A stretch of DNA of 64,000 nucleotides from an uncultured Nitrososphaerota archaeon (GTDB lineage Archaea > Thermoproteota > Nitrososphaeria > Nitrososphaerales > Nitrosopumilaceae): positions 736,001 through 800,000 of the forward strand of contig OY969559.1 in the NCBI GenBank assembly GCA_963701075.1. The letters are read 5' to 3'. The notes under the pieces were generated by a model. That model was not told where the DNA came from. It did not search any database and was given only the letters and a program-made list of their open reading frames with translations. Position numbers and translations under genes: made by a program. The number at the start of each line of letters is the position of its first letter. The first letter of the stretch is position 1. This document shows, in pieces, positions 1-64,000 of the stretch.

Positions 1-1989
1 GAAATCTGCATCTTGTAATAATTCTGCAGAAATTAAGATTGCAAGTCTAATAGAGTCTGCACCATGTATTTTGATTGCGTCTCTGAGTGGTATTATATTC
101 CCCATTGATTTTGACATCTTTTTACCGTCCATTAAGACTGAACCATTAACCACTATTTCTTCCGGCCAATACTTTTTTGGAAATATTGCTATGTGATTAA
201 AAATGAAAAATGTTAGATGGTTTGGCACAAGATCTCTACCTGAATGTCTTGCATTAACTGGATAGTAGTATTGAAACTCTTTTTTTATACTATCTAATCT
301 TTCCGGAGTTATTTCTGAATCAGACGCAACTTTTTTCAAATCCCCTTTCTCAAAAAATACATAATCAAAAAATGAATCTGATATGTGTTCTGCGTTTATC
401 TGGCCAGAATTGACATATTTTGCTATGATGTAGTAAGCCATGTAAATGACAGAATCCGATAAACTTTCTATTATCCAATTTTTATCCCAAGGCAACTTGG
501 TTCCAAGACCATGTTGTCTGGCGCAAGCTCTTTCTTTGAGCCAATCCACTACGTGATTGAATTCATTTCTGATCTCTTCTGGAAGTATCTTCATCTCATT
601 TATCCAAGAATGAACTTTTTCTTTCCACTCTGGGTTTGAGTAATTGAGAAACCATTGATTATCCAAAAGCTTGACCACGCATTCAGCGCCACATCTGCAT
701 CTTACGGGAATTTCATTGAGTTCGTACAAGATGTCTGCGTTGCTACTCTCAAGAATCCATCTCTTGACATCCTCTTTTGCATCAGTAACTGTTTTCTGCG
801 CAAATTTGCCAGTATTTTGTTTGAGTTTACCGCCGTAGAATTCTTTTGCATACAGTTCCTTTGTAGCATCCTCTAACTTTGGATTATTCTGATTGTCTAT
901 GCCAAATTTTTCAATTATATCCCTTGCTGGAATATCACCATATCCTTCCGTCTCAATTATGGAAATGGGTTTGATTTCTGAAAGGGAAGGTAAGTTGACA
1001 TATTTTCCTATGTTATTTTTTAGATCTTCTAATGCCTGATAATCAAATGGCGCATGAGCAGGTACTGACATTACAAGACCTGTACCATTATCGCTCTTTA
1101 CAAACGTGGCAGGCAATATGAAGACCTCATCACTTCTTTCTGGAATCTTGACTTTTTTGCCTACCAGTTCAGTTCCTGGTATGTTTCCGGTTTTTGTTAC
1201 CTTCTTATTTAGAAACCCTAATTTTGTCGCACATTCTGAGCTAACTATCCATTCTTCATTATCGACTTTTGCAATTTCATAATTGGTATCTGGGTTTACC
1301 CAAAGATTAGTTACTCCAAATATTGTCTCTGGACGTAGAGTAGCAGCTGGCAAAACATAGTTACCATATCTGAATTTGATAATGGTATACTCGGTAAAGC
1401 TTGGTTCAACATCACCCAAAGTATCATGCTGAGAAACAGGGTTCTGATCTTTTGGACACCACCCTACTGGATGGGTTCCTTGAATCACAAGACCGTATTC
1501 CTTTAATTTTTTAAACTGCCACTCTATGAATTTGTTATAACAGGGATCTATAGTAGTGAATTCGCGTCTCCAGTCTATCGAGTATCCCATCTCTATCATG
1601 CCCTCTTTGATCTCTTGATGGAAATAATCTGCAATTTTTACAGGCTCTGAAAATTCTCTTATTTTTTCGTCAGGAACTTTGTATAATGTTCGGAATGCCT
1701 CGATAAGCTCCTTGTCGTTTTCTTGTACTCTTCTGGACATGCCAAGGATTGGAGTTCCAGTGTAATGGAAACCCATTGGAAATAACACGTTATATCCTGA
1801 CATTCGCATGAATCTTGCATGGACATCAGCCAATGTGTATGTTCTACCATGTCCTATGTGCTGTGGTGAATTAGGATAAGGATATGCTACTGTTACAAAG
1901 AATTTCTTTCTTGCATCAGGATCACTTTCAAATTGTTTTTCTGCATACCATTTTTGTCTCCATTTCTCTTCAATCGATATCCAATCCAT
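1..1989 (-). CDS. leuS: Leucyl-tRNA synthetase (archaeal type), 3' end runs off the window
   Basis: Hand translation from ATG at 1989: MDWISIEEKWRQKW...VAYPYPNSPQHIGHGRTY (HIGH motif); GKKMSKS near 105-126 in the same frame. Absent from ORF track, presumably because no stop lies inside the window. Confidence 0.95.
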   Translation of the reverse strand, partial: MDWISIEEKWRQKWYAEKQFESDPDARKKFFVTVAYPYPNSPQHIGHGRTYTLADVHARFMRMSGYNVLFPMGFHYTGTPILGMSRRVQENDKELIEAFRTLYKVPDEKIREFSEPVKIADYFHQEIKEGMIEMGYSIDWRREFTTIDPCYNKFIEWQFKKLKEYGLVIQGTHPVGWCPKDQNPVSQHDTLGDVEPSFTEYTIIKFRYGNYVLPAATLRPETIFGVTNLWVNPDTNYEIAKVDNEEWIVSSECATKLGFLNKKVTKTGNIPGTELVGKKVKIPERSDEVFILPATFVKSDNGTGLVMSVPAHAPFDYQALEDLKNNIGKYVNLPSLSEIKPISIIETEGYGDIPARDIIEKFGIDNQNNPKLEDATKELYAKEFYGGKLKQNTGKFAQKTVTDAKEDVKRWILESSNADILYELNEIPVRCRCGAECVVKLLDNQWFLNYSNPEWKEKVHSWINEMKILPEEIRNEFNHVVDWLKERACARQHGLGTKLPWDKNWIIESLSDSVIYMAYYIIAKYVNSGQINAEHISDSFFDYVFFEKGDLKKVASDSEITPERLDSIKKEFQYYYPVNARHSGRDLVPNHLTFFIFNHIAIFPKKYWPEEIVVNGSVLMDGKKMSKSMGNIIPLRDAIKIHGADSIRLAILISAELLQDADF

Positions 1990-1996
1990 TGTTTTT

Positions 1997-4702
1997 TCAC
2001 TTTCCAAGAATGGATTGTTCAGCAGCAAGAAGGGCATCTTTTATCTTGAGAATGTCTTTCCCTCCACCCTGACCAAACGTATCTTTTCCTCCGCCTGAAC
2101 CACCTAATACTTTGGCTACATCTTTAACTAAATCACCTGCTTTCTTAGTATTTATAGCATCAGCACCGGAAAATGCAACTATGCGAATTGAGCCATTTTT
2201 TATGATCAGGGCACAATAGATGAGAGATTTATCAAGATTGACTGCTTGTTCACCTACTGCTATGTGATATTCGTCGTCAAGCTCTTCTTCAACTGTGATG
2301 AATAACTTAATTTTTCCAAGGCTTTTTGCTTGAGTAATTGAAGTCTTTGCAGAAGACTCTACTGTTCTTTTTATTATGTGCTTAACCTTCTTTTTTGCAT
2401 CCTCTCCATCTTTGACAACATGTTCAAACGATTCTAGAATTTTTTCCTTGCTTGAACCAAGTGATTTGACAATCTGTGATATTTTCTTGTCCTGATTCTG
2501 TGTATATTTGAGCGCTGCTTCTCCTGCAACAAATTCCAATCTTACCACACCGTCTTGAATCCTTTCTGCTTTTGTAATTTTGATTAGGCCCAACTCACCT
2601 GTTTTATTGACATGGGTTCCACCACACGCTTCAACATCAAGACCTTCAATGTTTACAATTCTAACTAATTTTACCGGCACAACTCCGCCTTGATATATTC
2701 TAAATCCGTATTTTTGTTCTGCTTCTCCACGCTCGAATTCATTGATAAGAATTGGTATGTTTTTTCGAATCGTAAGATTTGCAAGATCTTCTATTTTCAA
2801 TATCTCCTCTTCTGTAAGATTTGAATGGTGAGTGATGTCAAGTCTGGCGTAATCCTGTTCCTTAAATGCTGAATGTTGCCAAATCCAAGAACCCAAAGTG
2901 TTTCTTGCAGATGCGTTAAGAACATGTGTGCTTGTATGATGTCGTGTTATGCCGTAACGTCTGACAAAATCTATCCTACCTTTTACAATTTCTCCCTCTT
3001 GTGGGACTCCACCCTTTGTTTCATGAATTACGATATTTCCATGTTTGCTCACGTCGACAACATCATAATTTCCAATTTTACCGTGATCTGGTTCTTGACC
3101 TCCTCCTCTTGGATAAAATGATGTTTTATCGAGTATGGCATACTTTCCATTTATGACTTTGAGTACTTTAGCTTCAAATTCACGTGGATCCTCTTTGTAA
3201 TATAACAAATCTGTATCTGGAATCTTGTCCAAATTCAATTGTACTACTTTTTCAGTTTTTTCTGATTGATGCAGGTCAGATAATCTTTCGTAAAATGTAG
3301 ATGGAATCTCTGCAATGATTTGTGTTTCTTTTAGAAAATCAGGTGTTATGCCATCAGATTCGTATAGTCGAATCAAGTCATCTACATCTAATTTCTTTTT
3401 TTGTGATTTTAACATGTTTGCAATGTTTGTCATTCTAACTCGCGATTCCTTATAACGATCCTTCTCAATTCTGATGATTGTTTTGACATCCTTTCTAGTT
3501 TCTTCAAGCTCACGGTATGTCGATTTTAGGTAATCTACGTGAAGATCGATTAGATCATCAAGATCGAAATTCCAACCAAATCTGTCTATTGTTGCCAGAG
3601 TACGCCTCAATAGCATTCTCAGATTGTATCCTCCACCGACATTACTTGGCAATGCGCCGTCTGATATTGCAAATACTAGAGTTCTTAGATGGTCTGCAAT
3701 GAGGTAAATTCCCTCTAGTGGAGAGATAATTTTGTCCATCTTTACATTATCGATCCCTGCCGCTGAGGCCGCACTTTTTCTTGCTATTGATATGTCAGTA
3801 GTCTCTGATAATGTCTTGGCAATAGCTCTGAAATATTTCGATATGATATCAGAATCAGCGTCTGTGCCTATCTTTTCTATCATGTATTTTGTTATGGGTC
3901 CAAAACAACAATCATAGGCAGTAGGGGTTCCCATCGTAATCCACGCAAATCGTTCAAGGCCTGCTCCCATGTCTATGATTTTTTGGTCCAACACGGAATA
4001 GTTTTCCAAATCCCCTTGGAATTCGGTAAATACCGCATTACCAAGTTCCAACCCTCGTACAAAATATTCTAATGATGATCCAAAAGAGCCTCCTCCTGCC
4101 CACACATCTTCGACAAAAACTATCTCTTCTTTCTTAATTCCAAATTTATCAGTGAGTAATCTGAAATCAAGTTCAACACATTTGTCCTTCCAATAACCTT
4201 GTGAGTTTGGTATGCTGTGTTGACCAATCATGCAAAAACTTGAAAAATGTCTGCCTGTTACTCCCACATTTTCTATGTCTTTGAATCTAAGACATGTTTG
4301 TGGTACAACCAAAGGATTTGCTGGAAATTCAAAGACTACTTTAGAACCCATTACTCTCTGAAAATCAACTATTGAAGCAATTGTAAAATAAAGATCATCT
4401 CTCCACCTGCATACTACTGGATATCTGCTCACTGACTTGTGTCCATTATTTACAAAAAAAGATTCTACCTCCTTCCAAGCCTGTGTGTAATCAAATCTCT
4501 TCCTAGTGGGAGGATCCCCTATGAAGGAATAACTATTTTCTATATGCTCAGGACAAAGATTCTGTCCGTCATCTAACACCCAGAAATATCGACCGCACTT
4601 GGAACAAGATTTTCTCTTAAATCCTTCTTGTTCAAAAAGAGATACCTTGTAATACCTATTAGGGTCTGATGAAAACTTGGCAAGAATCTGACCCTTGTCC
4701 AT
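1997..4702 (-). CDS. alaS: Alanyl-tRNA synthetase
   Basis: YPVVCRWRDD, DMGAGLERF, editing motifs HHTSTH and EACGGTH, C-terminal GGSGGG. Confidence 0.97.
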   Translation of the reverse strand: MDKGQILAKFSSDPNRYYKVSLFEQEGFKRKSCSKCGRYFWVLDDGQNLCPEHIENSYSFIGDPPTRKRFDYTQAWKEVESFFVNNGHKSVSRYPVVCRWRDDLYFTIASIVDFQRVMGSKVVFEFPANPLVVPQTCLRFKDIENVGVTGRHFSSFCMIGQHSIPNSQGYWKDKCVELDFRLLTDKFGIKKEEIVFVEDVWAGGGSFGSSLEYFVRGLELGNAVFTEFQGDLENYSVLDQKIIDMGAGLERFAWITMGTPTAYDCCFGPITKYMIEKIGTDADSDIISKYFRAIAKTLSETTDISIARKSAASAAGIDNVKMDKIISPLEGIYLIADHLRTLVFAISDGALPSNVGGGYNLRMLLRRTLATIDRFGWNFDLDDLIDLHVDYLKSTYRELEETRKDVKTIIRIEKDRYKESRVRMTNIANMLKSQKKKLDVDDLIRLYESDGITPDFLKETQIIAEIPSTFYERLSDLHQSEKTEKVVQLNLDKIPDTDLLYYKEDPREFEAKVLKVINGKYAILDKTSFYPRGGGQEPDHGKIGNYDVVDVSKHGNIVIHETKGGVPQEGEIVKGRIDFVRRYGITRHHTSTHVLNASARNTLGSWIWQHSAFKEQDYARLDITHHSNLTEEEILKIEDLANLTIRKNIPILINEFERGEAEQKYGFRIYQGGVVPVKLVRIVNIEGLDVEACGGTHVNKTGELGLIKITKAERIQDGVVRLEFVAGEAALKYTQNQDKKISQIVKSLGSSKEKILESFEHVVKDGEDAKKKVKHIIKRTVESSAKTSITQAKSLGKIKLFITVEEELDDEYHIAVGEQAVNLDKSLIYCALIIKNGSIRIVAFSGADAINTKKAGDLVKDVAKVLGGSGGGKDTFGQGGGKDILKIKDALLAAEQSILGK

Positions 4703-4779
4703 TTCACAAGTTTTTGTCCTGATGGATATTAAGCATTCTGAAGCAACACATTAAATATGATCTTTTTTGAGAATTTCTT

Positions 4780-5292
4780 ATGTTCATATTTGAAAAGAAG
4801 GGTTGGAAAGAAGGAGACTATGTTTTTGCTTCCAAGCAAAATGGTGATTATAAAGACATTGTAGTAGGTATCGTAACAGGAATAGAAAATTCCAAAATAG
4901 GGGTAAATGGCATTATGATAAATCCAGTCGGCCTGAAGAACAAGGTTTCTCAAGGAAAGGCAGGTCCGCAATCAGAACAAATATTGAAAGATCCCACATC
5001 GAAAGAGATTATCTTTGCCTTAATTTACAGAGTCGAATACGATAACTTTACGGGAATTTTTGATGTAAGTGCTGACTATGTGGAGAAATTACACAAAAAC
5101 ATTTACAATATCATCACTGGATGGGTCAGAGAATCTGTTCCAGAGTTGATAAACAATGTACTTTCTTTATCTGATGGGCCAGATAAGGATCAGGCAAAAA
5201 GGGTTTTGAAGCAAAGGATGGATACATTATATGATAAAGAACTCAAGAGATACATGTATTCTATTTGCAGAAGTCTTAAGATCCTCAATTAG
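4780..5292 (+). CDS. Hypothetical protein
   Basis: 170 aa ORF divergent from alaS; no recognised motif. Confidence 0.75.
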
Positions 5293-5372
5293 ATAATCAG
5301 TCGCACCGCATGTTTTTTTCAAGCAAGAATCTCCATAGTTTTATATTATGGCTCTTGCAAATTTCGTTTACA

Positions 5373-5672
5373 ATGGAATATGTATACGCTGCATTGCTTT
5401 TGCACAAGGAAAAGAAGGAAATCAATGAGGCAAATATATCTAGTATAATCAAGGCCTCAGGAGCTACTGTAAACGAAGCTCAAGTAAAAGCACTCATAGC
5501 AGCACTCGCTGATGTGAACATTGAAGAGGCAATCAAAGCTGCACCAGTTGCAGTAGCAGCACCAGTCGCAGCACCAGCAAGTGGTGCAAAAGAAGACAAG
5601 AAAGAGGCAGAGGTACCTTCTGCAAAGACTGAAGAGCAGGCAATGGAAGGCCTTTCAGCACTGTTCGGTTAA
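5373..5672 (+). CDS. rpl12: 50S ribosomal stalk protein L12 (P1)
   Basis: [11 protein letters not shown] start, Ala/Pro hinge, C-terminal GLSALFG; start reset to ATG 5373. Confidence 0.95.
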
Positions 5673-5743
5673 ATCTGTTATTTCTATTTCCTTTTTTGTA
5701 ATTTTCTAAAGATTATTTACTATCTTATCTAATACATTGTAAT

Positions 5744-6379
5744 TTGACAGATCTTTCATTACCTGTTCAGGCTACCGTTCTTGCCTTGGATCTTTTTGGA
5801 ACAATGGCTTTTGCTGTTACTGGTGCGTTCAAGGCAATTGAACACAAAGCTGACATTGTTGGTATAATTATTCTTGCAACAATAACTGGTGTGGCCGGAG
5901 GAACTATAAGAGATATAATAATGGGACATTTCCCACCGCATTTTATATCTGATCCTTATTACGTGATCATAACAGTAACAACTGGTTTTGTAATATTCTT
6001 TCTACATCCAAAAATGCAAAAACATTGGGATCTGTTTTTAAAATTTGATGCAATAGGACTTGGCGTTTTTACTGCTATTGGTGCAACATTTGCATACGAA
6101 GTCTATGGTATGAATTTCCTTGCTATTGCTATGGCAGGTATGGTTACCGCTGTTGGAGGAGGAATCTTGCGAGATATGTTCGTAAACGAGGTGCCTTTGG
6201 TATTTGTAAAAGAACTCTATGCCTCTGCAAGTTTCTCAGGAGTCTTGGTTTTCTATATCTCACTCAACATTGATTCTAATCTGGAGATTGCAACAATAGC
6301 CTCTATTGTGGTTACAACTGTGCTTAGGCTTGTAGCCATGAAATACAACTGGAATTTACCAAAGGCGCGTGAAAAGTAA
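5744..6379 (+). CDS. TRIC / UPF0126 family membrane protein
   Basis: Duplicated motifs AGGTIRD and GGGILRD, multiple TM helices. Confidence 0.88.
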   Translation: MTDLSLPVQATVLALDLFGTMAFAVTGAFKAIEHKADIVGIIILATITGVAGGTIRDIIMGHFPPHFISDPYYVIITVTTGFVIFFLHPKMQKHWDLFLKFDAIGLGVFTAIGATFAYEVYGMNFLAIAMAGMVTAVGGGILRDMFVNEVPLVFVKELYASASFSGVLVFYISLNIDSNLEIATIASIVVTTVLRLVAMKYNWNLPKAREK

Positions 6380-6388
6380 ATTTCTTAT

Positions 6389-7256
6389 TTACTGTGAGGT
6401 ATAGTTCTTTAACTTGCCTGTCAGTGCAACTGCTTGGGCATGAGCTTTTTGAAGTGTCTGGTTCTTTGTTTCTTCAGTCAGATAACCTGATTCAGTAGCA
6501 AGTGACTTGGCATGCTGTGCAGCCCTTGCAAGAATTGCATTGACATTTTCCTTTGTAACGTAACCTATCTCAATGGATAATGACATTGCTTCCTGGTGTG
6601 CTTTTGCAAATGCTTCCCTGTATTTTTCTACGTCAATTAATAGCTCTTCTTGGCTGTATACTGTATTTTCCTCCATTGCTGCGTTTAGAATTATTCCTGC
6701 CTCGACAGGTTTGACATCAAGCTTGCTAAGGAGGGTTGCAAGTTTTGCAGAAATCACATCACCTTTCTTTGCAGCAGTAGAATCTTTAGTTATCCAGACT
6801 GTTCCTTGATCAATCTTTGTAGTAACACCGGCCTCCTTAAAATCAGTAAGGATTGGACCTGGAGTTATTCCGGTATTGCCTGCCTTTATTACCACATCTA
6901 TGCTTGCTTTGTCTCCACCTCTAGCTGCTAGCATTATCTTGTTTTTTCCAAGCAGAATGTTTAGTTTGTGTGGACTCATGTTTGTGAACATTAAAACACA
7001 TTGACCAACTAGCTTGTCAGCTCAGCTTTTCAATAGAAGGCATCTTCAGCACGGCAAGTGCTTTTTGCGCTACCTTGTCTTTAATACTAATAATCTCAAC
7101 GTCGTTTTTGAATTTCTTTCTTAATGGCAATAACTGGGAAGATCTAACCTTTTCCATTCGTACTAGTGCAATTACTTTGTATTTCTTTGGAAGTTCTTGG
7201 ACCTGTTGATACATCTGTGTTTTCTTTTGAGGATATTTTGTTCTATTTTGGTGCAT
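6389..7256 (-). CDS. rplP0: 50S ribosomal protein L10 (P0), apparent frameshift near 7023
   Basis: Two ORFs (7017-7256, 6389-6991) join as IEKLADKLVGQCVLMFTNMSP if one base is removed; TGITPGP motif. Confidence 0.93.
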
Positions 7257-7257
7257 C

Positions 7258-7905
7258 TTACTTTGTTCCCACCTGTGGTTTGATTACTTTACCCATTGTA
7301 GTTTTCACCATCACTTTCTTGATGTTCCTGTCACCGCTTGGAAGTTTTTTCTCAATGGTACTGATTACTGCATTTGCATTAGCAGCTAAATCGTCATCTG
7401 CCATGGATTCATCACCTATCTTACATGCTAATGAAAGAGAATTTCTCAGTCTTACTCTAATTGAAGATCTGAATCTTTCCAATATTGCATCTATGGGTGC
7501 ATTGAATGGAACTGGAGTGGGCATTTTTCCTCTGGGGCCCATGAATTGACCTAATGTCTTACCAACATTAGCCATGAGTTGAGTATCTGCAAGAAAGAAA
7601 TCATAGCCATTAATCAGCTTGCGCGATTCTCTCTTATTCGTACCAATTTGTGTCAGTTGTGTTCCGTCTACAACCTTGTCAGCATTTTTAGCTTTTAGTC
7701 CAAGATCGCCTGAAGCAATCACACATACCGATGATGGCTGGTTTAATTTTTTGGGTAACTGGACTGTCTCATTAATGGCAAATCCCTTCTTAACATCAAT
7801 ATCTTTGAAAACCATGATTAGTTCTAGCGATTGTTTGAATTTTCTCTCCTTCTGGTTCTTTTTAGCTTCAACTATCATCTGTGTTATCTGGGACTCGTTG
7901 ATCAT
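7258..7905 (-). CDS. rpl1: 50S ribosomal protein L1
   Basis: RKFKQSLELI, MGPRGKMP, KTTMG. Confidence 0.96.
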   Translation of the reverse strand: MINESQITQMIVEAKKNQKERKFKQSLELIMVFKDIDVKKGFAINETVQLPKKLNQPSSVCVIASGDLGLKAKNADKVVDGTQLTQIGTNKRESRKLINGYDFFLADTQLMANVGKTLGQFMGPRGKMPTPVPFNAPIDAILERFRSSIRVRLRNSLSLACKIGDESMADDDLAANANAVISTIEKKLPSGDRNIKKVMVKTTMGKVIKPQVGTK

Positions 7906-8071
7906 TACGAAAGGGCTTTCTGAATGCCTATTTAAAATCGTTTAGTGACAGAATTCTTCGGGAATGGCCCATGTCTAAAAATTTCATTTTATGGAATTTA
8001 AGTTGTAAGAACATCAGATTTCGACAATAGAACCTACATTTATTAAATAGTAACAAAAAGTAGTCGCAAAC

Positions 8072-8530
8072 TTGCACAAATTTGATGAACTAGACATGAA
8101 AATAATTACCGAACTTGCTAGAGACGGTAATATTTCTGTACCAAACCTTTCAAAAAAATTAGGAATAAACACATCTGTACTGTATAGTAGAATCAAAAGA
8201 CTCATCAAAAAGAAACTGATAAAGAAGTTTACAATAGTAGTAGATGAATCCCTCATAGGGATTGGTGTAAGAGCGACAATGGGAATCAACAGAGATCCAA
8301 AGTTAAAGGATCAGATTCACAAATCACTCATGAAAACACCCGAAGTTATAGAGATATCCGAAGTTACAGGTAGGTTCGATATTCTGATTACTCTAAGGGC
8401 GACAAACTTAGAAGAATTACATACTGTGGCAATTGAAAAAATTGGAAAGATAGAAGGAATACAAAATACCGAAACTTTTGTAGAACTTCAGAGGACGGAC
8501 AAAGATTCTGTATATTCTATGACTGAATAG
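8072..8530 (+). CDS. Lrp/AsnC family transcriptional regulator
   Basis: DELDMKIITEL HTH, VTGRFD RAM-domain motif. Confidence 0.92.
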   Translation: MHKFDELDMKIITELARDGNISVPNLSKKLGINTSVLYSRIKRLIKKKLIKKFTIVVDESLIGIGVRATMGINRDPKLKDQIHKSLMKTPEVIEISEVTGRFDILITLRATNLEELHTVAIEKIGKIEGIQNTETFVELQRTDKDSVYSMTE

Positions 8531-8531
8531 T

Positions 8532-9014
8532 TTACTTGAATTTCTCTTCCCACTTGCCTGCATCAATTTCTGCAGTTACTTCTTTGGGGTTCTTTCCATC
8601 TACCTTTATTCCAAGTGATAAGCATGTTCCTATGACTTCTTTTGCAGCAGCTTTGAAGTCTATAGCATAAGAGGAATCGATTTTTAATTTTGCAACCTTT
8701 ACTGCAGAATCTATGGTAATATCTCCAACCCATGTGGCACCGGATGTTCCTGATCCTTTTTGAAGGCCAGCTTCTTTCAAAATTAGAGCAGATGCAGAAG
8801 GAATTCCTACCTCGACTGACCATTGTTTGCTCTTTTTATCTACAGTGACAGTAACTGGAACCTTCATTCCTTCGAAATCCTTTGTTTTTTCGTTGATTGC
8901 AGTAACTATCTGTAAAATGTTTACACCCAGTGGTCCTAAAGTAGGTCCAAGTGGAGGGCCAGCGCTTGCTTGGCCGCCTGTTACAAGTGCAGAAACAGTT
9001 TGAATATCTGCCAT
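8532..9014 (-). CDS. rpl11: 50S ribosomal protein L11
   Basis: ASAGPPLGPTLGPLG, GTCLSLG. Confidence 0.96.
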   Translation of the reverse strand: MADIQTVSALVTGGQASAGPPLGPTLGPLGVNILQIVTAINEKTKDFEGMKVPVTVTVDKKSKQWSVEVGIPSASALILKEAGLQKGSGTSGATWVGDITIDSAVKVAKLKIDSSYAIDFKAAAKEVIGTCLSLGIKVDGKNPKEVTAEIDAGKWEEKFK

Positions 9015-9051
9015 GATTTCTTTTCCCTCTTTACTGTAAATTTAATCCTTG

Positions 9052-9507
9052 CTACTGTGATGATGGTTTTAGATAGTTTGCATCTACAGTTACTGGTAGC
9101 TGATAAGGTGCATCAAGCAAAATTACTGTTGCTTCCTCCTTGTCGTGATCAATTCTGGTTACTGTGGCTTTCATACCTTTGAAAGGACCGCCAATTATCT
9201 CAACTATTTGATCAACTGAAAGTTCTGACACTGTAGACTTCTTAACGAGATATCCCTCGATGTCCTTGAATTGTAGTTCTCCTCTAAGCTGACCTCTTAT
9301 GTGCCTCATTCCTTGCAAGGCATCAAACGCAGCGTTTGCATCAATTGCTTCTAGTACAACATATCCCTTTAGGTTCTCTAATAGCAAAACAGATTGTATG
9401 TTTAGCTTCTTTAGTTTGATTCGGTTATCCAAGAGGCCAAGTACTACCTTTTCCTGACCCCCGGTGGTCCTGACTGCAAAAAAGTGAGATTTTATTTCTT
9501 GCGTCAA
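9052..9507 (-). CDS. spt5: Transcription elongation factor Spt5 (NusG)
   Basis: AVRTTGGQE NGN domain, KOW motif VEIIGGPFKG. Confidence 0.95.
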   Translation of the reverse strand: MTQEIKSHFFAVRTTGGQEKVVLGLLDNRIKLKKLNIQSVLLLENLKGYVVLEAIDANAAFDALQGMRHIRGQLRGELQFKDIEGYLVKKSTVSELSVDQIVEIIGGPFKGMKATVTRIDHDKEEATVILLDAPYQLPVTVDANYLKPSSQ

Positions 9508-9510
9508 TTC

Positions 9511-9690
9511 TTATCTATGTCCTAAGTTGATTACTGCAAATGTAAACTGTATTACAAAACCAATGCCGCCGATACCAGCTATGCCTAGAAGCACTAATCG
9601 TAAATGTTGCATATAGTCGTCTTTATCTGATTTTCTGGCAAGCTTAATGGTGTTTGCCATGTCCTTCAACATTTGTTTTGCGTTAACCAA
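9511..9690 (-). CDS. secE: Protein translocase subunit SecE (Sec61 gamma)
   Basis: Hand translation, 59 aa: MVNAKQMLKDMANTIKLARKSDKDDYMQHLRLVLLGIAGIGGIGFVIQF...; canonical position upstream of spt5. Confidence 0.9.
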   Translation of the reverse strand: MVNAKQMLKDMANTIKLARKSDKDDYMQHLRLVLLGIAGIGGIGFVIQFTFAVINLGHR

Positions 9691-9729
9691 TGAAGGAAGT
9701 TAATAAAGTGTCCTTATAATTCTTATTTT

Positions 9730-10506
9730 ATGCAGTTACTCGTAGCATACCAATCCGATCCTGCTGGCTCTAACATGGCATCTTACATAATGCAAGATAT
9801 GCAAAAACAAAGAGACATCTACCGTGGAAAAAATTTTGATCTCGTTGTAATTTCTACACCTGCAATATCTGCTGATTGGATTGAAGAAAAGTATCCATAT
9901 GACAGTTATGTGTTTCTATCAAAGCACGCCTCTGAAAGTGGCACTCTTGCACTTACTTGTCATAGCACTGGAAATTTTTCTGACGCACAATTTGGTGGCT
10001 TTCCTCGGCAAATAGCAATACCTCATCCCCATCTTCAAAAGTCATACATGAAACATTTGTGGACGAAAAGAAACAATTTCTCGAAATTTGAGATTACCAT
10101 TGAGGCCACTCATCACGGACCAACTGCTTTGAATAAACCGACTCTGTTCATTGAAATTGGCACCACGCAAAAGGAGTGGAACGACAAGAAGCTCTGTGAA
10201 AACGTGGCTAAAATAATAGTGGAAGAAGTCTGCAAAGAACCAGAAAAACACAAAGTCGCAATATGTTTTGGTGGTACACATTACCCCAAGAAATTCAACA
10301 AAGAATTGATTGAAGGTGAATTTGCTCTTGGCACTGTTGTGCCAAAACACGCATTAGATAATCTGGATGGTGTCCTTTTTTCTCACATATTGGACCGAAA
10401 TAAAGAAGCCAAGTATGCACTTGTTGATTGGAGAGGCCTTGGCAAAAATAAACAAAAGGTAGTCAATCTTATACAAACCACTGATCTAGAGATGATAAAA
10501 ATTTGA
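9730..10506 (+). CDS. dtdA: D-aminoacyl-tRNA deacylase (archaeal DTD2)
   Basis: SKHASE, TCHSTGN, EATHHGP, FIEIG, GGTHY. Confidence 0.92.
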   Translation: MQLLVAYQSDPAGSNMASYIMQDMQKQRDIYRGKNFDLVVISTPAISADWIEEKYPYDSYVFLSKHASESGTLALTCHSTGNFSDAQFGGFPRQIAIPHPHLQKSYMKHLWTKRNNFSKFEITIEATHHGPTALNKPTLFIEIGTTQKEWNDKKLCENVAKIIVEEVCKEPEKHKVAICFGGTHYPKKFNKELIEGEFALGTVVPKHALDNLDGVLFSHILDRNKEAKYALVDWRGLGKNKQKVVNLIQTTDLEMIKI

Positions 10507-10799
10507 ATCTGGAGGAAAAAGTCTACAAGAAATTAATGGAAGTTCCAAAAGGTCAAGTTACAACATATGGTGAACTTGCAAAGGCCGTTGGACTAAAAAA
10601 TGGCCAAAGGCTAATTGGAAGAATCATGAACAAGAATCCATATCCTGTGATAGTTCCATGTCATAGGGTTATCATGTCAAGCGGAAAAGTAGGGGGATAT
10701 GCGTGGGGTGAGAAAATTAAGACTAACATGCTTACAAAAGAAGGGATTAAAATCAAGGATGGAAAAATTGATGATCCTAAAATAATTCACAGGTTTTAA
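10503..10799 (+). CDS. O6-alkylguanine-DNA alkyltransferase family, single-domain
   Basis: TTYGELA and active-site PCHRV. Confidence 0.9.
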   Translation: MNLEEKVYKKLMEVPKGQVTTYGELAKAVGLKNGQRLIGRIMNKNPYPVIVPCHRVIMSSGKVGGYAWGEKIKTNMLTKEGIKIKDGKIDDPKIIHRF

Positions 10800-10801
10800 T
10801 C

Positions 10802-11251
10802 TTATTTCTTAGAACGAACTTCTTCTATCAAGCTTCTCAAGTGAGCAAGGTTTCTTACCTGATTTCCATTTACTTGTTTGTATAATTTCCAGTGAGATTC
10901 ATTTGAGATTTCCTTTCTTGCCTTTGATACTTTTAGCTGGTGACGCATTGCTCTGATCCTCTTGACGTATACTTCCTTCTTTCCAACTCTTGCACCCCTG
11001 CTACCTTTTCTTGATCCATGTTTGGTGCCACGCTTCTTTCGTTGAGCTTTTTTAAAGTGAGCCCTTCCTTTAGAAGTACCCTTGATTGGTCTTATCTCTA
11101 TCACATTTGCAGTTATCAAACTTCGTATATTGTCGCGAGTGATGGCATCTGCAACATCATCCAGATAAGTTGGATCAAACTTTACTCTATCAACACCCAC
11201 TCCAAGAATTCTGGAGACTAGCTGTCGCTTTGTTCTAAGATTTACTACCAC
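10802..11251 (-). CDS. rpl19e: 50S ribosomal protein L19e
   Basis: DAITRDNIRSLI, GSRKG. Confidence 0.95.
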   Translation of the reverse strand: MVVNLRTKRQLVSRILGVGVDRVKFDPTYLDDVADAITRDNIRSLITANVIEIRPIKGTSKGRAHFKKAQRKKRGTKHGSRKGSRGARVGKKEVYVKRIRAMRHQLKVSKARKEISNESHWKLYKQVNGNQVRNLAHLRSLIEEVRSKK

Positions 11252-11636
11252 TTGTTGACACTCTCGCGTTGAAAACCTTGAAGTTCATCTCTTTTGCCTT
11301 GACGATGATCTCAAGTCTCTTCTTTCGTCCTACACCATGGGCAAATCTAACACCGTCAGTTTTAGGATCAAGTTTTTCTAAATCTTTCAAGTTATGAACT
11401 AAATTATCAGTATAGCCGGATGGATGAAGTCCTCTTGCGATCCTAGGTCCACCATAACCTATCTTTACAAGGGATGGCCAGCCTTTCTTTTGTTTTCGTT
11501 GATGATTATCCATTCCCTTTGGCTTTCTCCATGAAACAGCAAGTCTTGCATATCTCCAACTTTCCTGTCTGACAAAGTTAGGCTTGTTCTGCGTTACTTT
11601 TTTCCTAAGTTCTAAAGCTTCTTTATTGATCGGCAT
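11235..11636 (-). CDS. rpl32e: 50S ribosomal protein L32e
   Basis: WRKPKGMDN, RGLHPSGY. Confidence 0.95.
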   Translation of the reverse strand: MPINKEALELRKKVTQNKPNFVRQESWRYARLAVSWRKPKGMDNHQRKQKKGWPSLVKIGYGGPRIARGLHPSGYTDNLVHNLKDLEKLDPKTDGVRFAHGVGRKKRLEIIVKAKEMNFKVFNARVSTSGSKS

Positions 11637-11736
11637 GTAAAGGTCTCTGCCTGAATTTTACAATAAATACGTTTCTTGATGGGACATACGTGATCCGAAG
11701 AGATAATAAGGAAATTCCAACGAACCGGTTTATCCA

Positions 11737-13341
11737 ATGATTGAGGATTTGGAGCCGGCCATTACTCGTCTACTAGTATCTCAGTTGGAACAAATTGGTA
11801 TCAAACCAAGAAAGATACACAGAAACTTACAAGTCAAGAATCTAGTGGATCTTATTGCGGAAAAAAATGAAGGACTTTTGACTGCAAATAGCGCAATATC
11901 TGTTAAAACTGGCAAATATACTGGACGATCTCCCGATGATAGATTTATTGTCGATGACGAACAAACTCACAATACTGTAGACTGGGGAAAGATAAACCAC
12001 CCGTTTCCAGAAGATAAATTTGACAAACTTTTAGAGAAGATGAAAAAACATCTAGAAGACAAGGAGATATTTGTTTTTGATGGATTTGTAGGGGCAGATC
12101 CAGAACACAGATTACCAATTAGAATCATAACCGATCACGCTTGGCAAAACTTGTTTGTAAGGCAGTTATTCATAAGACCATCGGCAGCAGAACTTGAATC
12201 TCATAAACCAGAATATGTCCTTCTCTCAATAAATGACTTCAAATCTATTCCTGAAGTTGATGGTACTAGGACAGACGTCTTCATCATACTCAACTATACA
12301 AAAAAAATCGTGCTCATTGGCGGTACTTCGTATGCAGGAGAGATAAAGAAAGCAATGTTCTCTGTTATGAATTACGCTCTTCCACAAAAAGGAGTCTTTC
12401 CAATGCACTGTTCTGCTAACATAGGAAAGAATGGCGACACTGCCTTATTCTTTGGACTTTCTGGTACTGGAAAGACAACACTGTCTGCCGATTCAAATAG
12501 GATGTTAATAGGAGATGACGAGCATGGTTGGTCTGACAGAGGCGTGTTCAATTTTGAAGGTGGTTGTTATGCCAAGTGCATTAATCTCAATAGGGAAGCT
12601 GAGCCACAAATTTGGGATGCAATAAGATCTGGAACTGTATTGGAAAATGTAGTAATCGACAAGAAAACAATGATGCCCAACTTCAATGATGGCAGCTTGA
12701 CAGAAAACACACGAGCCGCATATCCACTTGACTATATCCCAGGTGCAGTAATTCCAAGCTTAGGTGGGAATCCAAAAGTCATCATCTTTCTTACAGCTGA
12801 TGCATTTGGGGTGATGTCTCCAATTGCAAGATTGACAAAAGAAGGAGCAATGTATCATTTTATGTCAGGTTACACAAGTAAACTTGCTGGCACTGAGAGA
12901 GGAATCACAGAACCCAAAGCCACATTTTCAGAATGTTTTGGTGCACCATTCATGTCACGACATGCATCTGTTTACGCAAAGCTTCTAGGGGAGAAGATCA
13001 CTGAACACAAGACTGTCGTATATCTTGTCAACACAGGATGGTCAGGTGGCCCATATGGTATAGGAAAGAGAATGAACATCAGCCATACAAGAAGAATGGT
13101 TACTGCAGCGTTGACAGGCGAACTTGATGCTGTAAAGTACAGACATGATGATATATTCAACCTAGACATACCTGACGAATGTCCTGGTGTACCGTCAGAG
13201 GTATTGAATCCTCGTAATACTTGGTCCGAGAAGGATGCATATGATATCTCTGCAAAGAAACTAGCTCAAATGTTTGTAGAAAACTTTAGAAAATTTGGGA
13301 ATGTTTCAAAGGAAATAGTGGACGCAGGACCCAGAGTCTAA
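11737..13341 (+). CDS. pckA: Phosphoenolpyruvate carboxykinase (ATP)
   Basis: TGRSP, YAGEIKK, GLSGTGKTT, IGDDEHGW, NFEGGCYAK. Confidence 0.97.
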   Translation: MIEDLEPAITRLLVSQLEQIGIKPRKIHRNLQVKNLVDLIAEKNEGLLTANSAISVKTGKYTGRSPDDRFIVDDEQTHNTVDWGKINHPFPEDKFDKLLEKMKKHLEDKEIFVFDGFVGADPEHRLPIRIITDHAWQNLFVRQLFIRPSAAELESHKPEYVLLSINDFKSIPEVDGTRTDVFIILNYTKKIVLIGGTSYAGEIKKAMFSVMNYALPQKGVFPMHCSANIGKNGDTALFFGLSGTGKTTLSADSNRMLIGDDEHGWSDRGVFNFEGGCYAKCINLNREAEPQIWDAIRSGTVLENVVIDKKTMMPNFNDGSLTENTRAAYPLDYIPGAVIPSLGGNPKVIIFLTADAFGVMSPIARLTKEGAMYHFMSGYTSKLAGTERGITEPKATFSECFGAPFMSRHASVYAKLLGEKITEHKTVVYLVNTGWSGGPYGIGKRMNISHTRRMVTAALTGELDAVKYRHDDIFNLDIPDECPGVPSEVLNPRNTWSEKDAYDISAKKLAQMFVENFRKFGNVSKEIVDAGPRV

Positions 13342-13343
13342 TT

Positions 13344-15383
13344 TTATCTACGTCTAAAGACCAAACCTATTGTAATGATTATTATTATAATTCCTGAAAT
13401 TATTGCTACTTGCTTTGCAGGAATTCCTATGATATACTGCAGGTCGAAGATGTTCTTTTGTGCAACTTCATTGATAAGTATGGTTTGATATGCCTCATCT
13501 GTTTCATTTGAACTCTTAATCTGGGCCAAGATCCAATATTGACCTTTTTCATACACAGGAAGAGAACTTGTCTCTTGAGGCGTGACCGAAGTGCTGGTGA
13601 TTTCATCTGTACCTGCCTTTATCAAGGAAATTTTTGCATAAGACCATTGGTCAGGATAATCAATTGAAAAGTGTAGAGTTCCATTGCTTTGGTCTACTAG
13701 GAGTGTCCCCTTTGTCATATGAATCACAACAGGAATACGGTAACTTGTCTTGACATCTTTTAGAATGAGAAATCCATCGTAATCTCCTTCACTTTTAACG
13801 GTATCAGAAATTTTGACATTCAAAGTATCATTAGATTGAGAATAATCCGAGCCCAAACTAGTTTCATTGGATGAGAAATTTGCATCCAGATGAGGTATGA
13901 TGGAACCATCAAGGGTTCTCAGATGTAGCATTTTTGTCTGAGATTGATTGTCAAAAGATAGATTGAAAACTAGACTGTGCGGTGATATTATTAAATTCGA
14001 TTCTAGTGCTCTAGTGATGTTCAGTCTTCCACTTCCAACGGCCGAAACGGGAAAAAGCTTACCATATGCATCAGTAACTGGATCCGTTGTCGTAACAAGT
14101 AGTGATGCAACATCTGACGGAGATAACCCGGGATACTTCTGTAAGATAATTGCAGCAGCCCCAGCAACATGAGGGGCGGCAAAGCTTGTACCGCTTGTTA
14201 GATTGTACTTTCCTCCAAGAGTTGTAGAATTCACAAAGACGCCGGGTGCAACAAGATCTGGCTTTATGTAAAAAGGCGATACTGGCCCTTGTGAGCTAAA
14301 AGGAGCAATGAAATCTGGATGATAAAACATATCCAAACTTCCTGTTGTATTCGAAGTCAGCATGGACTTGAGTGCAACTCCATCTTCCTGTGACAGTGAG
14401 ATTACGGGTATTCTTGGTGTATACCCCGCAGTTTTATTTGGTCCTACAAGTTCGCCAAAAAATATTCCAGTCTCATTGTTAAATATAACCAATGCTTTCG
14501 CACCCAAGTCTGCGGCGTTTTTCTCCTTTTCAGAAAAATAGACTTTTTGTCCTTTCACATCGCTTCCTCTTTCTTCAAGAAGTATGGTTCCTTTGATATC
14601 TAAATTTTGAAGATCTTGGAGTCTTCCATATCCACCATAAACTATCTTGCCTACTATGGGGCTTGACATATCCTGGACTCCTACCATTGGAAGAACTTGA
14701 TATTGTTTTTTGCCTACCTCAAAAGTTGCCACTAGACTAGATGTCAAGTTGTTGTATGATGCACCAACTGTAATTGCGTTGATATCTTTACCAGGACTAC
14801 CAATGGTATCTTCTTGTGGACCGTTATTTCCTGCAGCCACAACTATGACAATTCCTTTCTTTACGGCCTCATCAATTGCGTCATCGATTTGGTCATTTGT
14901 TCTATTGATTCCCAAACTGATGTTTACGACATTGACCCCATCTTGTATCGCCTGTTGAATAGCTTCGACTATGTAGTCTGATGACACTGCTTCGCCAGTT
15001 GACGAGACTTTGTATGAAAATAATTTTGACTTGGGCACGATTCCGGTAAAATTACCATCGGCTGCAATAATGCCTGCTACCTCTGTTCCATGACCGTTAG
15101 TATCTATGGGGCTCTGGCTTGGGTCGACATAATCGTACCCTCCAATCACCTTTCCAGATGAGCCATAACCTAAAAGATCAGGATGATTGTAGTCTATTCC
15201 TGTATCTATAATTCCAATCTTGATTCCTTGGCCCTCAAGACCGTCTAACCTAGCTGCTTTGACACCGACAAGCTCTATGCTTTTTTGTAAATTGTTTGAA
15301 ATTTCCTGTTCGTTTGATTCTGATAAAAACAGAAACATACAGAAAATTAAAAGGACTGAAAAAATCAGTAATCGGTTAATCAC
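13344..15383 (-). CDS. Membrane-anchored S8 subtilisin-like protease with PA domain (Vpr-like)
   Basis: Triad motifs IIDTG, HGTEVAG, SGTSFAAPHVAG; N-terminal signal; C-terminal TM plus RRR. Confidence 0.92.
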   Translation of the reverse strand: MINRLLIFSVLLIFCMFLFLSESNEQEISNNLQKSIELVGVKAARLDGLEGQGIKIGIIDTGIDYNHPDLLGYGSSGKVIGGYDYVDPSQSPIDTNGHGTEVAGIIAADGNFTGIVPKSKLFSYKVSSTGEAVSSDYIVEAIQQAIQDGVNVVNISLGINRTNDQIDDAIDEAVKKGIVIVVAAGNNGPQEDTIGSPGKDINAITVGASYNNLTSSLVATFEVGKKQYQVLPMVGVQDMSSPIVGKIVYGGYGRLQDLQNLDIKGTILLEERGSDVKGQKVYFSEKEKNAADLGAKALVIFNNETGIFFGELVGPNKTAGYTPRIPVISLSQEDGVALKSMLTSNTTGSLDMFYHPDFIAPFSSQGPVSPFYIKPDLVAPGVFVNSTTLGGKYNLTSGTSFAAPHVAGAAAIILQKYPGLSPSDVASLLVTTTDPVTDAYGKLFPVSAVGSGRLNITRALESNLIISPHSLVFNLSFDNQSQTKMLHLRTLDGSIIPHLDANFSSNETSLGSDYSQSNDTLNVKISDTVKSEGDYDGFLILKDVKTSYRIPVVIHMTKGTLLVDQSNGTLHFSIDYPDQWSYAKISLIKAGTDEITSTSVTPQETSSLPVYEKGQYWILAQIKSSNETDEAYQTILINEVAQKNIFDLQYIIGIPAKQVAIISGIIIIIITIGLVFRRR

Positions 15384-15459
15384 AAATTATCTGAAATTTG
15401 ACTAGATAAAATGCATTTGCAACCAAAGCCATAAATGGCAAGAACTAGGTGGGGTTATC

Positions 15460-16083
15460 ATGGCAAAATACGAACTTCCAAAGTTACCATACGCGTACGA
15501 TGCATTAGAGCCACACATTGATGCCAAGACAATGGAAATTCATCATTCAAAACATCATCAAGCATATACTGACGGCTTGAACAAAGCTTTGGAGACTCTA
15601 AGTTCTGAACTACAAAACATGGAGTTATCCAATTTACTTGCAAGCTTGGACAAAGTTCCAGAAAGCACAAGGAGCGCCGTGAATTTTCATGGAGGAGGAT
15701 ATGAGAATCACTCATTGTTCTGGAACCATATGAAATCAAACGGTGGCGGAAAACCAGGTGGAAGCTTGGGTGACGCAATTAACGCAGCATTTGGCAGCTT
15801 TGATAACTTCAAAGAGAAATTCACAAAAGACACAATCGCCATTCAAGGAAGCGGTTGGGGCTGGTTAGCATACAACACACAAAATAAAAAAGTTGAATTC
15901 ACTACAATGCCAAATCAGACTAGTCCTAGAACCAAGGGTTTGATTCCATTATTGGGATTGGATGTTTGGGAACATGCGTACTACCTAAAATACCAAAATC
16001 GCAGGGCCGATTACGTTGGTGCATGGTGGAACGTCGTAAACTGGGATGAAGTAGACAAGAGACTATCAAAGGCAAAAGCATAA
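15460..16083 (+). CDS. sod: Superoxide dismutase (Mn/Fe family, Mn-type signature)
   Basis: LPYAYDALEP, HHSKHH, GGG.ENH, NQ, DVWEHAYY. Confidence 0.96.
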   Translation: MAKYELPKLPYAYDALEPHIDAKTMEIHHSKHHQAYTDGLNKALETLSSELQNMELSNLLASLDKVPESTRSAVNFHGGGYENHSLFWNHMKSNGGGKPGGSLGDAINAAFGSFDNFKEKFTKDTIAIQGSGWGWLAYNTQNKKVEFTTMPNQTSPRTKGLIPLLGLDVWEHAYYLKYQNRRADYVGAWWNVVNWDEVDKRLSKAKA

Positions 16084-16209
16084 CTCCTTCTTCTTTTTGT
16101 TTCTATTGCATTATTTTTCAATCTCTGTCAAGTTGTTAAGGACATATCAAGAATTTTTCTGTCAAAGTTTCAGAATGCATTTATAGGTGGATAAGAGAAT
16201 TTTTTGTAA

Positions 16210-16632
16210 ATGAGTGAAGAGCAAGCTCAGACTCTGTTGCAACAATTACAAGCGCTTGAAGGATACTTGGCAGATTTGATGCAGAAAGAAGAATCTGTAA
16301 TGAGACTTTTACAAGAAGCAGTAAGCGCTATAGAATCAATGAAAACAATAGGTGCTGATACATCTCATGAAGCCCTTGTGCCTGTAGGTATGGGGGCTTT
16401 TGTAAAAGCGACAATAGAACCGAACCAAAAAATAATTGTCAATATAGGAGCAGGAGCTTCAATTGAACAAGACAAGGATTCAGCAATTAACTATATGGAA
16501 TCTAGGATTAAAGAATTGGAAATTGTACTTCAACAATTGGCAGCTCAGAGACAAGAAGTATCCTTTAGACTTGAACAAGGTCAACAGGAAATGAACAAAC
16601 TTATACAATCAAGTCGCGGTTCTACGCAGTAA
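16210..16632 (+). CDS. pfdA: Prefoldin alpha subunit
   Basis: Coiled coils flanking LVPVGMGAFV / IVNIGAG hairpins; precedes ftsY. Confidence 0.92.
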   Translation: MSEEQAQTLLQQLQALEGYLADLMQKEESVMRLLQEAVSAIESMKTIGADTSHEALVPVGMGAFVKATIEPNQKIIVNIGAGASIEQDKDSAINYMESRIKELEIVLQQLAAQRQEVSFRLEQGQQEMNKLIQSSRGSTQ

Positions 16633-16643
16633 GGAAATCTATC

Positions 16644-18169
16644 ATGTTTGATAAACTACGAAACGCGTTTTCTTCAGCAGTCAAAAGCTTTGGAGAAAAA
16701 GAACTAAAGGAAAAAGATGTCGATGAGGTTCTGTTTGAACTTGAGATAGACTTTGTTAGAATCTGATGTGGCAACAGAAGTAATAGATTTACTAAAATCT
16801 GATTTGAAAAAACGAGCTAATTGGCACTACAGTACAAAAAGATACAATAGCAGAATTTGTGAAACAAAATCTGAGGCAAAGTATTTCAAACATGTTTGAC
16901 GCAGCGGGAAAAATTGACATCTTATCTAATATACAAATGAAGAAGGAAAAGGGAGAACCATACATTATTTCATTCATGGGAATCAATGGAACGGGAAAAA
17001 CTACTACTATAGCGAAATTTGCTAATCTTTTACGCGAAAATAAATTGTCATCTGTAATTGCAGCAGCAGATACATACAGAGCAGGAGCAATTGAACAGAT
17101 AAGCGAACATGGTAAGCGATTAAACATAAAGGTCATCGCACAGAATTATGGCTCTGATCCTGCCGCAGTTTCGCGTGACGCTGTACTATATGCCAAATCT
17201 CACAAGGTAGATTGCGTATTAATCGATACTGCAGGAAGGATGCAGACAAGCAAGAACCTTATGGATCAAATATCAAAAATCAACAAAGTAGTAAACCCAG
17301 ATCTGAAATTATTCGTTGGTGATTCATTGGCAGGAAATGATACAGTCAGCCAAGCAAGAGAATTTCATAATTATACCAAATTTGACGGAGCGATTCTTAC
17401 CAAAAGCGATGCAGATGCACGTGGAGGTGCAGCTATATCTATAGTAAAAATAACATCAAGCCCAATTCTCTACTTGGGAGTCGGTCAAGAATACAAAGAC
17501 TTGAAACCATTTAACAAGGATTCATTTTTAGAATCCTTGTTTGGACCTCAAGAATCGTTGCCTATGATGCAAACCCTGCAGAAAGAGAAACCTCAACAAC
17601 AAACAGAACAAAAAGAAATTATTGTTGAAGAAAAGGTAAATGTGGTAAACAAACAACAAGAACCCAAAGTTGAGATTAAAGCGATAAAACCAGAAATTGT
17701 ACAAACAAAATCAGCGCCATCTGTGGAAAAAATTCAAATCAGCGCTGAAAAAGAAATTACACCTGAACAAGAATCATCCAAAAAATCGTTCAAATTCTTT
17801 GGAGACCAAAAACCTGAACCAAAAGTGGAATCAAAACCTGAACCAGAGATCAAACAAGAAATAAAGAAAGAGGTAGAGATGAAACCAACAGAAGAAATTT
17901 CAAATGAAGACGAAGATCCTTTTACGGGGGTAACAACAAAGGATATTGAAAAATATTCTGCATTATTTGATGTTCCTCCACCTGAAAGTGATGACGAGGC
18001 AAGAAAACTTGCCTCTAAAATACGAAAATGGATTTCTGACGGTAGACCAAAACCCACAAAAGATAAAGATGTTATTGAAGAGAAAACCAGTGAAAAAGAA
18101 GATGCTGAGATATCTAAAGATGAAAAGTCAAAGAAGAAACGTTCCATGTTTGGATGGATGAAGAAATGA
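16644..18169 (+). CDS. ftsY: SRP receptor FtsY, two apparent frameshifts near 16750 and 16813
   Basis: Hand-read start MFDKLRNAFSSAVKS at 16644; GINGTGKTT, DTYRAGA, DTAGR, TKSD, GVGQ. Confidence 0.93.
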
Positions 18170-19080
18170 AATTAAAAACAAAAGACCTGTTAACATTAAA
18201 TGAACTTGGCAAAGCCGAACTTGTTGAAATCATTGATAATGCAATAAAGATGAAGAAGGATTTGAAAAAGGGAATTTCTAAACCTCTTCTCCAAAATAAA
18301 ACACTTGCAATGATCTTTCAAAAACCGTCTACAAGGACACGAGTAAGCTTTGAAACTGGAATGTTTCAACTAGGAGGACACGCATTAAATCTCTCTGCAG
18401 ATGATTTACAACTAAAAAGGGGAGAAACCATAGAAGATACAGCAAAAACGCTTTCGAGATATGTAGATCTGATAATGGCAAGAGTTTATTCTCATGATGA
18501 ATTAGAACTACTTGCAAAGAATTCTTCCATTCCTGTAATGAATGGCCTTTCTGATTCTTTTCATCCATGTCAAACACTTGCAGATCTTATGACAATCAAA
18601 GAAAAGAAGAAAAAATTGGCTGGCCTTAAGCTGGCATGGATAGGTGACGGCAATAACGTATGTAATTCAATGATATATGGTTGTGCAAAGACTGGTATTG
18701 AAATTAGTATAGCAACTCCAAAAGGATATGAACCTAATCTGAATGTCGTAAAAGAATCTAGCAAACTAATTGATGTGAAATTATCAAACCATCCAGAGAC
18801 TGCTGTGCGGGGTGCAGATGTTGTAGTGACAGACACCTTTGTCTCGATACATCATCAAACTACCGATAGGACGAATGATTTTCTTCCACGTTTCCAAGTA
18901 AATTCAGCTTTGATGAAAAAAGCCAGCCCGTCTGCAATTTTCATGCATTGTTTGCCTGCTAAACGAGGTCAGGAAGTTACAAGTGAAGTGATCGATGGAC
19001 ACCAGTCAGTAATATGGGATGAAGCTGAAAATAGACTTCATGCTCAAAAGGCGCTTATGGTAGCCCTGTTGCGAGTCTAA
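18166..19080 (+). CDS. argF: Ornithine carbamoyltransferase
   Basis: STRTR, HPCQ, GDGNNV, HCLP. Confidence 0.95.
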
Positions 19081-19126
19081 CGTTTATAAGAGCTTCACCA
19101 AAATTTTTTGTAAATAGGTAGTATAG

Positions 19127-19615
19127 ATGAGATATTCACAAATATTACGTAGGTCTCGTGAAGAGAAAACCAACTATGGAAGAAGAAGAAATCTTCTCAT
19201 GGGTAGGAGAGACTTTATCACAGTTCAGATATCAAATCAGAATACACTTGTACAGATTCACAAGCCGGAACTATTAGGAGATAAAGTTCTGTCATCAGCT
19301 CATTCTAGATCCCTTTTGAAAAAAGGCTGGAAGGGTTCAAGAAAAAGTATACCGGCCGCATATTTGACAGGTTATCTTGCAGGTAAAAAAGCACTGGCTC
19401 ACGGTGTCAACAGTGCAGTTCTTTATGTCGGTACTAGACGATACACTCAGAGAATATCAGCAGCATTGAAAGGAATAATAGATGCTGGACTTGAGGTACC
19501 TGCAGATGAGGAAACTTTTCCTTCTGCAGATAGGATTACTGGAAAATATCTCAAAGTTGCAAATGAGATTGATAAGGTAAAATCCGCAATAGATAATGAG
19601 GTAAAGACCAAATGA
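19127..19615 (+). CDS. rpl18: 50S ribosomal protein L18
   Basis: KTNYGRR, AAYLTG; head of L18-S5-L30-L15-SecY block. Confidence 0.94.
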   Translation: MRYSQILRRSREEKTNYGRRRNLLMGRRDFITVQISNQNTLVQIHKPELLGDKVLSSAHSRSLLKKGWKGSRKSIPAAYLTGYLAGKKALAHGVNSAVLYVGTRRYTQRISAALKGIIDAGLEVPADEETFPSADRITGKYLKVANEIDKVKSAIDNEVKTK

Positions 19616-20241
19616 GCAGATCAGAGACAAGACAAAGATCTAGAGAACCCGAAGTGGAATGGGTACCAAGAACTACATTGGGAAAGCTAGTTGCTACTAA
19701 CAAGATTACTTCCATGAAAGAAATCTATGAAAATGGTTATAGAATTCAAGAATCAGGAATTATCAAGAAATTATTGCCCGGTATCAAAACGGAGGTCATA
19801 GACGTAGGCATAGTCCAAAAACAGACCACTAACGGAGAATATACAAGATTCAAGGCACTCGTAGCAGCAGGTGATGAAAACGGATGGCTTGGTATAGGAC
19901 AAGGAAAATCAAAACAAATGAGAATTGCTATTGAGAAAGCCACCAGTCAAGCTTTTCTTAACGTTAGTCCGGTGAAACTGGGCTGTGGAAGTTGGGAGTG
20001 CAGATGTGATCAGAAACATTCTGTACCTTTCAAAGTCAGAGGTAGAGGCGGAAGTGTGACGGTTGAAATTATTCCAGGACCTAGAGGACTTGGGTTAGTA
20101 GCAGGTGGCAATATTAAAAATCTGTTAAAACTTGCAGGTCTGAAAGATGCGTGGACAAAAAGCAAAGGATCCACAAATACAATGACCTCTACATCACGGG
20201 CAGTTTTGAATTGCTTGAGACAAACATTTAGTCAAGGTTGA
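19612..20241 (+). CDS. rps5: 30S ribosomal protein S5
   Basis: WVPRTTLG, GCGSWE, PRGLGL. Confidence 0.95.
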   Translation: MSRSETRQRSREPEVEWVPRTTLGKLVATNKITSMKEIYENGYRIQESGIIKKLLPGIKTEVIDVGIVQKQTTNGEYTRFKALVAAGDENGWLGIGQGKSKQMRIAIEKATSQAFLNVSPVKLGCGSWECRCDQKHSVPFKVRGRGGSVTVEIIPGPRGLGLVAGGNIKNLLKLAGLKDAWTKSKGSTNTMTSTSRAVLNCLRQTFSQG

Positions 20242-20247
20242 GTATAG

Positions 20248-20715
20248 ATGGGAAAAGCTTTCTTAGTAATCAGAATGAAAGGAACAATTAATGTTCCACA
20301 CTGGGCAAACACTACTCTAGATCTACTTCACTTAGACAAGAGATTTAGAGCCACAATAGTTCCAGAACGAGATAATACAAAGGGAATGTTGGACAAGATT
20401 AAGCACTATGTATCTTGGCAAGTAATCGATATTACCACCGCAAAGGAACTTTTAGAAAAAAGAGCCAGAAAAGAAGGCTACAGAAAACTTACCTCTGAAG
20501 ATATAGAAAAACTTGGATTCAAAAACACCGACGAGCTGGCAAAATCGTTGGTAGACGGTGCTGTTGCATTATCAAAATTAAAACCGCTTAAACCATGGTT
20601 TGCTCTGTCTCCTCCAAGACATGGATTCAAGAGAAGCACCAAGAAGATGTATGGCGAAGGAGGAATATTGGGAAATCATAAGGAACTTCTTACACAAGTA
20701 AAGATGATGATTTAA
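20248..20715 (+). CDS. rpl30: 50S ribosomal protein L30
   Basis: VIRMKG, LSPPRHG; operon position. Confidence 0.93.
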   Translation: MGKAFLVIRMKGTINVPHWANTTLDLLHLDKRFRATIVPERDNTKGMLDKIKHYVSWQVIDITTAKELLEKRARKEGYRKLTSEDIEKLGFKNTDELAKSLVDGAVALSKLKPLKPWFALSPPRHGFKRSTKKMYGEGGILGNHKELLTQVKMMI

Positions 20716-20716
20716 G

Positions 20717-21139
20717 ATGGCAACAAGACTACGAAAGACAAGAAAATTCCGAGGAGGACGAAATCATGGATGGGGACAAATAGGACAACACAGAGCCAGC
20801 GGTCACAAGGGAGGCCTTGGACAATCTGGTATGCACAAACATCACTTTATCAGGATGCTTTTAACAGATCCAAAACATTTTGGTCATGATTCTACTCACC
20901 CGCCACATCCAAACCTAGTAAGGAAATGGGCAAGTGTAAGAGATCTAGATGATATCTACGCAAAACATGGAAAACAAGAAGGCGGAAAGAAGGTAATAGA
21001 TCTCTTAGAACTTGGCTATGACAAGTTGTTAGGAGGAGGACAAACAAAGAACGCTTACGTCATAAAAGTAGGACGATTCTCTGCTACTGCAGAAGAAAAA
21101 ATCAAAAAGTCTGGTGGTGAGGTGCTTGCTGCAGCATGA
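20717..21139 (+). CDS. rpl15: 50S ribosomal protein L15
   Basis: RGGRNHGWG, YDKLLGGG. Confidence 0.94.
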   Translation: MATRLRKTRKFRGGRNHGWGQIGQHRASGHKGGLGQSGMHKHHFIRMLLTDPKHFGHDSTHPPHPNLVRKWASVRDLDDIYAKHGKQEGGKKVIDLLELGYDKLLGGGQTKNAYVIKVGRFSATAEEKIKKSGGEVLAAA

Positions 21140-22569
21140 GCGAAGAAGAGGCACCAAAAGGTTTTCTTAGAACAATAATTTCAAAAGCCGAGACCTACAT
21201 TCCGCAGGTACCAAAACCCAAGAAAAAAATTCCTTTACATGTCCGTTTGATATGGTGTGGAATAGCTCTATTCATTTACATGATTATGGGGCAGACTCCA
21301 CTGTACGGAGCATCAACCCCTGCATTTGACTTTCTTGCCTTTGCAAGAGTAATTTTTGCATCCCAACAAGGAACCTTAGTAGAACTGGGAATTGGGCCTA
21401 TAGTAACAGCGGGACTTTTGATGCAGCTCTTAAAGGGTTCTGAAATATTTCATTTGGATTTCAAAAAGCCAGAGGATAGAGAGCTCTATCAAACAGCAAC
21501 AAAAATTGTAACGTATATTGTAATCATTGCAGAGTCTTCACTATATGGAATGGCTGTATATGGGCCAAGGCTTCCTAATCATGAGGTTGCCTTTATTTTA
21601 ATTGGACAACTCATCGGCGCATCAGTAATAATCATGCTATTGGATGAATTGGTTCAGAAAGGTTGGGGAATAGGAAGCGGAATTAGCTTATTCATTGCAG
21701 CAGGTGTCACTCAACAGATAATTTGGTCACTCATAAGTCCAATCCCTGCAGGTGACGGAGGGCCAGTAGGAGTCTTTGCAAATATCATTTATGCGGTTAT
21801 ACATAGCAACTTTAGTAACCTGCTATTCAGAGTAAACCAGCTGCCTAGCATTTTTAGTCTCTTCATTACGGCTGGAGTGTTACTAATTCTTGTATATACA
21901 CAAGGAATCAAGGTGGAAATTCCTATTGTATCGACCAAATACAGAGGATTTTCCGCTGTATATCCAATCAAGTTGATGTATGTTTCAAACATTCCTGTCA
22001 TCTTGGCATCTGCGCTCACTGCTAATGCTGTATTTATTGGCCAAATACTTTGGGCTAACTTTAATCCGAGAAATGCAAATCCGGTTCTGAATTTCTTAGG
22101 GATGTTCGATCCCACCTCTCCATCTACTCCAACAGGAGGTATACTTTACTATGTAACAGCTCCTCTTGGTCTTGATACTGTTGCACTGGATCCTACGCGA
22201 GTCTGTTCTGTACATCTTATTCATGGTGGGCATAGTTGTTCTCTTTGGAAGACTTTGGATTGAACTTGGAGGACTGTCTGCTAAGAGTGCTGCAAAGAAC
22301 TTGTTAGATGCAGATGTGCAAATACCGGGTTTTAGACGTTCTAATCAACCCGTAGAGGACTTGCTACAGAAATACATCCCATCTGTTACAATAATAGGTT
22401 CTATTATTCTTGGACTATTACTGGTATCTCAAATGTATTAGGAACCTTTGGCTCAGGGACAGGAATGCTACTTACAGTTGACATCTTGATTAACTATTAC
22501 AATCTACTGGTAAGAGAAAGAGTAGAAGAAGTAATGCCTGCCTTGGGTGCGTTGCTTGGTAGAAAGTAA
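21136..22569 (+). CDS. secY: Protein translocase subunit SecY, apparent frameshifts near 22202 and 22421
   Basis: ELGIGPIVTA, GWGIGSGISLFI, YPIKLMYVSNIP, QIPGFR, GSGTG; restored end MPALGALLGRK-TAA at 22569. Confidence 0.94.
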
Positions 22570-23149
22570 AAGAGTAATAATTGTCGGAATTCCCGGGGTT
22601 GGAAAGACTACCATCGTTTCCAAGGTTGTTGATATCTTAAAAGAGAAAAAGATCAGTGTTAGTGTCTTTATATTTGGCACTGTGATGTTTGACGAAGCAA
22701 AAAAGACCAAAGGAATTCAAAGCAGAGATGATCTTCGTAAACTTTCGGTACGAGAACAAAAAGATCTTCAATCTATGGCTGCAAAAAAAATAGCTTCGAT
22801 AACAGACGAGGCTGTAATTGTAGATACCCATGCATTTATCTCAACAAAAGAGGGGTTCTATCCAGGCTTACCTCACAATGTTTTAGAAATTCTGATGCCT
22901 GATAGCTTTATCATGATTACTGCCAGACCCGAGGAGATCTACAATAGGCGAATGAAAGATAACACGAGAAACCGTGATATTGTATCAATTGATGCAATAA
23001 AGAAAGAACTTGATGTTACAAGTGCGATGCTTTCGACTTGCTCTATACTATGTGGCTCGCCAATAAAGATGGTTCTCAACACTGAAGGCAAGATTGACGA
23101 GGCCGCAAAAGGGATCGTAAGTGCAATGGGATTTAACAATGGAACATAG
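22547..23149 (+). CDS. adkA: Adenylate kinase (archaeal type); start approximate
   Basis: GIPGVGKTT, VDTH, PGLP; follows secY. Confidence 0.93.
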   Translation: MRCLVESKRVIIVGIPGVGKTTIVSKVVDILKEKKISVSVFIFGTVMFDEAKKTKGIQSRDDLRKLSVREQKDLQSMAAKKIASITDEAVIVDTHAFISTKEGFYPGLPHNVLEILMPDSFIMITARPEEIYNRRMKDNTRNRDIVSIDAIKKELDVTSAMLSTCSILCGSPIKMVLNTEGKIDEAAKGIVSAMGFNNGT

Positions 23150-23756
23150 CATAATCTTTGATTTCTTAAATGTGGTGTCATTGCAGATTCCAAGTCTTTC
23201 GCGAGGGCCCATGGGAAGCATCAATCCGATAGTAAAGGGAATGATTCCATCTGTTATCGGCATTATGCTAATTGCGATTGGACTCAATCTTTTCAATGCA
23301 ATGATAAAACGTAAGATGGTAGATCAAAATAAGATGAAGAAATTGCTCAAAGACACTAGAACTTGGCAAAAAGAACGTATTGCCGCCTTTAAATCAAAAG
23401 ACCAAGAAAAGATAGATGAATTAAACAAGAAATCTGCTTACATGAACAAGATGAATATGGAATTAATGCAATTGAACATGAGGCCAATGATGATTACCTT
23501 CTTGCCTCTTATTCTGGTATTTTATTTTGTATTACCTCCACTTTTTTCGTATACAGTTGCGGTATCACCAATATCGCTAAATTTCATTCCTGGTAATTTT
23601 TTCCAACTTACATGCACAGCAGAGAAGGTTGCATCTACACCTAGTATATGTAAACACGTAAACGATCTATATTTCTGGGCATGGTACTTCTTGTCATCTG
23701 CTTCCTTTAGCGGCATAATCATGCGACTTACCAAGACTACCATGGACACAAGTTGA
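23139..23756 (+). CDS. EMC3/TMCO1 (DUF106, Oxa1 superfamily) membrane protein
   Basis: TM - coiled coil - RPMMITFLP TM - WYFLSS TM; conserved location after adkA. Confidence 0.87.
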   Translation: MEHSIIFDFLNVVSLQIPSLSRGPMGSINPIVKGMIPSVIGIMLIAIGLNLFNAMIKRKMVDQNKMKKLLKDTRTWQKERIAAFKSKDQEKIDELNKKSAYMNKMNMELMQLNMRPMMITFLPLILVFYFVLPPLFSYTVAVSPISLNFIPGNFFQLTCTAEKVASTPSICKHVNDLYFWAWYFLSSASFSGIIMRLTKTTMDTS

Positions 23757-23757
23757 A

Positions 23758-24342
23758 TTGCTTAGATCAGTAATAATATCAGGTTCTCCAGCCATTGGAA
23801 AGACTACAATAGCAAAGGGTCTTGCAAAGGAATTTGACCTGAAATACATTAGTGGAGGCGACGTACTCAAAGAGATGGCAAAAGAAGAAGGATTTCAGAC
23901 TGAAAAGGATGATTTCTGGGATACTGAAGCAGGGATGAAATTTTTGAACATGAGAAAAGGTAACTCAGAATTTGACAAAATAGTTGATGAGAAACTGAAG
24001 AAAATGTTTCTAACAGAGGACGTAGTCATAACTAGCTATACTCTTCCTTGGCTGGTTAAGGCTGGGATTAAAATCTGGCTTGACGGTTCACAAGAAATTA
24101 GTGCAAAAAGGATGACAACAAGAGATCATATATCATACGAACATGCACTTGGAATTGTGAAAAAAAGATATGAAGAAAATAAAATGATATACAAGAAACT
24201 ATATGACTTTAATTTTGGAGATGATCTATCTGTGTTTGACGAAATAATAAATACAGACGGTCTGGGTCCAGTCCAAGTGCTTGAACTTGCAAAGAAGGCA
24301 GTGAAAAATCATTATGACACTCAAACAAATAGAAAATCTTAG
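23758..24342 (+). CDS. cmk: Cytidylate kinase
   Basis: SGSPAIGKTT, ISGGD, operon position. Confidence 0.88.
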   Translation: MLRSVIISGSPAIGKTTIAKGLAKEFDLKYISGGDVLKEMAKEEGFQTEKDDFWDTEAGMKFLNMRKGNSEFDKIVDEKLKKMFLTEDVVITSYTLPWLVKAGIKIWLDGSQEISAKRMTTRDHISYEHALGIVKKRYEENKMIYKKLYDFNFGDDLSVFDEIINTDGLGPVQVLELAKKAVKNHYDTQTNRKS

Positions 24343-25313
24343 AGTCATAGATCAGGACATAACAAATGACTCGTATGGTACTTACTATGATAAAAGATCG
24401 ATAGAACAACTTCTCAATTACGGTTTCATATTGCTGGATAAACCAAATGGTCCCACAAGCCATGAGACTGTTTCATGGGTAAAGAAAATATTGAATGTGC
24501 CAAAGGCTGGGCATAGCGGCACTTTGGATCCACAAGTATCAGGACTTTTGCCAATTGGTTTTGGTGAAGCGACCAAAGCACTGATAGTTCTTTTGCTTGG
24601 ACCTAAGGAATATCATGCTTTAGGTAGACTTCACTCGCTGCCTTCTAAAGAAAAATTGAATCAAGTGCTGAAATTATTAACAGGAAAGATTTACCAAAAA
24701 CCTCCACAACGATCAGCAGTATCAAGGCAAACTAGAATAAGAAATGTATATGAAATCGAAGTTGTAGAAGAAAAGGAACGGCTCTTACTTTTGCGTATAT
24801 TATGCGAAGCAGGAACATACATCCGAAAAATTTTCTATGATATGGGAGAAATTCTGGGACCTGGAGCTGACAATGATAGAGCTAAGGAGAACGCGGGTGG
24901 GACAATTTAATGAAGACTCAAACCTTGTGAAAATGCATGACCTTGTAGATGCATATGCATTATGGAAAGAAAAGAATGACGAATCAAAGATAAGAAGAAT
25001 ACTCATGCCAATTGAATATTGTCTAAGTGAGATAAAATCAGTGGTAATAAGAGACTCTGCAGTAGACGCGTTGTGTCACGGTGCTCAATTAGCAATACCT
25101 GGAATCCTTGAAATCTCAAATGGACTCAAAAAAGGAGACTTGGTTGGTGTCTATACACAAAAAGGCGAGATTGTGGCTCTTGCCGAGGCCATAATGCCGG
25201 AAGACGAAATAGTTGAAAATACCAAAGGGTTTGCATTTCAGATAAAAAGAATCATCATGGCTCCTAACACTTATCCCAAAAGCTGGCGCTCAAGGGCAGT
25301 AGTTAACAATTAA
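24314..25313 (+). CDS. cbf5: RNA-guided pseudouridine synthase Cbf5, apparent frameshift near 24869
   Basis: LDKPNGPTSH, GHSGTLDP, CEAGTYIR, ELRRTRVG, C-terminal PUA domain. Confidence 0.94.
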
Positions 25314-25340
25314 AAAGGAATCAAAATCACCTTTTGAAAG

Positions 25341-25790
25341 TTGATCCCAAAAGGAGCTACGATTTGTTTTGTTGTAGGGGCCATAGGAGCGGGAGTAATT
25401 GGTGCCTACTTGTTTCAAATCTCCAACCAGACTCCTTCTCTAGTTTATCAAAATGGACCATCACTTTCCATAATCCCAGAAAAAATAAACTATCATCTAG
25501 ATGAGCCAGTTCACATAAGGATAATTAATTCAGGCACAGTGCCTTTGACGTTTTCTGATTCTTCGTTTGGATTGAAGATTAGGGGCTTGGATGGTACTAT
25601 CATATACTCACCGGTATCCGCACAAATGACTTCTACATTGAACCCTCGTGAAGAGAAAATGTTTGTCTGGAATCAAACAAAAACCGATGGAAGTAAAGTT
25701 ATTGAAGGTAGGTATGAAATCGAGTCCAACACATCGCCAGACGCAGACAATGCATTGAAAAAATCAGTTACAATAAACATCTTTCAGTGA
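25341..25790 (+). CDS. Hypothetical membrane-anchored beta-sandwich protein
   Basis: N-terminal hydrophobic helix, beta-rich remainder (WNQT..G...GRY). Confidence 0.7.
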   Translation: MIPKGATICFVVGAIGAGVIGAYLFQISNQTPSLVYQNGPSLSIIPEKINYHLDEPVHIRIINSGTVPLTFSDSSFGLKIRGLDGTIIYSPVSAQMTSTLNPREEKMFVWNQTKTDGSKVIEGRYEIESNTSPDADNALKKSVTINIFQ

Positions 25791-25869
25791 TACTGTTGAA
25801 CTTGTATTATGTATCAATTAACGTAATATATGGTCGATTTTTACAACGAAGTTGACTTGGCGAATTAAT

Positions 25870-25966
25870 GCCGGGGTCGCCTAGCCTGGTAGGGCGCGCG
25901 CCTGGAAATGAAAACCATAAAGCGCGTACTCGCAAGGGTCCGAGAGTTCAAATCTCTCTCCCGGCG
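25870..25966 (+). tRNA. tRNA-Ser(GGA) with 13-nt intron (25908-25920)
   Basis: GCCGGGG acceptor stem, CGCGC/GCGCG anticodon stem, anticodon GGA 25904-25906, long variable arm, GTTCAAATC T-loop. Confidence 0.92.
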
Positions 25967-26053
25967 CCTTAATTTTTCTATTTAGCTTCTGAATCTGATT
26001 TTAGAATTTAAAAAAATTCAAACTGACAACAAAAAATCCTTGATTTTGCTAAA

Positions 26054-28255
<2,202 letters not shown>

Positions 28256-28366
28256 TTAGATTAGTTGCCTGCGGCATTATACCTTTGTTATTTGCTTTAT
28301 TGACAAGATTTTCCATAAATCTGGTGCTCAAAATGATGACATTCAAGTGCTTAACCTGAAAAAAAT

Positions 28367-28501
28367 CTAAACTATAGTGTTAAACTCTTTGCAATCGCAT
28401 TTTTTTCCATCAGAATTTACATGGATGCAATACCCATGAGGAAAATGATCATGTCTAGGATGACTACAGTCTACCCTGTTACATACTTCGTAAAGACTCA
28501 T
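28367..28501 (-). CDS. 44-aa Cys/His-rich microprotein
   Basis: Hand translation MSLYEVCNRVDCSHPRHDHFPHGYCIHVNSDGKKCDCKEFNTIV; fills an intergenic gap. Confidence 0.65.
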   Translation of the reverse strand: MSLYEVCNRVDCSHPRHDHFPHGYCIHVNSDGKKCDCKEFNTIV

Positions 28502-28586
28502 ACTTGGTGTAGTTTTGGTAGGATAAAGAGAATGCGGTTACACATATTCAACCAAACTTAATATTATTAAATAATACAACAAAATT

Positions 28587-28847
28587 GTGTTTCCAGAACA
28601 TTGCTCTATTAGGGAAAATGGACAAGATTGTCCAATGCCACCAGAGTTTGTTATCTCAGTAAAATCTAAAGATGGCGAATACATGGTTGGAGTCACATGT
28701 GACAACCACAAGAAGATGTTTGTTGATAAACTGGGTTCTTTACAGAAAGAAGGTAAAATTCCACAAGGATCGATTCACTTTGCAGATCTAAAGCCCGTGG
28801 GAACCAGTTGTATTAAAATCGACCCAAATGACCTGATTCAACTTTAA
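28587..28847 (+). CDS. Hypothetical small protein with possible metal site (C..C..CxxH)
   Basis: 86 aa ORF with AT-rich TATA-like element upstream. Confidence 0.72.
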   Translation: MFPEHCSIRENGQDCPMPPEFVISVKSKDGEYMVGVTCDNHKKMFVDKLGSLQKEGKIPQGSIHFADLKPVGTSCIKIDPNDLIQL

Positions 28848-29799
28848 CTTGGTAGATTGGTTTTTTCCTAGCAAGTGAGAGAACCAAGTTTTTCACTGTT
28901 ATTTCTGCCATCTCTCTTCTAGTTTTTATGGTAGCACTTCCAATATGTGGGGTCATCAACACATTCTTTAATCCTGTTAAAGGATTTGAAGCGCCTATGG
29001 GTTCATTTTGAAATACATCCAAGGCAGCACCTGCGATAATCTTTTTCTTTAGTGCAACAACAAGATCCTTCTCATTTATTATCTTGCCTCGTGCTGTGTT
29101 TACTAGAAAAGAGGTTTTCTTCATACTTTTGAGTAATTTTAGATTCACTATCTCATGCGTCTCTGGTGTATATGGAGCATGGATGCTTATCACATCGCTT
29201 CTTCTGAACAATTCATCAAGTGAAACATATCTTGCATTCAATCTTTTTTCTTCTTGAGAAGAAAGTCGTTTTCTGTTGTGGTATAACAATTTCATCTCAA
29301 AACCAATTGCTCTTTTCGCAACTGCTTTGCCTATTCTTCCCATTCCAAATATCCCTAAGGTTTTTCCGTACAGATCTGTACCGAGGAATTCATATGGTCC
29401 AAATATGGTTCTCCATTCATTTTTACGAATCAGCGTGTCTCCCTCACTGACTCTCCGAAATAGAGATAGCATGAGTGTCACGGCAAGATCTGCTGTAGCC
29501 CTTGTAAGTACCTCGGGGGTATAACTTACAATAATTCCTCTTTCTAACGCAGTATTGACATCAATGTGATTGTAACCTACACTAAAAGTAGATATTGCCT
29601 TGAGTTTGGTTCCTGCATTTATTACGTCTGAGTCAATTTTGTCATATGGATAGCAAATTAAACCGTCCTTGTCCTTTATTTTAGAGATGAGTAGATCCTT
29701 CGATATTGGAATCTTACCCGTATAGATCTCAACTTGGTATCTCTTCTTTAGCTCTTTTACTGCAAAATCATGCAGACGTCGAGTAAGCAAAATTTTCAT
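28813..29799 (-). CDS. D-2-hydroxyacid dehydrogenase (glyoxylate/hydroxypyruvate reductase-like)
   Basis: GMGRIG, VNTARG, LDVFQNEP, TPHIGSAT. Confidence 0.92.
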   Translation of the reverse strand: MKILLTRRLHDFAVKELKKRYQVEIYTGKIPISKDLLISKIKDKDGLICYPYDKIDSDVINAGTKLKAISTFSVGYNHIDVNTALERGIIVSYTPEVLTRATADLAVTLMLSLFRRVSEGDTLIRKNEWRTIFGPYEFLGTDLYGKTLGIFGMGRIGKAVAKRAIGFEMKLLYHNRKRLSSQEEKRLNARYVSLDELFRRSDVISIHAPYTPETHEIVNLKLLKSMKKTSFLVNTARGKIINEKDLVVALKKKIIAGAALDVFQNEPIGASNPLTGLKNVLMTPHIGSATIKTRREMAEITVKNLVLSLARKKPIYQVKVESGHLGRF

Positions 29800-29865
29800 T
29801 GAAAAAAGCACTCAAAAGGTCATTATAAAAACTCATTTATAACAAGTCTGTATAATAATATTGAA

Positions 29866-30000
29866 TTGAAACACAAAGAAGAGTTTGCAGTTTGTGTTCA
29901 ATGTAGTAACCCGATTGAAAAATGTGTTTGTGTTTGTCCATTTTGCGGCGAACGTGATAAATGCGAATGTGCCTTGTTTGATGCTGCTACTGGCGGTTAG
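29866..30000 (+). CDS. 44-aa microprotein with 8 Cys and C-terminal GG
   Basis: Hand translation (TTG start) MKHKEEFAVCVQCSNPIEKCVCVCPFCGERDKCECALFDAATGG; TTTATAA about 25-30 nt upstream. Confidence 0.75.
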   Translation: MKHKEEFAVCVQCSNPIEKCVCVCPFCGERDKCECALFDAATGG

Positions 30001-30053
30001 CTCAAAAAATAGAACATAGCATTATTAATATTTGATGACCGTTTAGATCCGAC

Positions 30054-31965
30054 ATGACTTTAGATTTAACATGGGTTATAGGCGGCCCACAAGGAGGCGG
30101 TGTTGAATCTGCAGCTGAATATCTTTGCCGGGGCTTGTGCAGGGTGTGGTCTGAAAATTTTTGGAAAAAGAGAATATTATTCTAATATCAAAGGAGAACA
30201 CAGCTATTTTGGGGTTAGAGTCTCTGACAAAGAGGTCCGTTCTAATATCACTGGAATTACAATGCTTGCTGCATTTGACGCGGAAACTCTGTTTAGACAT
30301 GCAGATGATGTACATGACGACGGTGCAATTGTATACGAGTCTGATCTTGAGCAGGTTAAGATCGATGAAGTACCAACCCTTGACAAACCATTCAAAGAAA
30401 GATTAGAGAAATACCTTTCATCAAAGAATAAGCCGCTTACTGTACAGGGAGTGCTAGAAGCAGCAAAAGAAAGGGGGGTAACTCTGTATCCTGTATCCTT
30501 TAAGACAATACTTTCTACTCTGGCAGAAGAGATGAATAATCCTACTATTCGAGGAATGTTTCGAATGCTAAATGTTCTATCCGTATCTGTATCCATTGGC
30601 TTGTTGGGTTTGCCGCCTGACACTCTGTTACGATCTGTGGAAAAGATCTTTTCAAGCAAGCCAAAGATTGCGGAGATGAATAAACATGCCGCAAACTATG
30701 CATATAATTATGCAACCGCCAAATATCAGAAATTCAAATATCAGCTATCTCCAGTTCAAAGCAATTCAGATGTTCTTCTAGTACAAGGTTTCCAATCCAC
30801 AGGTCTTGGAAAGCTAGCAGCAGGATGCAGGTTTCAATCATACTATCCAATTACACCGGCATCCGATGAGAGCGTATTTTTGGAGTCAAATGAAACATTT
30901 GATGTTGAAAATAATAGGCCTGGTTCTACCATAATAGTACAGACAGAAGATGAGATTTCAGCAATAGGTATGCTAATTGGAGCTGCGCTGACAGGCGCAA
31001 GGGCTGCAACTAGTACATCGGGTCCTGGATTTTCTCTCATGGCAGAAGCACTTGGTTGGGCTGGAATAAACGAAGTACCAATTGTAGTTACACTATACCA
31101 AAGAAGTGGCCCCTCTACAGGGCTTCCTACAAGACATGGACAAGACGATCTACTCTTTGCAATATATGCCGGTCATGGTGATTTTCCTAGGATTGTTTAT
31201 GCATCAGGTGATATTGAAGAGGGATTTTATGATGCCGCAGAATGTTTCAATTTTGCAGAAACATTTCAAATGCCTGTAATTCACATGATGGATAAATTCA
31301 TTGCAAGTACTGTAGCAACTGTAAAAAGATTTGATCCGACCAAGATCACTATTAAACGAGGCAAGCTCTTGGAAAAAATTAACGATGATAATTACAGGCG
31401 TTTTGCCCCATCTGAAGATGGAATATCACCACGATCTAAACTAGGACTTGAAAATGGTATATTTTGGAATACAGGAGACGAAAGTGATGAACAAGGCCAC
31501 ATCTCAGAAGATCCAGTGAATAGAATGTATAAGATGGACAAGAGAGCAAAGAAGATTGAGGTTGCTTTGGAAACAATTCCAAAGGAAGTTCAAGTGGTAA
31601 ATCATGGAATCTCTGACTTTTGTCTTGTAAGCTGGGGATCTACCAAAGGGCCAATCCTTGATGCAATTGAAATGCTGAAAAAAGACAACTATAACGTTGG
31701 GTTTGTGCAAGTAAAGCTACTACATCCGTTCCCACAAGATTATGTCAAATCGTTGCTAAAAGATGTCAAAACCATAATAGATGTAGAAGCAAATTATTCT
31801 GCTCAACTAGGAACACTACTAAATGAAAACTTGGACCGTAAAGTTGATTATTATATCCTCAAGTATACTGGAAGAGCAATGACATGTACAGAGTTGTATG
31901 AGTCAATTAAAAAAATAATAGACGGAAAGGCTGAGAAAAGACAGGTGTTATCATATGGCGTCTAA
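30054..31965 (+). CDS. 2-oxoacid:ferredoxin oxidoreductase alpha subunit, apparent frameshift near 30117
   Basis: Start [21 protein letters not shown] at 30054; [27 protein letters not shown]. Confidence 0.94.
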
Positions 31966-32920
31966 TTTATCAGATTACAAAACAGAGGTGCACAATGACT
32001 GGTGTCCCGGCTGTGGTGATTTTGGAATTGTAAGCGCTATTCAGATGGCGCTTGCAGAAATGGCAATACCACGTCACAAGGCTGCGATCTTTTCGGGAGT
32101 AGGATGTTCTGGCAAGACATCACATTACGTGAATACATATGGCGTGCATACATTGCACGGAAGAGTAATGACTTTTGCACAGGGTGCCAAGCTTGCAAAT
32201 CCAGAAATGACAATAGTTGCAGCAGGTGGTGATGGCGATGGACTAGGTATTGGTGCTGGGCATTTTGTGGCAGCAGGAAGAAGAAATGTGGACATGACAT
32301 ATATCATATTCAATAACGGGGTCTACGGCTTGACAAAAGGGCAAGCTTCTCCAACTCTTAAGCTTGGCTTGAAAACAAAATCACTTCCAGAACCCAATGT
32401 GAACCAATCTGTGAATCCAATTGCATTGGCAATAGCAAGCGGTTTTACATTTGTTGCACGAGGATATGCGTACGATGTCAGGCAACTAAAAGATCTAATT
32501 GTTGCAGCAATAAAGCACAGGGGGCTTTCTTTCCTTGATGTCTTACAACCATGTCCTACGTATAATGACATTAACACAAGAGATTGGTTTGCAGGAATGG
32601 ATAATCTTGACGAGATAACAAAGAAACCACGCCCACGAATTTACAAATTGGAGGATACTGGGTATGATCCAGTCGTGCACATAGATTCACCAGACGAAGA
32701 AAATGAAAAGTTAACACAAGCTCTAGTAAAGTCAAATGAATGGGACTCAAAAATTCCAACTGGAATATTTTACAAAAATGAGATGATTGCCCCATATGAT
32801 GAAAGAATAGCGGATAGAATTCCAAACTATCTTGAAAACCCTCCTGCATATCAGGAAATTTCGTCAAATGGCAAATCCATAACAGATATTTCAAAAATTC
32901 TCGATTCACTTCAAATCTAA
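31955..32920 (+). CDS. 2-oxoacid:ferredoxin oxidoreductase beta subunit
   Basis: WCPGCGD, SGVGCS, GDGD TPP motif, YGLTKGQ.SPT. Confidence 0.95.
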
Positions 32921-33042
32921 GGCGAGTTTTTTCCTGTAAAGAATAATCTGTATATTCTTGATACTAGTGACCTAATTTGTTAAATCCCATTAACGACAAT
33001 GATATAAGTTATTAGCATGATGAACAGAAGAGTAGTTCTACA

Positions 33043-33477
33043 TTGAATTTAGAGGAAGTTAACAAGATATTCCGCAAATCAATTATCAAGGGATACTTCG
33101 AGCCTAGCCTTCTGAACCTGGATTTCAAAAAGTCGAGCATAAAACATCCAACCATGAGGGATGATGGTCTCATGCAAACAAATTTTCTTCATCTCTTCTT
33201 TGATATTGAAACAGGTTCTGATTACCCTGATGGTGATGAGTGGTTTATGGCAGAATTTCTCTTTCCTTACAATGTCAAACTTCCTGATAACCTGAAAAGT
33301 CCAGATTATTTTAGCACTATATCAGTTGGTGAAGGAAAGAATTTCTGGAGACACAGAGAACTTATCAGATACAAATATGGTAAATCAAAGAAGCTTGAAG
33401 AGTCTCTGGATTTTATAGAAAAAAAATATCGTGAATTGAATTCTTTACTAGAGCCTTTAGAAAAAGAAATCAAGTAA
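33043..33477 (+). CDS. Hypothetical protein
   Basis: 144 aa ORF, no recognised motif. Confidence 0.7.
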   Translation: MNLEEVNKIFRKSIIKGYFEPSLLNLDFKKSSIKHPTMRDDGLMQTNFLHLFFDIETGSDYPDGDEWFMAEFLFPYNVKLPDNLKSPDYFSTISVGEGKNFWRHRELIRYKYGKSKKLEESLDFIEKKYRELNSLLEPLEKEIK

Positions 33478-34006
33478 TCTTCCATTCGTTTTGTGAAAAC
33501 GTGTAAGTTTCATTTTCTGATATAGCTAAATCAATGTTCCATCTCCCTGTTCTATCATCAAAACGATACACAACTTCTGTGATATTAGCAGGTATCTTGT
33601 GTGGATCAAGATGATAAGGAAGAAGCTCTAAAACAAAATTTGTCTTCTCCATGGCAGAATCAAACAAATTTTTATCATCTAGATCTAGTATGAATTTTAT
33701 GCTTGGCTTGCCAACGAATTTCATGTAAACTCGCAGCGCTTTTCCTCCCCCGCGACGTCTTTTAAACTCCTTTAAAATTGCCTTGAACTTGTCCCATCTC
33801 GCATTTCCAAACCACTTGAAGAAGGCATCATTGAATGCAAGAGGAAAAATGACGTCGATCATTGTGGTAAAATCTTCATCTGGTTGTTCTTGTGAATCCT
33901 CCTCCACTTGAAATAAGCTATGAAGAAGACTGTACAGCACTTCCAATTCCCAGGGGGATACACCATAGAATTTTAGTGAAAGAGGAGGCTTGGATGTGCT
34001 CATCAC
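33470..34006 (-). CDS. Hypothetical protein
   Basis: 178 aa ORF, no recognised motif. Confidence 0.72.
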   Translation of the reverse strand: MMSTSKPPLSLKFYGVSPWELEVLYSLLHSLFQVEEDSQEQPDEDFTTMIDVIFPLAFNDAFFKWFGNARWDKFKAILKEFKRRRGGGKALRVYMKFVGKPSIKFILDLDDKNLFDSAMEKTNFVLELLPYHLDPHKIPANITEVVYRFDDRTGRWNIDLAISENETYTFSQNEWKIT

Positions 34007-34108
34007 ATGTAATTCTAAAAAATTCTAATTAAAGTTTCAATCTCATTTTAGGAATAGATCTTGATTTCTACTCATTTAGTCTAAATTTGCCCCTAAATTG
34101 GCAGATTT

Positions 34109-34537
34109 CTAGATGGGGAGTAAGTGATTGGTGATGTGGAATCTGACTAGTTCGTTTGCCCTTCCGTACTGATGTTCTCTATCTCCTATTTTTGCATAAT
34201 AGATATCGTTTAGAATCTTCTTTTCTTCTCTTGTTACGCTTCTGTCCAGTAGATTGTCGTAACTGGGGCCATCATAAAATATCATCTTGGTAAATTCTAG
34301 CACCTTACATACGAATGGATTGCTATGTGGAACCGTATTTCTCTTCTTTACTCCCATCGCTTCTCCAATAAAGCAATGTTTACTGTCTTCCTGTCTTAGT
34401 GTATTGCCGGTTACAGACGATGATATGGCAAGTCTTTGTGGCTGGGAAAGGTGATTCCATAGATACTCAACTTTTTTCAGGTATTCTAGCTCATGTGTAT
34501 TTAGTCGATGGCTGTTGTCATACCATGACATTGCCAT
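34109..34537 (-). CDS. Hypothetical protein
   Basis: 142 aa ORF, CTTAAAT TATA-like element about 25 nt upstream. Confidence 0.6.
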   Translation of the reverse strand: MAMSWYDNSHRLNTHELEYLKKVEYLWNHLSQPQRLAISSSVTGNTLRQEDSKHCFIGEAMGVKKRNTVPHSNPFVCKVLEFTKMIFYDGPSYDNLLDRSVTREEKKILNDIYYAKIGDREHQYGRANELVRFHITNHLLPI

Positions 34538-34607
34538 GTATTATCTAGGTAGAGGATTGATTTAAGATTTGAACCTATGAGATAATTATCCTATTTTGTA
34601 GGGGCCT

Positions 34608-35159
34608 CTAGATTGTCAAGAGGTATTTGAAGAGGTATAGGATGCCTGTTGCTCCTATGAAAAACACCATTGGCTTCCAAGCCAAAACTGGAAAGCTTGG
34701 GGTTTTAAGCTGAACCTTGTAATTGTCAACAATTGCCTTGACATACTTTCTTACTCTTTCATTCCATATCTTGTATTCAATTTGATGCTTTTTGAGAAGA
34801 GATTCGATTTCGTATAAGACCGGTGTTCGCTGGCAAAAGAGGTGCTGTAAATAGTCCCGCGAAACCTCGACTTCGGCCTGTATTGCTACCAAGCCTTTTT
34901 TCATTTCTAGCAGCCTGACATGCATCTCCCAGGGTTTTTTCAGCTTCAGTGAAAGACCATGACCTATTTGCAATGTCTGTTTGTGCTCAAACTTGACATG
35001 AGTGAAACCCTCGTGAGCGAAGATCTTTAACAATTCGTCAACGCTTTTCCTTACAACAATAGTGAGCTGCTCTACTCCGTTTTTATCCACTTTTACCATC
35101 TCGCTCATTCCATTTAGGAGCGATACTGTCTTTGGATATCGAGTGAAGAATTCCACCAT
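34608..35159 (-). CDS. Hypothetical protein with C-terminal TM helix
   Basis: 183 aa ORF, PWEMHVRL motif, hydrophobic C-terminus. Confidence 0.72.
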   Translation of the reverse strand: MVEFFTRYPKTVSLLNGMSEMVKVDKNGVEQLTIVVRKSVDELLKIFAHEGFTHVKFEHKQTLQIGHGLSLKLKKPWEMHVRLLEMKKGLVAIQAEVEVSRDYLQHLFCQRTPVLYEIESLLKKHQIEYKIWNERVRKYVKAIVDNYKVQLKTPSFPVLAWKPMVFFIGATGILYLFKYLLTI

Positions 35160-35200
35160 ATGCTGCGGTCAAATCTAGCTCTATTAAAACTATGGTTGCA

Positions 35201-35971
35201 TCAGATTCTTGTTCCTAGTCCACGAACGTACACACATTGATCATATGAGATGGCCATTTCATTCTCTTGGATTCTTCTATCTGTGAGTATGGCACCAGAG
35301 TCTCTAATGAGTGCAGCAGGAATGGCTTCTGCTCCTTCTCCCATCTTGAGGTTTGCAATAGATGCTAGATCATCGGCTACAGCTTGAAATGTCACTTTGA
35401 GTGGATTTCCGTACAAATCTTTTTGACCTCTAAGATCTGATAATGGTTCTATTCCGGAACACGCAATTGCAACACCTACAGTTCCTGCCCTAGCCGGCAT
35501 TAACCTGCTGTCTATTATGATTATTCCTACATGAACGTGATATGTTAGTAGAAATTTGCGCCTTAGCTGTTCTGACACGACATAAGGATCAATTGGGTAT
35601 AACACCACATCTCCCTTTTTTGCATTGGATTTGTCTATGCCTGCATTTGGCGCCATGATATAATCTGACGATGTTATGACAAACCCAGGAATGCCGCCAA
35701 AAATCACATCTGATTCTCTTAGAATGATCTCGGCTATTTTTGATTTAATATGGAACTTTGATGCAATAGTTCCAGCCTCCAAAGACGGAGACACTTTATC
35801 ATATTCTACTATTCTTCCTTGGGAATTTGCAACATATTTGCTTGATATTACAACAACATCTCCATTTTGAGGTTTTAATCCCTCGATTTCAAGATCTGAT
35901 TTCAGATTCTCGAACAGATCGAATCTCTCAGTCTTTGGCAAGGACTTTATTGAAAATACTGAAAGCGACAT
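35201..35971 (-). CDS. cofE: Coenzyme F420-0:L-glutamate ligase
   Basis: GDVVVISSK, PNAGIDKSN, IIDS, DLYG, MGEG. Confidence 0.9.
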   Translation of the reverse strand: MSLSVFSIKSLPKTERFDLFENLKSDLEIEGLKPQNGDVVVISSKYVANSQGRIVEYDKVSPSLEAGTIASKFHIKSKIAEIILRESDVIFGGIPGFVITSSDYIMAPNAGIDKSNAKKGDVVLYPIDPYVVSEQLRRKFLLTYHVHVGIIIIDSRLMPARAGTVGVAIACSGIEPLSDLRGQKDLYGNPLKVTFQAVADDLASIANLKMGEGAEAIPAALIRDSGAILTDRRIQENEMAISYDQCVYVRGLGTRI

Positions 35972-36022
35972 GGATACCTCATAACTGAATTTACTATTTA
36001 GCGTTCTGCAGATATGGAATTA

Positions 36023-36652
36023 TTATTCAGACATGCTTGATTTTTTGCGCTTTGAGATGGTCTTTCTTCTGAATATGAACACGGCTAGACCTATAACAAT
36101 AGCGGCAAGTGCACCATCGACCAAGAGTTGGTTATTGTCATTGTTGGTAGTATCAGTATTGATCTTAGGGCTGCTCTCAGACGTTGTGTTGAAAACCGTT
36201 TGGTTTGTTGTTTGCAGTTCTCCCTGAGATACATAAATTGGGAAGGTGACCTCATCAAGTGATGCTGAGGCGTCTGTTGAGAAAGCAGTATCATTTAGGT
36301 CAATTTCCACTTGATAACTCCCTGGTTTCTCAAACTGATATGGTATTCCGGCCTTTCCTGTAATTGTTGACCCTCCTGGCAATATGAGAAATTGGCTTGT
36401 TTCATTTTTTATGATAAATTTGTAGTAAATATCTCCACGTAGAACTTTACTCTGTGGGTCTATGAACTGGATGAGAATAACGGTGAGTTGACCTGTAACA
36501 GGATTTGCCGGAGAGGTTGAGAGATTAACGAATGCCAGTCCCTTACTTGATAATCTGGTCTGTGGTGCAGATTCTTCCTGTGCATAAACCACATGCTGGA
36601 ATAATGATGCAAGTATGAAAAAAGCTGATAATTTCAAAAGTTTCGAAACCAA
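36023..36652 (-). CDS. Exported Ig-like protein with C-terminal membrane anchor
   Basis: Signal peptide (VYA), beta domain ending FEKPGSYQVEI, Thr/Asn linker, TM, basic tail. Confidence 0.75.
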   Translation of the reverse strand: MVSKLLKLSAFFILASLFQHVVYAQEESAPQTRLSSKGLAFVNLSTSPANPVTGQLTVILIQFIDPQSKVLRGDIYYKFIIKNETSQFLILPGGSTITGKAGIPYQFEKPGSYQVEIDLNDTAFSTDASASLDEVTFPIYVSQGELQTTNQTVFNTTSESSPKINTDTTNNDNNQLLVDGALAAIVIGLAVFIFRRKTISKRKKSSMSE

Positions 36653-36731
36653 TCTTTTTTAGATGATTTTTCAAGGGATGTAAATCTTTGGAGACGACTC
36701 TTTTCTGCAAACGTTTTAATTTCTAAAAAGG

Positions 36732-38015
36732 GTGTTTCTTTTGTTGAATATCACTGAAAAGATTCTGGCTAGAGCATCAGGAAAAACCAAAGTCTCGCCT
36801 GACGATGTTATATTTGCTAATGTGGATAAAGTAATGATACACGATGTATCAGGACCAGGAGTAATAGCTGTATTTGAGAAATTAAAGAAGACTGGAATGA
36901 AGATTGAAAAATTATGGGCCCCGGAAAAAGTATGGGTTGCAGAGGATCATTTTGTACCTGCAGCTGACAAAATATCTGCTCAAAACGTGGTATTGCTGAC
37001 GCAATTCACAAAAGAGTATGGCATAGAAAAGCATTTCAAATATGGCATGGGTCAGTATGGGATCTGTCATACGCTTTCTCATGAAGAGGCAATGGTCTTA
37101 CCAGGAGAAGTCTATGTTGGAGGTGATTCGCATACCAATACCACTGGAGCGCTAGGTGCATTTGCAGCAGGGCTTGGACATACTGATGTGGCATACGTTC
37201 TATTGAATGGAAAGATCTGGTTTAAGGTTCCAGAGACAATATACTTTAAGCTAAATGGAAAATTGCCTGACTATGTAATGGCAAAGGACTTGATATTGAA
37301 AATAATTGGGGACATTGGTACTGATGGTGGTGCATACAAGACAATGCAATTTGGAGGATCGGGGGTATCTGAAATGTCTGTTGAGGAAAGGTTGACCCTA
37401 ACCAACATGACTACAGAAGCTGGAGCAAAAAGCGGAATAATTGAACCAGATCAAAAGCTACGTGACTATCTTGCACAGCGGGGAGCTACAAATTACAATG
37501 AAGTTCACGGAGACCCTGACGCTCAATATGAAAAAATCTACGAGTATGAGGCATCTGAACTTGATCCAATCGTAGCCAAGCCGTTCTCTCCAGAAAATAT
37601 TGCAGTTGCAAGAGAACTATCGTCTGTATCCCTTGACAAGGCATACATTGGATCATGTACTGGTGCAAAACTTGAGGACTTGAGAGCTGTTGCAAAAATC
37701 TTCAAAGGAAGAACAGTAAAGATTAGAACCGAAATACTTCCTGCAGCGATATCTATCTTCAGAAAGGCAATGGATGAAGGACTTGTAAAGATTTTCATGG
37801 ATGCAGGAGCAATGGTTGGTCCACCAACATGTGGTGCTTGCTGTGGTGCGCATATGGGAGTCTTGGCAAAAGATGAGGTATGCATCAGCACCACAAATAG
37901 AAATTTCCCAGGAAGAATGGGACATGTTGAATCAAGGACATATCTTGCTTCTCCACTTGTTGCAGCTGCATCGGCAATCACAGGGAAAATCACAGACCCG
38001 AGGGACATTAAATGA
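36732..38015 (+). CDS. Homoaconitase/3-isopropylmalate dehydratase family large subunit (archaeal type)
   Basis: DSHT, IGSCT, CGACCG, STTNRNFPGRMG. Confidence 0.92.
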   Translation: MFLLLNITEKILARASGKTKVSPDDVIFANVDKVMIHDVSGPGVIAVFEKLKKTGMKIEKLWAPEKVWVAEDHFVPAADKISAQNVVLLTQFTKEYGIEKHFKYGMGQYGICHTLSHEEAMVLPGEVYVGGDSHTNTTGALGAFAAGLGHTDVAYVLLNGKIWFKVPETIYFKLNGKLPDYVMAKDLILKIIGDIGTDGGAYKTMQFGGSGVSEMSVEERLTLTNMTTEAGAKSGIIEPDQKLRDYLAQRGATNYNEVHGDPDAQYEKIYEYEASELDPIVAKPFSPENIAVARELSSVSLDKAYIGSCTGAKLEDLRAVAKIFKGRTVKIRTEILPAAISIFRKAMDEGLVKIFMDAGAMVGPPTCGACCGAHMGVLAKDEVCISTTNRNFPGRMGHVESRTYLASPLVAAASAITGKITDPRDIK

Positions 38016-38494
38016 AAGGCTCAGTAATAAAATACGAAAAAGACAATATCGATACAGATGTAATCTTACCTGGACCGTACCTAAAAATTCATGATTACAA
38101 TGAGCTTGCAAAACATGCCATGGAGGGAATTGACAAAGATTTTCACAAAAAAGTAAAACCTGGAGATTTTATAGTTGCAGGTAAAAACTTTGGCTGTGGA
38201 TCCTCAAGGGAGCATGCGCCAATAGCACTTTCATACTCTGGAGTCAAAGCAGTTCTTGCATTGTCCTTTGCAAGAATATTCTATAGAAATGCAGTAGATG
38301 GGGCATTTTTGCTACCTATTGAGATAGAAGAAAGTACCTACAAGGACATATCTGAAGGAGATCAACTCGAGATTGAAACATCTAAAAATGAAATAAGGAA
38401 TATGACCAAAAATACAACCTATAAAATAAAGCCATTTCCAGAATTGATAGGAAAAATAATTGCAGCAGGTGGACTGTTCAACTACAAACCATAG
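38012..38494 (+). CDS. Homoaconitase/3-isopropylmalate dehydratase family small subunit (archaeal type)
   Basis: [27 protein letters not shown]. Confidence 0.92.
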
Positions 38495-38563
38495 TGGATA
38501 TCTATTCTGCAACAAATTGTTCGTTATACCATTATATCTCCGATTTGAGTGTGAATAATTTAG

Positions 38564-39977
38564 ATGGCAAAGACCTTATTTGAAAAGATCTGGGACTCGC
38601 ATGTAGTAGAAGAGGGAAGCGGTCGTTCTCTATTGTACGTTGACAGGCATCTAGTGCATGAGGTTACATCGCCACAGGCTTTCGATGGATTGCGTATGAA
38701 CAAGAGAAATGTACGAAGAACAGATCTTACTTTTGCAACGATGGATCATAATGTGCCAACAAGCAACAGGTCATTGCCCATATTAGACCAAACTTCTGCA
38801 ACGCAGATAAAGACGCTTGAAAGAAATTGCAAAGAGTTTGGAATTGAGCTTTTCGACATTAATAGTCCAAATCAGGGTATAGTTCATGTCATAGGTCCTG
38901 AACTTGGAATCACCTTGCCTGGAACAACAATAGTTTGTGGTGATAGCCACACCTCTACTCATGGAGCTTTTGGTGCGCTTGCCTTTGGAATTGGCACAAG
39001 TGATGTAGAACATGTATTGGCGACTCAATGCATATGGATGGAAAAGCCAAAGACATTTGAAATTAGGGTGGAGGGGAAACGAAAGAATCCTCATGCAATA
39101 ACTGCTAAAGACATTATACTTTCGATAATACGGCAGATTGGTACTGCTGGCGGTACAGGCACAATATTTGAGTATAGAGGGGAAGCAATCTCGGAACTTA
39201 GTATGGAACAAAGGATGACCATATGCAATATGTCAATTGAGGGAGGTGCAAGAGCAGGCCTTGTCAGCTCCAGATGAAAAGACATTTGATTATTTGAAAG
39301 GAAGAAGATACATCCCCAAAAATTACGACAAATTGGTAGAGTACTGGAGAGAAAACTTGAAGACTGATAGTAACGCAAGATTTGACAAAAGTTTCACGTT
39401 ACATGCAGATGCCATTGCGCCTCAGGTAAGCTGGGGAACAAATCCTGCAATGACTGTTGATGTTACAGGCAAGGTTCCATTTCCTGAAGAATATGCAAAA
39501 GGAAACCCCGAGGAAGAAAAAGCTGCAACCAAAGCCCTACAATACATGGGGCTCAAATCGGGAACTTTGATTACTGACATTGAGCTAGACAGAATTTTCA
39601 TTGGTTCTTGTACAAATTCTAGATTGGAAGATTTGATCGAGGCTTCAAAAATAGTAAAAGGAAACAAAATCTCATCAAAAGTGAGGGCGATGATTGTACC
39701 AGGATCACAACATGTGAAGAAACAAGCAGAAGAACTAGGTCTTGACAGGATCTTCAAAGACGCAGGTTTTGAGTGGCGAGAATCAGGGTGTAGCATGTGT
39801 CTTGGAATGAATCCCGACATTCTATCCGCTGGTGAGAGATGTGCCAGTACTTCTAATAGAAACTTTGAAGGCAGGCAAGGTTCTGGTGGCAGGACACATC
39901 TTGTTAGTCCGGTAATGGCTGCCGCTGCATCAATTCAGGGCCATTTTGTTGATGTGCGCGAGTTGGATTTGAACTGA
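38564..39977 (+). CDS. leuC: 3-isopropylmalate dehydratase large subunit (bacterial type), apparent frameshift near 39265
   Basis: [54 protein letters not shown]. Confidence 0.94.
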
Positions 39978-39978
39978 G

Positions 39979-40569
39979 ATGGAGCCTTTCATAAAAATCA
40001 AAAGTATTGCGACTCCTCTTGACAAGGTCAACGTTGACACTGATCAGATAATTCCAAAACAATTCTTAAAACTAGTTCAAAAAACTGGGTTTGGTCAGTA
40101 TTTGTTTTATGACTGGAGGTATGAAAAAGATGGAACTGCAAAAAAAGATTTTGTTTTAAATGAACCAAGATATAGAGATTCAAAGATATTATTAACAAGA
40201 AACAATTTTGGATGTGGATCAAGCAGAGAACATGCTGCTTGGGCACTTTTAGATTTTGGATTCCGAGCAGTATTGTCTACCTCGTTTGCTGATATTTTTT
40301 ACAACAACTGCTTCAAAAATGGAATATTGCCAATAAAGGTAAGTGAGCAGGTATTGCAGAAATTATTTGAAAGCAGATCTGAGATTGAAATAGATCTGGA
40401 AAAACAAACCATAACCAATGATGATGTCACTATATCTTTTGATATTGAACCTCATTGGAAAAAAATTCTTCTTGAAGGCCTTGATGATATTGCAGTGACA
40501 CTACAACATAACAATGAGATCTCAAAATATGAAAATGCGCAAAGAAACTCTAGTCTTAGAGTTTCTTAA
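39979..40569 (+). CDS. leuD: 3-isopropylmalate dehydratase small subunit
   Basis: [29 protein letters not shown]. Confidence 0.94.
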   Translation: MEPFIKIKSIATPLDKVNVDTDQIIPKQFLKLVQKTGFGQYLFYDWRYEKDGTAKKDFVLNEPRYRDSKILLTRNNFGCGSSREHAAWALLDFGFRAVLSTSFADIFYNNCFKNGILPIKVSEQVLQKLFESRSEIEIDLEKQTITNDDVTISFDIEPHWKKILLEGLDDIAVTLQHNNEISKYENAQRNSSLRVS

Positions 40570-41283
40570 TTATTGTATTTACTAGTTCTTTTTCTCTTTC
40601 GACACGGCTTGGGGAGTCGACATCAATCCATGGACTCTTTCCTATGTCATAAGCACTAATCTTCCCTTCTTTTGATAGCGGTTGGAGAATATCATATGAG
40701 AGGTTCATCTCTTTTCTTTTAACTTTTTTTGATTTGATGATCTTCAGAATTTTTGAATTCAGTATATAGACACCAAGGCATTCGGCCATCTCGAGTTTTA
40801 TCGTTGGCTTTTCCCTAAATTCAACGACAATTCCATTTTCTACTATGGCATAACCCGTTTCTTCTTTTCTATATCTTCTGGTAGCTATTGTACTAAGGTG
40901 TTTTTTTCTCTATGGAATTGATACATGTTTTTGATATCAAGGGGCGTCAAGTTATCCACAAACCATAGCAGAAACTCTGAATTTTTTTCTAGAATCTTCT
41001 CTAAATGTACCAGATCTCCGCCAGTTCCACTCTGCGAGTCTTGAATGAATTTGAGTGGCTTTGTTGCTCTTTTGTAATTTTCAAAATACTTTTCTATTTG
41101 TTTGCCCAGGCCATCAAAATCTGCAAGAATGATTATCTCGTCTATGATCTTAAATGATGACAGATATTCCACGATGTGAGCAATTAGTGGTTTTCCCTGA
41201 ACTGGTATCATCGCCTTTGGCATATAGTCTGTAAAAGGCCTTCCACGTGTTCCACGTCCGCCGGCCAGAATTACAGCTTTCAA
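40556..41283 (-). CDS. Sugar-phosphate nucleotidyltransferase family, apparent frameshift near 40893
   Basis: ILAGGRGTRGRP..PKAM; restored middle EFREKP; C-terminal WIDVD. Confidence 0.85.
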
Positions 41284-41285
41284 AG

Positions 41286-41729
41286 CTATCTGTATGATTT
41301 CTGTTTTCTTCTTCTAGCGCTAGGGCCGCCAAACTTCTTTGGCTCTTTTCTCCTGTCATCGCCACTAAGCAAATGTTTATCGTATTCTGCAATTCTCTTT
41401 TTTAGATCTTCGCGAACTGTTCTTGTAAATGGATGCTCTTTTGGCTCTTTTCTTGTCTTTGTCCAGCCTGTTAAAGCTCTTGATATTGCAACAGCGCTGG
41501 CATACGATTGTCCCATAAAGCCACCGCCGCGTACTCTGACTGAAAGATCAATTTTGTTTCTAAGATCTCCTGTGATTTCAAGCGGAGCAAGAATTACTTC
41601 TCTTGCTATCTCTTGTTGAATCATCTCTACTGGAACATTGTTGATTCTAACTTTGCCTGCTCCCTTTGTGATAAAGGCATGAGCGCGTGCAGCTTTTCTT
41701 GATGCAAAATAACCTTCAAGTTTTGCCAT
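41286..41729 (-). CDS. rps9: 30S ribosomal protein S9
   Basis: VRGGGFMGQ, KEPKKFGG, QKSYR end. Confidence 0.96.
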   Translation of the reverse strand: MAKLEGYFASRKAARAHAFITKGAGKVRINNVPVEMIQQEIAREVILAPLEITGDLRNKIDLSVRVRGGGFMGQSYASAVAISRALTGWTKTRKEPKEHPFTRTVREDLKKRIAEYDKHLLSGDDRRKEPKKFGGPSARRRKQKSYR

Positions 41730-42208
41730 TATTCGTGCCACCCTACAGTTCTGCCTAGATCTCCAAAAGTTGTATAATATGCAGCAGGCCTTTTTATTTT
41801 TGCATCTTCAAACTGGGTAGTCTTTTTTGATTTTAATTCATTTGGAACGCCCAAGTATGCCCTCAATCTCTTCAAGGCTGTCTGGCCAGAAGGCTTGTTC
41901 TTTGGAAGCATGCCTCTCACCATCTTTGTGATCATCGTATCAGGTCGACGAGGATGGAATGGACCAAATTTAGGATTATTGATACTTGCTACCTCGAGAA
42001 ACTTTCTATATTCACCAATTATCATATACCTGTCTCCACTAAGCATGATGTTTTCAGAATTTACAATTGAAACTCTTGTACCATTTATCAATAATTTTGC
42101 TACATGCGAACACAGTCTTCCTGCAATTTGGTTTGTACCGTCTACTATGATGCCCTGAGGCTGTTTTTTAGATTCTGCCTTTGCCTGTGTTTGTTCTTGT
42201 TTAGCCAA
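41729..42208 (-). CDS. rpl13: 50S ribosomal protein L13
   Basis: IAGRLCS, GPFHPRRP, VRGMLP. Confidence 0.95.
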   Translation of the reverse strand: MAKQEQTQAKAESKKQPQGIIVDGTNQIAGRLCSHVAKLLINGTRVSIVNSENIMLSGDRYMIIGEYRKFLEVASINNPKFGPFHPRRPDTMITKMVRGMLPKNKPSGQTALKRLRAYLGVPNELKSKKTTQFEDAKIKRPAAYYTTFGDLGRTVGWHE

Positions 42209-42548
42209 GTATTTTCACTCCTTTACCTGTTGGGTTGTTCTTAATTAGTTGTGCAAAGTCTATGATCTTTCCTCCCGACTGTGTTACTTTCTTTGCTCCT
42301 GTTGTAGAAATTGAGAAAGAGCATAATGTTATCTTGTGTGAAATATTTCCAGTACCTAGAACCTTTCCCGGAACTATCACTGTATCATTATCATTTACAG
42401 ACTTGTCAATTTGACCTAAATTGAGTACTCTTCTTGTTCTGGTTGGTTTTAATGCCATCTCTGAAAGTCTTAACCAGATAGGAGCTTTATTCTTCTTTGA
42501 GGCCACCTTGAGCTCTTTTGCCATTCGTATGACAACTTGATTAGTCAT
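42201..42548 (-). CDS. rpl18e: 50S ribosomal protein L18e
   Basis: APIW, VPGKVLGTG. Confidence 0.94.
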   Translation of the reverse strand: MTNQVVIRMAKELKVASKKNKAPIWLRLSEMALKPTRTRRVLNLGQIDKSVNDNDTVIVPGKVLGTGNISHKITLCSFSISTTGAKKVTQSGGKIIDFAQLIKNNPTGKGVKILG

Positions 42549-42587
42549 GTGTACTTATGCCAATTTTTACCCAAATATAATATATGC

Positions 42588-43223
42588 TCAGCCAAGTGCT
42601 GCAAGTGTCTGCTGGAATTCGCCTAATCTCTTCTCTAATTCTTCAACTGCGGCTTTTACTACTTCACCTGGAGTGAGATTTCCTACAGTCTCCACCATCA
42701 AAATATGTTCATCCGCGTTGCTACCTTGAGTTAGAACTGAAACGGTTGCAGAGTTCCATTTTGCATGCTCACTACCTCGCCCAAGCCTTGCATAAGCCTC
42801 AATCTTCAACTTTTGACCTGGTGCCAAAGCCACGATAGGTATGTTGGGATTTACTGGTTTTACAACCTCGTCTTCGGAACTAAGATCTTGTGATGTAACG
42901 GTTCGAGTTGTGTCGGAATTGCCAGAATCTAGCATTAATAAAACTCTACAACGACTACAGCCTAACTCACTATGGCAGTCGCAGGCAGAAGGCTCTACGA
43001 ATCTAGAAAGGTCTGTCTTTAATGGAAGCATGGCAAGTCTATGAGATACACCTTCATCTGCCAGAACTGATGAATTTTCAATCATTACAACATCATCAAT
43101 TGCAAATGTAGGCACGCCGGAAAGGCAAATCCTTCTAAGTGCATTGGCATATTGAAGAGGTATTCCCTTTAATTTAACAATAATTCTATTTTCATTTTCT
43201 TCAATTATCTCTAAAGAAGTCAA
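42588..43223 (-). CDS. rpoD: RNA polymerase subunit D (Rpo3)
   Basis: ANALRR, VPTFAID, NSSVLADE, HAKW. Confidence 0.95.
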   Translation of the reverse strand: MTSLEIIEENENRIIVKLKGIPLQYANALRRICLSGVPTFAIDDVVMIENSSVLADEGVSHRLAMLPLKTDLSRFVEPSACDCHSELGCSRCRVLLMLDSGNSDTTRTVTSQDLSSEDEVVKPVNPNIPIVALAPGQKLKIEAYARLGRGSEHAKWNSATVSVLTQGSNADEHILMVETVGNLTPGEVVKAAVEELEKRLGEFQQTLAALG

Positions 43224-43293
43224 ACCTTGTGGATGAGGACTAAAATTCCAAATAAAAATCTAGCGAGTTTTTCTGTATAGATAAATACCGAGA

Positions 43294-43995
43294 ATGGATA
43301 CCTCAGTCATGGATAAAGTCACTGTTGTCAGGTTGTCTGTAGAGGGCGAAAAATTCGAAATTATAGTCAAACCAGATCCGGCCCTTGAGTTTAAACTTGG
43401 CAAAAGAAAGGAACTTTCAGGCGTCCTAGTCTCTGATGAAGTATATTCGGATTCAAACAAAGGAACAAGGGCATCTGAGGAGAAGTTGATGAAAGCGTTC
43501 AAAACTACAGACTCCAACTCTATTGCGACAATTATAATGCAAAAAGGTGACCTTAATCTCACTACCGATCAGAGACGAAAGATGGTCACAGAAAAACGTA
43601 AACAAATTGTAGATTCTATCGCAAAAAGCTTTGTAGATCCACGATCCCATCTTCCACACCCGCCACTTAGAATAGAACAAGCAATGGATGATGCTAGAGT
43701 CTCAGTTGATCCGTTTAGAAACATAGATGAACAAATCAAAGAAATCGTTGAACAACTCCGATCAATTATTCCACTCAAGTCGGAAAATATGTTACTTGAA
43801 GTTGTCGTACCTGCACAATTTGCGGCTCAATCTTATTCAGTGTTAAAGTCATTTGGTTCTTTGAAGAAGGAAGCATGGCAATCAAATGGATCTCTCAAAG
43901 TAATACTAGATATACCGGCTGCGGCAAGAGCAAACGTGATTGATAGGTTGGGCTCTGTAACCAAAGGTACTGCTTCTGTTGAGGTTGCGAAATGA
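43294..43995 (+). CDS. Ribosome maturation factor SBDS/Sdo1
   Basis: GEKFEI, PHPPLRIEQAM; head of exosome superoperon. Confidence 0.94.
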   Translation: MDTSVMDKVTVVRLSVEGEKFEIIVKPDPALEFKLGKRKELSGVLVSDEVYSDSNKGTRASEEKLMKAFKTTDSNSIATIIMQKGDLNLTTDQRRKMVTEKRKQIVDSIAKSFVDPRSHLPHPPLRIEQAMDDARVSVDPFRNIDEQIKEIVEQLRSIIPLKSENMLLEVVVPAQFAAQSYSVLKSFGSLKKEAWQSNGSLKVILDIPAAARANVIDRLGSVTKGTASVEVAK

Positions 43996-44697
43996 TGGAC
44001 ATAAAAAGAAGATATGTCATACCAGGCGACGTCATTGTAACAGGACCATTAAGACCGGAGCAAAACGTATACCAAGAGGGCGACAGAATAATTTCAACTT
44101 GTGTAGGAATATCTGAAATTTTCGAGAATGCTGTAAGAGTAATTCCACTAACGGGTGTATATGTGCCAAAAACAAATGATTTGGTAATAGGAAAAGTAAT
44201 TGGAACTTCTCCACTGTCTTGGGAGTTTGACATTAATTCTTGTTTTATAGGCTTTTTACCCGCTCAGGATGTTTTTGGCAGAGACTATTCTCCAACCAAG
44301 GATGAATTAAAACAAAGATTGAACATTGGAGACTTGGTAGCTGCAAGAGTGGCAAATTTTGACAGATCACGAGATCCACTTTTGACAGTTCAAGACAGAG
44401 ATCTAGGTAAAATTGATTCTGGCGAGCTGAATCGAGATAACTCCAAGTAAAGTACCTCGGCTGATAGGTAAGAGAGGTTCAATGATCCAATCTATAGAAA
44501 TGGCAACAAAGGCAATTATAACAATAGGTCAAAATGGATGGATTGTGGTATCATGCGAGGATCCAGAGGGATTATTAAAGGCAATTGAGGCGGTAAAAAT
44601 GGTGGATGCCCTAGCGCATACGCCTAACTTGACTGAAAGAGTCAAATCTATGCTAGGAATACCAGAGGATGAAAATAATGACACAATTAATGAGTGA
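43992..44697 (+). CDS. rrp4: Exosome RNA-binding subunit Rrp4, apparent frameshift near 44429
   Basis: VIPGD, S1 domain, restored KVPRLIGKRGSMI KH motif, IGQNGWI. Confidence 0.93.
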
Positions 44698-45394
44698 AGA
44701 TGGAATTAGATGTGATGGGAGAAGAGTAGACCAACTAAGAAATATTTCGATCAAAGTTGGTGTTCTAAAGAATGCTGATGGGTCGGCATATATTGAATTT
44801 GGTAAAAACAAGATTCTCGCAGGTGTCTTTGGACCAAGAGACGTACATCCAAAACATATGGCTAATCAAGATACTGGAATTTTGCGTTGTAGGTATCACA
44901 TGTCACCCTTTTCTGTAACTGAGAGGAAAAATCCAGCTCCATCCCGGAGAGAAATTGAGATATCTAAAGTACTAAAGGAAGCACTTCAACCAGCCTTAAT
45001 CTTGAAAGATTTTCCAAGGACTGTTACCGATGTCTTTGTGGAGGTTCTCCAAGCTGATGGTGGCTCTCGATGTGCTGCTCTTGATGCCGCAGCAGTTGCA
45101 TTGGCAGACACCGGTATACCAATGAGGGACTTGGTATCTGCATGTGCTGCAGGTAAAGTAGCTGACAGAATAGTTCTGGACGTAAACAACGAAGAAGATC
45201 AGGAAGGACAAGCAGACATGCCTGTTGCAATAATGCCAAATTCCGGGAAAGTTACTTTAATGCAACTTGATGGAATCTTGACAGCAGAGGAATACAAAAC
45301 ATGTTTGCAAACAGCTATAGGTGGTTGCAGGCAGGTCTATGAGGTTCAAAGAAGAGCTCTTATTGAAAGATACTTTGAAAGTGGAGTGCAATAA
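44669..45394 (+). CDS. rrp41: Exosome exonuclease Rrp41; start approximate
   Basis: RCDGR, ADGSAY, RREIEIS, QADGG. Confidence 0.95.
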   Translation: MKIMTQLMSEDGIRCDGRRVDQLRNISIKVGVLKNADGSAYIEFGKNKILAGVFGPRDVHPKHMANQDTGILRCRYHMSPFSVTERKNPAPSRREIEISKVLKEALQPALILKDFPRTVTDVFVEVLQADGGSRCAALDAAAVALADTGIPMRDLVSACAAGKVADRIVLDVNNEEDQEGQADMPVAIMPNSGKVTLMQLDGILTAEEYKTCLQTAIGGCRQVYEVQRRALIERYFESGVQ

Positions 45395-45396
45395 AA

Positions 45397-46200
45397 TTGG
45401 AATCGGTAATAATTGATCAATTAAAACGAGAGAAAATCTTGGACTTGCTCAAGCAGGGAAAAAGATTGGATGGCAGAGCTCTTGACGAACAACGCCCTTT
45501 AACAATAGAAACAGGAGTTATTCCAAAGGCAAATGGCTCTGCTAGAGTAAAGCTCGGAAATACCGAAGTCATTACAGGAGTTAAAGTCCAGCCTGACAAG
45601 CCGTTTCCTGATCTAGGAGACAAAGGAATTCTTATCTGTACTGCTGAAATTCTTCCACTTGCGGATCCACATGTAGAGCCTGGACCTCCAAATGAGGAAG
45701 TAATTGAACTTGCCAGAGTTGTAGACCGTGGTATACGAGAGACTGAAATGATTGATCTGCACCAACTTGTTTTAATTGAGAACAAGTCTGTTGTAGGGAT
45801 ATTCATTGATAGCAGTGTTATTGACGCGGATGGAAATCTTTTTGATGCATGTTCATATGCTTCAGTGTCTGCAGTACTTTCCTCAACCATTCCAAAATAT
45901 GAAATTAAAGATGAAGCGCCAGTTTTAGTTGAAGGAGTAACATCCAAGCCTCCGGTGAAGACATTACCAGTTTCAGTTACTATGGCAAGAATAGGAGATT
46001 ACATAATTGTAGATCCTACCAAGGACGAAGAAACATGCATGGACGCAAGAATTACTATCACCACAAACTCTGCAGGTAACATTTGTGCGCTACAAAAGGG
46101 CGGGGGAGATGGATTCTCAGTTGATCAACTTATCAAGTGCTCAGAAATAGCACTCTCTGTGGGAACAAAAATAAGGAAGAAGCTAGAGCAGTTGAAGTAG
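45397..46200 (+). CDS. rrp42: Exosome subunit Rrp42
   Basis: RLDGR, ANGSARV, DGNLFD, VDPT. Confidence 0.95.
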   Translation: MESVIIDQLKREKILDLLKQGKRLDGRALDEQRPLTIETGVIPKANGSARVKLGNTEVITGVKVQPDKPFPDLGDKGILICTAEILPLADPHVEPGPPNEEVIELARVVDRGIRETEMIDLHQLVLIENKSVVGIFIDSSVIDADGNLFDACSYASVSAVLSSTIPKYEIKDEAPVLVEGVTSKPPVKTLPVSVTMARIGDYIIVDPTKDEETCMDARITITTNSAGNICALQKGGGDGFSVDQLIKCSEIALSVGTKIRKKLEQLK

Positions 46201-46201
46201 T

Positions 46202-46417
46202 ATGGCAAAAGGTAAAGGAGCTTCGCTAAAAGGTCTGGGTCAAAAGTATGGATTAAAACCACGCAAAAAGTTTACTGCAGTGCATCGACTTCTCAAGTCT
46301 AAGAGGAGATGTCCAGATTGTGGTTCAATTCAATTCGGTAGAGAAGCAGTTGGTATTTGGGTATGCAAGAAATGCGGTTTCAAAATAGCAGGCATGGCCT
46401 ATGACGTCAAACTTTAG
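46202..46417 (+). CDS. rpl37ae: 50S ribosomal protein L37ae
   Basis: KYG, CPDC...GIWVCKKCG. Confidence 0.93.
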   Translation: MAKGKGASLKGLGQKYGLKPRKKFTAVHRLLKSKRRCPDCGSIQFGREAVGIWVCKKCGFKIAGMAYDVKL

Positions 46418-46646
46418 TGCTAAAATTAAAATTTCTGCTGGTAAAAAAAACAAGGCAATTTTCAAGTCTTTAGAAACTGATAACAAGTTTTATGATGAGA
46501 ACCCAACTCAGACAAAGATGTCACTTGACAAGGAAATAACAATTCTAATTGATACTCAGGAACTTGCACATCTTCGCGCCAACTTGAATTCCACATTACG
46601 TCTGATTCAAACAAGCAACGACGCAATAGAATCGGTAAAAATATAA
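46401..46646 (+). CDS. pcc1: KEOPS complex subunit Pcc1
   Basis: LRANLNSTLRLI motif; position between rpl37ae and pfdB. Confidence 0.82.
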   Translation: MTSNFSAKIKISAGKKNKAIFKSLETDNKFYDENPTQTKMSLDKEITILIDTQELAHLRANLNSTLRLIQTSNDAIESVKI

Positions 46647-46669
46647 GCAAAACAACTACTGGGACAAGC

Positions 46670-47060
46670 ATGTCCTCAGGAGAACAAATTCCACCGTGGT
46701 TGCAGGAACAAGTAGGTAGATTACAACAGTTACAACAAAACCTTCAATCAATCATGGCCCAAAAGCAACATCTTGAGGCAGAACAACATGAAACGGAAAG
46801 AGCTCTTGAGACGTTGGAGAAGACAGGCGATAATGACGCTGTGTACAAGGCGGCAGGTTCAATTCTTGTTAAATCGACAAAACCTCTTCTAGTTTCAGAA
46901 CTTGAGGAAAAAAAAGAACTTGCAAATACTCGCATAACTGTACTGACAAAGCAAGAAGCTTAGACTTAAGGAAAATCTCAAAGAATCGGAAACAAAAATC
47001 CGAGAAATGTTACATGGACCTGCAGCTCAGACTGGACCAAAGACAGATACTCCTAAATAA
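46670..47060 (+). CDS. pfdB: Prefoldin beta subunit, apparent frameshift near 46961
   Basis: VYKAAGSILVK; restored tail EARLKENLKESETKIREML...TAA at 47060. Confidence 0.92.
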
Positions 47061-47086
47061 AATACTGACTGAATTTTAGCGGTTCA

Positions 47087-47773
47087 ATGAAGATAGAAGA
47101 TATGCGAATGGTAGTTGACGAGCGAGAAAAAAAGAGTGGCATTCCTGATCTTTTAAAAGAAATTGGCGTAAAAGTAGAAATGAAAAATCTTCCAATAGGA
47201 GATTACATTGTTGCCTCTGAAACAGTGGTTGAAAGAAAAAGCATTCATGATTTTATTTCATCTGTTTTTGATGGAAGATTGTTTGACCAATGCAACAGGC
47301 TAAAGGAACATTTTGAGCATCCTGCAATCATTATAGAGGGTGACATTGACGAAATAAACCAAATTGCCGAAAACCCGCTAGTCTTCTATGGTGCAATTTC
47401 CTCTGTAGCGTTAGATTTCAAGATACCAGTTTTACCAACTCCAAATGCGTCAAATACTGCCAAATTGTTAGTTGCAATGTGTGCGAGACAAGGCAAAACA
47501 AAAGGTCCATTCCTTAAGAAGATAAGAAAGTCAGGAAACATACATCATCAACAATTGTCTGTTTTATGCAGCTTACCGGGTGTAGGTGAAAAGCTTGCAT
47601 CAAGAATGTTGGAAAAATTTGGGTCTCCAAGTAACTCCTTTAGTGCATCCATTGCAGAACTTTCAAAAATAGAAGGGATGGGTGAATCACGTGCACGAAA
47701 GATACGAAATCTGCTTGACGCAGAAATAAAAAATGACAAAAAAATTGGTCAGAAAACTTTGCACGATGTTTGA
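47087..47773 (+). CDS. xpf: XPF/ERCC4 structure-specific nuclease (short form with HhH2)
   Basis: VDERE, GDY, VERKSIHD, LPGVG and IEGMG HhH motifs, PIP-like QKTL tail. Confidence 0.92.
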   Translation: MKIEDMRMVVDEREKKSGIPDLLKEIGVKVEMKNLPIGDYIVASETVVERKSIHDFISSVFDGRLFDQCNRLKEHFEHPAIIIEGDIDEINQIAENPLVFYGAISSVALDFKIPVLPTPNASNTAKLLVAMCARQGKTKGPFLKKIRKSGNIHHQQLSVLCSLPGVGEKLASRMLEKFGSPSNSFSASIAELSKIEGMGESRARKIRNLLDAEIKNDKKIGQKTLHDV

Positions 47774-47811
47774 CATACAATAAAATACTGCTGCTTGACT
47801 TTAACCGCTAA

Positions 47812-48570
47812 ATGATAGTTTCTCATTCTTGGCTGGCCGAGCATTACAATGACCCAGATCTTATCATACTAGATTCTAGAGGAAGTGTTGCTTATTCATA
47901 TGCCCACATCCCGCGGTCGCAACCTCTTGGAGTGGAAAAAGTAGTCAAGGCCACTGATTCTGGCGCAAATCTTGTTCTAGAACCTGAAAACGCTGCAAGC
48001 CTGTTTAGTTCTCTTGGAATTGATGAGACAAAGACCGTAATAATATATGGCGATTACATGGACCCGTCTGCAGCTAGGATAGCTTGGACTTTGTTATACT
48101 ATGGACATGAAAAAACAAAGATCCTTGACATTGGAATTAGAAGTTGGCACCAAAAAGGACTTGCAATCACAAAGGAGGTCTACAAACCAAATCCTGCTAT
48201 TTTTGTGCCAAAAGTAAATTCTGCTATTAGAATAGAGGCAGAAGAGCTTCAAAAAAGAATCGATTCGGCTTTTATCATTGATGCTAGATCCCCGCAAGAG
48301 TATATGGGGGGCAGGATACCCAACTCTGTTCTTTTTCCTTTTACGGATGGAGTGGGAGAAAAGGGCTCTCTTTTCAAAGAGAAAGACGAACTAGTAAAGA
48401 TATTTGAGGCGCAAAAAATCCCAAAAGACAAAGAACTTGTGTGCTATTGTGCGCTTGGCCATAGGGCAGCAAATGTGTTCACCCAGCTTAAGATTGCCGG
48501 TTATGAAAACGTCAGGTTGTACGATGGTTCACTAGCTGACTGGATAGGACGAAGACTACCGCTTGGATGA
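47812..48570 (+). CDS. Tandem-domain rhodanese (sulfurtransferase)
   Basis: DARSPQEY, active-site CALGHR, YDGSLADW. Confidence 0.9.
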   Translation: MIVSHSWLAEHYNDPDLIILDSRGSVAYSYAHIPRSQPLGVEKVVKATDSGANLVLEPENAASLFSSLGIDETKTVIIYGDYMDPSAARIAWTLLYYGHEKTKILDIGIRSWHQKGLAITKEVYKPNPAIFVPKVNSAIRIEAEELQKRIDSAFIIDARSPQEYMGGRIPNSVLFPFTDGVGEKGSLFKEKDELVKIFEAQKIPKDKELVCYCALGHRAANVFTQLKIAGYENVRLYDGSLADWIGRRLPLG

Positions 48571-49032
48571 CTTGCGTCTTGTCTTGCTTCCGCATATTGG
48601 ACAAATAGAAACTTTTGAAAAACTTGATTTGCAACCAGGACAAAAATAAACCCAACTTATCTTGTCTGCACCTTTTGTCATGATTGGCACAACTTTCAAA
48701 TTCATATGCTTTGCTACATTTGAAACAGCAAAATCATCTGTAATCAATTCTCCTTCCAGCTGCAAACATAATGCAATAACGGAAACATCTTCTTTGGAAA
48801 GATGCTGATGATCACCCGTCTCTTCTGCCTTTCTGAGTACCATCTCGGTAAATTCTTTTTCAGGTTCAACAATTTTTAGTCTGTTTGATTCGATTAGAAC
48901 CGTTATTGCACCTTGATTTTTTTTGATATGCTTGACTTCTTCAAAAACTAGCGGTGTGGTATAGCTGGTATCTTGTGATGCAAATGGTATGCCTGCATAA
49001 AAAGAGGTAGCATCTAAAACCCTAAAAGCCAA
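48556..49032 (-). CDS. nob1: Nob1 family PIN endonuclease with zinc ribbon
   Basis: VLDAT, LSKED, TDDFAVSN, CPGC..CPICG. Confidence 0.9.
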   Translation of the reverse strand: MAFRVLDATSFYAGIPFASQDTSYTTPLVFEEVKHIKKNQGAITVLIESNRLKIVEPEKEFTEMVLRKAEETGDHQHLSKEDVSVIALCLQLEGELITDDFAVSNVAKHMNLKVVPIMTKGADKISWVYFCPGCKSSFSKVSICPICGSKTRRKSSKR

Positions 49033-49838
49033 GCTTGCTCATCTGTCTTAGACCTCTCTTCTTGAGTCTTACAAACACTGCATGTTTTTTGTATTTTCTA
49101 ACTGTGATGACCTCATCAAATCTTGCAGTCTTGATTACTTGAGCGTCCATGATTATGTTGGAATCATGACTGCTTATTATCTCAATTTTTTCATCCGGTA
49201 CTACTATGGATGGCAGTTTGTTGACTGGTGCCACTGGCGTTATTATTAGAACGCCCAAGCTTTCGTGCAGAATTGGGCCTCCTAAAGAATACGAATGTCC
49301 AGTTGAACCACTTGGAGTAGCAATTATCACACCATCCATTTTTTGTGTGACAGTATCATTTTGGAATCTTATCTCAAAAAGTGAAGTCTTGGTTAGATTT
49401 TGTCTGTTAATGTATATCTCATTTAATGCCGGAGGAAATTCTTGGCCTGCGCAAGAGGCAACTACTCGAATTCTTTTATCAAGAAGTATATTTCCAGATA
49501 TTATCTGCTCTATCGCAGTATCGATTTCTGGCATAGTTATTTCTGATAAAATTCCTCTATTGCCTCCAACATTGATGGCCAAATTGGGAGTCTCGTTTTC
49601 TAAATATCTAAAGGTGCGCAGGGTGGTACCATCACCGCCAAGTGTAATTGTAAGATCAAGCTTTGCCGTTTTGAGGTCTTCTAATTCATCTACTTTCTTC
49701 AGCTCCTTCCACTTGAATTGGAGAAACGGTATGTACTCTAATTTTTCTTCCAAGTAATTTCTTGACTACTTTTTTTGCCGCCTCTTCTGCTTCCTTTGAA
49801 CCGACTTTACTGACAACGGCTACATTATTGAGATCCAA
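49022..49838 (-). CDS. nadK: NAD kinase, apparent frameshift near 49700
   Basis: GGDGT, ALNE, DGVIIATPSGSTGHS; hand-read start TTG 49838 (MDLNNVAVVSKVGS). Confidence 0.92.
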
Positions 49839-49927
49839 TCAAGAATACTATTCTAATTTTACTTAAAAAGCATATGATGAGTATAAAATATTAAGCTCCT
49901 CATCTGTAACTTGATTAGAAAGACGCT

Positions 49928-50773
49928 ATGAGTTACGCACATCCTGAGGTTTTGACAGATACTGAGACAGTGGCAAAAAATCTAGGCAATAGCTCAATTA
50001 AGATTGTTGAAGTTGACTATGATCCAGAAAATGCCTACAGGCAGGGACACATTCAAAATGCCAGTTTAATTTGGTGGAAAAGAGACATCAATGATCCTGT
50101 GACGCGAGACATAGTTACCAAATCACAATTCGAAGAATTAATGTCAAGAAATGGAGTCACATCTGATTCCGAAGTAATTCTTTATGGTGATTTCAACAAC
50201 TGGTTTGCAGCTTTTGTTTTTTGGATATTCAAGTATTATGGGCATGAAAAAGTAAAGATCATGAATGGTGGTAGGAAAAAGTGGGAAATGGAGAAGAGGC
50301 CATATACAAAAGAAGAACCGCAGATTCAAAAAACAAAATATGTATCAAAACCGCCTAATGAAGGAATGAGAGCTTATCTGTTTGATGTGAGACGAGCCCT
50401 TGACAAAACAGATACCGTTCTAGTTGACGTACGCTCTCCCAAAGAATTCTCAGGAGAGATTACAGCTCCGCCAGAATATCCGATGGAACATGCTCAGAGA
50501 GGAGGCCACATTCCAGGTGCACACAATATTCCGTGGGCTACTGCTGTAAATGACACTGATGGTACTTTCAAAGCTGTTGATGAATTAAAGAAGAATTATG
50601 AACCTAAAGGAGTTACACCAGATAAAGATGTGATTTGCTACTGCAGAATAGGGGAGAGATCATCTCATTCATGGTTTGTCCTAAAGTATCTATTGGGATA
50701 TCCGCAAGTTAGGAACTATGATGGCTCTTGGACTGAATGGGGTAATATGATTGGAAACCCAATCGAAAAATAA
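49928..50773 (+). CDS. Thiosulfate sulfurtransferase (CysA/SseA-like rhodanese)
   Basis: GHIQNA, GHIPGA, active-site CRIGER, YDGSWTEW. Confidence 0.93.
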   Translation: MSYAHPEVLTDTETVAKNLGNSSIKIVEVDYDPENAYRQGHIQNASLIWWKRDINDPVTRDIVTKSQFEELMSRNGVTSDSEVILYGDFNNWFAAFVFWIFKYYGHEKVKIMNGGRKKWEMEKRPYTKEEPQIQKTKYVSKPPNEGMRAYLFDVRRALDKTDTVLVDVRSPKEFSGEITAPPEYPMEHAQRGGHIPGAHNIPWATAVNDTDGTFKAVDELKKNYEPKGVTPDKDVICYCRIGERSSHSWFVLKYLLGYPQVRNYDGSWTEWGNMIGNPIEK

Positions 50774-51083
50774 TGAGTTAGATCAGGAACTTCCTGTACT
50801 AAACAAAGGAATATTCTATGCCATAAGGGATGGTTCTACTGATCTCATCATGGAAGACAAAACCAAGCGAGGTCTTACAGTGCAAGAACAATCAATAGAT
50901 GAAAAATACAATGTAATTTCAGAAAAAGGGATGATCTATGATATGGATGGCATTGGACACAAAGTGGGCATACGGTGGTTCTTTCCTAAGGACAAGTATA
51001 CTTTTGAGAATGTATTGGAGCATGCCAAAGAGATGGAAGAAAGATACCGAAAGATCCGTGAAGAAACCTGCCCAGACTACTGA
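50751..51083 (+). CDS. Hypothetical protein overlapping the rhodanese stop
   Basis: 110 aa ORF ending ETCPDY. Confidence 0.72.
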   Translation: METQSKNNELDQELPVLNKGIFYAIRDGSTDLIMEDKTKRGLTVQEQSIDEKYNVISEKGMIYDMDGIGHKVGIRWFFPKDKYTFENVLEHAKEMEERYRKIREETCPDY

Positions 51084-51119
51084 GAAGAGTTTTTAAGGAC
51101 TTTTCTAATAATAGTTGGC

Positions 51120-52073
51120 ATGTCTCTTCTTCTAAAAGATAAAGTATACTCAGTTCAGTCTGCCACTACAAAGAGAGGAATTTATCCGCTGCATAACTAT
51201 AAACTGGGCCTTTATCGTCTGCCTGTAAAATTGGAAGACAAGTATGAAATAGATTCTATTGTTAGCGGTTTTAAGAAAATTTTTGCCATGGATCAATTCG
51301 CTGACAGAATTTATGCGACGTATCGCTGGAAAGAGGAGAACATGCCAGATCCAGATGAGCGTGGATACAAACAGATTGAGCTTGAAGTTCAAGTCGAAGT
51401 TATAACAGGAGAGGTAGTTGACATGATATACCAAATCTATCCAATTGAGAAATACGGTGACGGCCTGTGGGTAAAAGATTATCGAAGAAAGGCTGATACA
51501 AATGCTAAGATGATGATTGATACTATATTGCGTAATAGCATTCTTGCCGACAGGATGGTTGAACATATTGTAAAAACTAAACAAGTAGAACCGGAGATTG
51601 CTATCAAAGAACTGGAAGAAATGACACCGCTGGCACAGATAGTTCCAAATGCCAAGCCAAAACCAAAACCAGCTGCGCCTCCGCCTGGACAAGAGGCCAA
51701 ACCCGCCGAAGTTGAAACTCCATCTGGAGTAAAGCAGGGCCCAATAGACGTTGAATTCAAGTCAAAGCTCAAAGTAACTGAAACATTTACTGCTCCATCA
51801 AGCAGCAATAAGATCAAGATCTTCGGACCACGAAAAGGAAACGAAGTGTTAGGTATATGGGGCGAGTTTGTCTCAGTAGATTTTGATGTCTGTATAGGGG
51901 ATGGTGCATGTATTGATGCTTGTCCTGTCAAGGTCTACGAGTGGGCCGATTTCCCAGGAAACATATCATCTGAAAAGAAACCGCTGATGGCAAGAGAACC
52001 AGATTGCATATTCTGCCTGGCATGTGAGAATGTTTGCCCTGTTCAAGCAATCAAGATCTCAAAGAAGGGCTAG
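51120..52073 (+). CDS. Unknown N-terminal domain fused to a dicluster ferredoxin
   Basis: CIGDGACIDACP and CIFCLACENVCP; Pro-rich linker. Confidence 0.88.
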   Translation: MSLLLKDKVYSVQSATTKRGIYPLHNYKLGLYRLPVKLEDKYEIDSIVSGFKKIFAMDQFADRIYATYRWKEENMPDPDERGYKQIELEVQVEVITGEVVDMIYQIYPIEKYGDGLWVKDYRRKADTNAKMMIDTILRNSILADRMVEHIVKTKQVEPEIAIKELEEMTPLAQIVPNAKPKPKPAAPPPGQEAKPAEVETPSGVKQGPIDVEFKSKLKVTETFTAPSSSNKIKIFGPRKGNEVLGIWGEFVSVDFDVCIGDGACIDACPVKVYEWADFPGNISSEKKPLMAREPDCIFCLACENVCPVQAIKISKKG

Positions 52074-52120
52074 TAAAACAACGGTAAGGCTATAAGGACT
52101 TGTGAGTTGAAAGACTCCAA

Positions 52121-54148
52121 ATGCTGATACATACCCTGCCAACTCCTTTAACACAATTCCTATGGAATCTGTTCATCGGAATAGCCCTTGTAATAACTCT
52201 ATACACATGTAATTTCTATTACTTGGTTTTTTTGGCACGACAAAAAAAGAAGACAAAATCTATCGAGTTAAAAGAAACTCCAACCGTTACAATCCAGCTT
52301 CCAATTTATAATGAAAAATATGTTGCGGCTAGACTAGTAAATGCCGTCTGCGAACAAGATTACCCAAAAGAAAAATTGTGTATCCAAGTGCTAGATGATT
52401 CTGATGATGACACATTCAATATTCTAGAAGATCTAGTGGACGATTACAAAAAGAAAGGATTCGATATAACTCATGTGAGAAGAGGAAATAGAAAAGGGTA
52501 CAAGGCAGGAGCGCTCCGTCACGCAATGAGCTTTACAAAAGGAGACTTTGTTGCTATATTTGATGCAGACTTTATTCCACCTTCATGGTTTCTAAAAAAA
52601 GCACTCTCGTATTTTTGCAAGCCAGAGATAGGTCTGGTGCAATGTAGGTGGGGCCATGTTAATGAAAACTATTCAGCTTTAACGATGGCTCAGGCACTAA
52701 GCTTGGATTTTCATTTTCTCATAGAACAAAAGGCAAAAAGCAATTCCCATCTATTTATGAATTTCAATGGTACTGCTGGTGTATGGAGAAGAGAATGCAT
52801 TGAAGACTCTGGGGGATGGCATACTGCAACACTAGTAGAAGATCTAGATCTTAGTTATAGAGCCCAGATGAAAGGCTGGAAATGTGTATTCATACCTGAC
52901 ATTGTAGTAGATGCGGAGCTCCCTGTACAAATGAATGCAGCAAAGAGACAACAGTTCAGGTGGGCAAAGGGGTCAATTCAATGTGCCATAAAATTGCTGG
53001 GCGATGTTGCAATAAAGAGAATCCCAATTGAGACAAAAGTCCAAGCCTTTGTTCAACTTACAAGACACATATCGTTTCCATTAATGCTGATACAATTCTT
53101 AATTCTTCCAATATTGCTCGCCTCAAAAATAAATCTATACATAATCAGCGGACTGCCGGCCATTACAATAATGGTGTATCTTGCTATGGGGCCTCTGGTG
53201 TATATTATGATAATTCGTGACTTGTATCATGCAAGTTGGAAGTCAAAGGTACTTTCGTATTTTTACATGATCTTTTATTCTGCAGGTATGTCAGTGAACA
53301 ATACTATTGCTGTCTTTGATGCATTCTTTGGAAAGAAGAATGAATTTTTGCGTACTCCAAAGTTTGGAATAGTAAATAAGACTGATGATTGGAGGGACAA
53401 AGCTTATGCGCTGCCTTTTACCAAAACCACATTGCTTGAGATATTCTTTGGCGTATATGGAGTCATAGGAATATTTGTTGCGATCTTTTCAAACAATCCC
53501 ATTTTTGCTCCAATAATAGGAATTCAAGTTGTAGGATTTTTCTACATAGCATATCTTAGCATATCGCATTCAACATTTAAAAAAGGCAAATCAAGAAATA
53601 TACCTGTTACATCAGGTACTCAAAGGATGGCAAATACATACTACAAGCTTGCAATGGGCGGAATTATGGGACTCATAGCCTTAGGCGTAGTCATGGCTTT
53701 TGAGGAATATGGTACCACGATATACCCACTTGACCAAGCTAGAGGACTTTTATCAAGAGTTCAGGCCACATCTGATCCACAAACCATCCACGATGAGCTG
53801 AAAAATGTAATGATGCTTCTACCAAAATCAGGAAACCCTGTATGGATATTTCCTACCGAAGACACAGACTTTGGATTAATGCAAGGAGACCTACAGACTA
53901 TGTTGGGAACCGTAGATAAGGTTGGAAGCACATCTCCTGACAGTGCAGCATTTCATGCCGGAATGCTAAACATTCATGCGCAGGCCACGACAATTACATT
54001 CAACCTGCTTGATGCCACACCATACATGTATGTGAGCATATCCAACATTTTGTTTGGTTGCATATGGGTAGCTGTGATAATTGGAATATTTGCAATGTTG
54101 AAGAGAAAAAGAGAACGTCTGAGAGCCTACGACTTGGAAGAGGCCTAG
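52121..54148 (+). CDS. Processive GT2 glycosyltransferase (cellulose synthase-like)
   Basis: QLPIYNE, DDSDD, KAGAL, FDAD, VED, QQFRW, multiple TMs. Confidence 0.92.
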   Translation: MLIHTLPTPLTQFLWNLFIGIALVITLYTCNFYYLVFLARQKKKTKSIELKETPTVTIQLPIYNEKYVAARLVNAVCEQDYPKEKLCIQVLDDSDDDTFNILEDLVDDYKKKGFDITHVRRGNRKGYKAGALRHAMSFTKGDFVAIFDADFIPPSWFLKKALSYFCKPEIGLVQCRWGHVNENYSALTMAQALSLDFHFLIEQKAKSNSHLFMNFNGTAGVWRRECIEDSGGWHTATLVEDLDLSYRAQMKGWKCVFIPDIVVDAELPVQMNAAKRQQFRWAKGSIQCAIKLLGDVAIKRIPIETKVQAFVQLTRHISFPLMLIQFLILPILLASKINLYIISGLPAITIMVYLAMGPLVYIMIIRDLYHASWKSKVLSYFYMIFYSAGMSVNNTIAVFDAFFGKKNEFLRTPKFGIVNKTDDWRDKAYALPFTKTTLLEIFFGVYGVIGIFVAIFSNNPIFAPIIGIQVVGFFYIAYLSISHSTFKKGKSRNIPVTSGTQRMANTYYKLAMGGIMGLIALGVVMAFEEYGTTIYPLDQARGLLSRVQATSDPQTIHDELKNVMMLLPKSGNPVWIFPTEDTDFGLMQGDLQTMLGTVDKVGSTSPDSAAFHAGMLNIHAQATTITFNLLDATPYMYVSISNILFGCIWVAVIIGIFAMLKRKRERLRAYDLEEA

Positions 54149-55479
54149 GAAATATTTAGTTCGTGTCTTACTTCGTCAACTGCTCTAATTCCAAATAGAT
54201 CGCGAATTTGTTCCATTCTAATTGACTCCTTGACCAGATCAGCTCCTCACTCACTTATCAAAAGTCTAAAGACATCTGTGAATCTAATTTCCCACCTGTC
54301 TGAACAATCCATAATCTTTGATATGCTCCACTGTTTTACTTCAAGAGGAAGTGGCATCTTTGATTCCACTTCAATGGAGAGTCTGTCAAATAGATTTACC
54401 ATGTCTACAGTTTGAGCTACCATTTTTTGTATGTCTTCTAACGTGCCATATTTTGACTCTGATCTCATGCGTATATTGGACTGAAACTCAGAAAGGCGTA
54501 GCAATCCCATAACTTCGCTTGAGGTGCTCTGCGAGGTCTTGTGGGTTACATCTCTAATCTCATTTAATTGCTGAGAGATCTCGTATGTCTTTTTATTGAA
54601 TTCAGATATGGACGATGAGTTTCTATTGAGCAGTTCTGCAAAGTCTGACATTTTCTCTTCCAGATCCTTTGTTTTGCCTAGCACATTGTCCTTGAAATTG
54701 CTAAATTCGGCGTTTACGTTTCTAATGTCATTGCCTAGCACATCAAGAGAATCTGTTTTCTTTATCAATGAGTTAATCTCTGTACTAACATTTCTAATCT
54801 GAGAATCAAGACCAAAGATTGGCTCTGTCTTTGTGACAATTCTATCAATTTCAGTTTTGATGTTTGATATGCTTTCTTCAAGATGTGCCATTTTTCCGGT
54901 TTTTTCGGAGATTTCCTTCGTGCTCTTCTTTACTTCCTCAATTTCAGAGCCAATGTTTGATAATGACTCTGCCCTGCTTGTCACGCTCTTTATTTCTTCA
55001 CGTATCTTCTCCGTCTTTTCTGATACATGCATTATCATCTTGGTATTATTTCTAATAGAGTCTAGATTGTCTGCTAGATTCTGCATGAGCTTGCCGGTAT
55101 CAGGAATGCTCTCTTGTTTTTGGTGAATCTTGCTAACTTGATCCTGAAGGCGATTTATCTGATCATTGATTTTCTCTATAAGGTTTGAATGTGCTTTTAC
55201 CTGGCTCATTCCGTGGAAGAGTCTTTGTGTATCTTCTTCAATGATGGTTATCTGTCTTGAACTTTTTTGAATCTGATCTAGTGAAGAATTAACTCCATCT
55301 ATCATGCTTTTTAATGAAATCAGTATTTTCTGATTTTCAGTGAAAATTTTGGACATTGTCTTTACTTCTGACGCCAAAACTTTGGTTGCCTCAGAAATTG
55401 AGCTCATCTTCTTGAGCACATCTGCAGTATGATCTTTGGTTCCCCCCTTGCTATTCTCAGTTTTTTTTGCTTGCTTCAC
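54145..55479 (-). CDS. Long coiled-coil protein; in-frame TGA at 54247-54249 is probably an error
   Basis: Heptad-rich 410 aa ORF; the same frame continues GADLVKESIRMEQIRDLFGIRAVDEVRHELNIS to TAG at 54145. Confidence 0.8.
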
Positions 55480-55547
55480 TTTAAATTACAATAACCATAG
55501 CCGATAAAAAAGTTCGGTTTTAATTTTCTTCAAAAAATAGCCAAGAA

Positions 55548-55655
55548 TTAGTTGTTGACTAACTCTGGGTCATGTAGTACCTCGTGCAAGGTCTTCTCTA
55601 CTAAGCCATTTGCAGTCTCAAAGAACTGCCTTGGACAGAATTCGCAATTTAGCAT
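55548..55655 (-). CDS. 35-aa C2H2-type zinc-finger microprotein
   Basis: Hand translation MLNCEFCPRQFFETANGLVEKTLHEVLHDPELVNN (CxxCxxxF...HxxxH). Confidence 0.65.
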   Translation of the reverse strand: MLNCEFCPRQFFETANGLVEKTLHEVLHDPELVNN

Positions 55656-55659
55656 ATCT

Positions 55660-55710
55660 TACCGTACCATACGGTACTATTAACATAAAGGTAATTTTGG
55701 TATTACCAAA
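55660..55710. promoter_or_regulatory. Two palindromes flanking the putative TATA region of the zinc-finger microprotein gene
   Basis: TACCGTA-cca-TACGGTA (55660-55676) and TTTGGTA-t-TACCAAA (55696-55710). Confidence 0.4.
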
Positions 55711-55718
55711 GGTAGGTT

Positions 55719-56093
55719 TTACTTTTTTTGAAGTTTAAGCGATGCCGAGTTTATGCAATATCGTAACCCGGTAGGCGCAGGCCCGTCATCAAAAACATGT
55801 CCTAGATGAGAACCACATTTTTTACACATGACCTCAGTCCTGCTCATGCCATAACTGGTATCAGTCTCCACTTGCGTATTGCCTGATATTGTCTCCCAAA
55901 AACTCGGCCACCCTGTACCTGAATCAAATTTTGTCTCAGAACTGAATAACTCTGCTTCACAACAAACGCATTGGTACACTCCACTGTCTTTGCAATTGTT
56001 GTATGTGCCAGAAAAGGGCGGCTCTGTGCCTTTCATTCTGCAAATAAAGTACTGATCTTGTGTTAGCTTCTTTTTCCATTCATCTTCTGACAT
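55719..56093 (-). CDS. msrB: Peptide methionine-R-sulfoxide reductase
   Basis: [32 protein letters not shown]. Confidence 0.96.
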
Positions 56094-56214
56094 TTCTGAT
56101 AACAAATTATATCTTTTTTTGAATATTAATCTTTTAAAGTGATTCGTGAACAATTTATTAGGTTATATCTAATTCTCAAGTTTTAAATTATGATATCTGG
56201 CATGTTTTCTCGTT

Positions 56215-57124
56215 ATGCAACGAGATTTACAATTAACAGTAAGAATGGTAATTAGTTTTCTTGCACTCACGCTAATCTACCTCGTATTTTTGAGCTTTAT
56301 TGCCATGTACTTTGGATTGGGCATTCTTCCAATTGCAATAATTGCCGGATTGATGATCGGGGCACAATGGTACTTTTCTGATAGGATAGTTCTCTGGAGC
56401 ACGGGAACTAGGCTTGTAACTAGGGAAGAATATCCAGTTTTACACGAAATAGTAGAAAGGTTAGCGCAAAAGGCAAATCTTCCAATGCCTAGGGTTGGAG
56501 TTATGTCAAGCGATGTTCCAAATGCATTTGCTACAGGCAAGGGTCCCAAGAGACTCTGTAGTGGTTGTAAGTTTGGGAATAATGAGAATTCTGGACAAGG
56601 AGGAACTTGAGGGTGTCTTATCGCATGAACTCACTCACATAAAACACAGAGATGTTACAATCATCACCCTTGCAAGTTTGTTCTCTACTATTGCTTGGTA
56701 TCTTATGCAATCTTCCATGTTCAGCTCAATGTGGGGCGGTTCAGGATATGGGGGAAGACAACAGCAAGGGGGGAACCTCTTTTTGGTCATTATTGTAGCT
56801 GCAGTAGTATGGCTCCTAAGTTTCCTAGTGATCAGAGCCATATCTAGATACAGGGAATTTGCTGCAGACAGAGGCGGGGCTCTACTTACGGGCCAACCAA
56901 TGAATCTATCTCGTGCGTTGATGAAGATAGAAGGAAGAGTAAAAGTGGCTCCAAAACAGGGACTTCAAAAGATGGAAGGAATGAATGCATTTTTTATCGT
57001 ACCTGTGATATCAGGCCAGACGATTGCAAGGTTTTTCTCTACGCATCCTCCATTAGAGGAACGCATCAAGCGCTTAATGGAAATTGAACGACAACTTCGT
57101 GACTCTGACCAACTAGGCATCTAG
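56215..57124 (+). CDS. htpX: Zinc metalloprotease HtpX, apparent frameshift near 56553
   Basis: PNAFATG, HELTH, SRYREFAAD, STHPP. Confidence 0.94.
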
Positions 57125-57153
57125 TAAGTTCTATGCACGAATATCTTCAGAAA

Positions 57154-57213
57154 GCAGTCAGATACCCCAGGTATAATTCATCATATAATCAGTAAACCCA
57201 ATCATCATTCTGC
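57154..57213 (-). ncRNA. Box C/D methylation guide sRNA
   Basis: Minus strand reads GCAG-A-ATGATGA(C)-TTGGGTTTA-CTGA(D')-TTAT-ATGATGA(C')-ATTATACCTGGGGTAT-CTGA(D)-CTGC: four consensus boxes, 4-bp terminal stem, intergenic. Confidence 0.85.
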
Positions 57214-57235
57214 AAACCACTGTTATCTGAACGCG

Positions 57236-57243
57236 CTTTATAA
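57236..57243 (-). promoter_or_regulatory. Putative TATA box of the C/D sRNA
   Basis: TTATAAAG on minus strand, 23-30 nt upstream of the sRNA 5' stem. Confidence 0.55.
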
Positions 57244-57359
57244 CGTGACCGATTTCTAAATGAGATATCCTTAATTTTATTTATAGGCGAATACGTAGAA
57301 GGTAAGAATTTTTCACCAAATAGTTGGTCTAGACTACGTTGGGTATTAAATAAAATTTC

Positions 57360-57947
57360 ATGAGAGTTTTGCCTATGACTGAAGAAATTCTAAACAGAAT
57401 CGAGTCTGCAGGAATAGACGGCATTAAAAAGGCTGACCTCAAAAAAGCATTCGGTAAAGAATGCGACGACATACTTGAGAAGCTAAGGCAAAAAGAGAAA
57501 GTTTTCATCGAGAAAAAGGGGGTTGCCTATTTTGTCTGGACTAGAGACAATTACATTTTACATCTAACAGAAAATGATACGAAATTCAAACTCATGCTCA
57601 ATATGGTAATAGGCGTAAGCCATTCTGTTGCAAGGCTAAAAGAGCACACTCAGAACCTCAGAGAAGACATGGAAAGAATCTCTCTACAAGAAAATTTGCC
57701 GCAAAATGTTGATTTTGAGAACATATTCAACAAGTGTATCAGTGAGACAGGCACCTCCATAGGCTGGACCCCATTCTCAAAGGTAAGGGAAAAAGTATGT
57801 GAGACACAGAATCTATCAAAAGAAAAATTCTATTCGCTTGCAAGTGATCTAGTTGAGAGGCACCGTGAGAGATATGAAGTCTCGTCTGGAGGCCAAGAAG
57901 GCATTATCATTCGTGGAATGGTTCATGGTTATGTGAGGAATGTCTAA
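57360..57947 (+). CDS. Hypothetical protein, likely wHTH - coiled coil - wHTH
   Basis: N-terminal GIKKADLKKAF...KKGVAYFVW helix/wing pattern, helical linker, C-terminal helix/wing pattern; fold is inference. Confidence 0.75.
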   Translation: MRVLPMTEEILNRIESAGIDGIKKADLKKAFGKECDDILEKLRQKEKVFIEKKGVAYFVWTRDNYILHLTENDTKFKLMLNMVIGVSHSVARLKEHTQNLREDMERISLQENLPQNVDFENIFNKCISETGTSIGWTPFSKVREKVCETQNLSKEKFYSLASDLVERHRERYEVSSGGQEGIIIRGMVHGYVRNV

Positions 57948-59551
57948 TGTATGCATATGGATTAGAAAACAACCCATATCCCAGTAGCCCAACGCCCACT
58001 GAAAAAGATGCAAAGATACTTGGAGGGAAGAGACACAAAGAAGCAAAATCTGCCATAGTTGAATGTATGAAAGAACTAAATGGCAAAGTGCAAGGAAGAG
58101 ATTCTGCCGATAATGACTTTAGAGTAATAACGGTAATCCAAGATGTAGGCTCTGGAAAGACCCACTTGGCACTACACATAAAAAATTTAAAGGGACACTA
58201 TAACGCAGAGTGTTCTTTTGTTGATCTATCTACCATATCACCTAAGACCATGTCAAGCATCTACAATGCAATAATCAAAGGATTTGATAATGATTTTTTT
58301 GTTCAATTGCGAACAAAATTCTTGGCATACATACGAGAGAGAGCAGAACAAGGTGACAATTCTGCAAAGAAAGCCATCAACTATACTGTGATAAATAGGC
58401 TAACGGGATTGACAATTAAAGAAAAGGTAGATGACATCATATCTGGAAAAGAACATGTTTCTGATGAAAATCTAAAGCAATTCCTCACTCAGAGATTCAA
58501 TTATCACGAGTCTGCATTGATAAGAAGTGTTGTAACAAACTCCTTTGAAAACATACAAAATCTCGAGGAGTTGCTTGGCATGATCTCGGCCATATCGAAA
58601 TTTGCCCATATGTTTTTGGGAAAAATTACACTTCTTGAGATAGATGAGTTTGACGGAAATAAAGACTCGATAGAATTTGTAAAGGGGATGATAAACTCTC
58701 ACATTCCTGCATGCACACTGCTTTTAATTTCAACTCCATCAGGATATGCAGAGGTACAGAACACCAATCCATCTGTTTTTGATAGACTTGAGAAGGCAAA
58801 CTATAAGATTGATCTGGTAGGCTCTAACTCTAAAGATGAACTTGCAGAAATTGCCGTTGAATACATAAAACACAACGACAAACACGGCAAGCTTGGCTCA
58901 AAGACAGAGGAAGAACTAGTCGATAAAATCCAAGCACTTTACGAGGAGTTTCCAGAATTTAGAAGTGTTAGATCTGTTATCAACATATTGTACCATGCAA
59001 TGGAAAAATCAGAAGAGTCAGGTCTTGATAAAATTGATGAAAATGTGATTGATGATGCTATAAAGCAAACGTATCCGGGACTCAAAGTACGAGGAAGCAT
59101 AATGGACGTGCCTATATCTGATTTTATTGCAATAAGAAAAATTTGCAACGAATCATCTTCAGAAAAAGATCTCAAAGAGGCAGTGCACAACTTGGCAAAT
59201 CTTGTACATGAGATGGGAGGTATATGTAAACTCGAAAAACAGAATCTGGCTCTAGATGCCGTGTATCAGGATTCGTTTGGAGCAAAGGTAGGGGTAGCCA
59301 TAATGACAAACTTGAACAATGCCGACAGTTTAGACCGAATCTCTAACATATCAAAATCAGCAGTTGTGGATAAATTAATAATCTTGACTAGCCAAAAGAT
59401 CCAGAGTCCTTACAACGCAACAGTGGTAAATGTAGACAAGTCAAAGATGATTGATTTGATTTACTTTAACAACAAGTATAATGGTAAGAAAATTGCTGAA
59501 TCTGACAACGAACGAGCAGAGATATTGGCAAAAACTCTGTGTATAATCTAG
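57947..59551 (+). CDS. Uncharacterised AAA+/P-loop ATPase (BrxD/DUF2791-like) with extra C-terminal domain
   Basis: YGLENNPY start, Walker A QDVGSGKT, Walker B LLEIDEFD, candidate Arg finger DRL; TAATG overlap with upstream gene. Confidence 0.8.
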   Translation: MYAYGLENNPYPSSPTPTEKDAKILGGKRHKEAKSAIVECMKELNGKVQGRDSADNDFRVITVIQDVGSGKTHLALHIKNLKGHYNAECSFVDLSTISPKTMSSIYNAIIKGFDNDFFVQLRTKFLAYIRERAEQGDNSAKKAINYTVINRLTGLTIKEKVDDIISGKEHVSDENLKQFLTQRFNYHESALIRSVVTNSFENIQNLEELLGMISAISKFAHMFLGKITLLEIDEFDGNKDSIEFVKGMINSHIPACTLLLISTPSGYAEVQNTNPSVFDRLEKANYKIDLVGSNSKDELAEIAVEYIKHNDKHGKLGSKTEEELVDKIQALYEEFPEFRSVRSVINILYHAMEKSEESGLDKIDENVIDDAIKQTYPGLKVRGSIMDVPISDFIAIRKICNESSSEKDLKEAVHNLANLVHEMGGICKLEKQNLALDAVYQDSFGAKVGVAIMTNLNNADSLDRISNISKSAVVDKLIILTSQKIQSPYNATVVNVDKSKMIDLIYFNNKYNGKKIAESDNERAEILAKTLCII

Positions 59552-59599
59552 ACCTCCTGTGTGTATATTTTTAAAATAAGGCCCGTCAATCTCTAGCAT

Positions 59600-60019
59600 A
59601 TGGCAGAGCGGGAGCTGGAAGAACTTTTGGCCCAACGACACAAGGATGTCACGCTTTATGATTTTGAAGGCAAAAAGGTACCATGTATCATAATGGAAGA
59701 GAAAAGATTTGATGATATAATGAGGGCCATAGCTGGAAAACCCATCTCGGTTGAAACCAATCTTAACATACTGCAGGATGGCCTGGGTCATGTTTTTGTC
59801 AAAATGACATTACACTTTTCACAAGAAATTGAAGAAAAGGTATTGCTGTATGCAAACGAGTCTTTAGAGTTTTTTGAGGCTTTGACTGAAACCTCTATGT
59901 TGGCCCTCTCCTCTCCTCGTTCAGAATATGGTCGCTCTAATGTGTTTATGATACAACTTCCTAAACCGGAAAAAACAGCAGACGCTTTAGAAATAATCAA
60001 AAAAGGTCTTAAGATGTAA
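59600..60019 (+). CDS. Hypothetical protein
   Basis: 139 aa ORF with TTTTAAA about 25 nt upstream. Confidence 0.75.
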   Translation: MAERELEELLAQRHKDVTLYDFEGKKVPCIIMEEKRFDDIMRAIAGKPISVETNLNILQDGLGHVFVKMTLHFSQEIEEKVLLYANESLEFFEALTETSMLALSSPRSEYGRSNVFMIQLPKPEKTADALEIIKKGLKM

Positions 60020-60020
60020 A

Positions 60021-60094
60021 TGCGGTTGCCGGGATTTGAACCCGGGTCGCGGAATTGGCAATCCCGCATATTAACCAAGCTGTACTACAACCGC
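60021..60094 (-). tRNA. tRNA-Gly(GCC)
   Basis: GCGGTTG/CAACCGC acceptor stem, anticodon loop TT-GCC-AA, GTTCAAATC. Confidence 0.95.
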
Positions 60095-60245
60095 TTGATC
60101 GATTTAGAAATTTCGAGTCTATTAAAAGGTACGGCTCAAGTTTATGGCTTATAACATTTCAAATAGGTCCTGCCTAGTTTGGCAGAATCAAGAATATACT
60201 GTTTGGAAACATAATTTTTTAACATCTGGATACCAAAGGAATACT

Positions 60246-60521
60246 GTGAATTCTCAACTTGAAGAAAAAGTGAACCAAAAAATAAAAGAAGTAACTGGAA
60301 AATCAGACGAAATCTTCAAGATAATAAATTCACTAGACAAGCTCAGGACACATTCCGACTCTTTTGCCTATGGGATTGCTATAGGCAGATTGTACAATTC
60401 ATTTTATTACCAATGCAGAAGAATACTCAAGCGCAATCCTACCGATGAAGAGTTTTCAGAATTCCTTGAAATGCTTAGCAAAAAACAAAAAGAAATTCTT
60501 GACGCGCTAAGACTTGACTAG
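60246..60521 (+). CDS. Hypothetical small helical protein; start uncertain
   Basis: GRLYNSFYYQCRRILKRNPT; likely GTG start at 60246 inside ORF 60144-60521. Confidence 0.68.
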   Translation: MNSQLEEKVNQKIKEVTGKSDEIFKIINSLDKLRTHSDSFAYGIAIGRLYNSFYYQCRRILKRNPTDEEFSEFLEMLSKKQKEILDALRLD

Positions 60522-61026
60522 AGCCGGCTTTAAAGAAATCACTTTGATTGATGGAGTTATTGGTAATTTTACAGCCGCGTTATGCATTGACTTTTTTGCT
60601 ACCTCAAGATGCTCTTTTTTGACAAATGCTTCCATGAGTACCTGACCTCTATTGATACGAGCAGCCAAACTGACCGCCTTGCCAAAAGCCCCTCTCATTC
60701 CTTCCTGAAGTCTGTCTGCACCTGCAGTGGCAATCATCTTGTTCTCTCTTAGCAATATGTGAGGATAGATTCTAAGACTAGAGAAATATCCAGTTTCTCC
60801 TGCTACCGTTTCAATGCCTTTATTTGCAGCCAATCTTGCTGATTCAATTGCCATGTGTCTTATCTGTATTTTTTCTTTGGAACACAGACTGAACACAATA
60901 ATCATAATCTCCATCTCTTTTTCCCCCGCCGGAAAACTTGGCAATTTTTATCTGAGGTTTACCCTTGATGAACTCTTTCCTTGTATAGGGTTGACCATTG
61001 CCAGTTCGGTAATTTGCTCCGTGCAT
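60507..61026 (-). CDS. rpl10e: 50S ribosomal protein L10e (uL16), apparent frameshift near 60888
   Basis: MHGANYR..YTRKEFI; QIRHMAIESAR; GADRLQEGMRGAFGK. Confidence 0.94.
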
Positions 61027-61184
61027 AGAATACTTTTTCATGCTATGTGGTCCCATATTTTAACCGTGAGATCATTTGATTGTCGTGGTTTGCTCGTAAA
61101 ACCCATTTTCTGTTAGATATCTCAAAAATTCAAACAAAATATTGGGTAATGTTATATTGTGTGATCGAACACATTGAATCTCTA

Positions 61185-61754
61185 ATGTCTGAGTTAGAAT
61201 CAAAGGTGGAAGGGGTACTAGTGAAAGATCACGTACTAGTCTTGGACAAAAACATGCAACACAGCCTGGAACAAAGGGGGTTTGGGGAAATCATGAAAAA
61301 TAAATTCTTTCTCAAGCCATTTGAATCGCTATACTTGCTGTATGTGGACAAGCTGCGGCTCCTCAAGGGTAAACAACCAGTACACTTTGATCATCTCATG
61401 GACGAATGTATCAAACAAGACAACGAAGCTTTTACAAAATTTCTGATTTACAGAGACTTGCGAACCAAAGGATATATCGCAAAAGACGGTTTCGGATTTG
61501 GCTCTGATTTTCGGGTCTATGAAAGAGGACAATTTGGAGAAAAGGGAGCCAAGTATGTAGTATTTGGTCTCACGGAAGGAAGAAGGCAAAAGATTGGTAT
61601 ACTGCAAAAACAGATAGAACAAATTGTTACTATGGGTAAAGAGCCTGTACTTGCCGTAATTGAGAGACGAGGGGAAGTAATTTACTACAAGGTTTCAAAG
61701 ATTCAGTTTCATCAAAACAAAGACCAGCCTGGATTTTCAAGCGTAGAATTCTAA
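61185..61754 (+). CDS. endA: tRNA-splicing endonuclease subunit; start uncertain
   Basis: FESLYL, YRDLRTKGY, GFGSDFRVY, VIYY. Confidence 0.88.
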   Translation: MSELESKVEGVLVKDHVLVLDKNMQHSLEQRGFGEIMKNKFFLKPFESLYLLYVDKLRLLKGKQPVHFDHLMDECIKQDNEAFTKFLIYRDLRTKGYIAKDGFGFGSDFRVYERGQFGEKGAKYVVFGLTEGRRQKIGILQKQIEQIVTMGKEPVLAVIERRGEVIYYKVSKIQFHQNKDQPGFSSVEF

Positions 61755-61788
61755 TTTTAAATATAGTAAATTCTCTATATCCTAATGA

Positions 61789-61950
61789 ATGGAGTTCAAA
61801 GAGATTTACTGCTTTAACTGTAAGAAAAGCTTGGGCAGATACAGTGACAAATATTTTACAGATCAAAGGATGGGCGAGATCATAAGGGCAAATCATTCTA
61901 CCCATGTATACGAAGGACATTCGATTGTTGTAAGAAGAATAACTACCTGA
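61789..61950 (+). CDS. 53-aa CxxC...H..H....H zinc-binding microprotein
   Basis: Hand translation MEFKEIYCFNCKKSLGRYSDKYFTDQRMGEIIRANHSTHVYEGHSIVVRRITT; TTTAAATA about 25-30 nt upstream. Confidence 0.72.
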   Translation: MEFKEIYCFNCKKSLGRYSDKYFTDQRMGEIIRANHSTHVYEGHSIVVRRITT

Positions 61951-62061
61951 AGAAAGTCAACTTTTATTCAAACTATACTGTCTGAATTTTTGATCTTTCC
62001 ATATTCGTCATGTATGAATTCATAGTAACTATTTTATATCTGAAACTAGTCCTCTGATTCA

Positions 62062-62478
62062 ATGAGATTTTTTACTTTCCTAGTTTTAGGTCTGGTCTTG
62101 TCTATGGGAACATTGCAATTGGCTCATGCTGATGGTAATGTAACAATATCTGATCCTACAATGGTGGATTCCACCGGACATGCACTTTCAAGTTTTGTAA
62201 CAGGTCAAGAGATTGGCGTCCAATCTGTCCTAACTAACCACGGAACAACAAATCAAGATTTTGCTTACATGGTTCAAGTAGTTGATAGTTCTGGTGGAAC
62301 AGACTATTTCCAGGCATTTTCAGCTTCCATGCTTCCTAACCAATCTTTTAACGCATCACAAACATGGATTCCAACAAGTCCTGGTACATATACCGTCCAA
62401 GTATTTGTCTGGAATGGCCTTGCCTCAGCTGTTCCGCTGACAAACGTTGTTCAAAAACAAATTACCGTAGGTAGCTAA
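62062..62478 (+). CDS. Secreted single Ig-like domain protein resembling the thaumarchaeal S-layer C-terminal domain
   Basis: Signal peptide (AHA); FAYMVQVVD, QTWIPTSPGTYTVQVFVW pattern. Confidence 0.78.
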   Translation: MRFFTFLVLGLVLSMGTLQLAHADGNVTISDPTMVDSTGHALSSFVTGQEIGVQSVLTNHGTTNQDFAYMVQVVDSSGGTDYFQAFSASMLPNQSFNASQTWIPTSPGTYTVQVFVWNGLASAVPLTNVVQKQITVGS

Positions 62479-62655
62479 AGAACGCAACACCGCAGAATAT
62501 GCGTTTAAATCTTGAGTAGAATTTTGTAGTTTGGGTTCTTTGTATTAATTAAAATAAAATTTTTTGGCTTAGGCAAACATGAGTCTCTCTCATCTACATT
62601 TCGATGGCCCTATTGTGTTACAGTATCAAAATAACAAGAAAATCTTTTTTGCAAT

Positions 62656-62826
62656 CTAGCCAATAATGCAAAGTTCACAGTCGCAGGAAATCTTGCTATC
62701 TTCCTTGGAAAGACACTTTGAATGCTGTCCTGCCTGGCATTGAACGCATATGGCATCCGTATTCTTTAGATCAGAGTACTTTTTTCCTCCGTCAAATCCA
62801 AAGCCTCCATCTCTTGGTCCTACCAT
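62656..62826 (-). CDS. 56-aa Cys-rich microprotein
   Basis: Hand translation MVGPRDGGFGFDGGKKYSDLKNTDAICVQCQAGQHSKCLSKEDSKISCDCELCIIG. Confidence 0.7.
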   Translation of the reverse strand: MVGPRDGGFGFDGGKKYSDLKNTDAICVQCQAGQHSKCLSKEDSKISCDCELCIIG

Positions 62827-62922
62827 GATTCACTGTACCACAACAAGTATTTTAGACCTCGTAAATAGACAGAAAAGAAATTCTATGTTTTATCGTACTG
62901 GCATTAAAAAAATCAAATTATA

Positions 62923-62998
62923 TGCTCCCGCCGGGATTTGAACCCGGGATCACTGCCTTGAGAGGGCAGTATGCTTAGCCGGACTACACCACAGGAGC
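62923..62998 (-). tRNA. tRNA-Glu(CTC)
   Basis: GCTCCTG acceptor arm, CTGCC-CT-CTC-AA-GGCAG anticodon arm, GTTCAAATC. Confidence 0.95.
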
Positions 62999-63118
62999 TA
63001 TCTTAACGCCATAAGAGATAGCAATTTAAAGGCTGGCTTGATTTGATGGTAAGAAAACTGACTTTGTAAAAATATGTGGTATGATCTAACACATAAAATC
63101 TAAACCGAATTTGGCTAC

Positions 63119-63670
63119 CTATCTTTTTTTATATATGTACCGAGCTATGAGCACAATTGCAATAGCCAATAGTCCTATGAAGATGAAGATGGGCAAGAGA
63201 AGATAAATCAAATTAAGAACCTGGAACGACGGTGACGAAACAAAAACAGTGAACTTTGAAACGTCTATTGAAGTGGGAGTGTCTACACGCAAGAAAATCT
63301 CATAGAGACCTCCTGTTGGAAATGTGTATCTTTGAGAAAAATCGCCATTTGCCTCTTTACTTTCGATTTCGCTAATAGTGCTATTTGATGATGAACTATT
63401 AGTAATTGTTATTCTAGCAGTAAAATTTTGAAAGTCCTGACCAGTTTGTAAATTTTGAACACTAAACATTAACGTAGACATGTTTCCTGCTATGGGCGTA
63501 TGAGGATCAGTATCGAATTGAACTAGAAAGTTTTCTCTTTGATTTTTCCACTCTTGAAAGTTATATCCGTAAAGATTCCCATAGGATGGTAAAATAGGCA
63601 CAAAAAATATACTCAAAAGAAGCACAAATCCTGATATCTTGATCCAATTAGTCTGAGATGGTATTTTCAA
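63119..63670 (-). CDS. Exported Ig-like protein with C-terminal membrane anchor
   Basis: Signal peptide, beta domain with YTFPTGGLYEI, C-terminal TM and KKR. Confidence 0.75.
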   Translation of the reverse strand: MKIPSQTNWIKISGFVLLLSIFFVPILPSYGNLYGYNFQEWKNQRENFLVQFDTDPHTPIAGNMSTLMFSVQNLQTGQDFQNFTARITITNSSSSNSTISEIESKEANGDFSQRYTFPTGGLYEIFLRVDTPTSIDVSKFTVFVSSPSFQVLNLIYLLLPIFIFIGLLAIAIVLIARYIYKKR

Positions 63671-63828
63671 TCGATAATCCTAATAGAGTATCTGGTCATA
63701 TATTGTAGTATGATTTTAGTTAAATTTTCAATATGTATGACTAGAATCAGTATTGACAAAAGATGTTTTTAAGACAAATTTGGGAATTGTATGTTGGGAT
63801 ATTAAGGGGCATTACATATTACATATAA

Positions 63829-64000
63829 GTGAAAATAAAAAAATTACTAGTACCAATACTTTTCTGTCTCTTGATTGTTCTTACATTCAATAATGTCAAC
63901 GCATATCAGCCATTTGCATACAAGATAGCTGGAAGTATTTTTGGAGATCTAAACTGGGAGCCAGAACCGTTAACCTCTGATTCTGAAGCAATAGGAAATT
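63829..64000 (+). CDS. 5' part of a secreted protein, runs off the window
   Basis: GTG start, MKIKKLLVPILFCLLIVLTFNNVNA signal peptide, open to window end. Confidence 0.6.
   Translation, partial: MKIKKLLVPILFCLLIVLTFNNVNAYQPFAYKIAGSIFGDLNWEPEPLTSDSEAIGN

Follow-up and report, generated by a model that had tools for sequence, protein, structure and literature searches.

AGCT-specific consensus errors in a Nitrosotalea genome assembly and the modified motif that they most likely reflect

Examining a 64,000-nt stretch (hereafter the window) of the single-contig 1.9-Mb assembly of a Nitrosotalea, an acid-soil ammonia-oxidising archaeon (AOA), we found that the reading-frame lesions it carries are consensus errors specific to the tetranucleotide AGCT, since they are absent from the contigs of independent sequencing runs. 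The genes concerned are intact, as had been proposed from the window alone, because a sister genome and these run contigs restore their frames. The broken genes include essential ones, such as secY, ftsY, cbf5 and those of ribosomal proteins. In this Nitrosotalea, AGCT is most likely modified, as N4-methylcytosine (m4C), an assignment that draws on the AGCT m4C published for AOA, on the lack of a C5 methylase match in the genome and on the type of a candidate enzyme. Taken as a whole, an account in which unpolished native long reads were misread at m4C-bearing AGCT sites of intact genes appears to us quite probable.

All 15 lesions that the original prediction had attributed to AGCT exist in the window, and none lies more than 2 nt from where it had been placed (Table 1). 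Aligned with the assembly (G000), the sister genome G006 (same genus, 310 contigs, 94–96% DNA identity in the lesion-carrying pieces) makes 13 of them visible, 12 as isolated gaps of 1 nt that fall inside AGCT or directly at it and one as a double change at 54248, where the reconstruction of GAGCTA from GAGTGA proved to be an exact CA-for-AG exchange. The two others, 30117 and 40893, fall outside the coverage of G006; judged from the alignments, 30117 is the weakest of the 15, covered solely by an 83%-identical relative (G001). The extra T in the prefoldin beta gene could alternatively be a slip in a T-run. Pfam searches confirmed the gene identities, with families divided across the ORF halves of the broken genes.

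Table 1. Lesions and substitutions at AGCT in the window (window coordinates, strand in brackets; G001, G006 and G008 are genomes, X1, X2, X3 and X5 are contigs of soil-metagenome runs)
Position	Reading in the window	Gene	1-nt gap against G006	Comparison sequences	Pfam result
7023	extra C between AGCT 7019-7022 and AGCT 7024-7027	rplP0 (-), broken	7023	G006: AGCT-AGCT	L10 / L10P insert domain spread over two ORFs (L10/P0 identity)
16748..16752	AGACT for AGCT, extra A	ftsY (+)	16748	G006: GGCT
16814	extra G ahead of AGCT 16815-16818	ftsY (+)	16814	base absent in G006	SRP54-type GTPase domain downstream of the lesion
22200..22204	AGTCT for AGCT, extra T	secY (+)	22202	G006: AGCC	SecY profile broken at about 206/202
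22420..22422	ACT for AGCT, G lost	secY (+)	22421	G006: TTAGCTGG
24869	extra G behind AGCT 24865-24868	cbf5 (+)	24869	base absent in G006	TruB_N on one ORF, TruB_C/PUA on another
30117	extra G behind AGCT 30113-30116	2-oxoacid:ferredoxin oxidoreductase alpha (+)		1-nt gap against G001	ORF halves: POR family
39265	extra C ahead of AGCT 39266-39269	leuC (+)	39265	absent in X1, X2, X3, X5 and G006	aconitase-family profile broken 234/232
40892..40893	ACT for AGCT, G lost between	nucleotidyltransferase (-)		G after 40892 in X1-X3; gap also in G008 alignment	NTP transferase
44429	extra G behind AGCT 44425-44428	rrp4 (+)	44429	absent in X1-X3 and G006	ORF halves: Rrp4
44439..44442	AACT for AGCT, substitution at 44440, frame kept			A>G in X1-X3; G006: AGCT
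46960..46961	extra T behind AGCT 46957-46960	prefoldin beta (+)	46961	absent in X1-X3 and G006	ORF halves: prefoldin
49700	extra C ahead of AGCT 49701-49704	NAD kinase, nadK (-)	49700	absent in X1-X3 and G006	ORF halves: NAD kinase
51195..51198	AACT for AGCT, substitution at 51196			A>G in X1, X2, X3 and X5
54248..54249	CA for AG of AGCT; TGA on - strand	gene of 410 aa		C>A and A>G in X1, X2, X3 and X5; G006: TAGCTC	no Pfam family
56551..56555	AGACT for AGCT, extra A at 56553	htpX-like M48 peptidase (+)	56553	absent in X1, X2, X3, X5 and G006	M48 profile broken at position 46
60886..60890	AGACT for AGCT, extra A at 60888	rpl10e (-)	60888		L16/L10e domain

Contigs of four public soil-metagenome runs were compared with positions 39001-59000 of the window, X1-X3 belonging to one study (X1 possibly being the source sample) and X5 to a second one. 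The loose ends of the X1-X3 contigs carry adapter-type sequence, which we take to be the Nextera transposase adapter and which would make these runs short-read libraries. All seven lesions of the interval were corrected in X1, X2 and X3, as expected of errors, and X5 corrected the three that it covered (39265, 54248/9 and 56553) while also agreeing with X1-X3 at 51196. Lesion sites aside, the run contigs were letter-identical to the window over up to 13 kb. The X1 contigs differed from the interval by 10 letters (6 gaps and 4 other), all within 9 of its 73 true AGCT sites; no error was found in this comparison outside AGCT, nor at any of the 81 GATC sites. Two of these differences are AACT-for-AGCT substitutions (44440 and 51196), which leave the frame unbroken and had been missed in the first reading of the window.

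It is extremely unlikely that the lesions are real, whether as pseudogenes or as marks of a variant strain with mutating AGCT sites that was caught by the long-read assembly. Although they are present in the deposited sequence, and a minority variant could escape the comparison with runs because contigs drop rare variants, every tested lesion was restored in three samples of one study and every covered one in a sample of another. Moreover, a living cell could not have all 13 of these genes dead within 54 kb, with secY, ftsY, cbf5 and two ribosomal protein genes among them, and the excess of insertions described below is confined to coding sequence, the non-coding indels being balanced.

For the genome-wide comparison, 351,100 bases from 74 contigs or contig pieces of G006 were aligned to G000. 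Coding 1-nt events in this sample amounted to 48 insertions versus 9 deletions, and non-coding ones to 60 versus 62. This imbalance, like the flank rules given below, bears the signature of a systematic caller error. AGCT was found at most 1 nt from the repaired junction in 32 of the 48 coding insertions, where 1.01 would be expected (binomial p 3e-42); a coincidence of errors with AGCT by chance is excluded. AGCT-type insertions accounted for 10 of the 60 non-coding ones. The sample contained 64 coding net-frameshift clusters, among which a further seven showed, by eye, AGACT, AGTCT, CAGCT or AGCTT in G000 and a SNP in the motif in G006, while 15 had no link to AGCT even under a loose test and may represent other kinds of error, real differences or errors of G006. 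Within the window, 12 of the 13 such clusters sat at AGCT; the last one, at 16635, is located 3 nt past the stop of ORF 16210..16632 and ahead of the ftsY start, a placement that we read as intergenic. The claim of the original prediction that all lesions lie at AGCT consequently stands for the window, and has to be reduced to most of them at the scale of the genome. Scaling the rate observed over 20 kb (9/73) to the 5,719 AGCT sites of G000 yields about 700 errors of all kinds, and the rate of the G006 sample about 250–300 indels; the whole genome perhaps holds 300–800 AGCT errors.

Such a pattern might also arise without any DNA modification, from errors intrinsic to the sequencing chemistry or to the consensus model on unmodified k-mers around AGCT. 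The strong dependence on flanks (T precedes 7/7 [C]AGCT events and A follows 7/7 AGCT[G] events, the extra base being bracketed) would fit this explanation, as would the fact that just about 12% of AGCT sites are affected. We nevertheless consider it unlikely. AGCT is, to our knowledge, not a recognised generic context of nanopore errors, and among the coding insertions of the genome-wide sample no palindromic 4-mer other than those overlapping the AGCT context was strongly enriched. The sole strongly enriched motif is precisely the one at which m4C was measured in other AOA (PMC6329791, PMC8919816). Besides, GATC, the second published AOA motif, displays a weak excess (4/48 coding insertions versus 1.28 expected, p 0.04, with three events of the GA[A]TC type), and the genome encodes a Dam-family enzyme.

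Orphan methylation of AOA as AGCT m4C and GATC m6A was reportedly described by Ahlgren in 2017. In the methylome passages of the reports cited here, a Nitrosoarchaeum MAG has m4C at 96% of its AGCT sites and m6A at 98% of its GATC sites, with matching enzymes, and the same two marks are stated for Nitrosomarinus catalina (PMC6329791); AGCT is 82–91% modified in both marine Thaumarchaeota MAGs of PMC8919816, and the AGCT m4C / GATC m6A pair is tabulated for strain MY3 (PMC11033074). In PMC6329791 and PMC11033074, the AOA cases measured for AGCT are m4C in 3/3 instances, and the orphan enzymes given for the two marks are M.NspBD3I/II, M.Nca01I/II and M.TarMY3I/II. M.NspBD3I, M.Nca01I and M.Mma5219II exemplify the orphan Type II methyltransferases for AGCT m4C. 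A limited literature search found no methylome paper on Nitrosotalea. Our organism belongs to the same phylum-level group as these AOA, its error-footprint motif is the motif methylated in them as far as they are described, and it has the same gene pair, with one N4/N6-family and one Dam-type enzyme; unlike them, it is a Nitrosotalea, and its AGCT mark is deduced from consensus errors.

Profile searches revealed exactly one PF01555 DNA methylase in G000, a protein of 288 aa encoded at G000:910512-911378, outside the window as the original prediction had supposed for the modifying enzyme. It matches the entire profile (140 bits), belongs to the N6_N4_Mtase fold and bears TSPPY at residues 28-32 (motif IV) ahead of DPFTGSG at residues 222-228 (motif I, FxGxG), an order that predicts a beta-class methyltransferase of the N4C type. 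The SPPY motif goes with N4-cytosine methyltransferases. The closest PDB entries of the 288-aa protein are 2zie (a putative modification methylase), followed by the cytosine-N4 methyltransferases 8s9m and 8s9n, and one of its homologues was named 'similar to N4-cytosine methylase' by the depositor. Homologues are present in 10/10 further genomes of the genus and, at E<=1e-20, in only 51 of the 121 genomes of the family, so that this enzyme need not share the lineage of the published AOA enzymes. Of the best 80 of 134 homologue loci, most belong to Nitrosotalea, Nitrosopumilaceae or Thaumarchaeota MAGs, some to Nitrososphaerales and a single one to Cenarchaeum; the strains with characterised AGCT enzymes do not figure among these 80. 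All ORFs flanking the gene of the 288-aa protein out to about 1.4 kb are small, none of nuclease size; they include one Alba-like and one zinc-finger-like 98-aa ORF identified by eye, without Pfam. In addition, G000 encodes one Dam-family enzyme (G000:14478-15212; PF02086, 212 bits; TIGR00571, 282.9 bits for a cut-off of 114.85), a candidate for GATC m6A. A search for PF00145 C5 methylases gave matches in the control genomes and none in G000, a single contig with a completeness of 94.96%.

These gene contents bear on whether AGCT carries a mark other than m4C, such as an AluI-methylase-type m5C, a backbone modification or a hypermodified base. The chemical type is not readable from an error footprint, insertion-type errors are unusual, and an AGCT m5C enzyme is tabulated for another archaeon, Methanocella conradii (PMC11033074, as far as its table goes). 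However, the lack of a PF00145 match, the SPPY motif of the only PF01555 methylase, the N4C activity of its nearest named solved relatives and the 3/3 m4C cases of AOA argue against this possibility, which we regard as quite unlikely.

The assembly was probably produced from native-DNA long reads without short-read polishing, most likely on a nanopore platform, given its single 1.9-Mb contig and its disagreement with short-read contigs. According to the mechanism that we propose, m4C would be present on both strands at every AGCT of the organism, deposited by a conserved, putatively orphan methyltransferase of the beta class for which the 288-aa protein with SPPY as motif IV is the candidate. 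A base-caller or consensus model untrained on this mark would then misread roughly one AGCT site in eight, a minority, in a context-specific manner, converting TAGCT into TCAGCT (which equals AGCTA into AGCTGA) and AGCT into AGACT or AGTCT, with rarer losses of G or conversions into AACT/AGTT. Being systematic, the misreading would win the consensus, leading to false frameshifts and one false stop. Flanking context accounts for part of which AGCT sites fail (about 12%). A mark different from or bulkier than m4C, or m4C patterned from site to site, would explain why an extra base appears at only about 1/8 of the AGCT sites, and the failing sites would in that case map a real heterogeneity of the epigenome; we hold this alternative to be very unlikely, and retain uniform m4C as the preferred reading.

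Methylation is an established source of nanopore consensus errors, about 70% of which were located in Dcm motifs in the assemblies of PMC6591954. In that Dcm system (CCWGG, m5C; Enterobacteriaceae nanopore assemblies; Wick, Judd and Holt 2019, PMC6591954), the sections concerned describe errors that, like those at AGCT here, are concentrated in one short motif, persist through long-read consensus owing to their systematic nature, and are cured by short reads or by a methylation-trained model. Our case differs from it by the AGCT motif, the presumed m4C, the prevalence of 1-nt insertions with strict flank rules and a platform that is deduced. More generally, the methylation-linked nanopore errors described in these publications are mostly substitutions, whereas insertions dominate here. 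The idea that a motif-specific error trace reveals the modified motif is shared with a method for finding bacterial DNA modifications de novo in nanopore read errors (Genome Res 2024, PMC11610603), which, in its outline, uses reads and strand-specific mismatches, while we used a finished consensus, broken genes and a comparison with short-read contigs.

Both AGCT methylation and this motif-bound class of artefact are already in print, and the errors reported here bring no new biology and do not overturn current knowledge. They provide a useful quality warning on a public single-contig reference for acid-soil ammonia oxidisers, in which AGCT errors create false pseudogenes in core genes (secY, ftsY, ribosomal proteins, leuC, NAD kinase). 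Analyses of pangenomes, pseudogenes or selection would be misled by them, and polishing of this genome with the short reads already available is advisable. The AGCT errors also give a first, indirect indication that the AGCT methylation of marine, freshwater and soil relatives, and perhaps their GATC methylation, extends to Nitrosotalea, with a candidate enzyme named, and they show that a finished consensus by itself suffices to reveal a modification motif. Finally, AGCT errors lower the completeness score of the assembly, which is 94.96% versus 97–99% in the five sister genomes with the least fragmentation and the highest completeness (G002, G004, G008, G009 and G011).

The 15 frame-breaking lesions that the original prediction had described in 13 genes of the window, each mended by a minimal edit at or near AGCT, are consensus errors and the genes are intact, since over the 20 kb compared, contigs from public metagenomes differ from the window only at AGCT sites. 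Public runs were searched with window 39001-49000, and the contigs of four of them, X1, X2 and X3 from one study (X1 may be the source sample) and X5 from another, were then compared with window 39001-59000. The runs containing the window sequence are labelled as soil and peat metagenomes, and those compared are short-read libraries, because the loose contig ends carry what we take to be the Nextera transposase adapter. Over the compared stretch, the contigs drop one base at 39265, 44429, 46960, 49700 and 56553, add a G after 40892 and change four letters (54248 C>A, 54249 A>G, 44440 A>G and 51196 A>G), all remaining letters being identical to the window. The X1 pieces account for the whole list (6 gaps and 4 other letters), and X5 is concordant at the places that it covers (39265, 51196, 54248/9 and 56553). 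All 10 differing letters fall within 9 AGCT sites; with 68 AGCT as assembled and 5 destroyed by errors, 9 of the 73 true sites (12%) are wrong. The same comparison of window 39001-59000 revealed no error away from AGCT and none at the 81 GATC sites. The predicted intactness of the broken genes was thereby borne out, all 7 lesions of this stretch being corrected in the short-read contigs, and the indels were not present in these independent data.

Two of the substitutions, at window 44439-44442 and 51195-51198, turned AGCT of the run contigs into AACT in the assembly (AGTT on the other strand); no frame is broken there, and frame-based checks therefore miss them. Read on the opposite strand, both replace by T the cytosine that is presumed to be methylated. 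At window 57126, directly after the htpX-like gene, a 16-nt stretch of the sister genome G006 is absent; this is a real strain difference, since the run contigs lack it too.

Comparison with relatives, together with inspection of the window, covered the complete set of lesions. The local sequence at each of the 15 was as described, and the identities proposed for the broken genes agreed with Pfam, whose families were divided between the ORF halves. G006, of the same genus (310 contigs, 84% complete), shares 94-96% DNA identity with the lesion-carrying parts of the window and 91-92% with its last 2 kb. Gapped alignment of the window with 14 G006 pieces produced 51 gap events, 12 of which are predicted lesions, each an isolated 1-nt gap (see table). 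The reconstruction of GAGCTA behind GAGTGA at 54248 matched G006 exactly. At 16748 and 22202, G006 itself reads GGCT and AGCC, and AGCT is there the reading of the window's AGACT and AGTCT. Positions 30117 and 40893 lie outside G006 coverage; an 83%-identical relative shows a 1-nt gap directly 3' of AGCT at 30117, and 40889-40893 falls in a gap of the alignment with an 80%-identical relative. When gaps within 30 nt were merged and only net frameshifts in G006 ORFs of 120 codons or more were kept, 13 coding clusters were obtained in the window, 12 of them at AGCT; read against the ORF list, the other gaps are confined to the spaces between ORFs or to their ends. A possible additional lesion at 16635 (A3 for A4) was rejected as intergenic, being located 3 nt beyond the stop of ORF 16210..16632, upstream of ftsY. 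Likewise, ORFs 1..2037 and 1997..4702 are not one frameshifted gene but two separate ones, LeuRS-type and AlaRS.

Differences at AGCT between the assembly and the sister genome G006 (a bracketed letter is an extra base in the assembly)
Feature	Window position	Sequence or count	Basis
1-nt gaps at or in AGCT	7023, 16748, 16814, 22202, 22421, 24869, 39265, 44429, 46961, 49700, 56553, 60888		gapped alignment
CA (window) vs AG (G006)	54248	TAGCTC to TCACTC; minus strand reads GAGTGA	alignment
AGCT insertion classes, coding		AGCT[G] 7, [C]AGCT 7, AG[T]CT 7, AG[A]CT 5, [G]AGCT 4, AGCT[T] 1, AG[G]CT 1	

The source genome, G000, is a single contig of 1,915,938 bp with 38.6% G+C (window at G000:C1:736001-800000), and is considered an ammonia-oxidising archaeon (AOA) of the genus Nitrosotalea because it encodes an archaeal AmoA and close homologues of its proteins carry this name from their depositors. 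The extent of the errors along this genome was estimated by aligning an additional 60 contigs of G006, drawn by number rather than selected, together with the 14 window pieces (351,100 aligned bases, including 275,012 in long G006 ORFs), by blastn with costlier gap penalties, gaps within 30 nt of each other being merged. Megablast had been dropped for its many spurious paired gaps (186 "coding frameshift" events, 37 at AGCT). Among 328 gap clusters, 268 were net frameshifts, 204 outside and 64 inside long ORFs. Single 1-nt events made up 57 of the 64 coding clusters, with 48 insertions and 9 deletions in G000, and were balanced outside ORFs (60 insertions out of 122). Of the 48 coding insertions, 32 had AGCT no more than 1 nt from the junction left by the repair, where 200,000 random positions predict 1.01 (p 3e-42), and this enrichment over other 4-mers is the one foreseen by the original prediction; the next-ranked 4-mers, such as GCTA, GAGC and CAGC, overlap the AGCT context. 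T precedes every [C]AGCT and A follows every AGCT[G], and the two classes are one same event on two strands. By eye, 7 of the other 16 coding insertions are AGACT, AGTCT, CAGCT or AGCTT in G000 with a G006 SNP in the motif, 3 are GA[A]TC, and no explanation is apparent for the remaining 6. Outside ORFs, AGCT-type insertions represented 10 of 60.

The claim that all lesions sit at AGCT therefore stands for the window but not genome-wide, where this applies to between about two thirds and three quarters of the coding frameshifts. A looser test, asking whether AGCT could be made within 3 nt, captured 49 of 64 clusters and was set aside as unspecific (median of other 4-mers 17/64). The 15 coding clusters that escape even this test, several of them in short A/T runs or 2-nt repeats, may stem from faults in either assembly, G000 or G006, or from genuine divergence, between which the comparison cannot tell. 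One coding change that is not AGCT-linked, a tandem duplication of 5 nt (TACTT TACTT) with respect to G006 at G000:938514, in a G006 ORF of 149 codons, may be a real difference or reflect a spurious ORF. AGCT substitutions relative to G006 were nearly symmetrical in the window (34 against 32) and slightly less so in the 351-kb sample (282 against 248; AACT+AGTT 116 against 94). With 5% real divergence as background, this asymmetry is too small to demonstrate substitution errors, which were revealed only by the run contigs.

The AGCT errors are systematic, with fixed contexts, an insertion bias and persistence into the consensus. The same traits mark methylation-motif errors in nanopore assemblies, and the present assembly would derive from such a long-read platform. 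Wick et al. found in their benchmark that ~70% of consensus errors were located in Dcm motifs and were removed by training on the methylated taxon (PMC6591954), and later papers treat methylation-induced errors. The error motif is moreover the one measured as modified in AOA relatives (PMC6329791, PMC8919816): a Nitrosoarchaeum MAG from Lake Biwa is reported with AGCT m4C at 96.0% and GATC m6A at 98.2% of sites, and its authors also record both motifs for Nitrosomarinus catalina (PMC6329791), AGCT was 82-91% modified in two of two marine Thaumarchaeota MAGs (PMC8919816), and a review table lists the AGCT m4C/GATC m6A pair for strains BD3, SPOT01 and MY3 (PMC11033074). Set against these measurements, the alternative that AGCT contexts attract errors even when unmodified appears improbable. 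The original observation is confirmed and its interpretation supported: the AGCT lesions belong to a class of artefact already described, and most likely result from a type of methylation familiar in archaea. AGCT would be modified in Nitrosotalea, for which a limited literature search found no report of AGCT methylation, and the mark would probably be m4C. These errors constitute a quality warning for the G000 sequence, and also a cheap pointer to a methylation motif and a candidate enzyme.

An enzyme encoded beyond the window had been anticipated, and profile searches identified a single PF01555 DNA methyltransferase in G000 (288 aa, 910512-911378), with TSPPY ahead of DPFTGSG, which could make the mark. 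A second PF01555 match (G000:343832-344224) was rejected as a THUMP/UPF0020 RNA methyltransferase, and the profile search yielded no PF00145 C5 methylase in G000. Among solved structures, the 288-aa protein is closest to 2zie, a putative modification methylase, and next to two cytosine-N4 methyltransferases; NCBIfam gave only sub-threshold CcrM-like matches, to its C-terminal part. Inspection of the flanking ORFs found none of nuclease size beside the gene. The protein occurs in 10 of 10 further genus genomes searched (78-96% identity) and, at E<=1e-20, in 51 of 121 family genomes, G000 counted, tallies that include the unpublished genomes G011 and G071, which no conclusion relies on. The best 80 of its 134 relatives are mostly from Nitrosotalea, Nitrosopumilaceae or Thaumarchaeota MAGs, with some Nitrososphaerales and one Cenarchaeum, and comprise no homologue from strains with characterised AGCT enzymes.

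G000 also encodes one Dam-family enzyme (14478-15212), beside amoA, and this gene set matches the AGCT/GATC pair of AOA relatives; the two enzymes of the Lake Biwa MAG were most similar to M.Mma5219II (AGCT, m4C) and M.AvaVI (GATC) (PMC6329791). Within G000:12978-16712, the Dam-family gene (285 aa) directly adjoins the archaeal amoA, whose 216-aa product scores 349 bits with Pfam Archaeal_AmoA; an ORF for a 120-aa membrane protein comes next. In the 351-kb sample, coding insertions showed a weak excess at GATC (4/48 against 1.28 expected, p 0.04). A weak trace of this second motif is hinted at by three GA[A]TC events relative to G006, located at G000:1410219, 1410818 and 1796180, outside the window.

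Within the window, a stretch of ~650 bp without long ORF (28166-28812), flanked by two minus-strand genes, may be the site of a small gene or RNA; it differs from G006 by 1-nt indels at 28284, 28345 and 28547, none of the three at AGCT. A tRNA match of 97 nt at 25870-25966 (+) scored 39.6 bits, whereas the other two reached 60-61, a low score being expected for an intron-containing archaeal tRNA.
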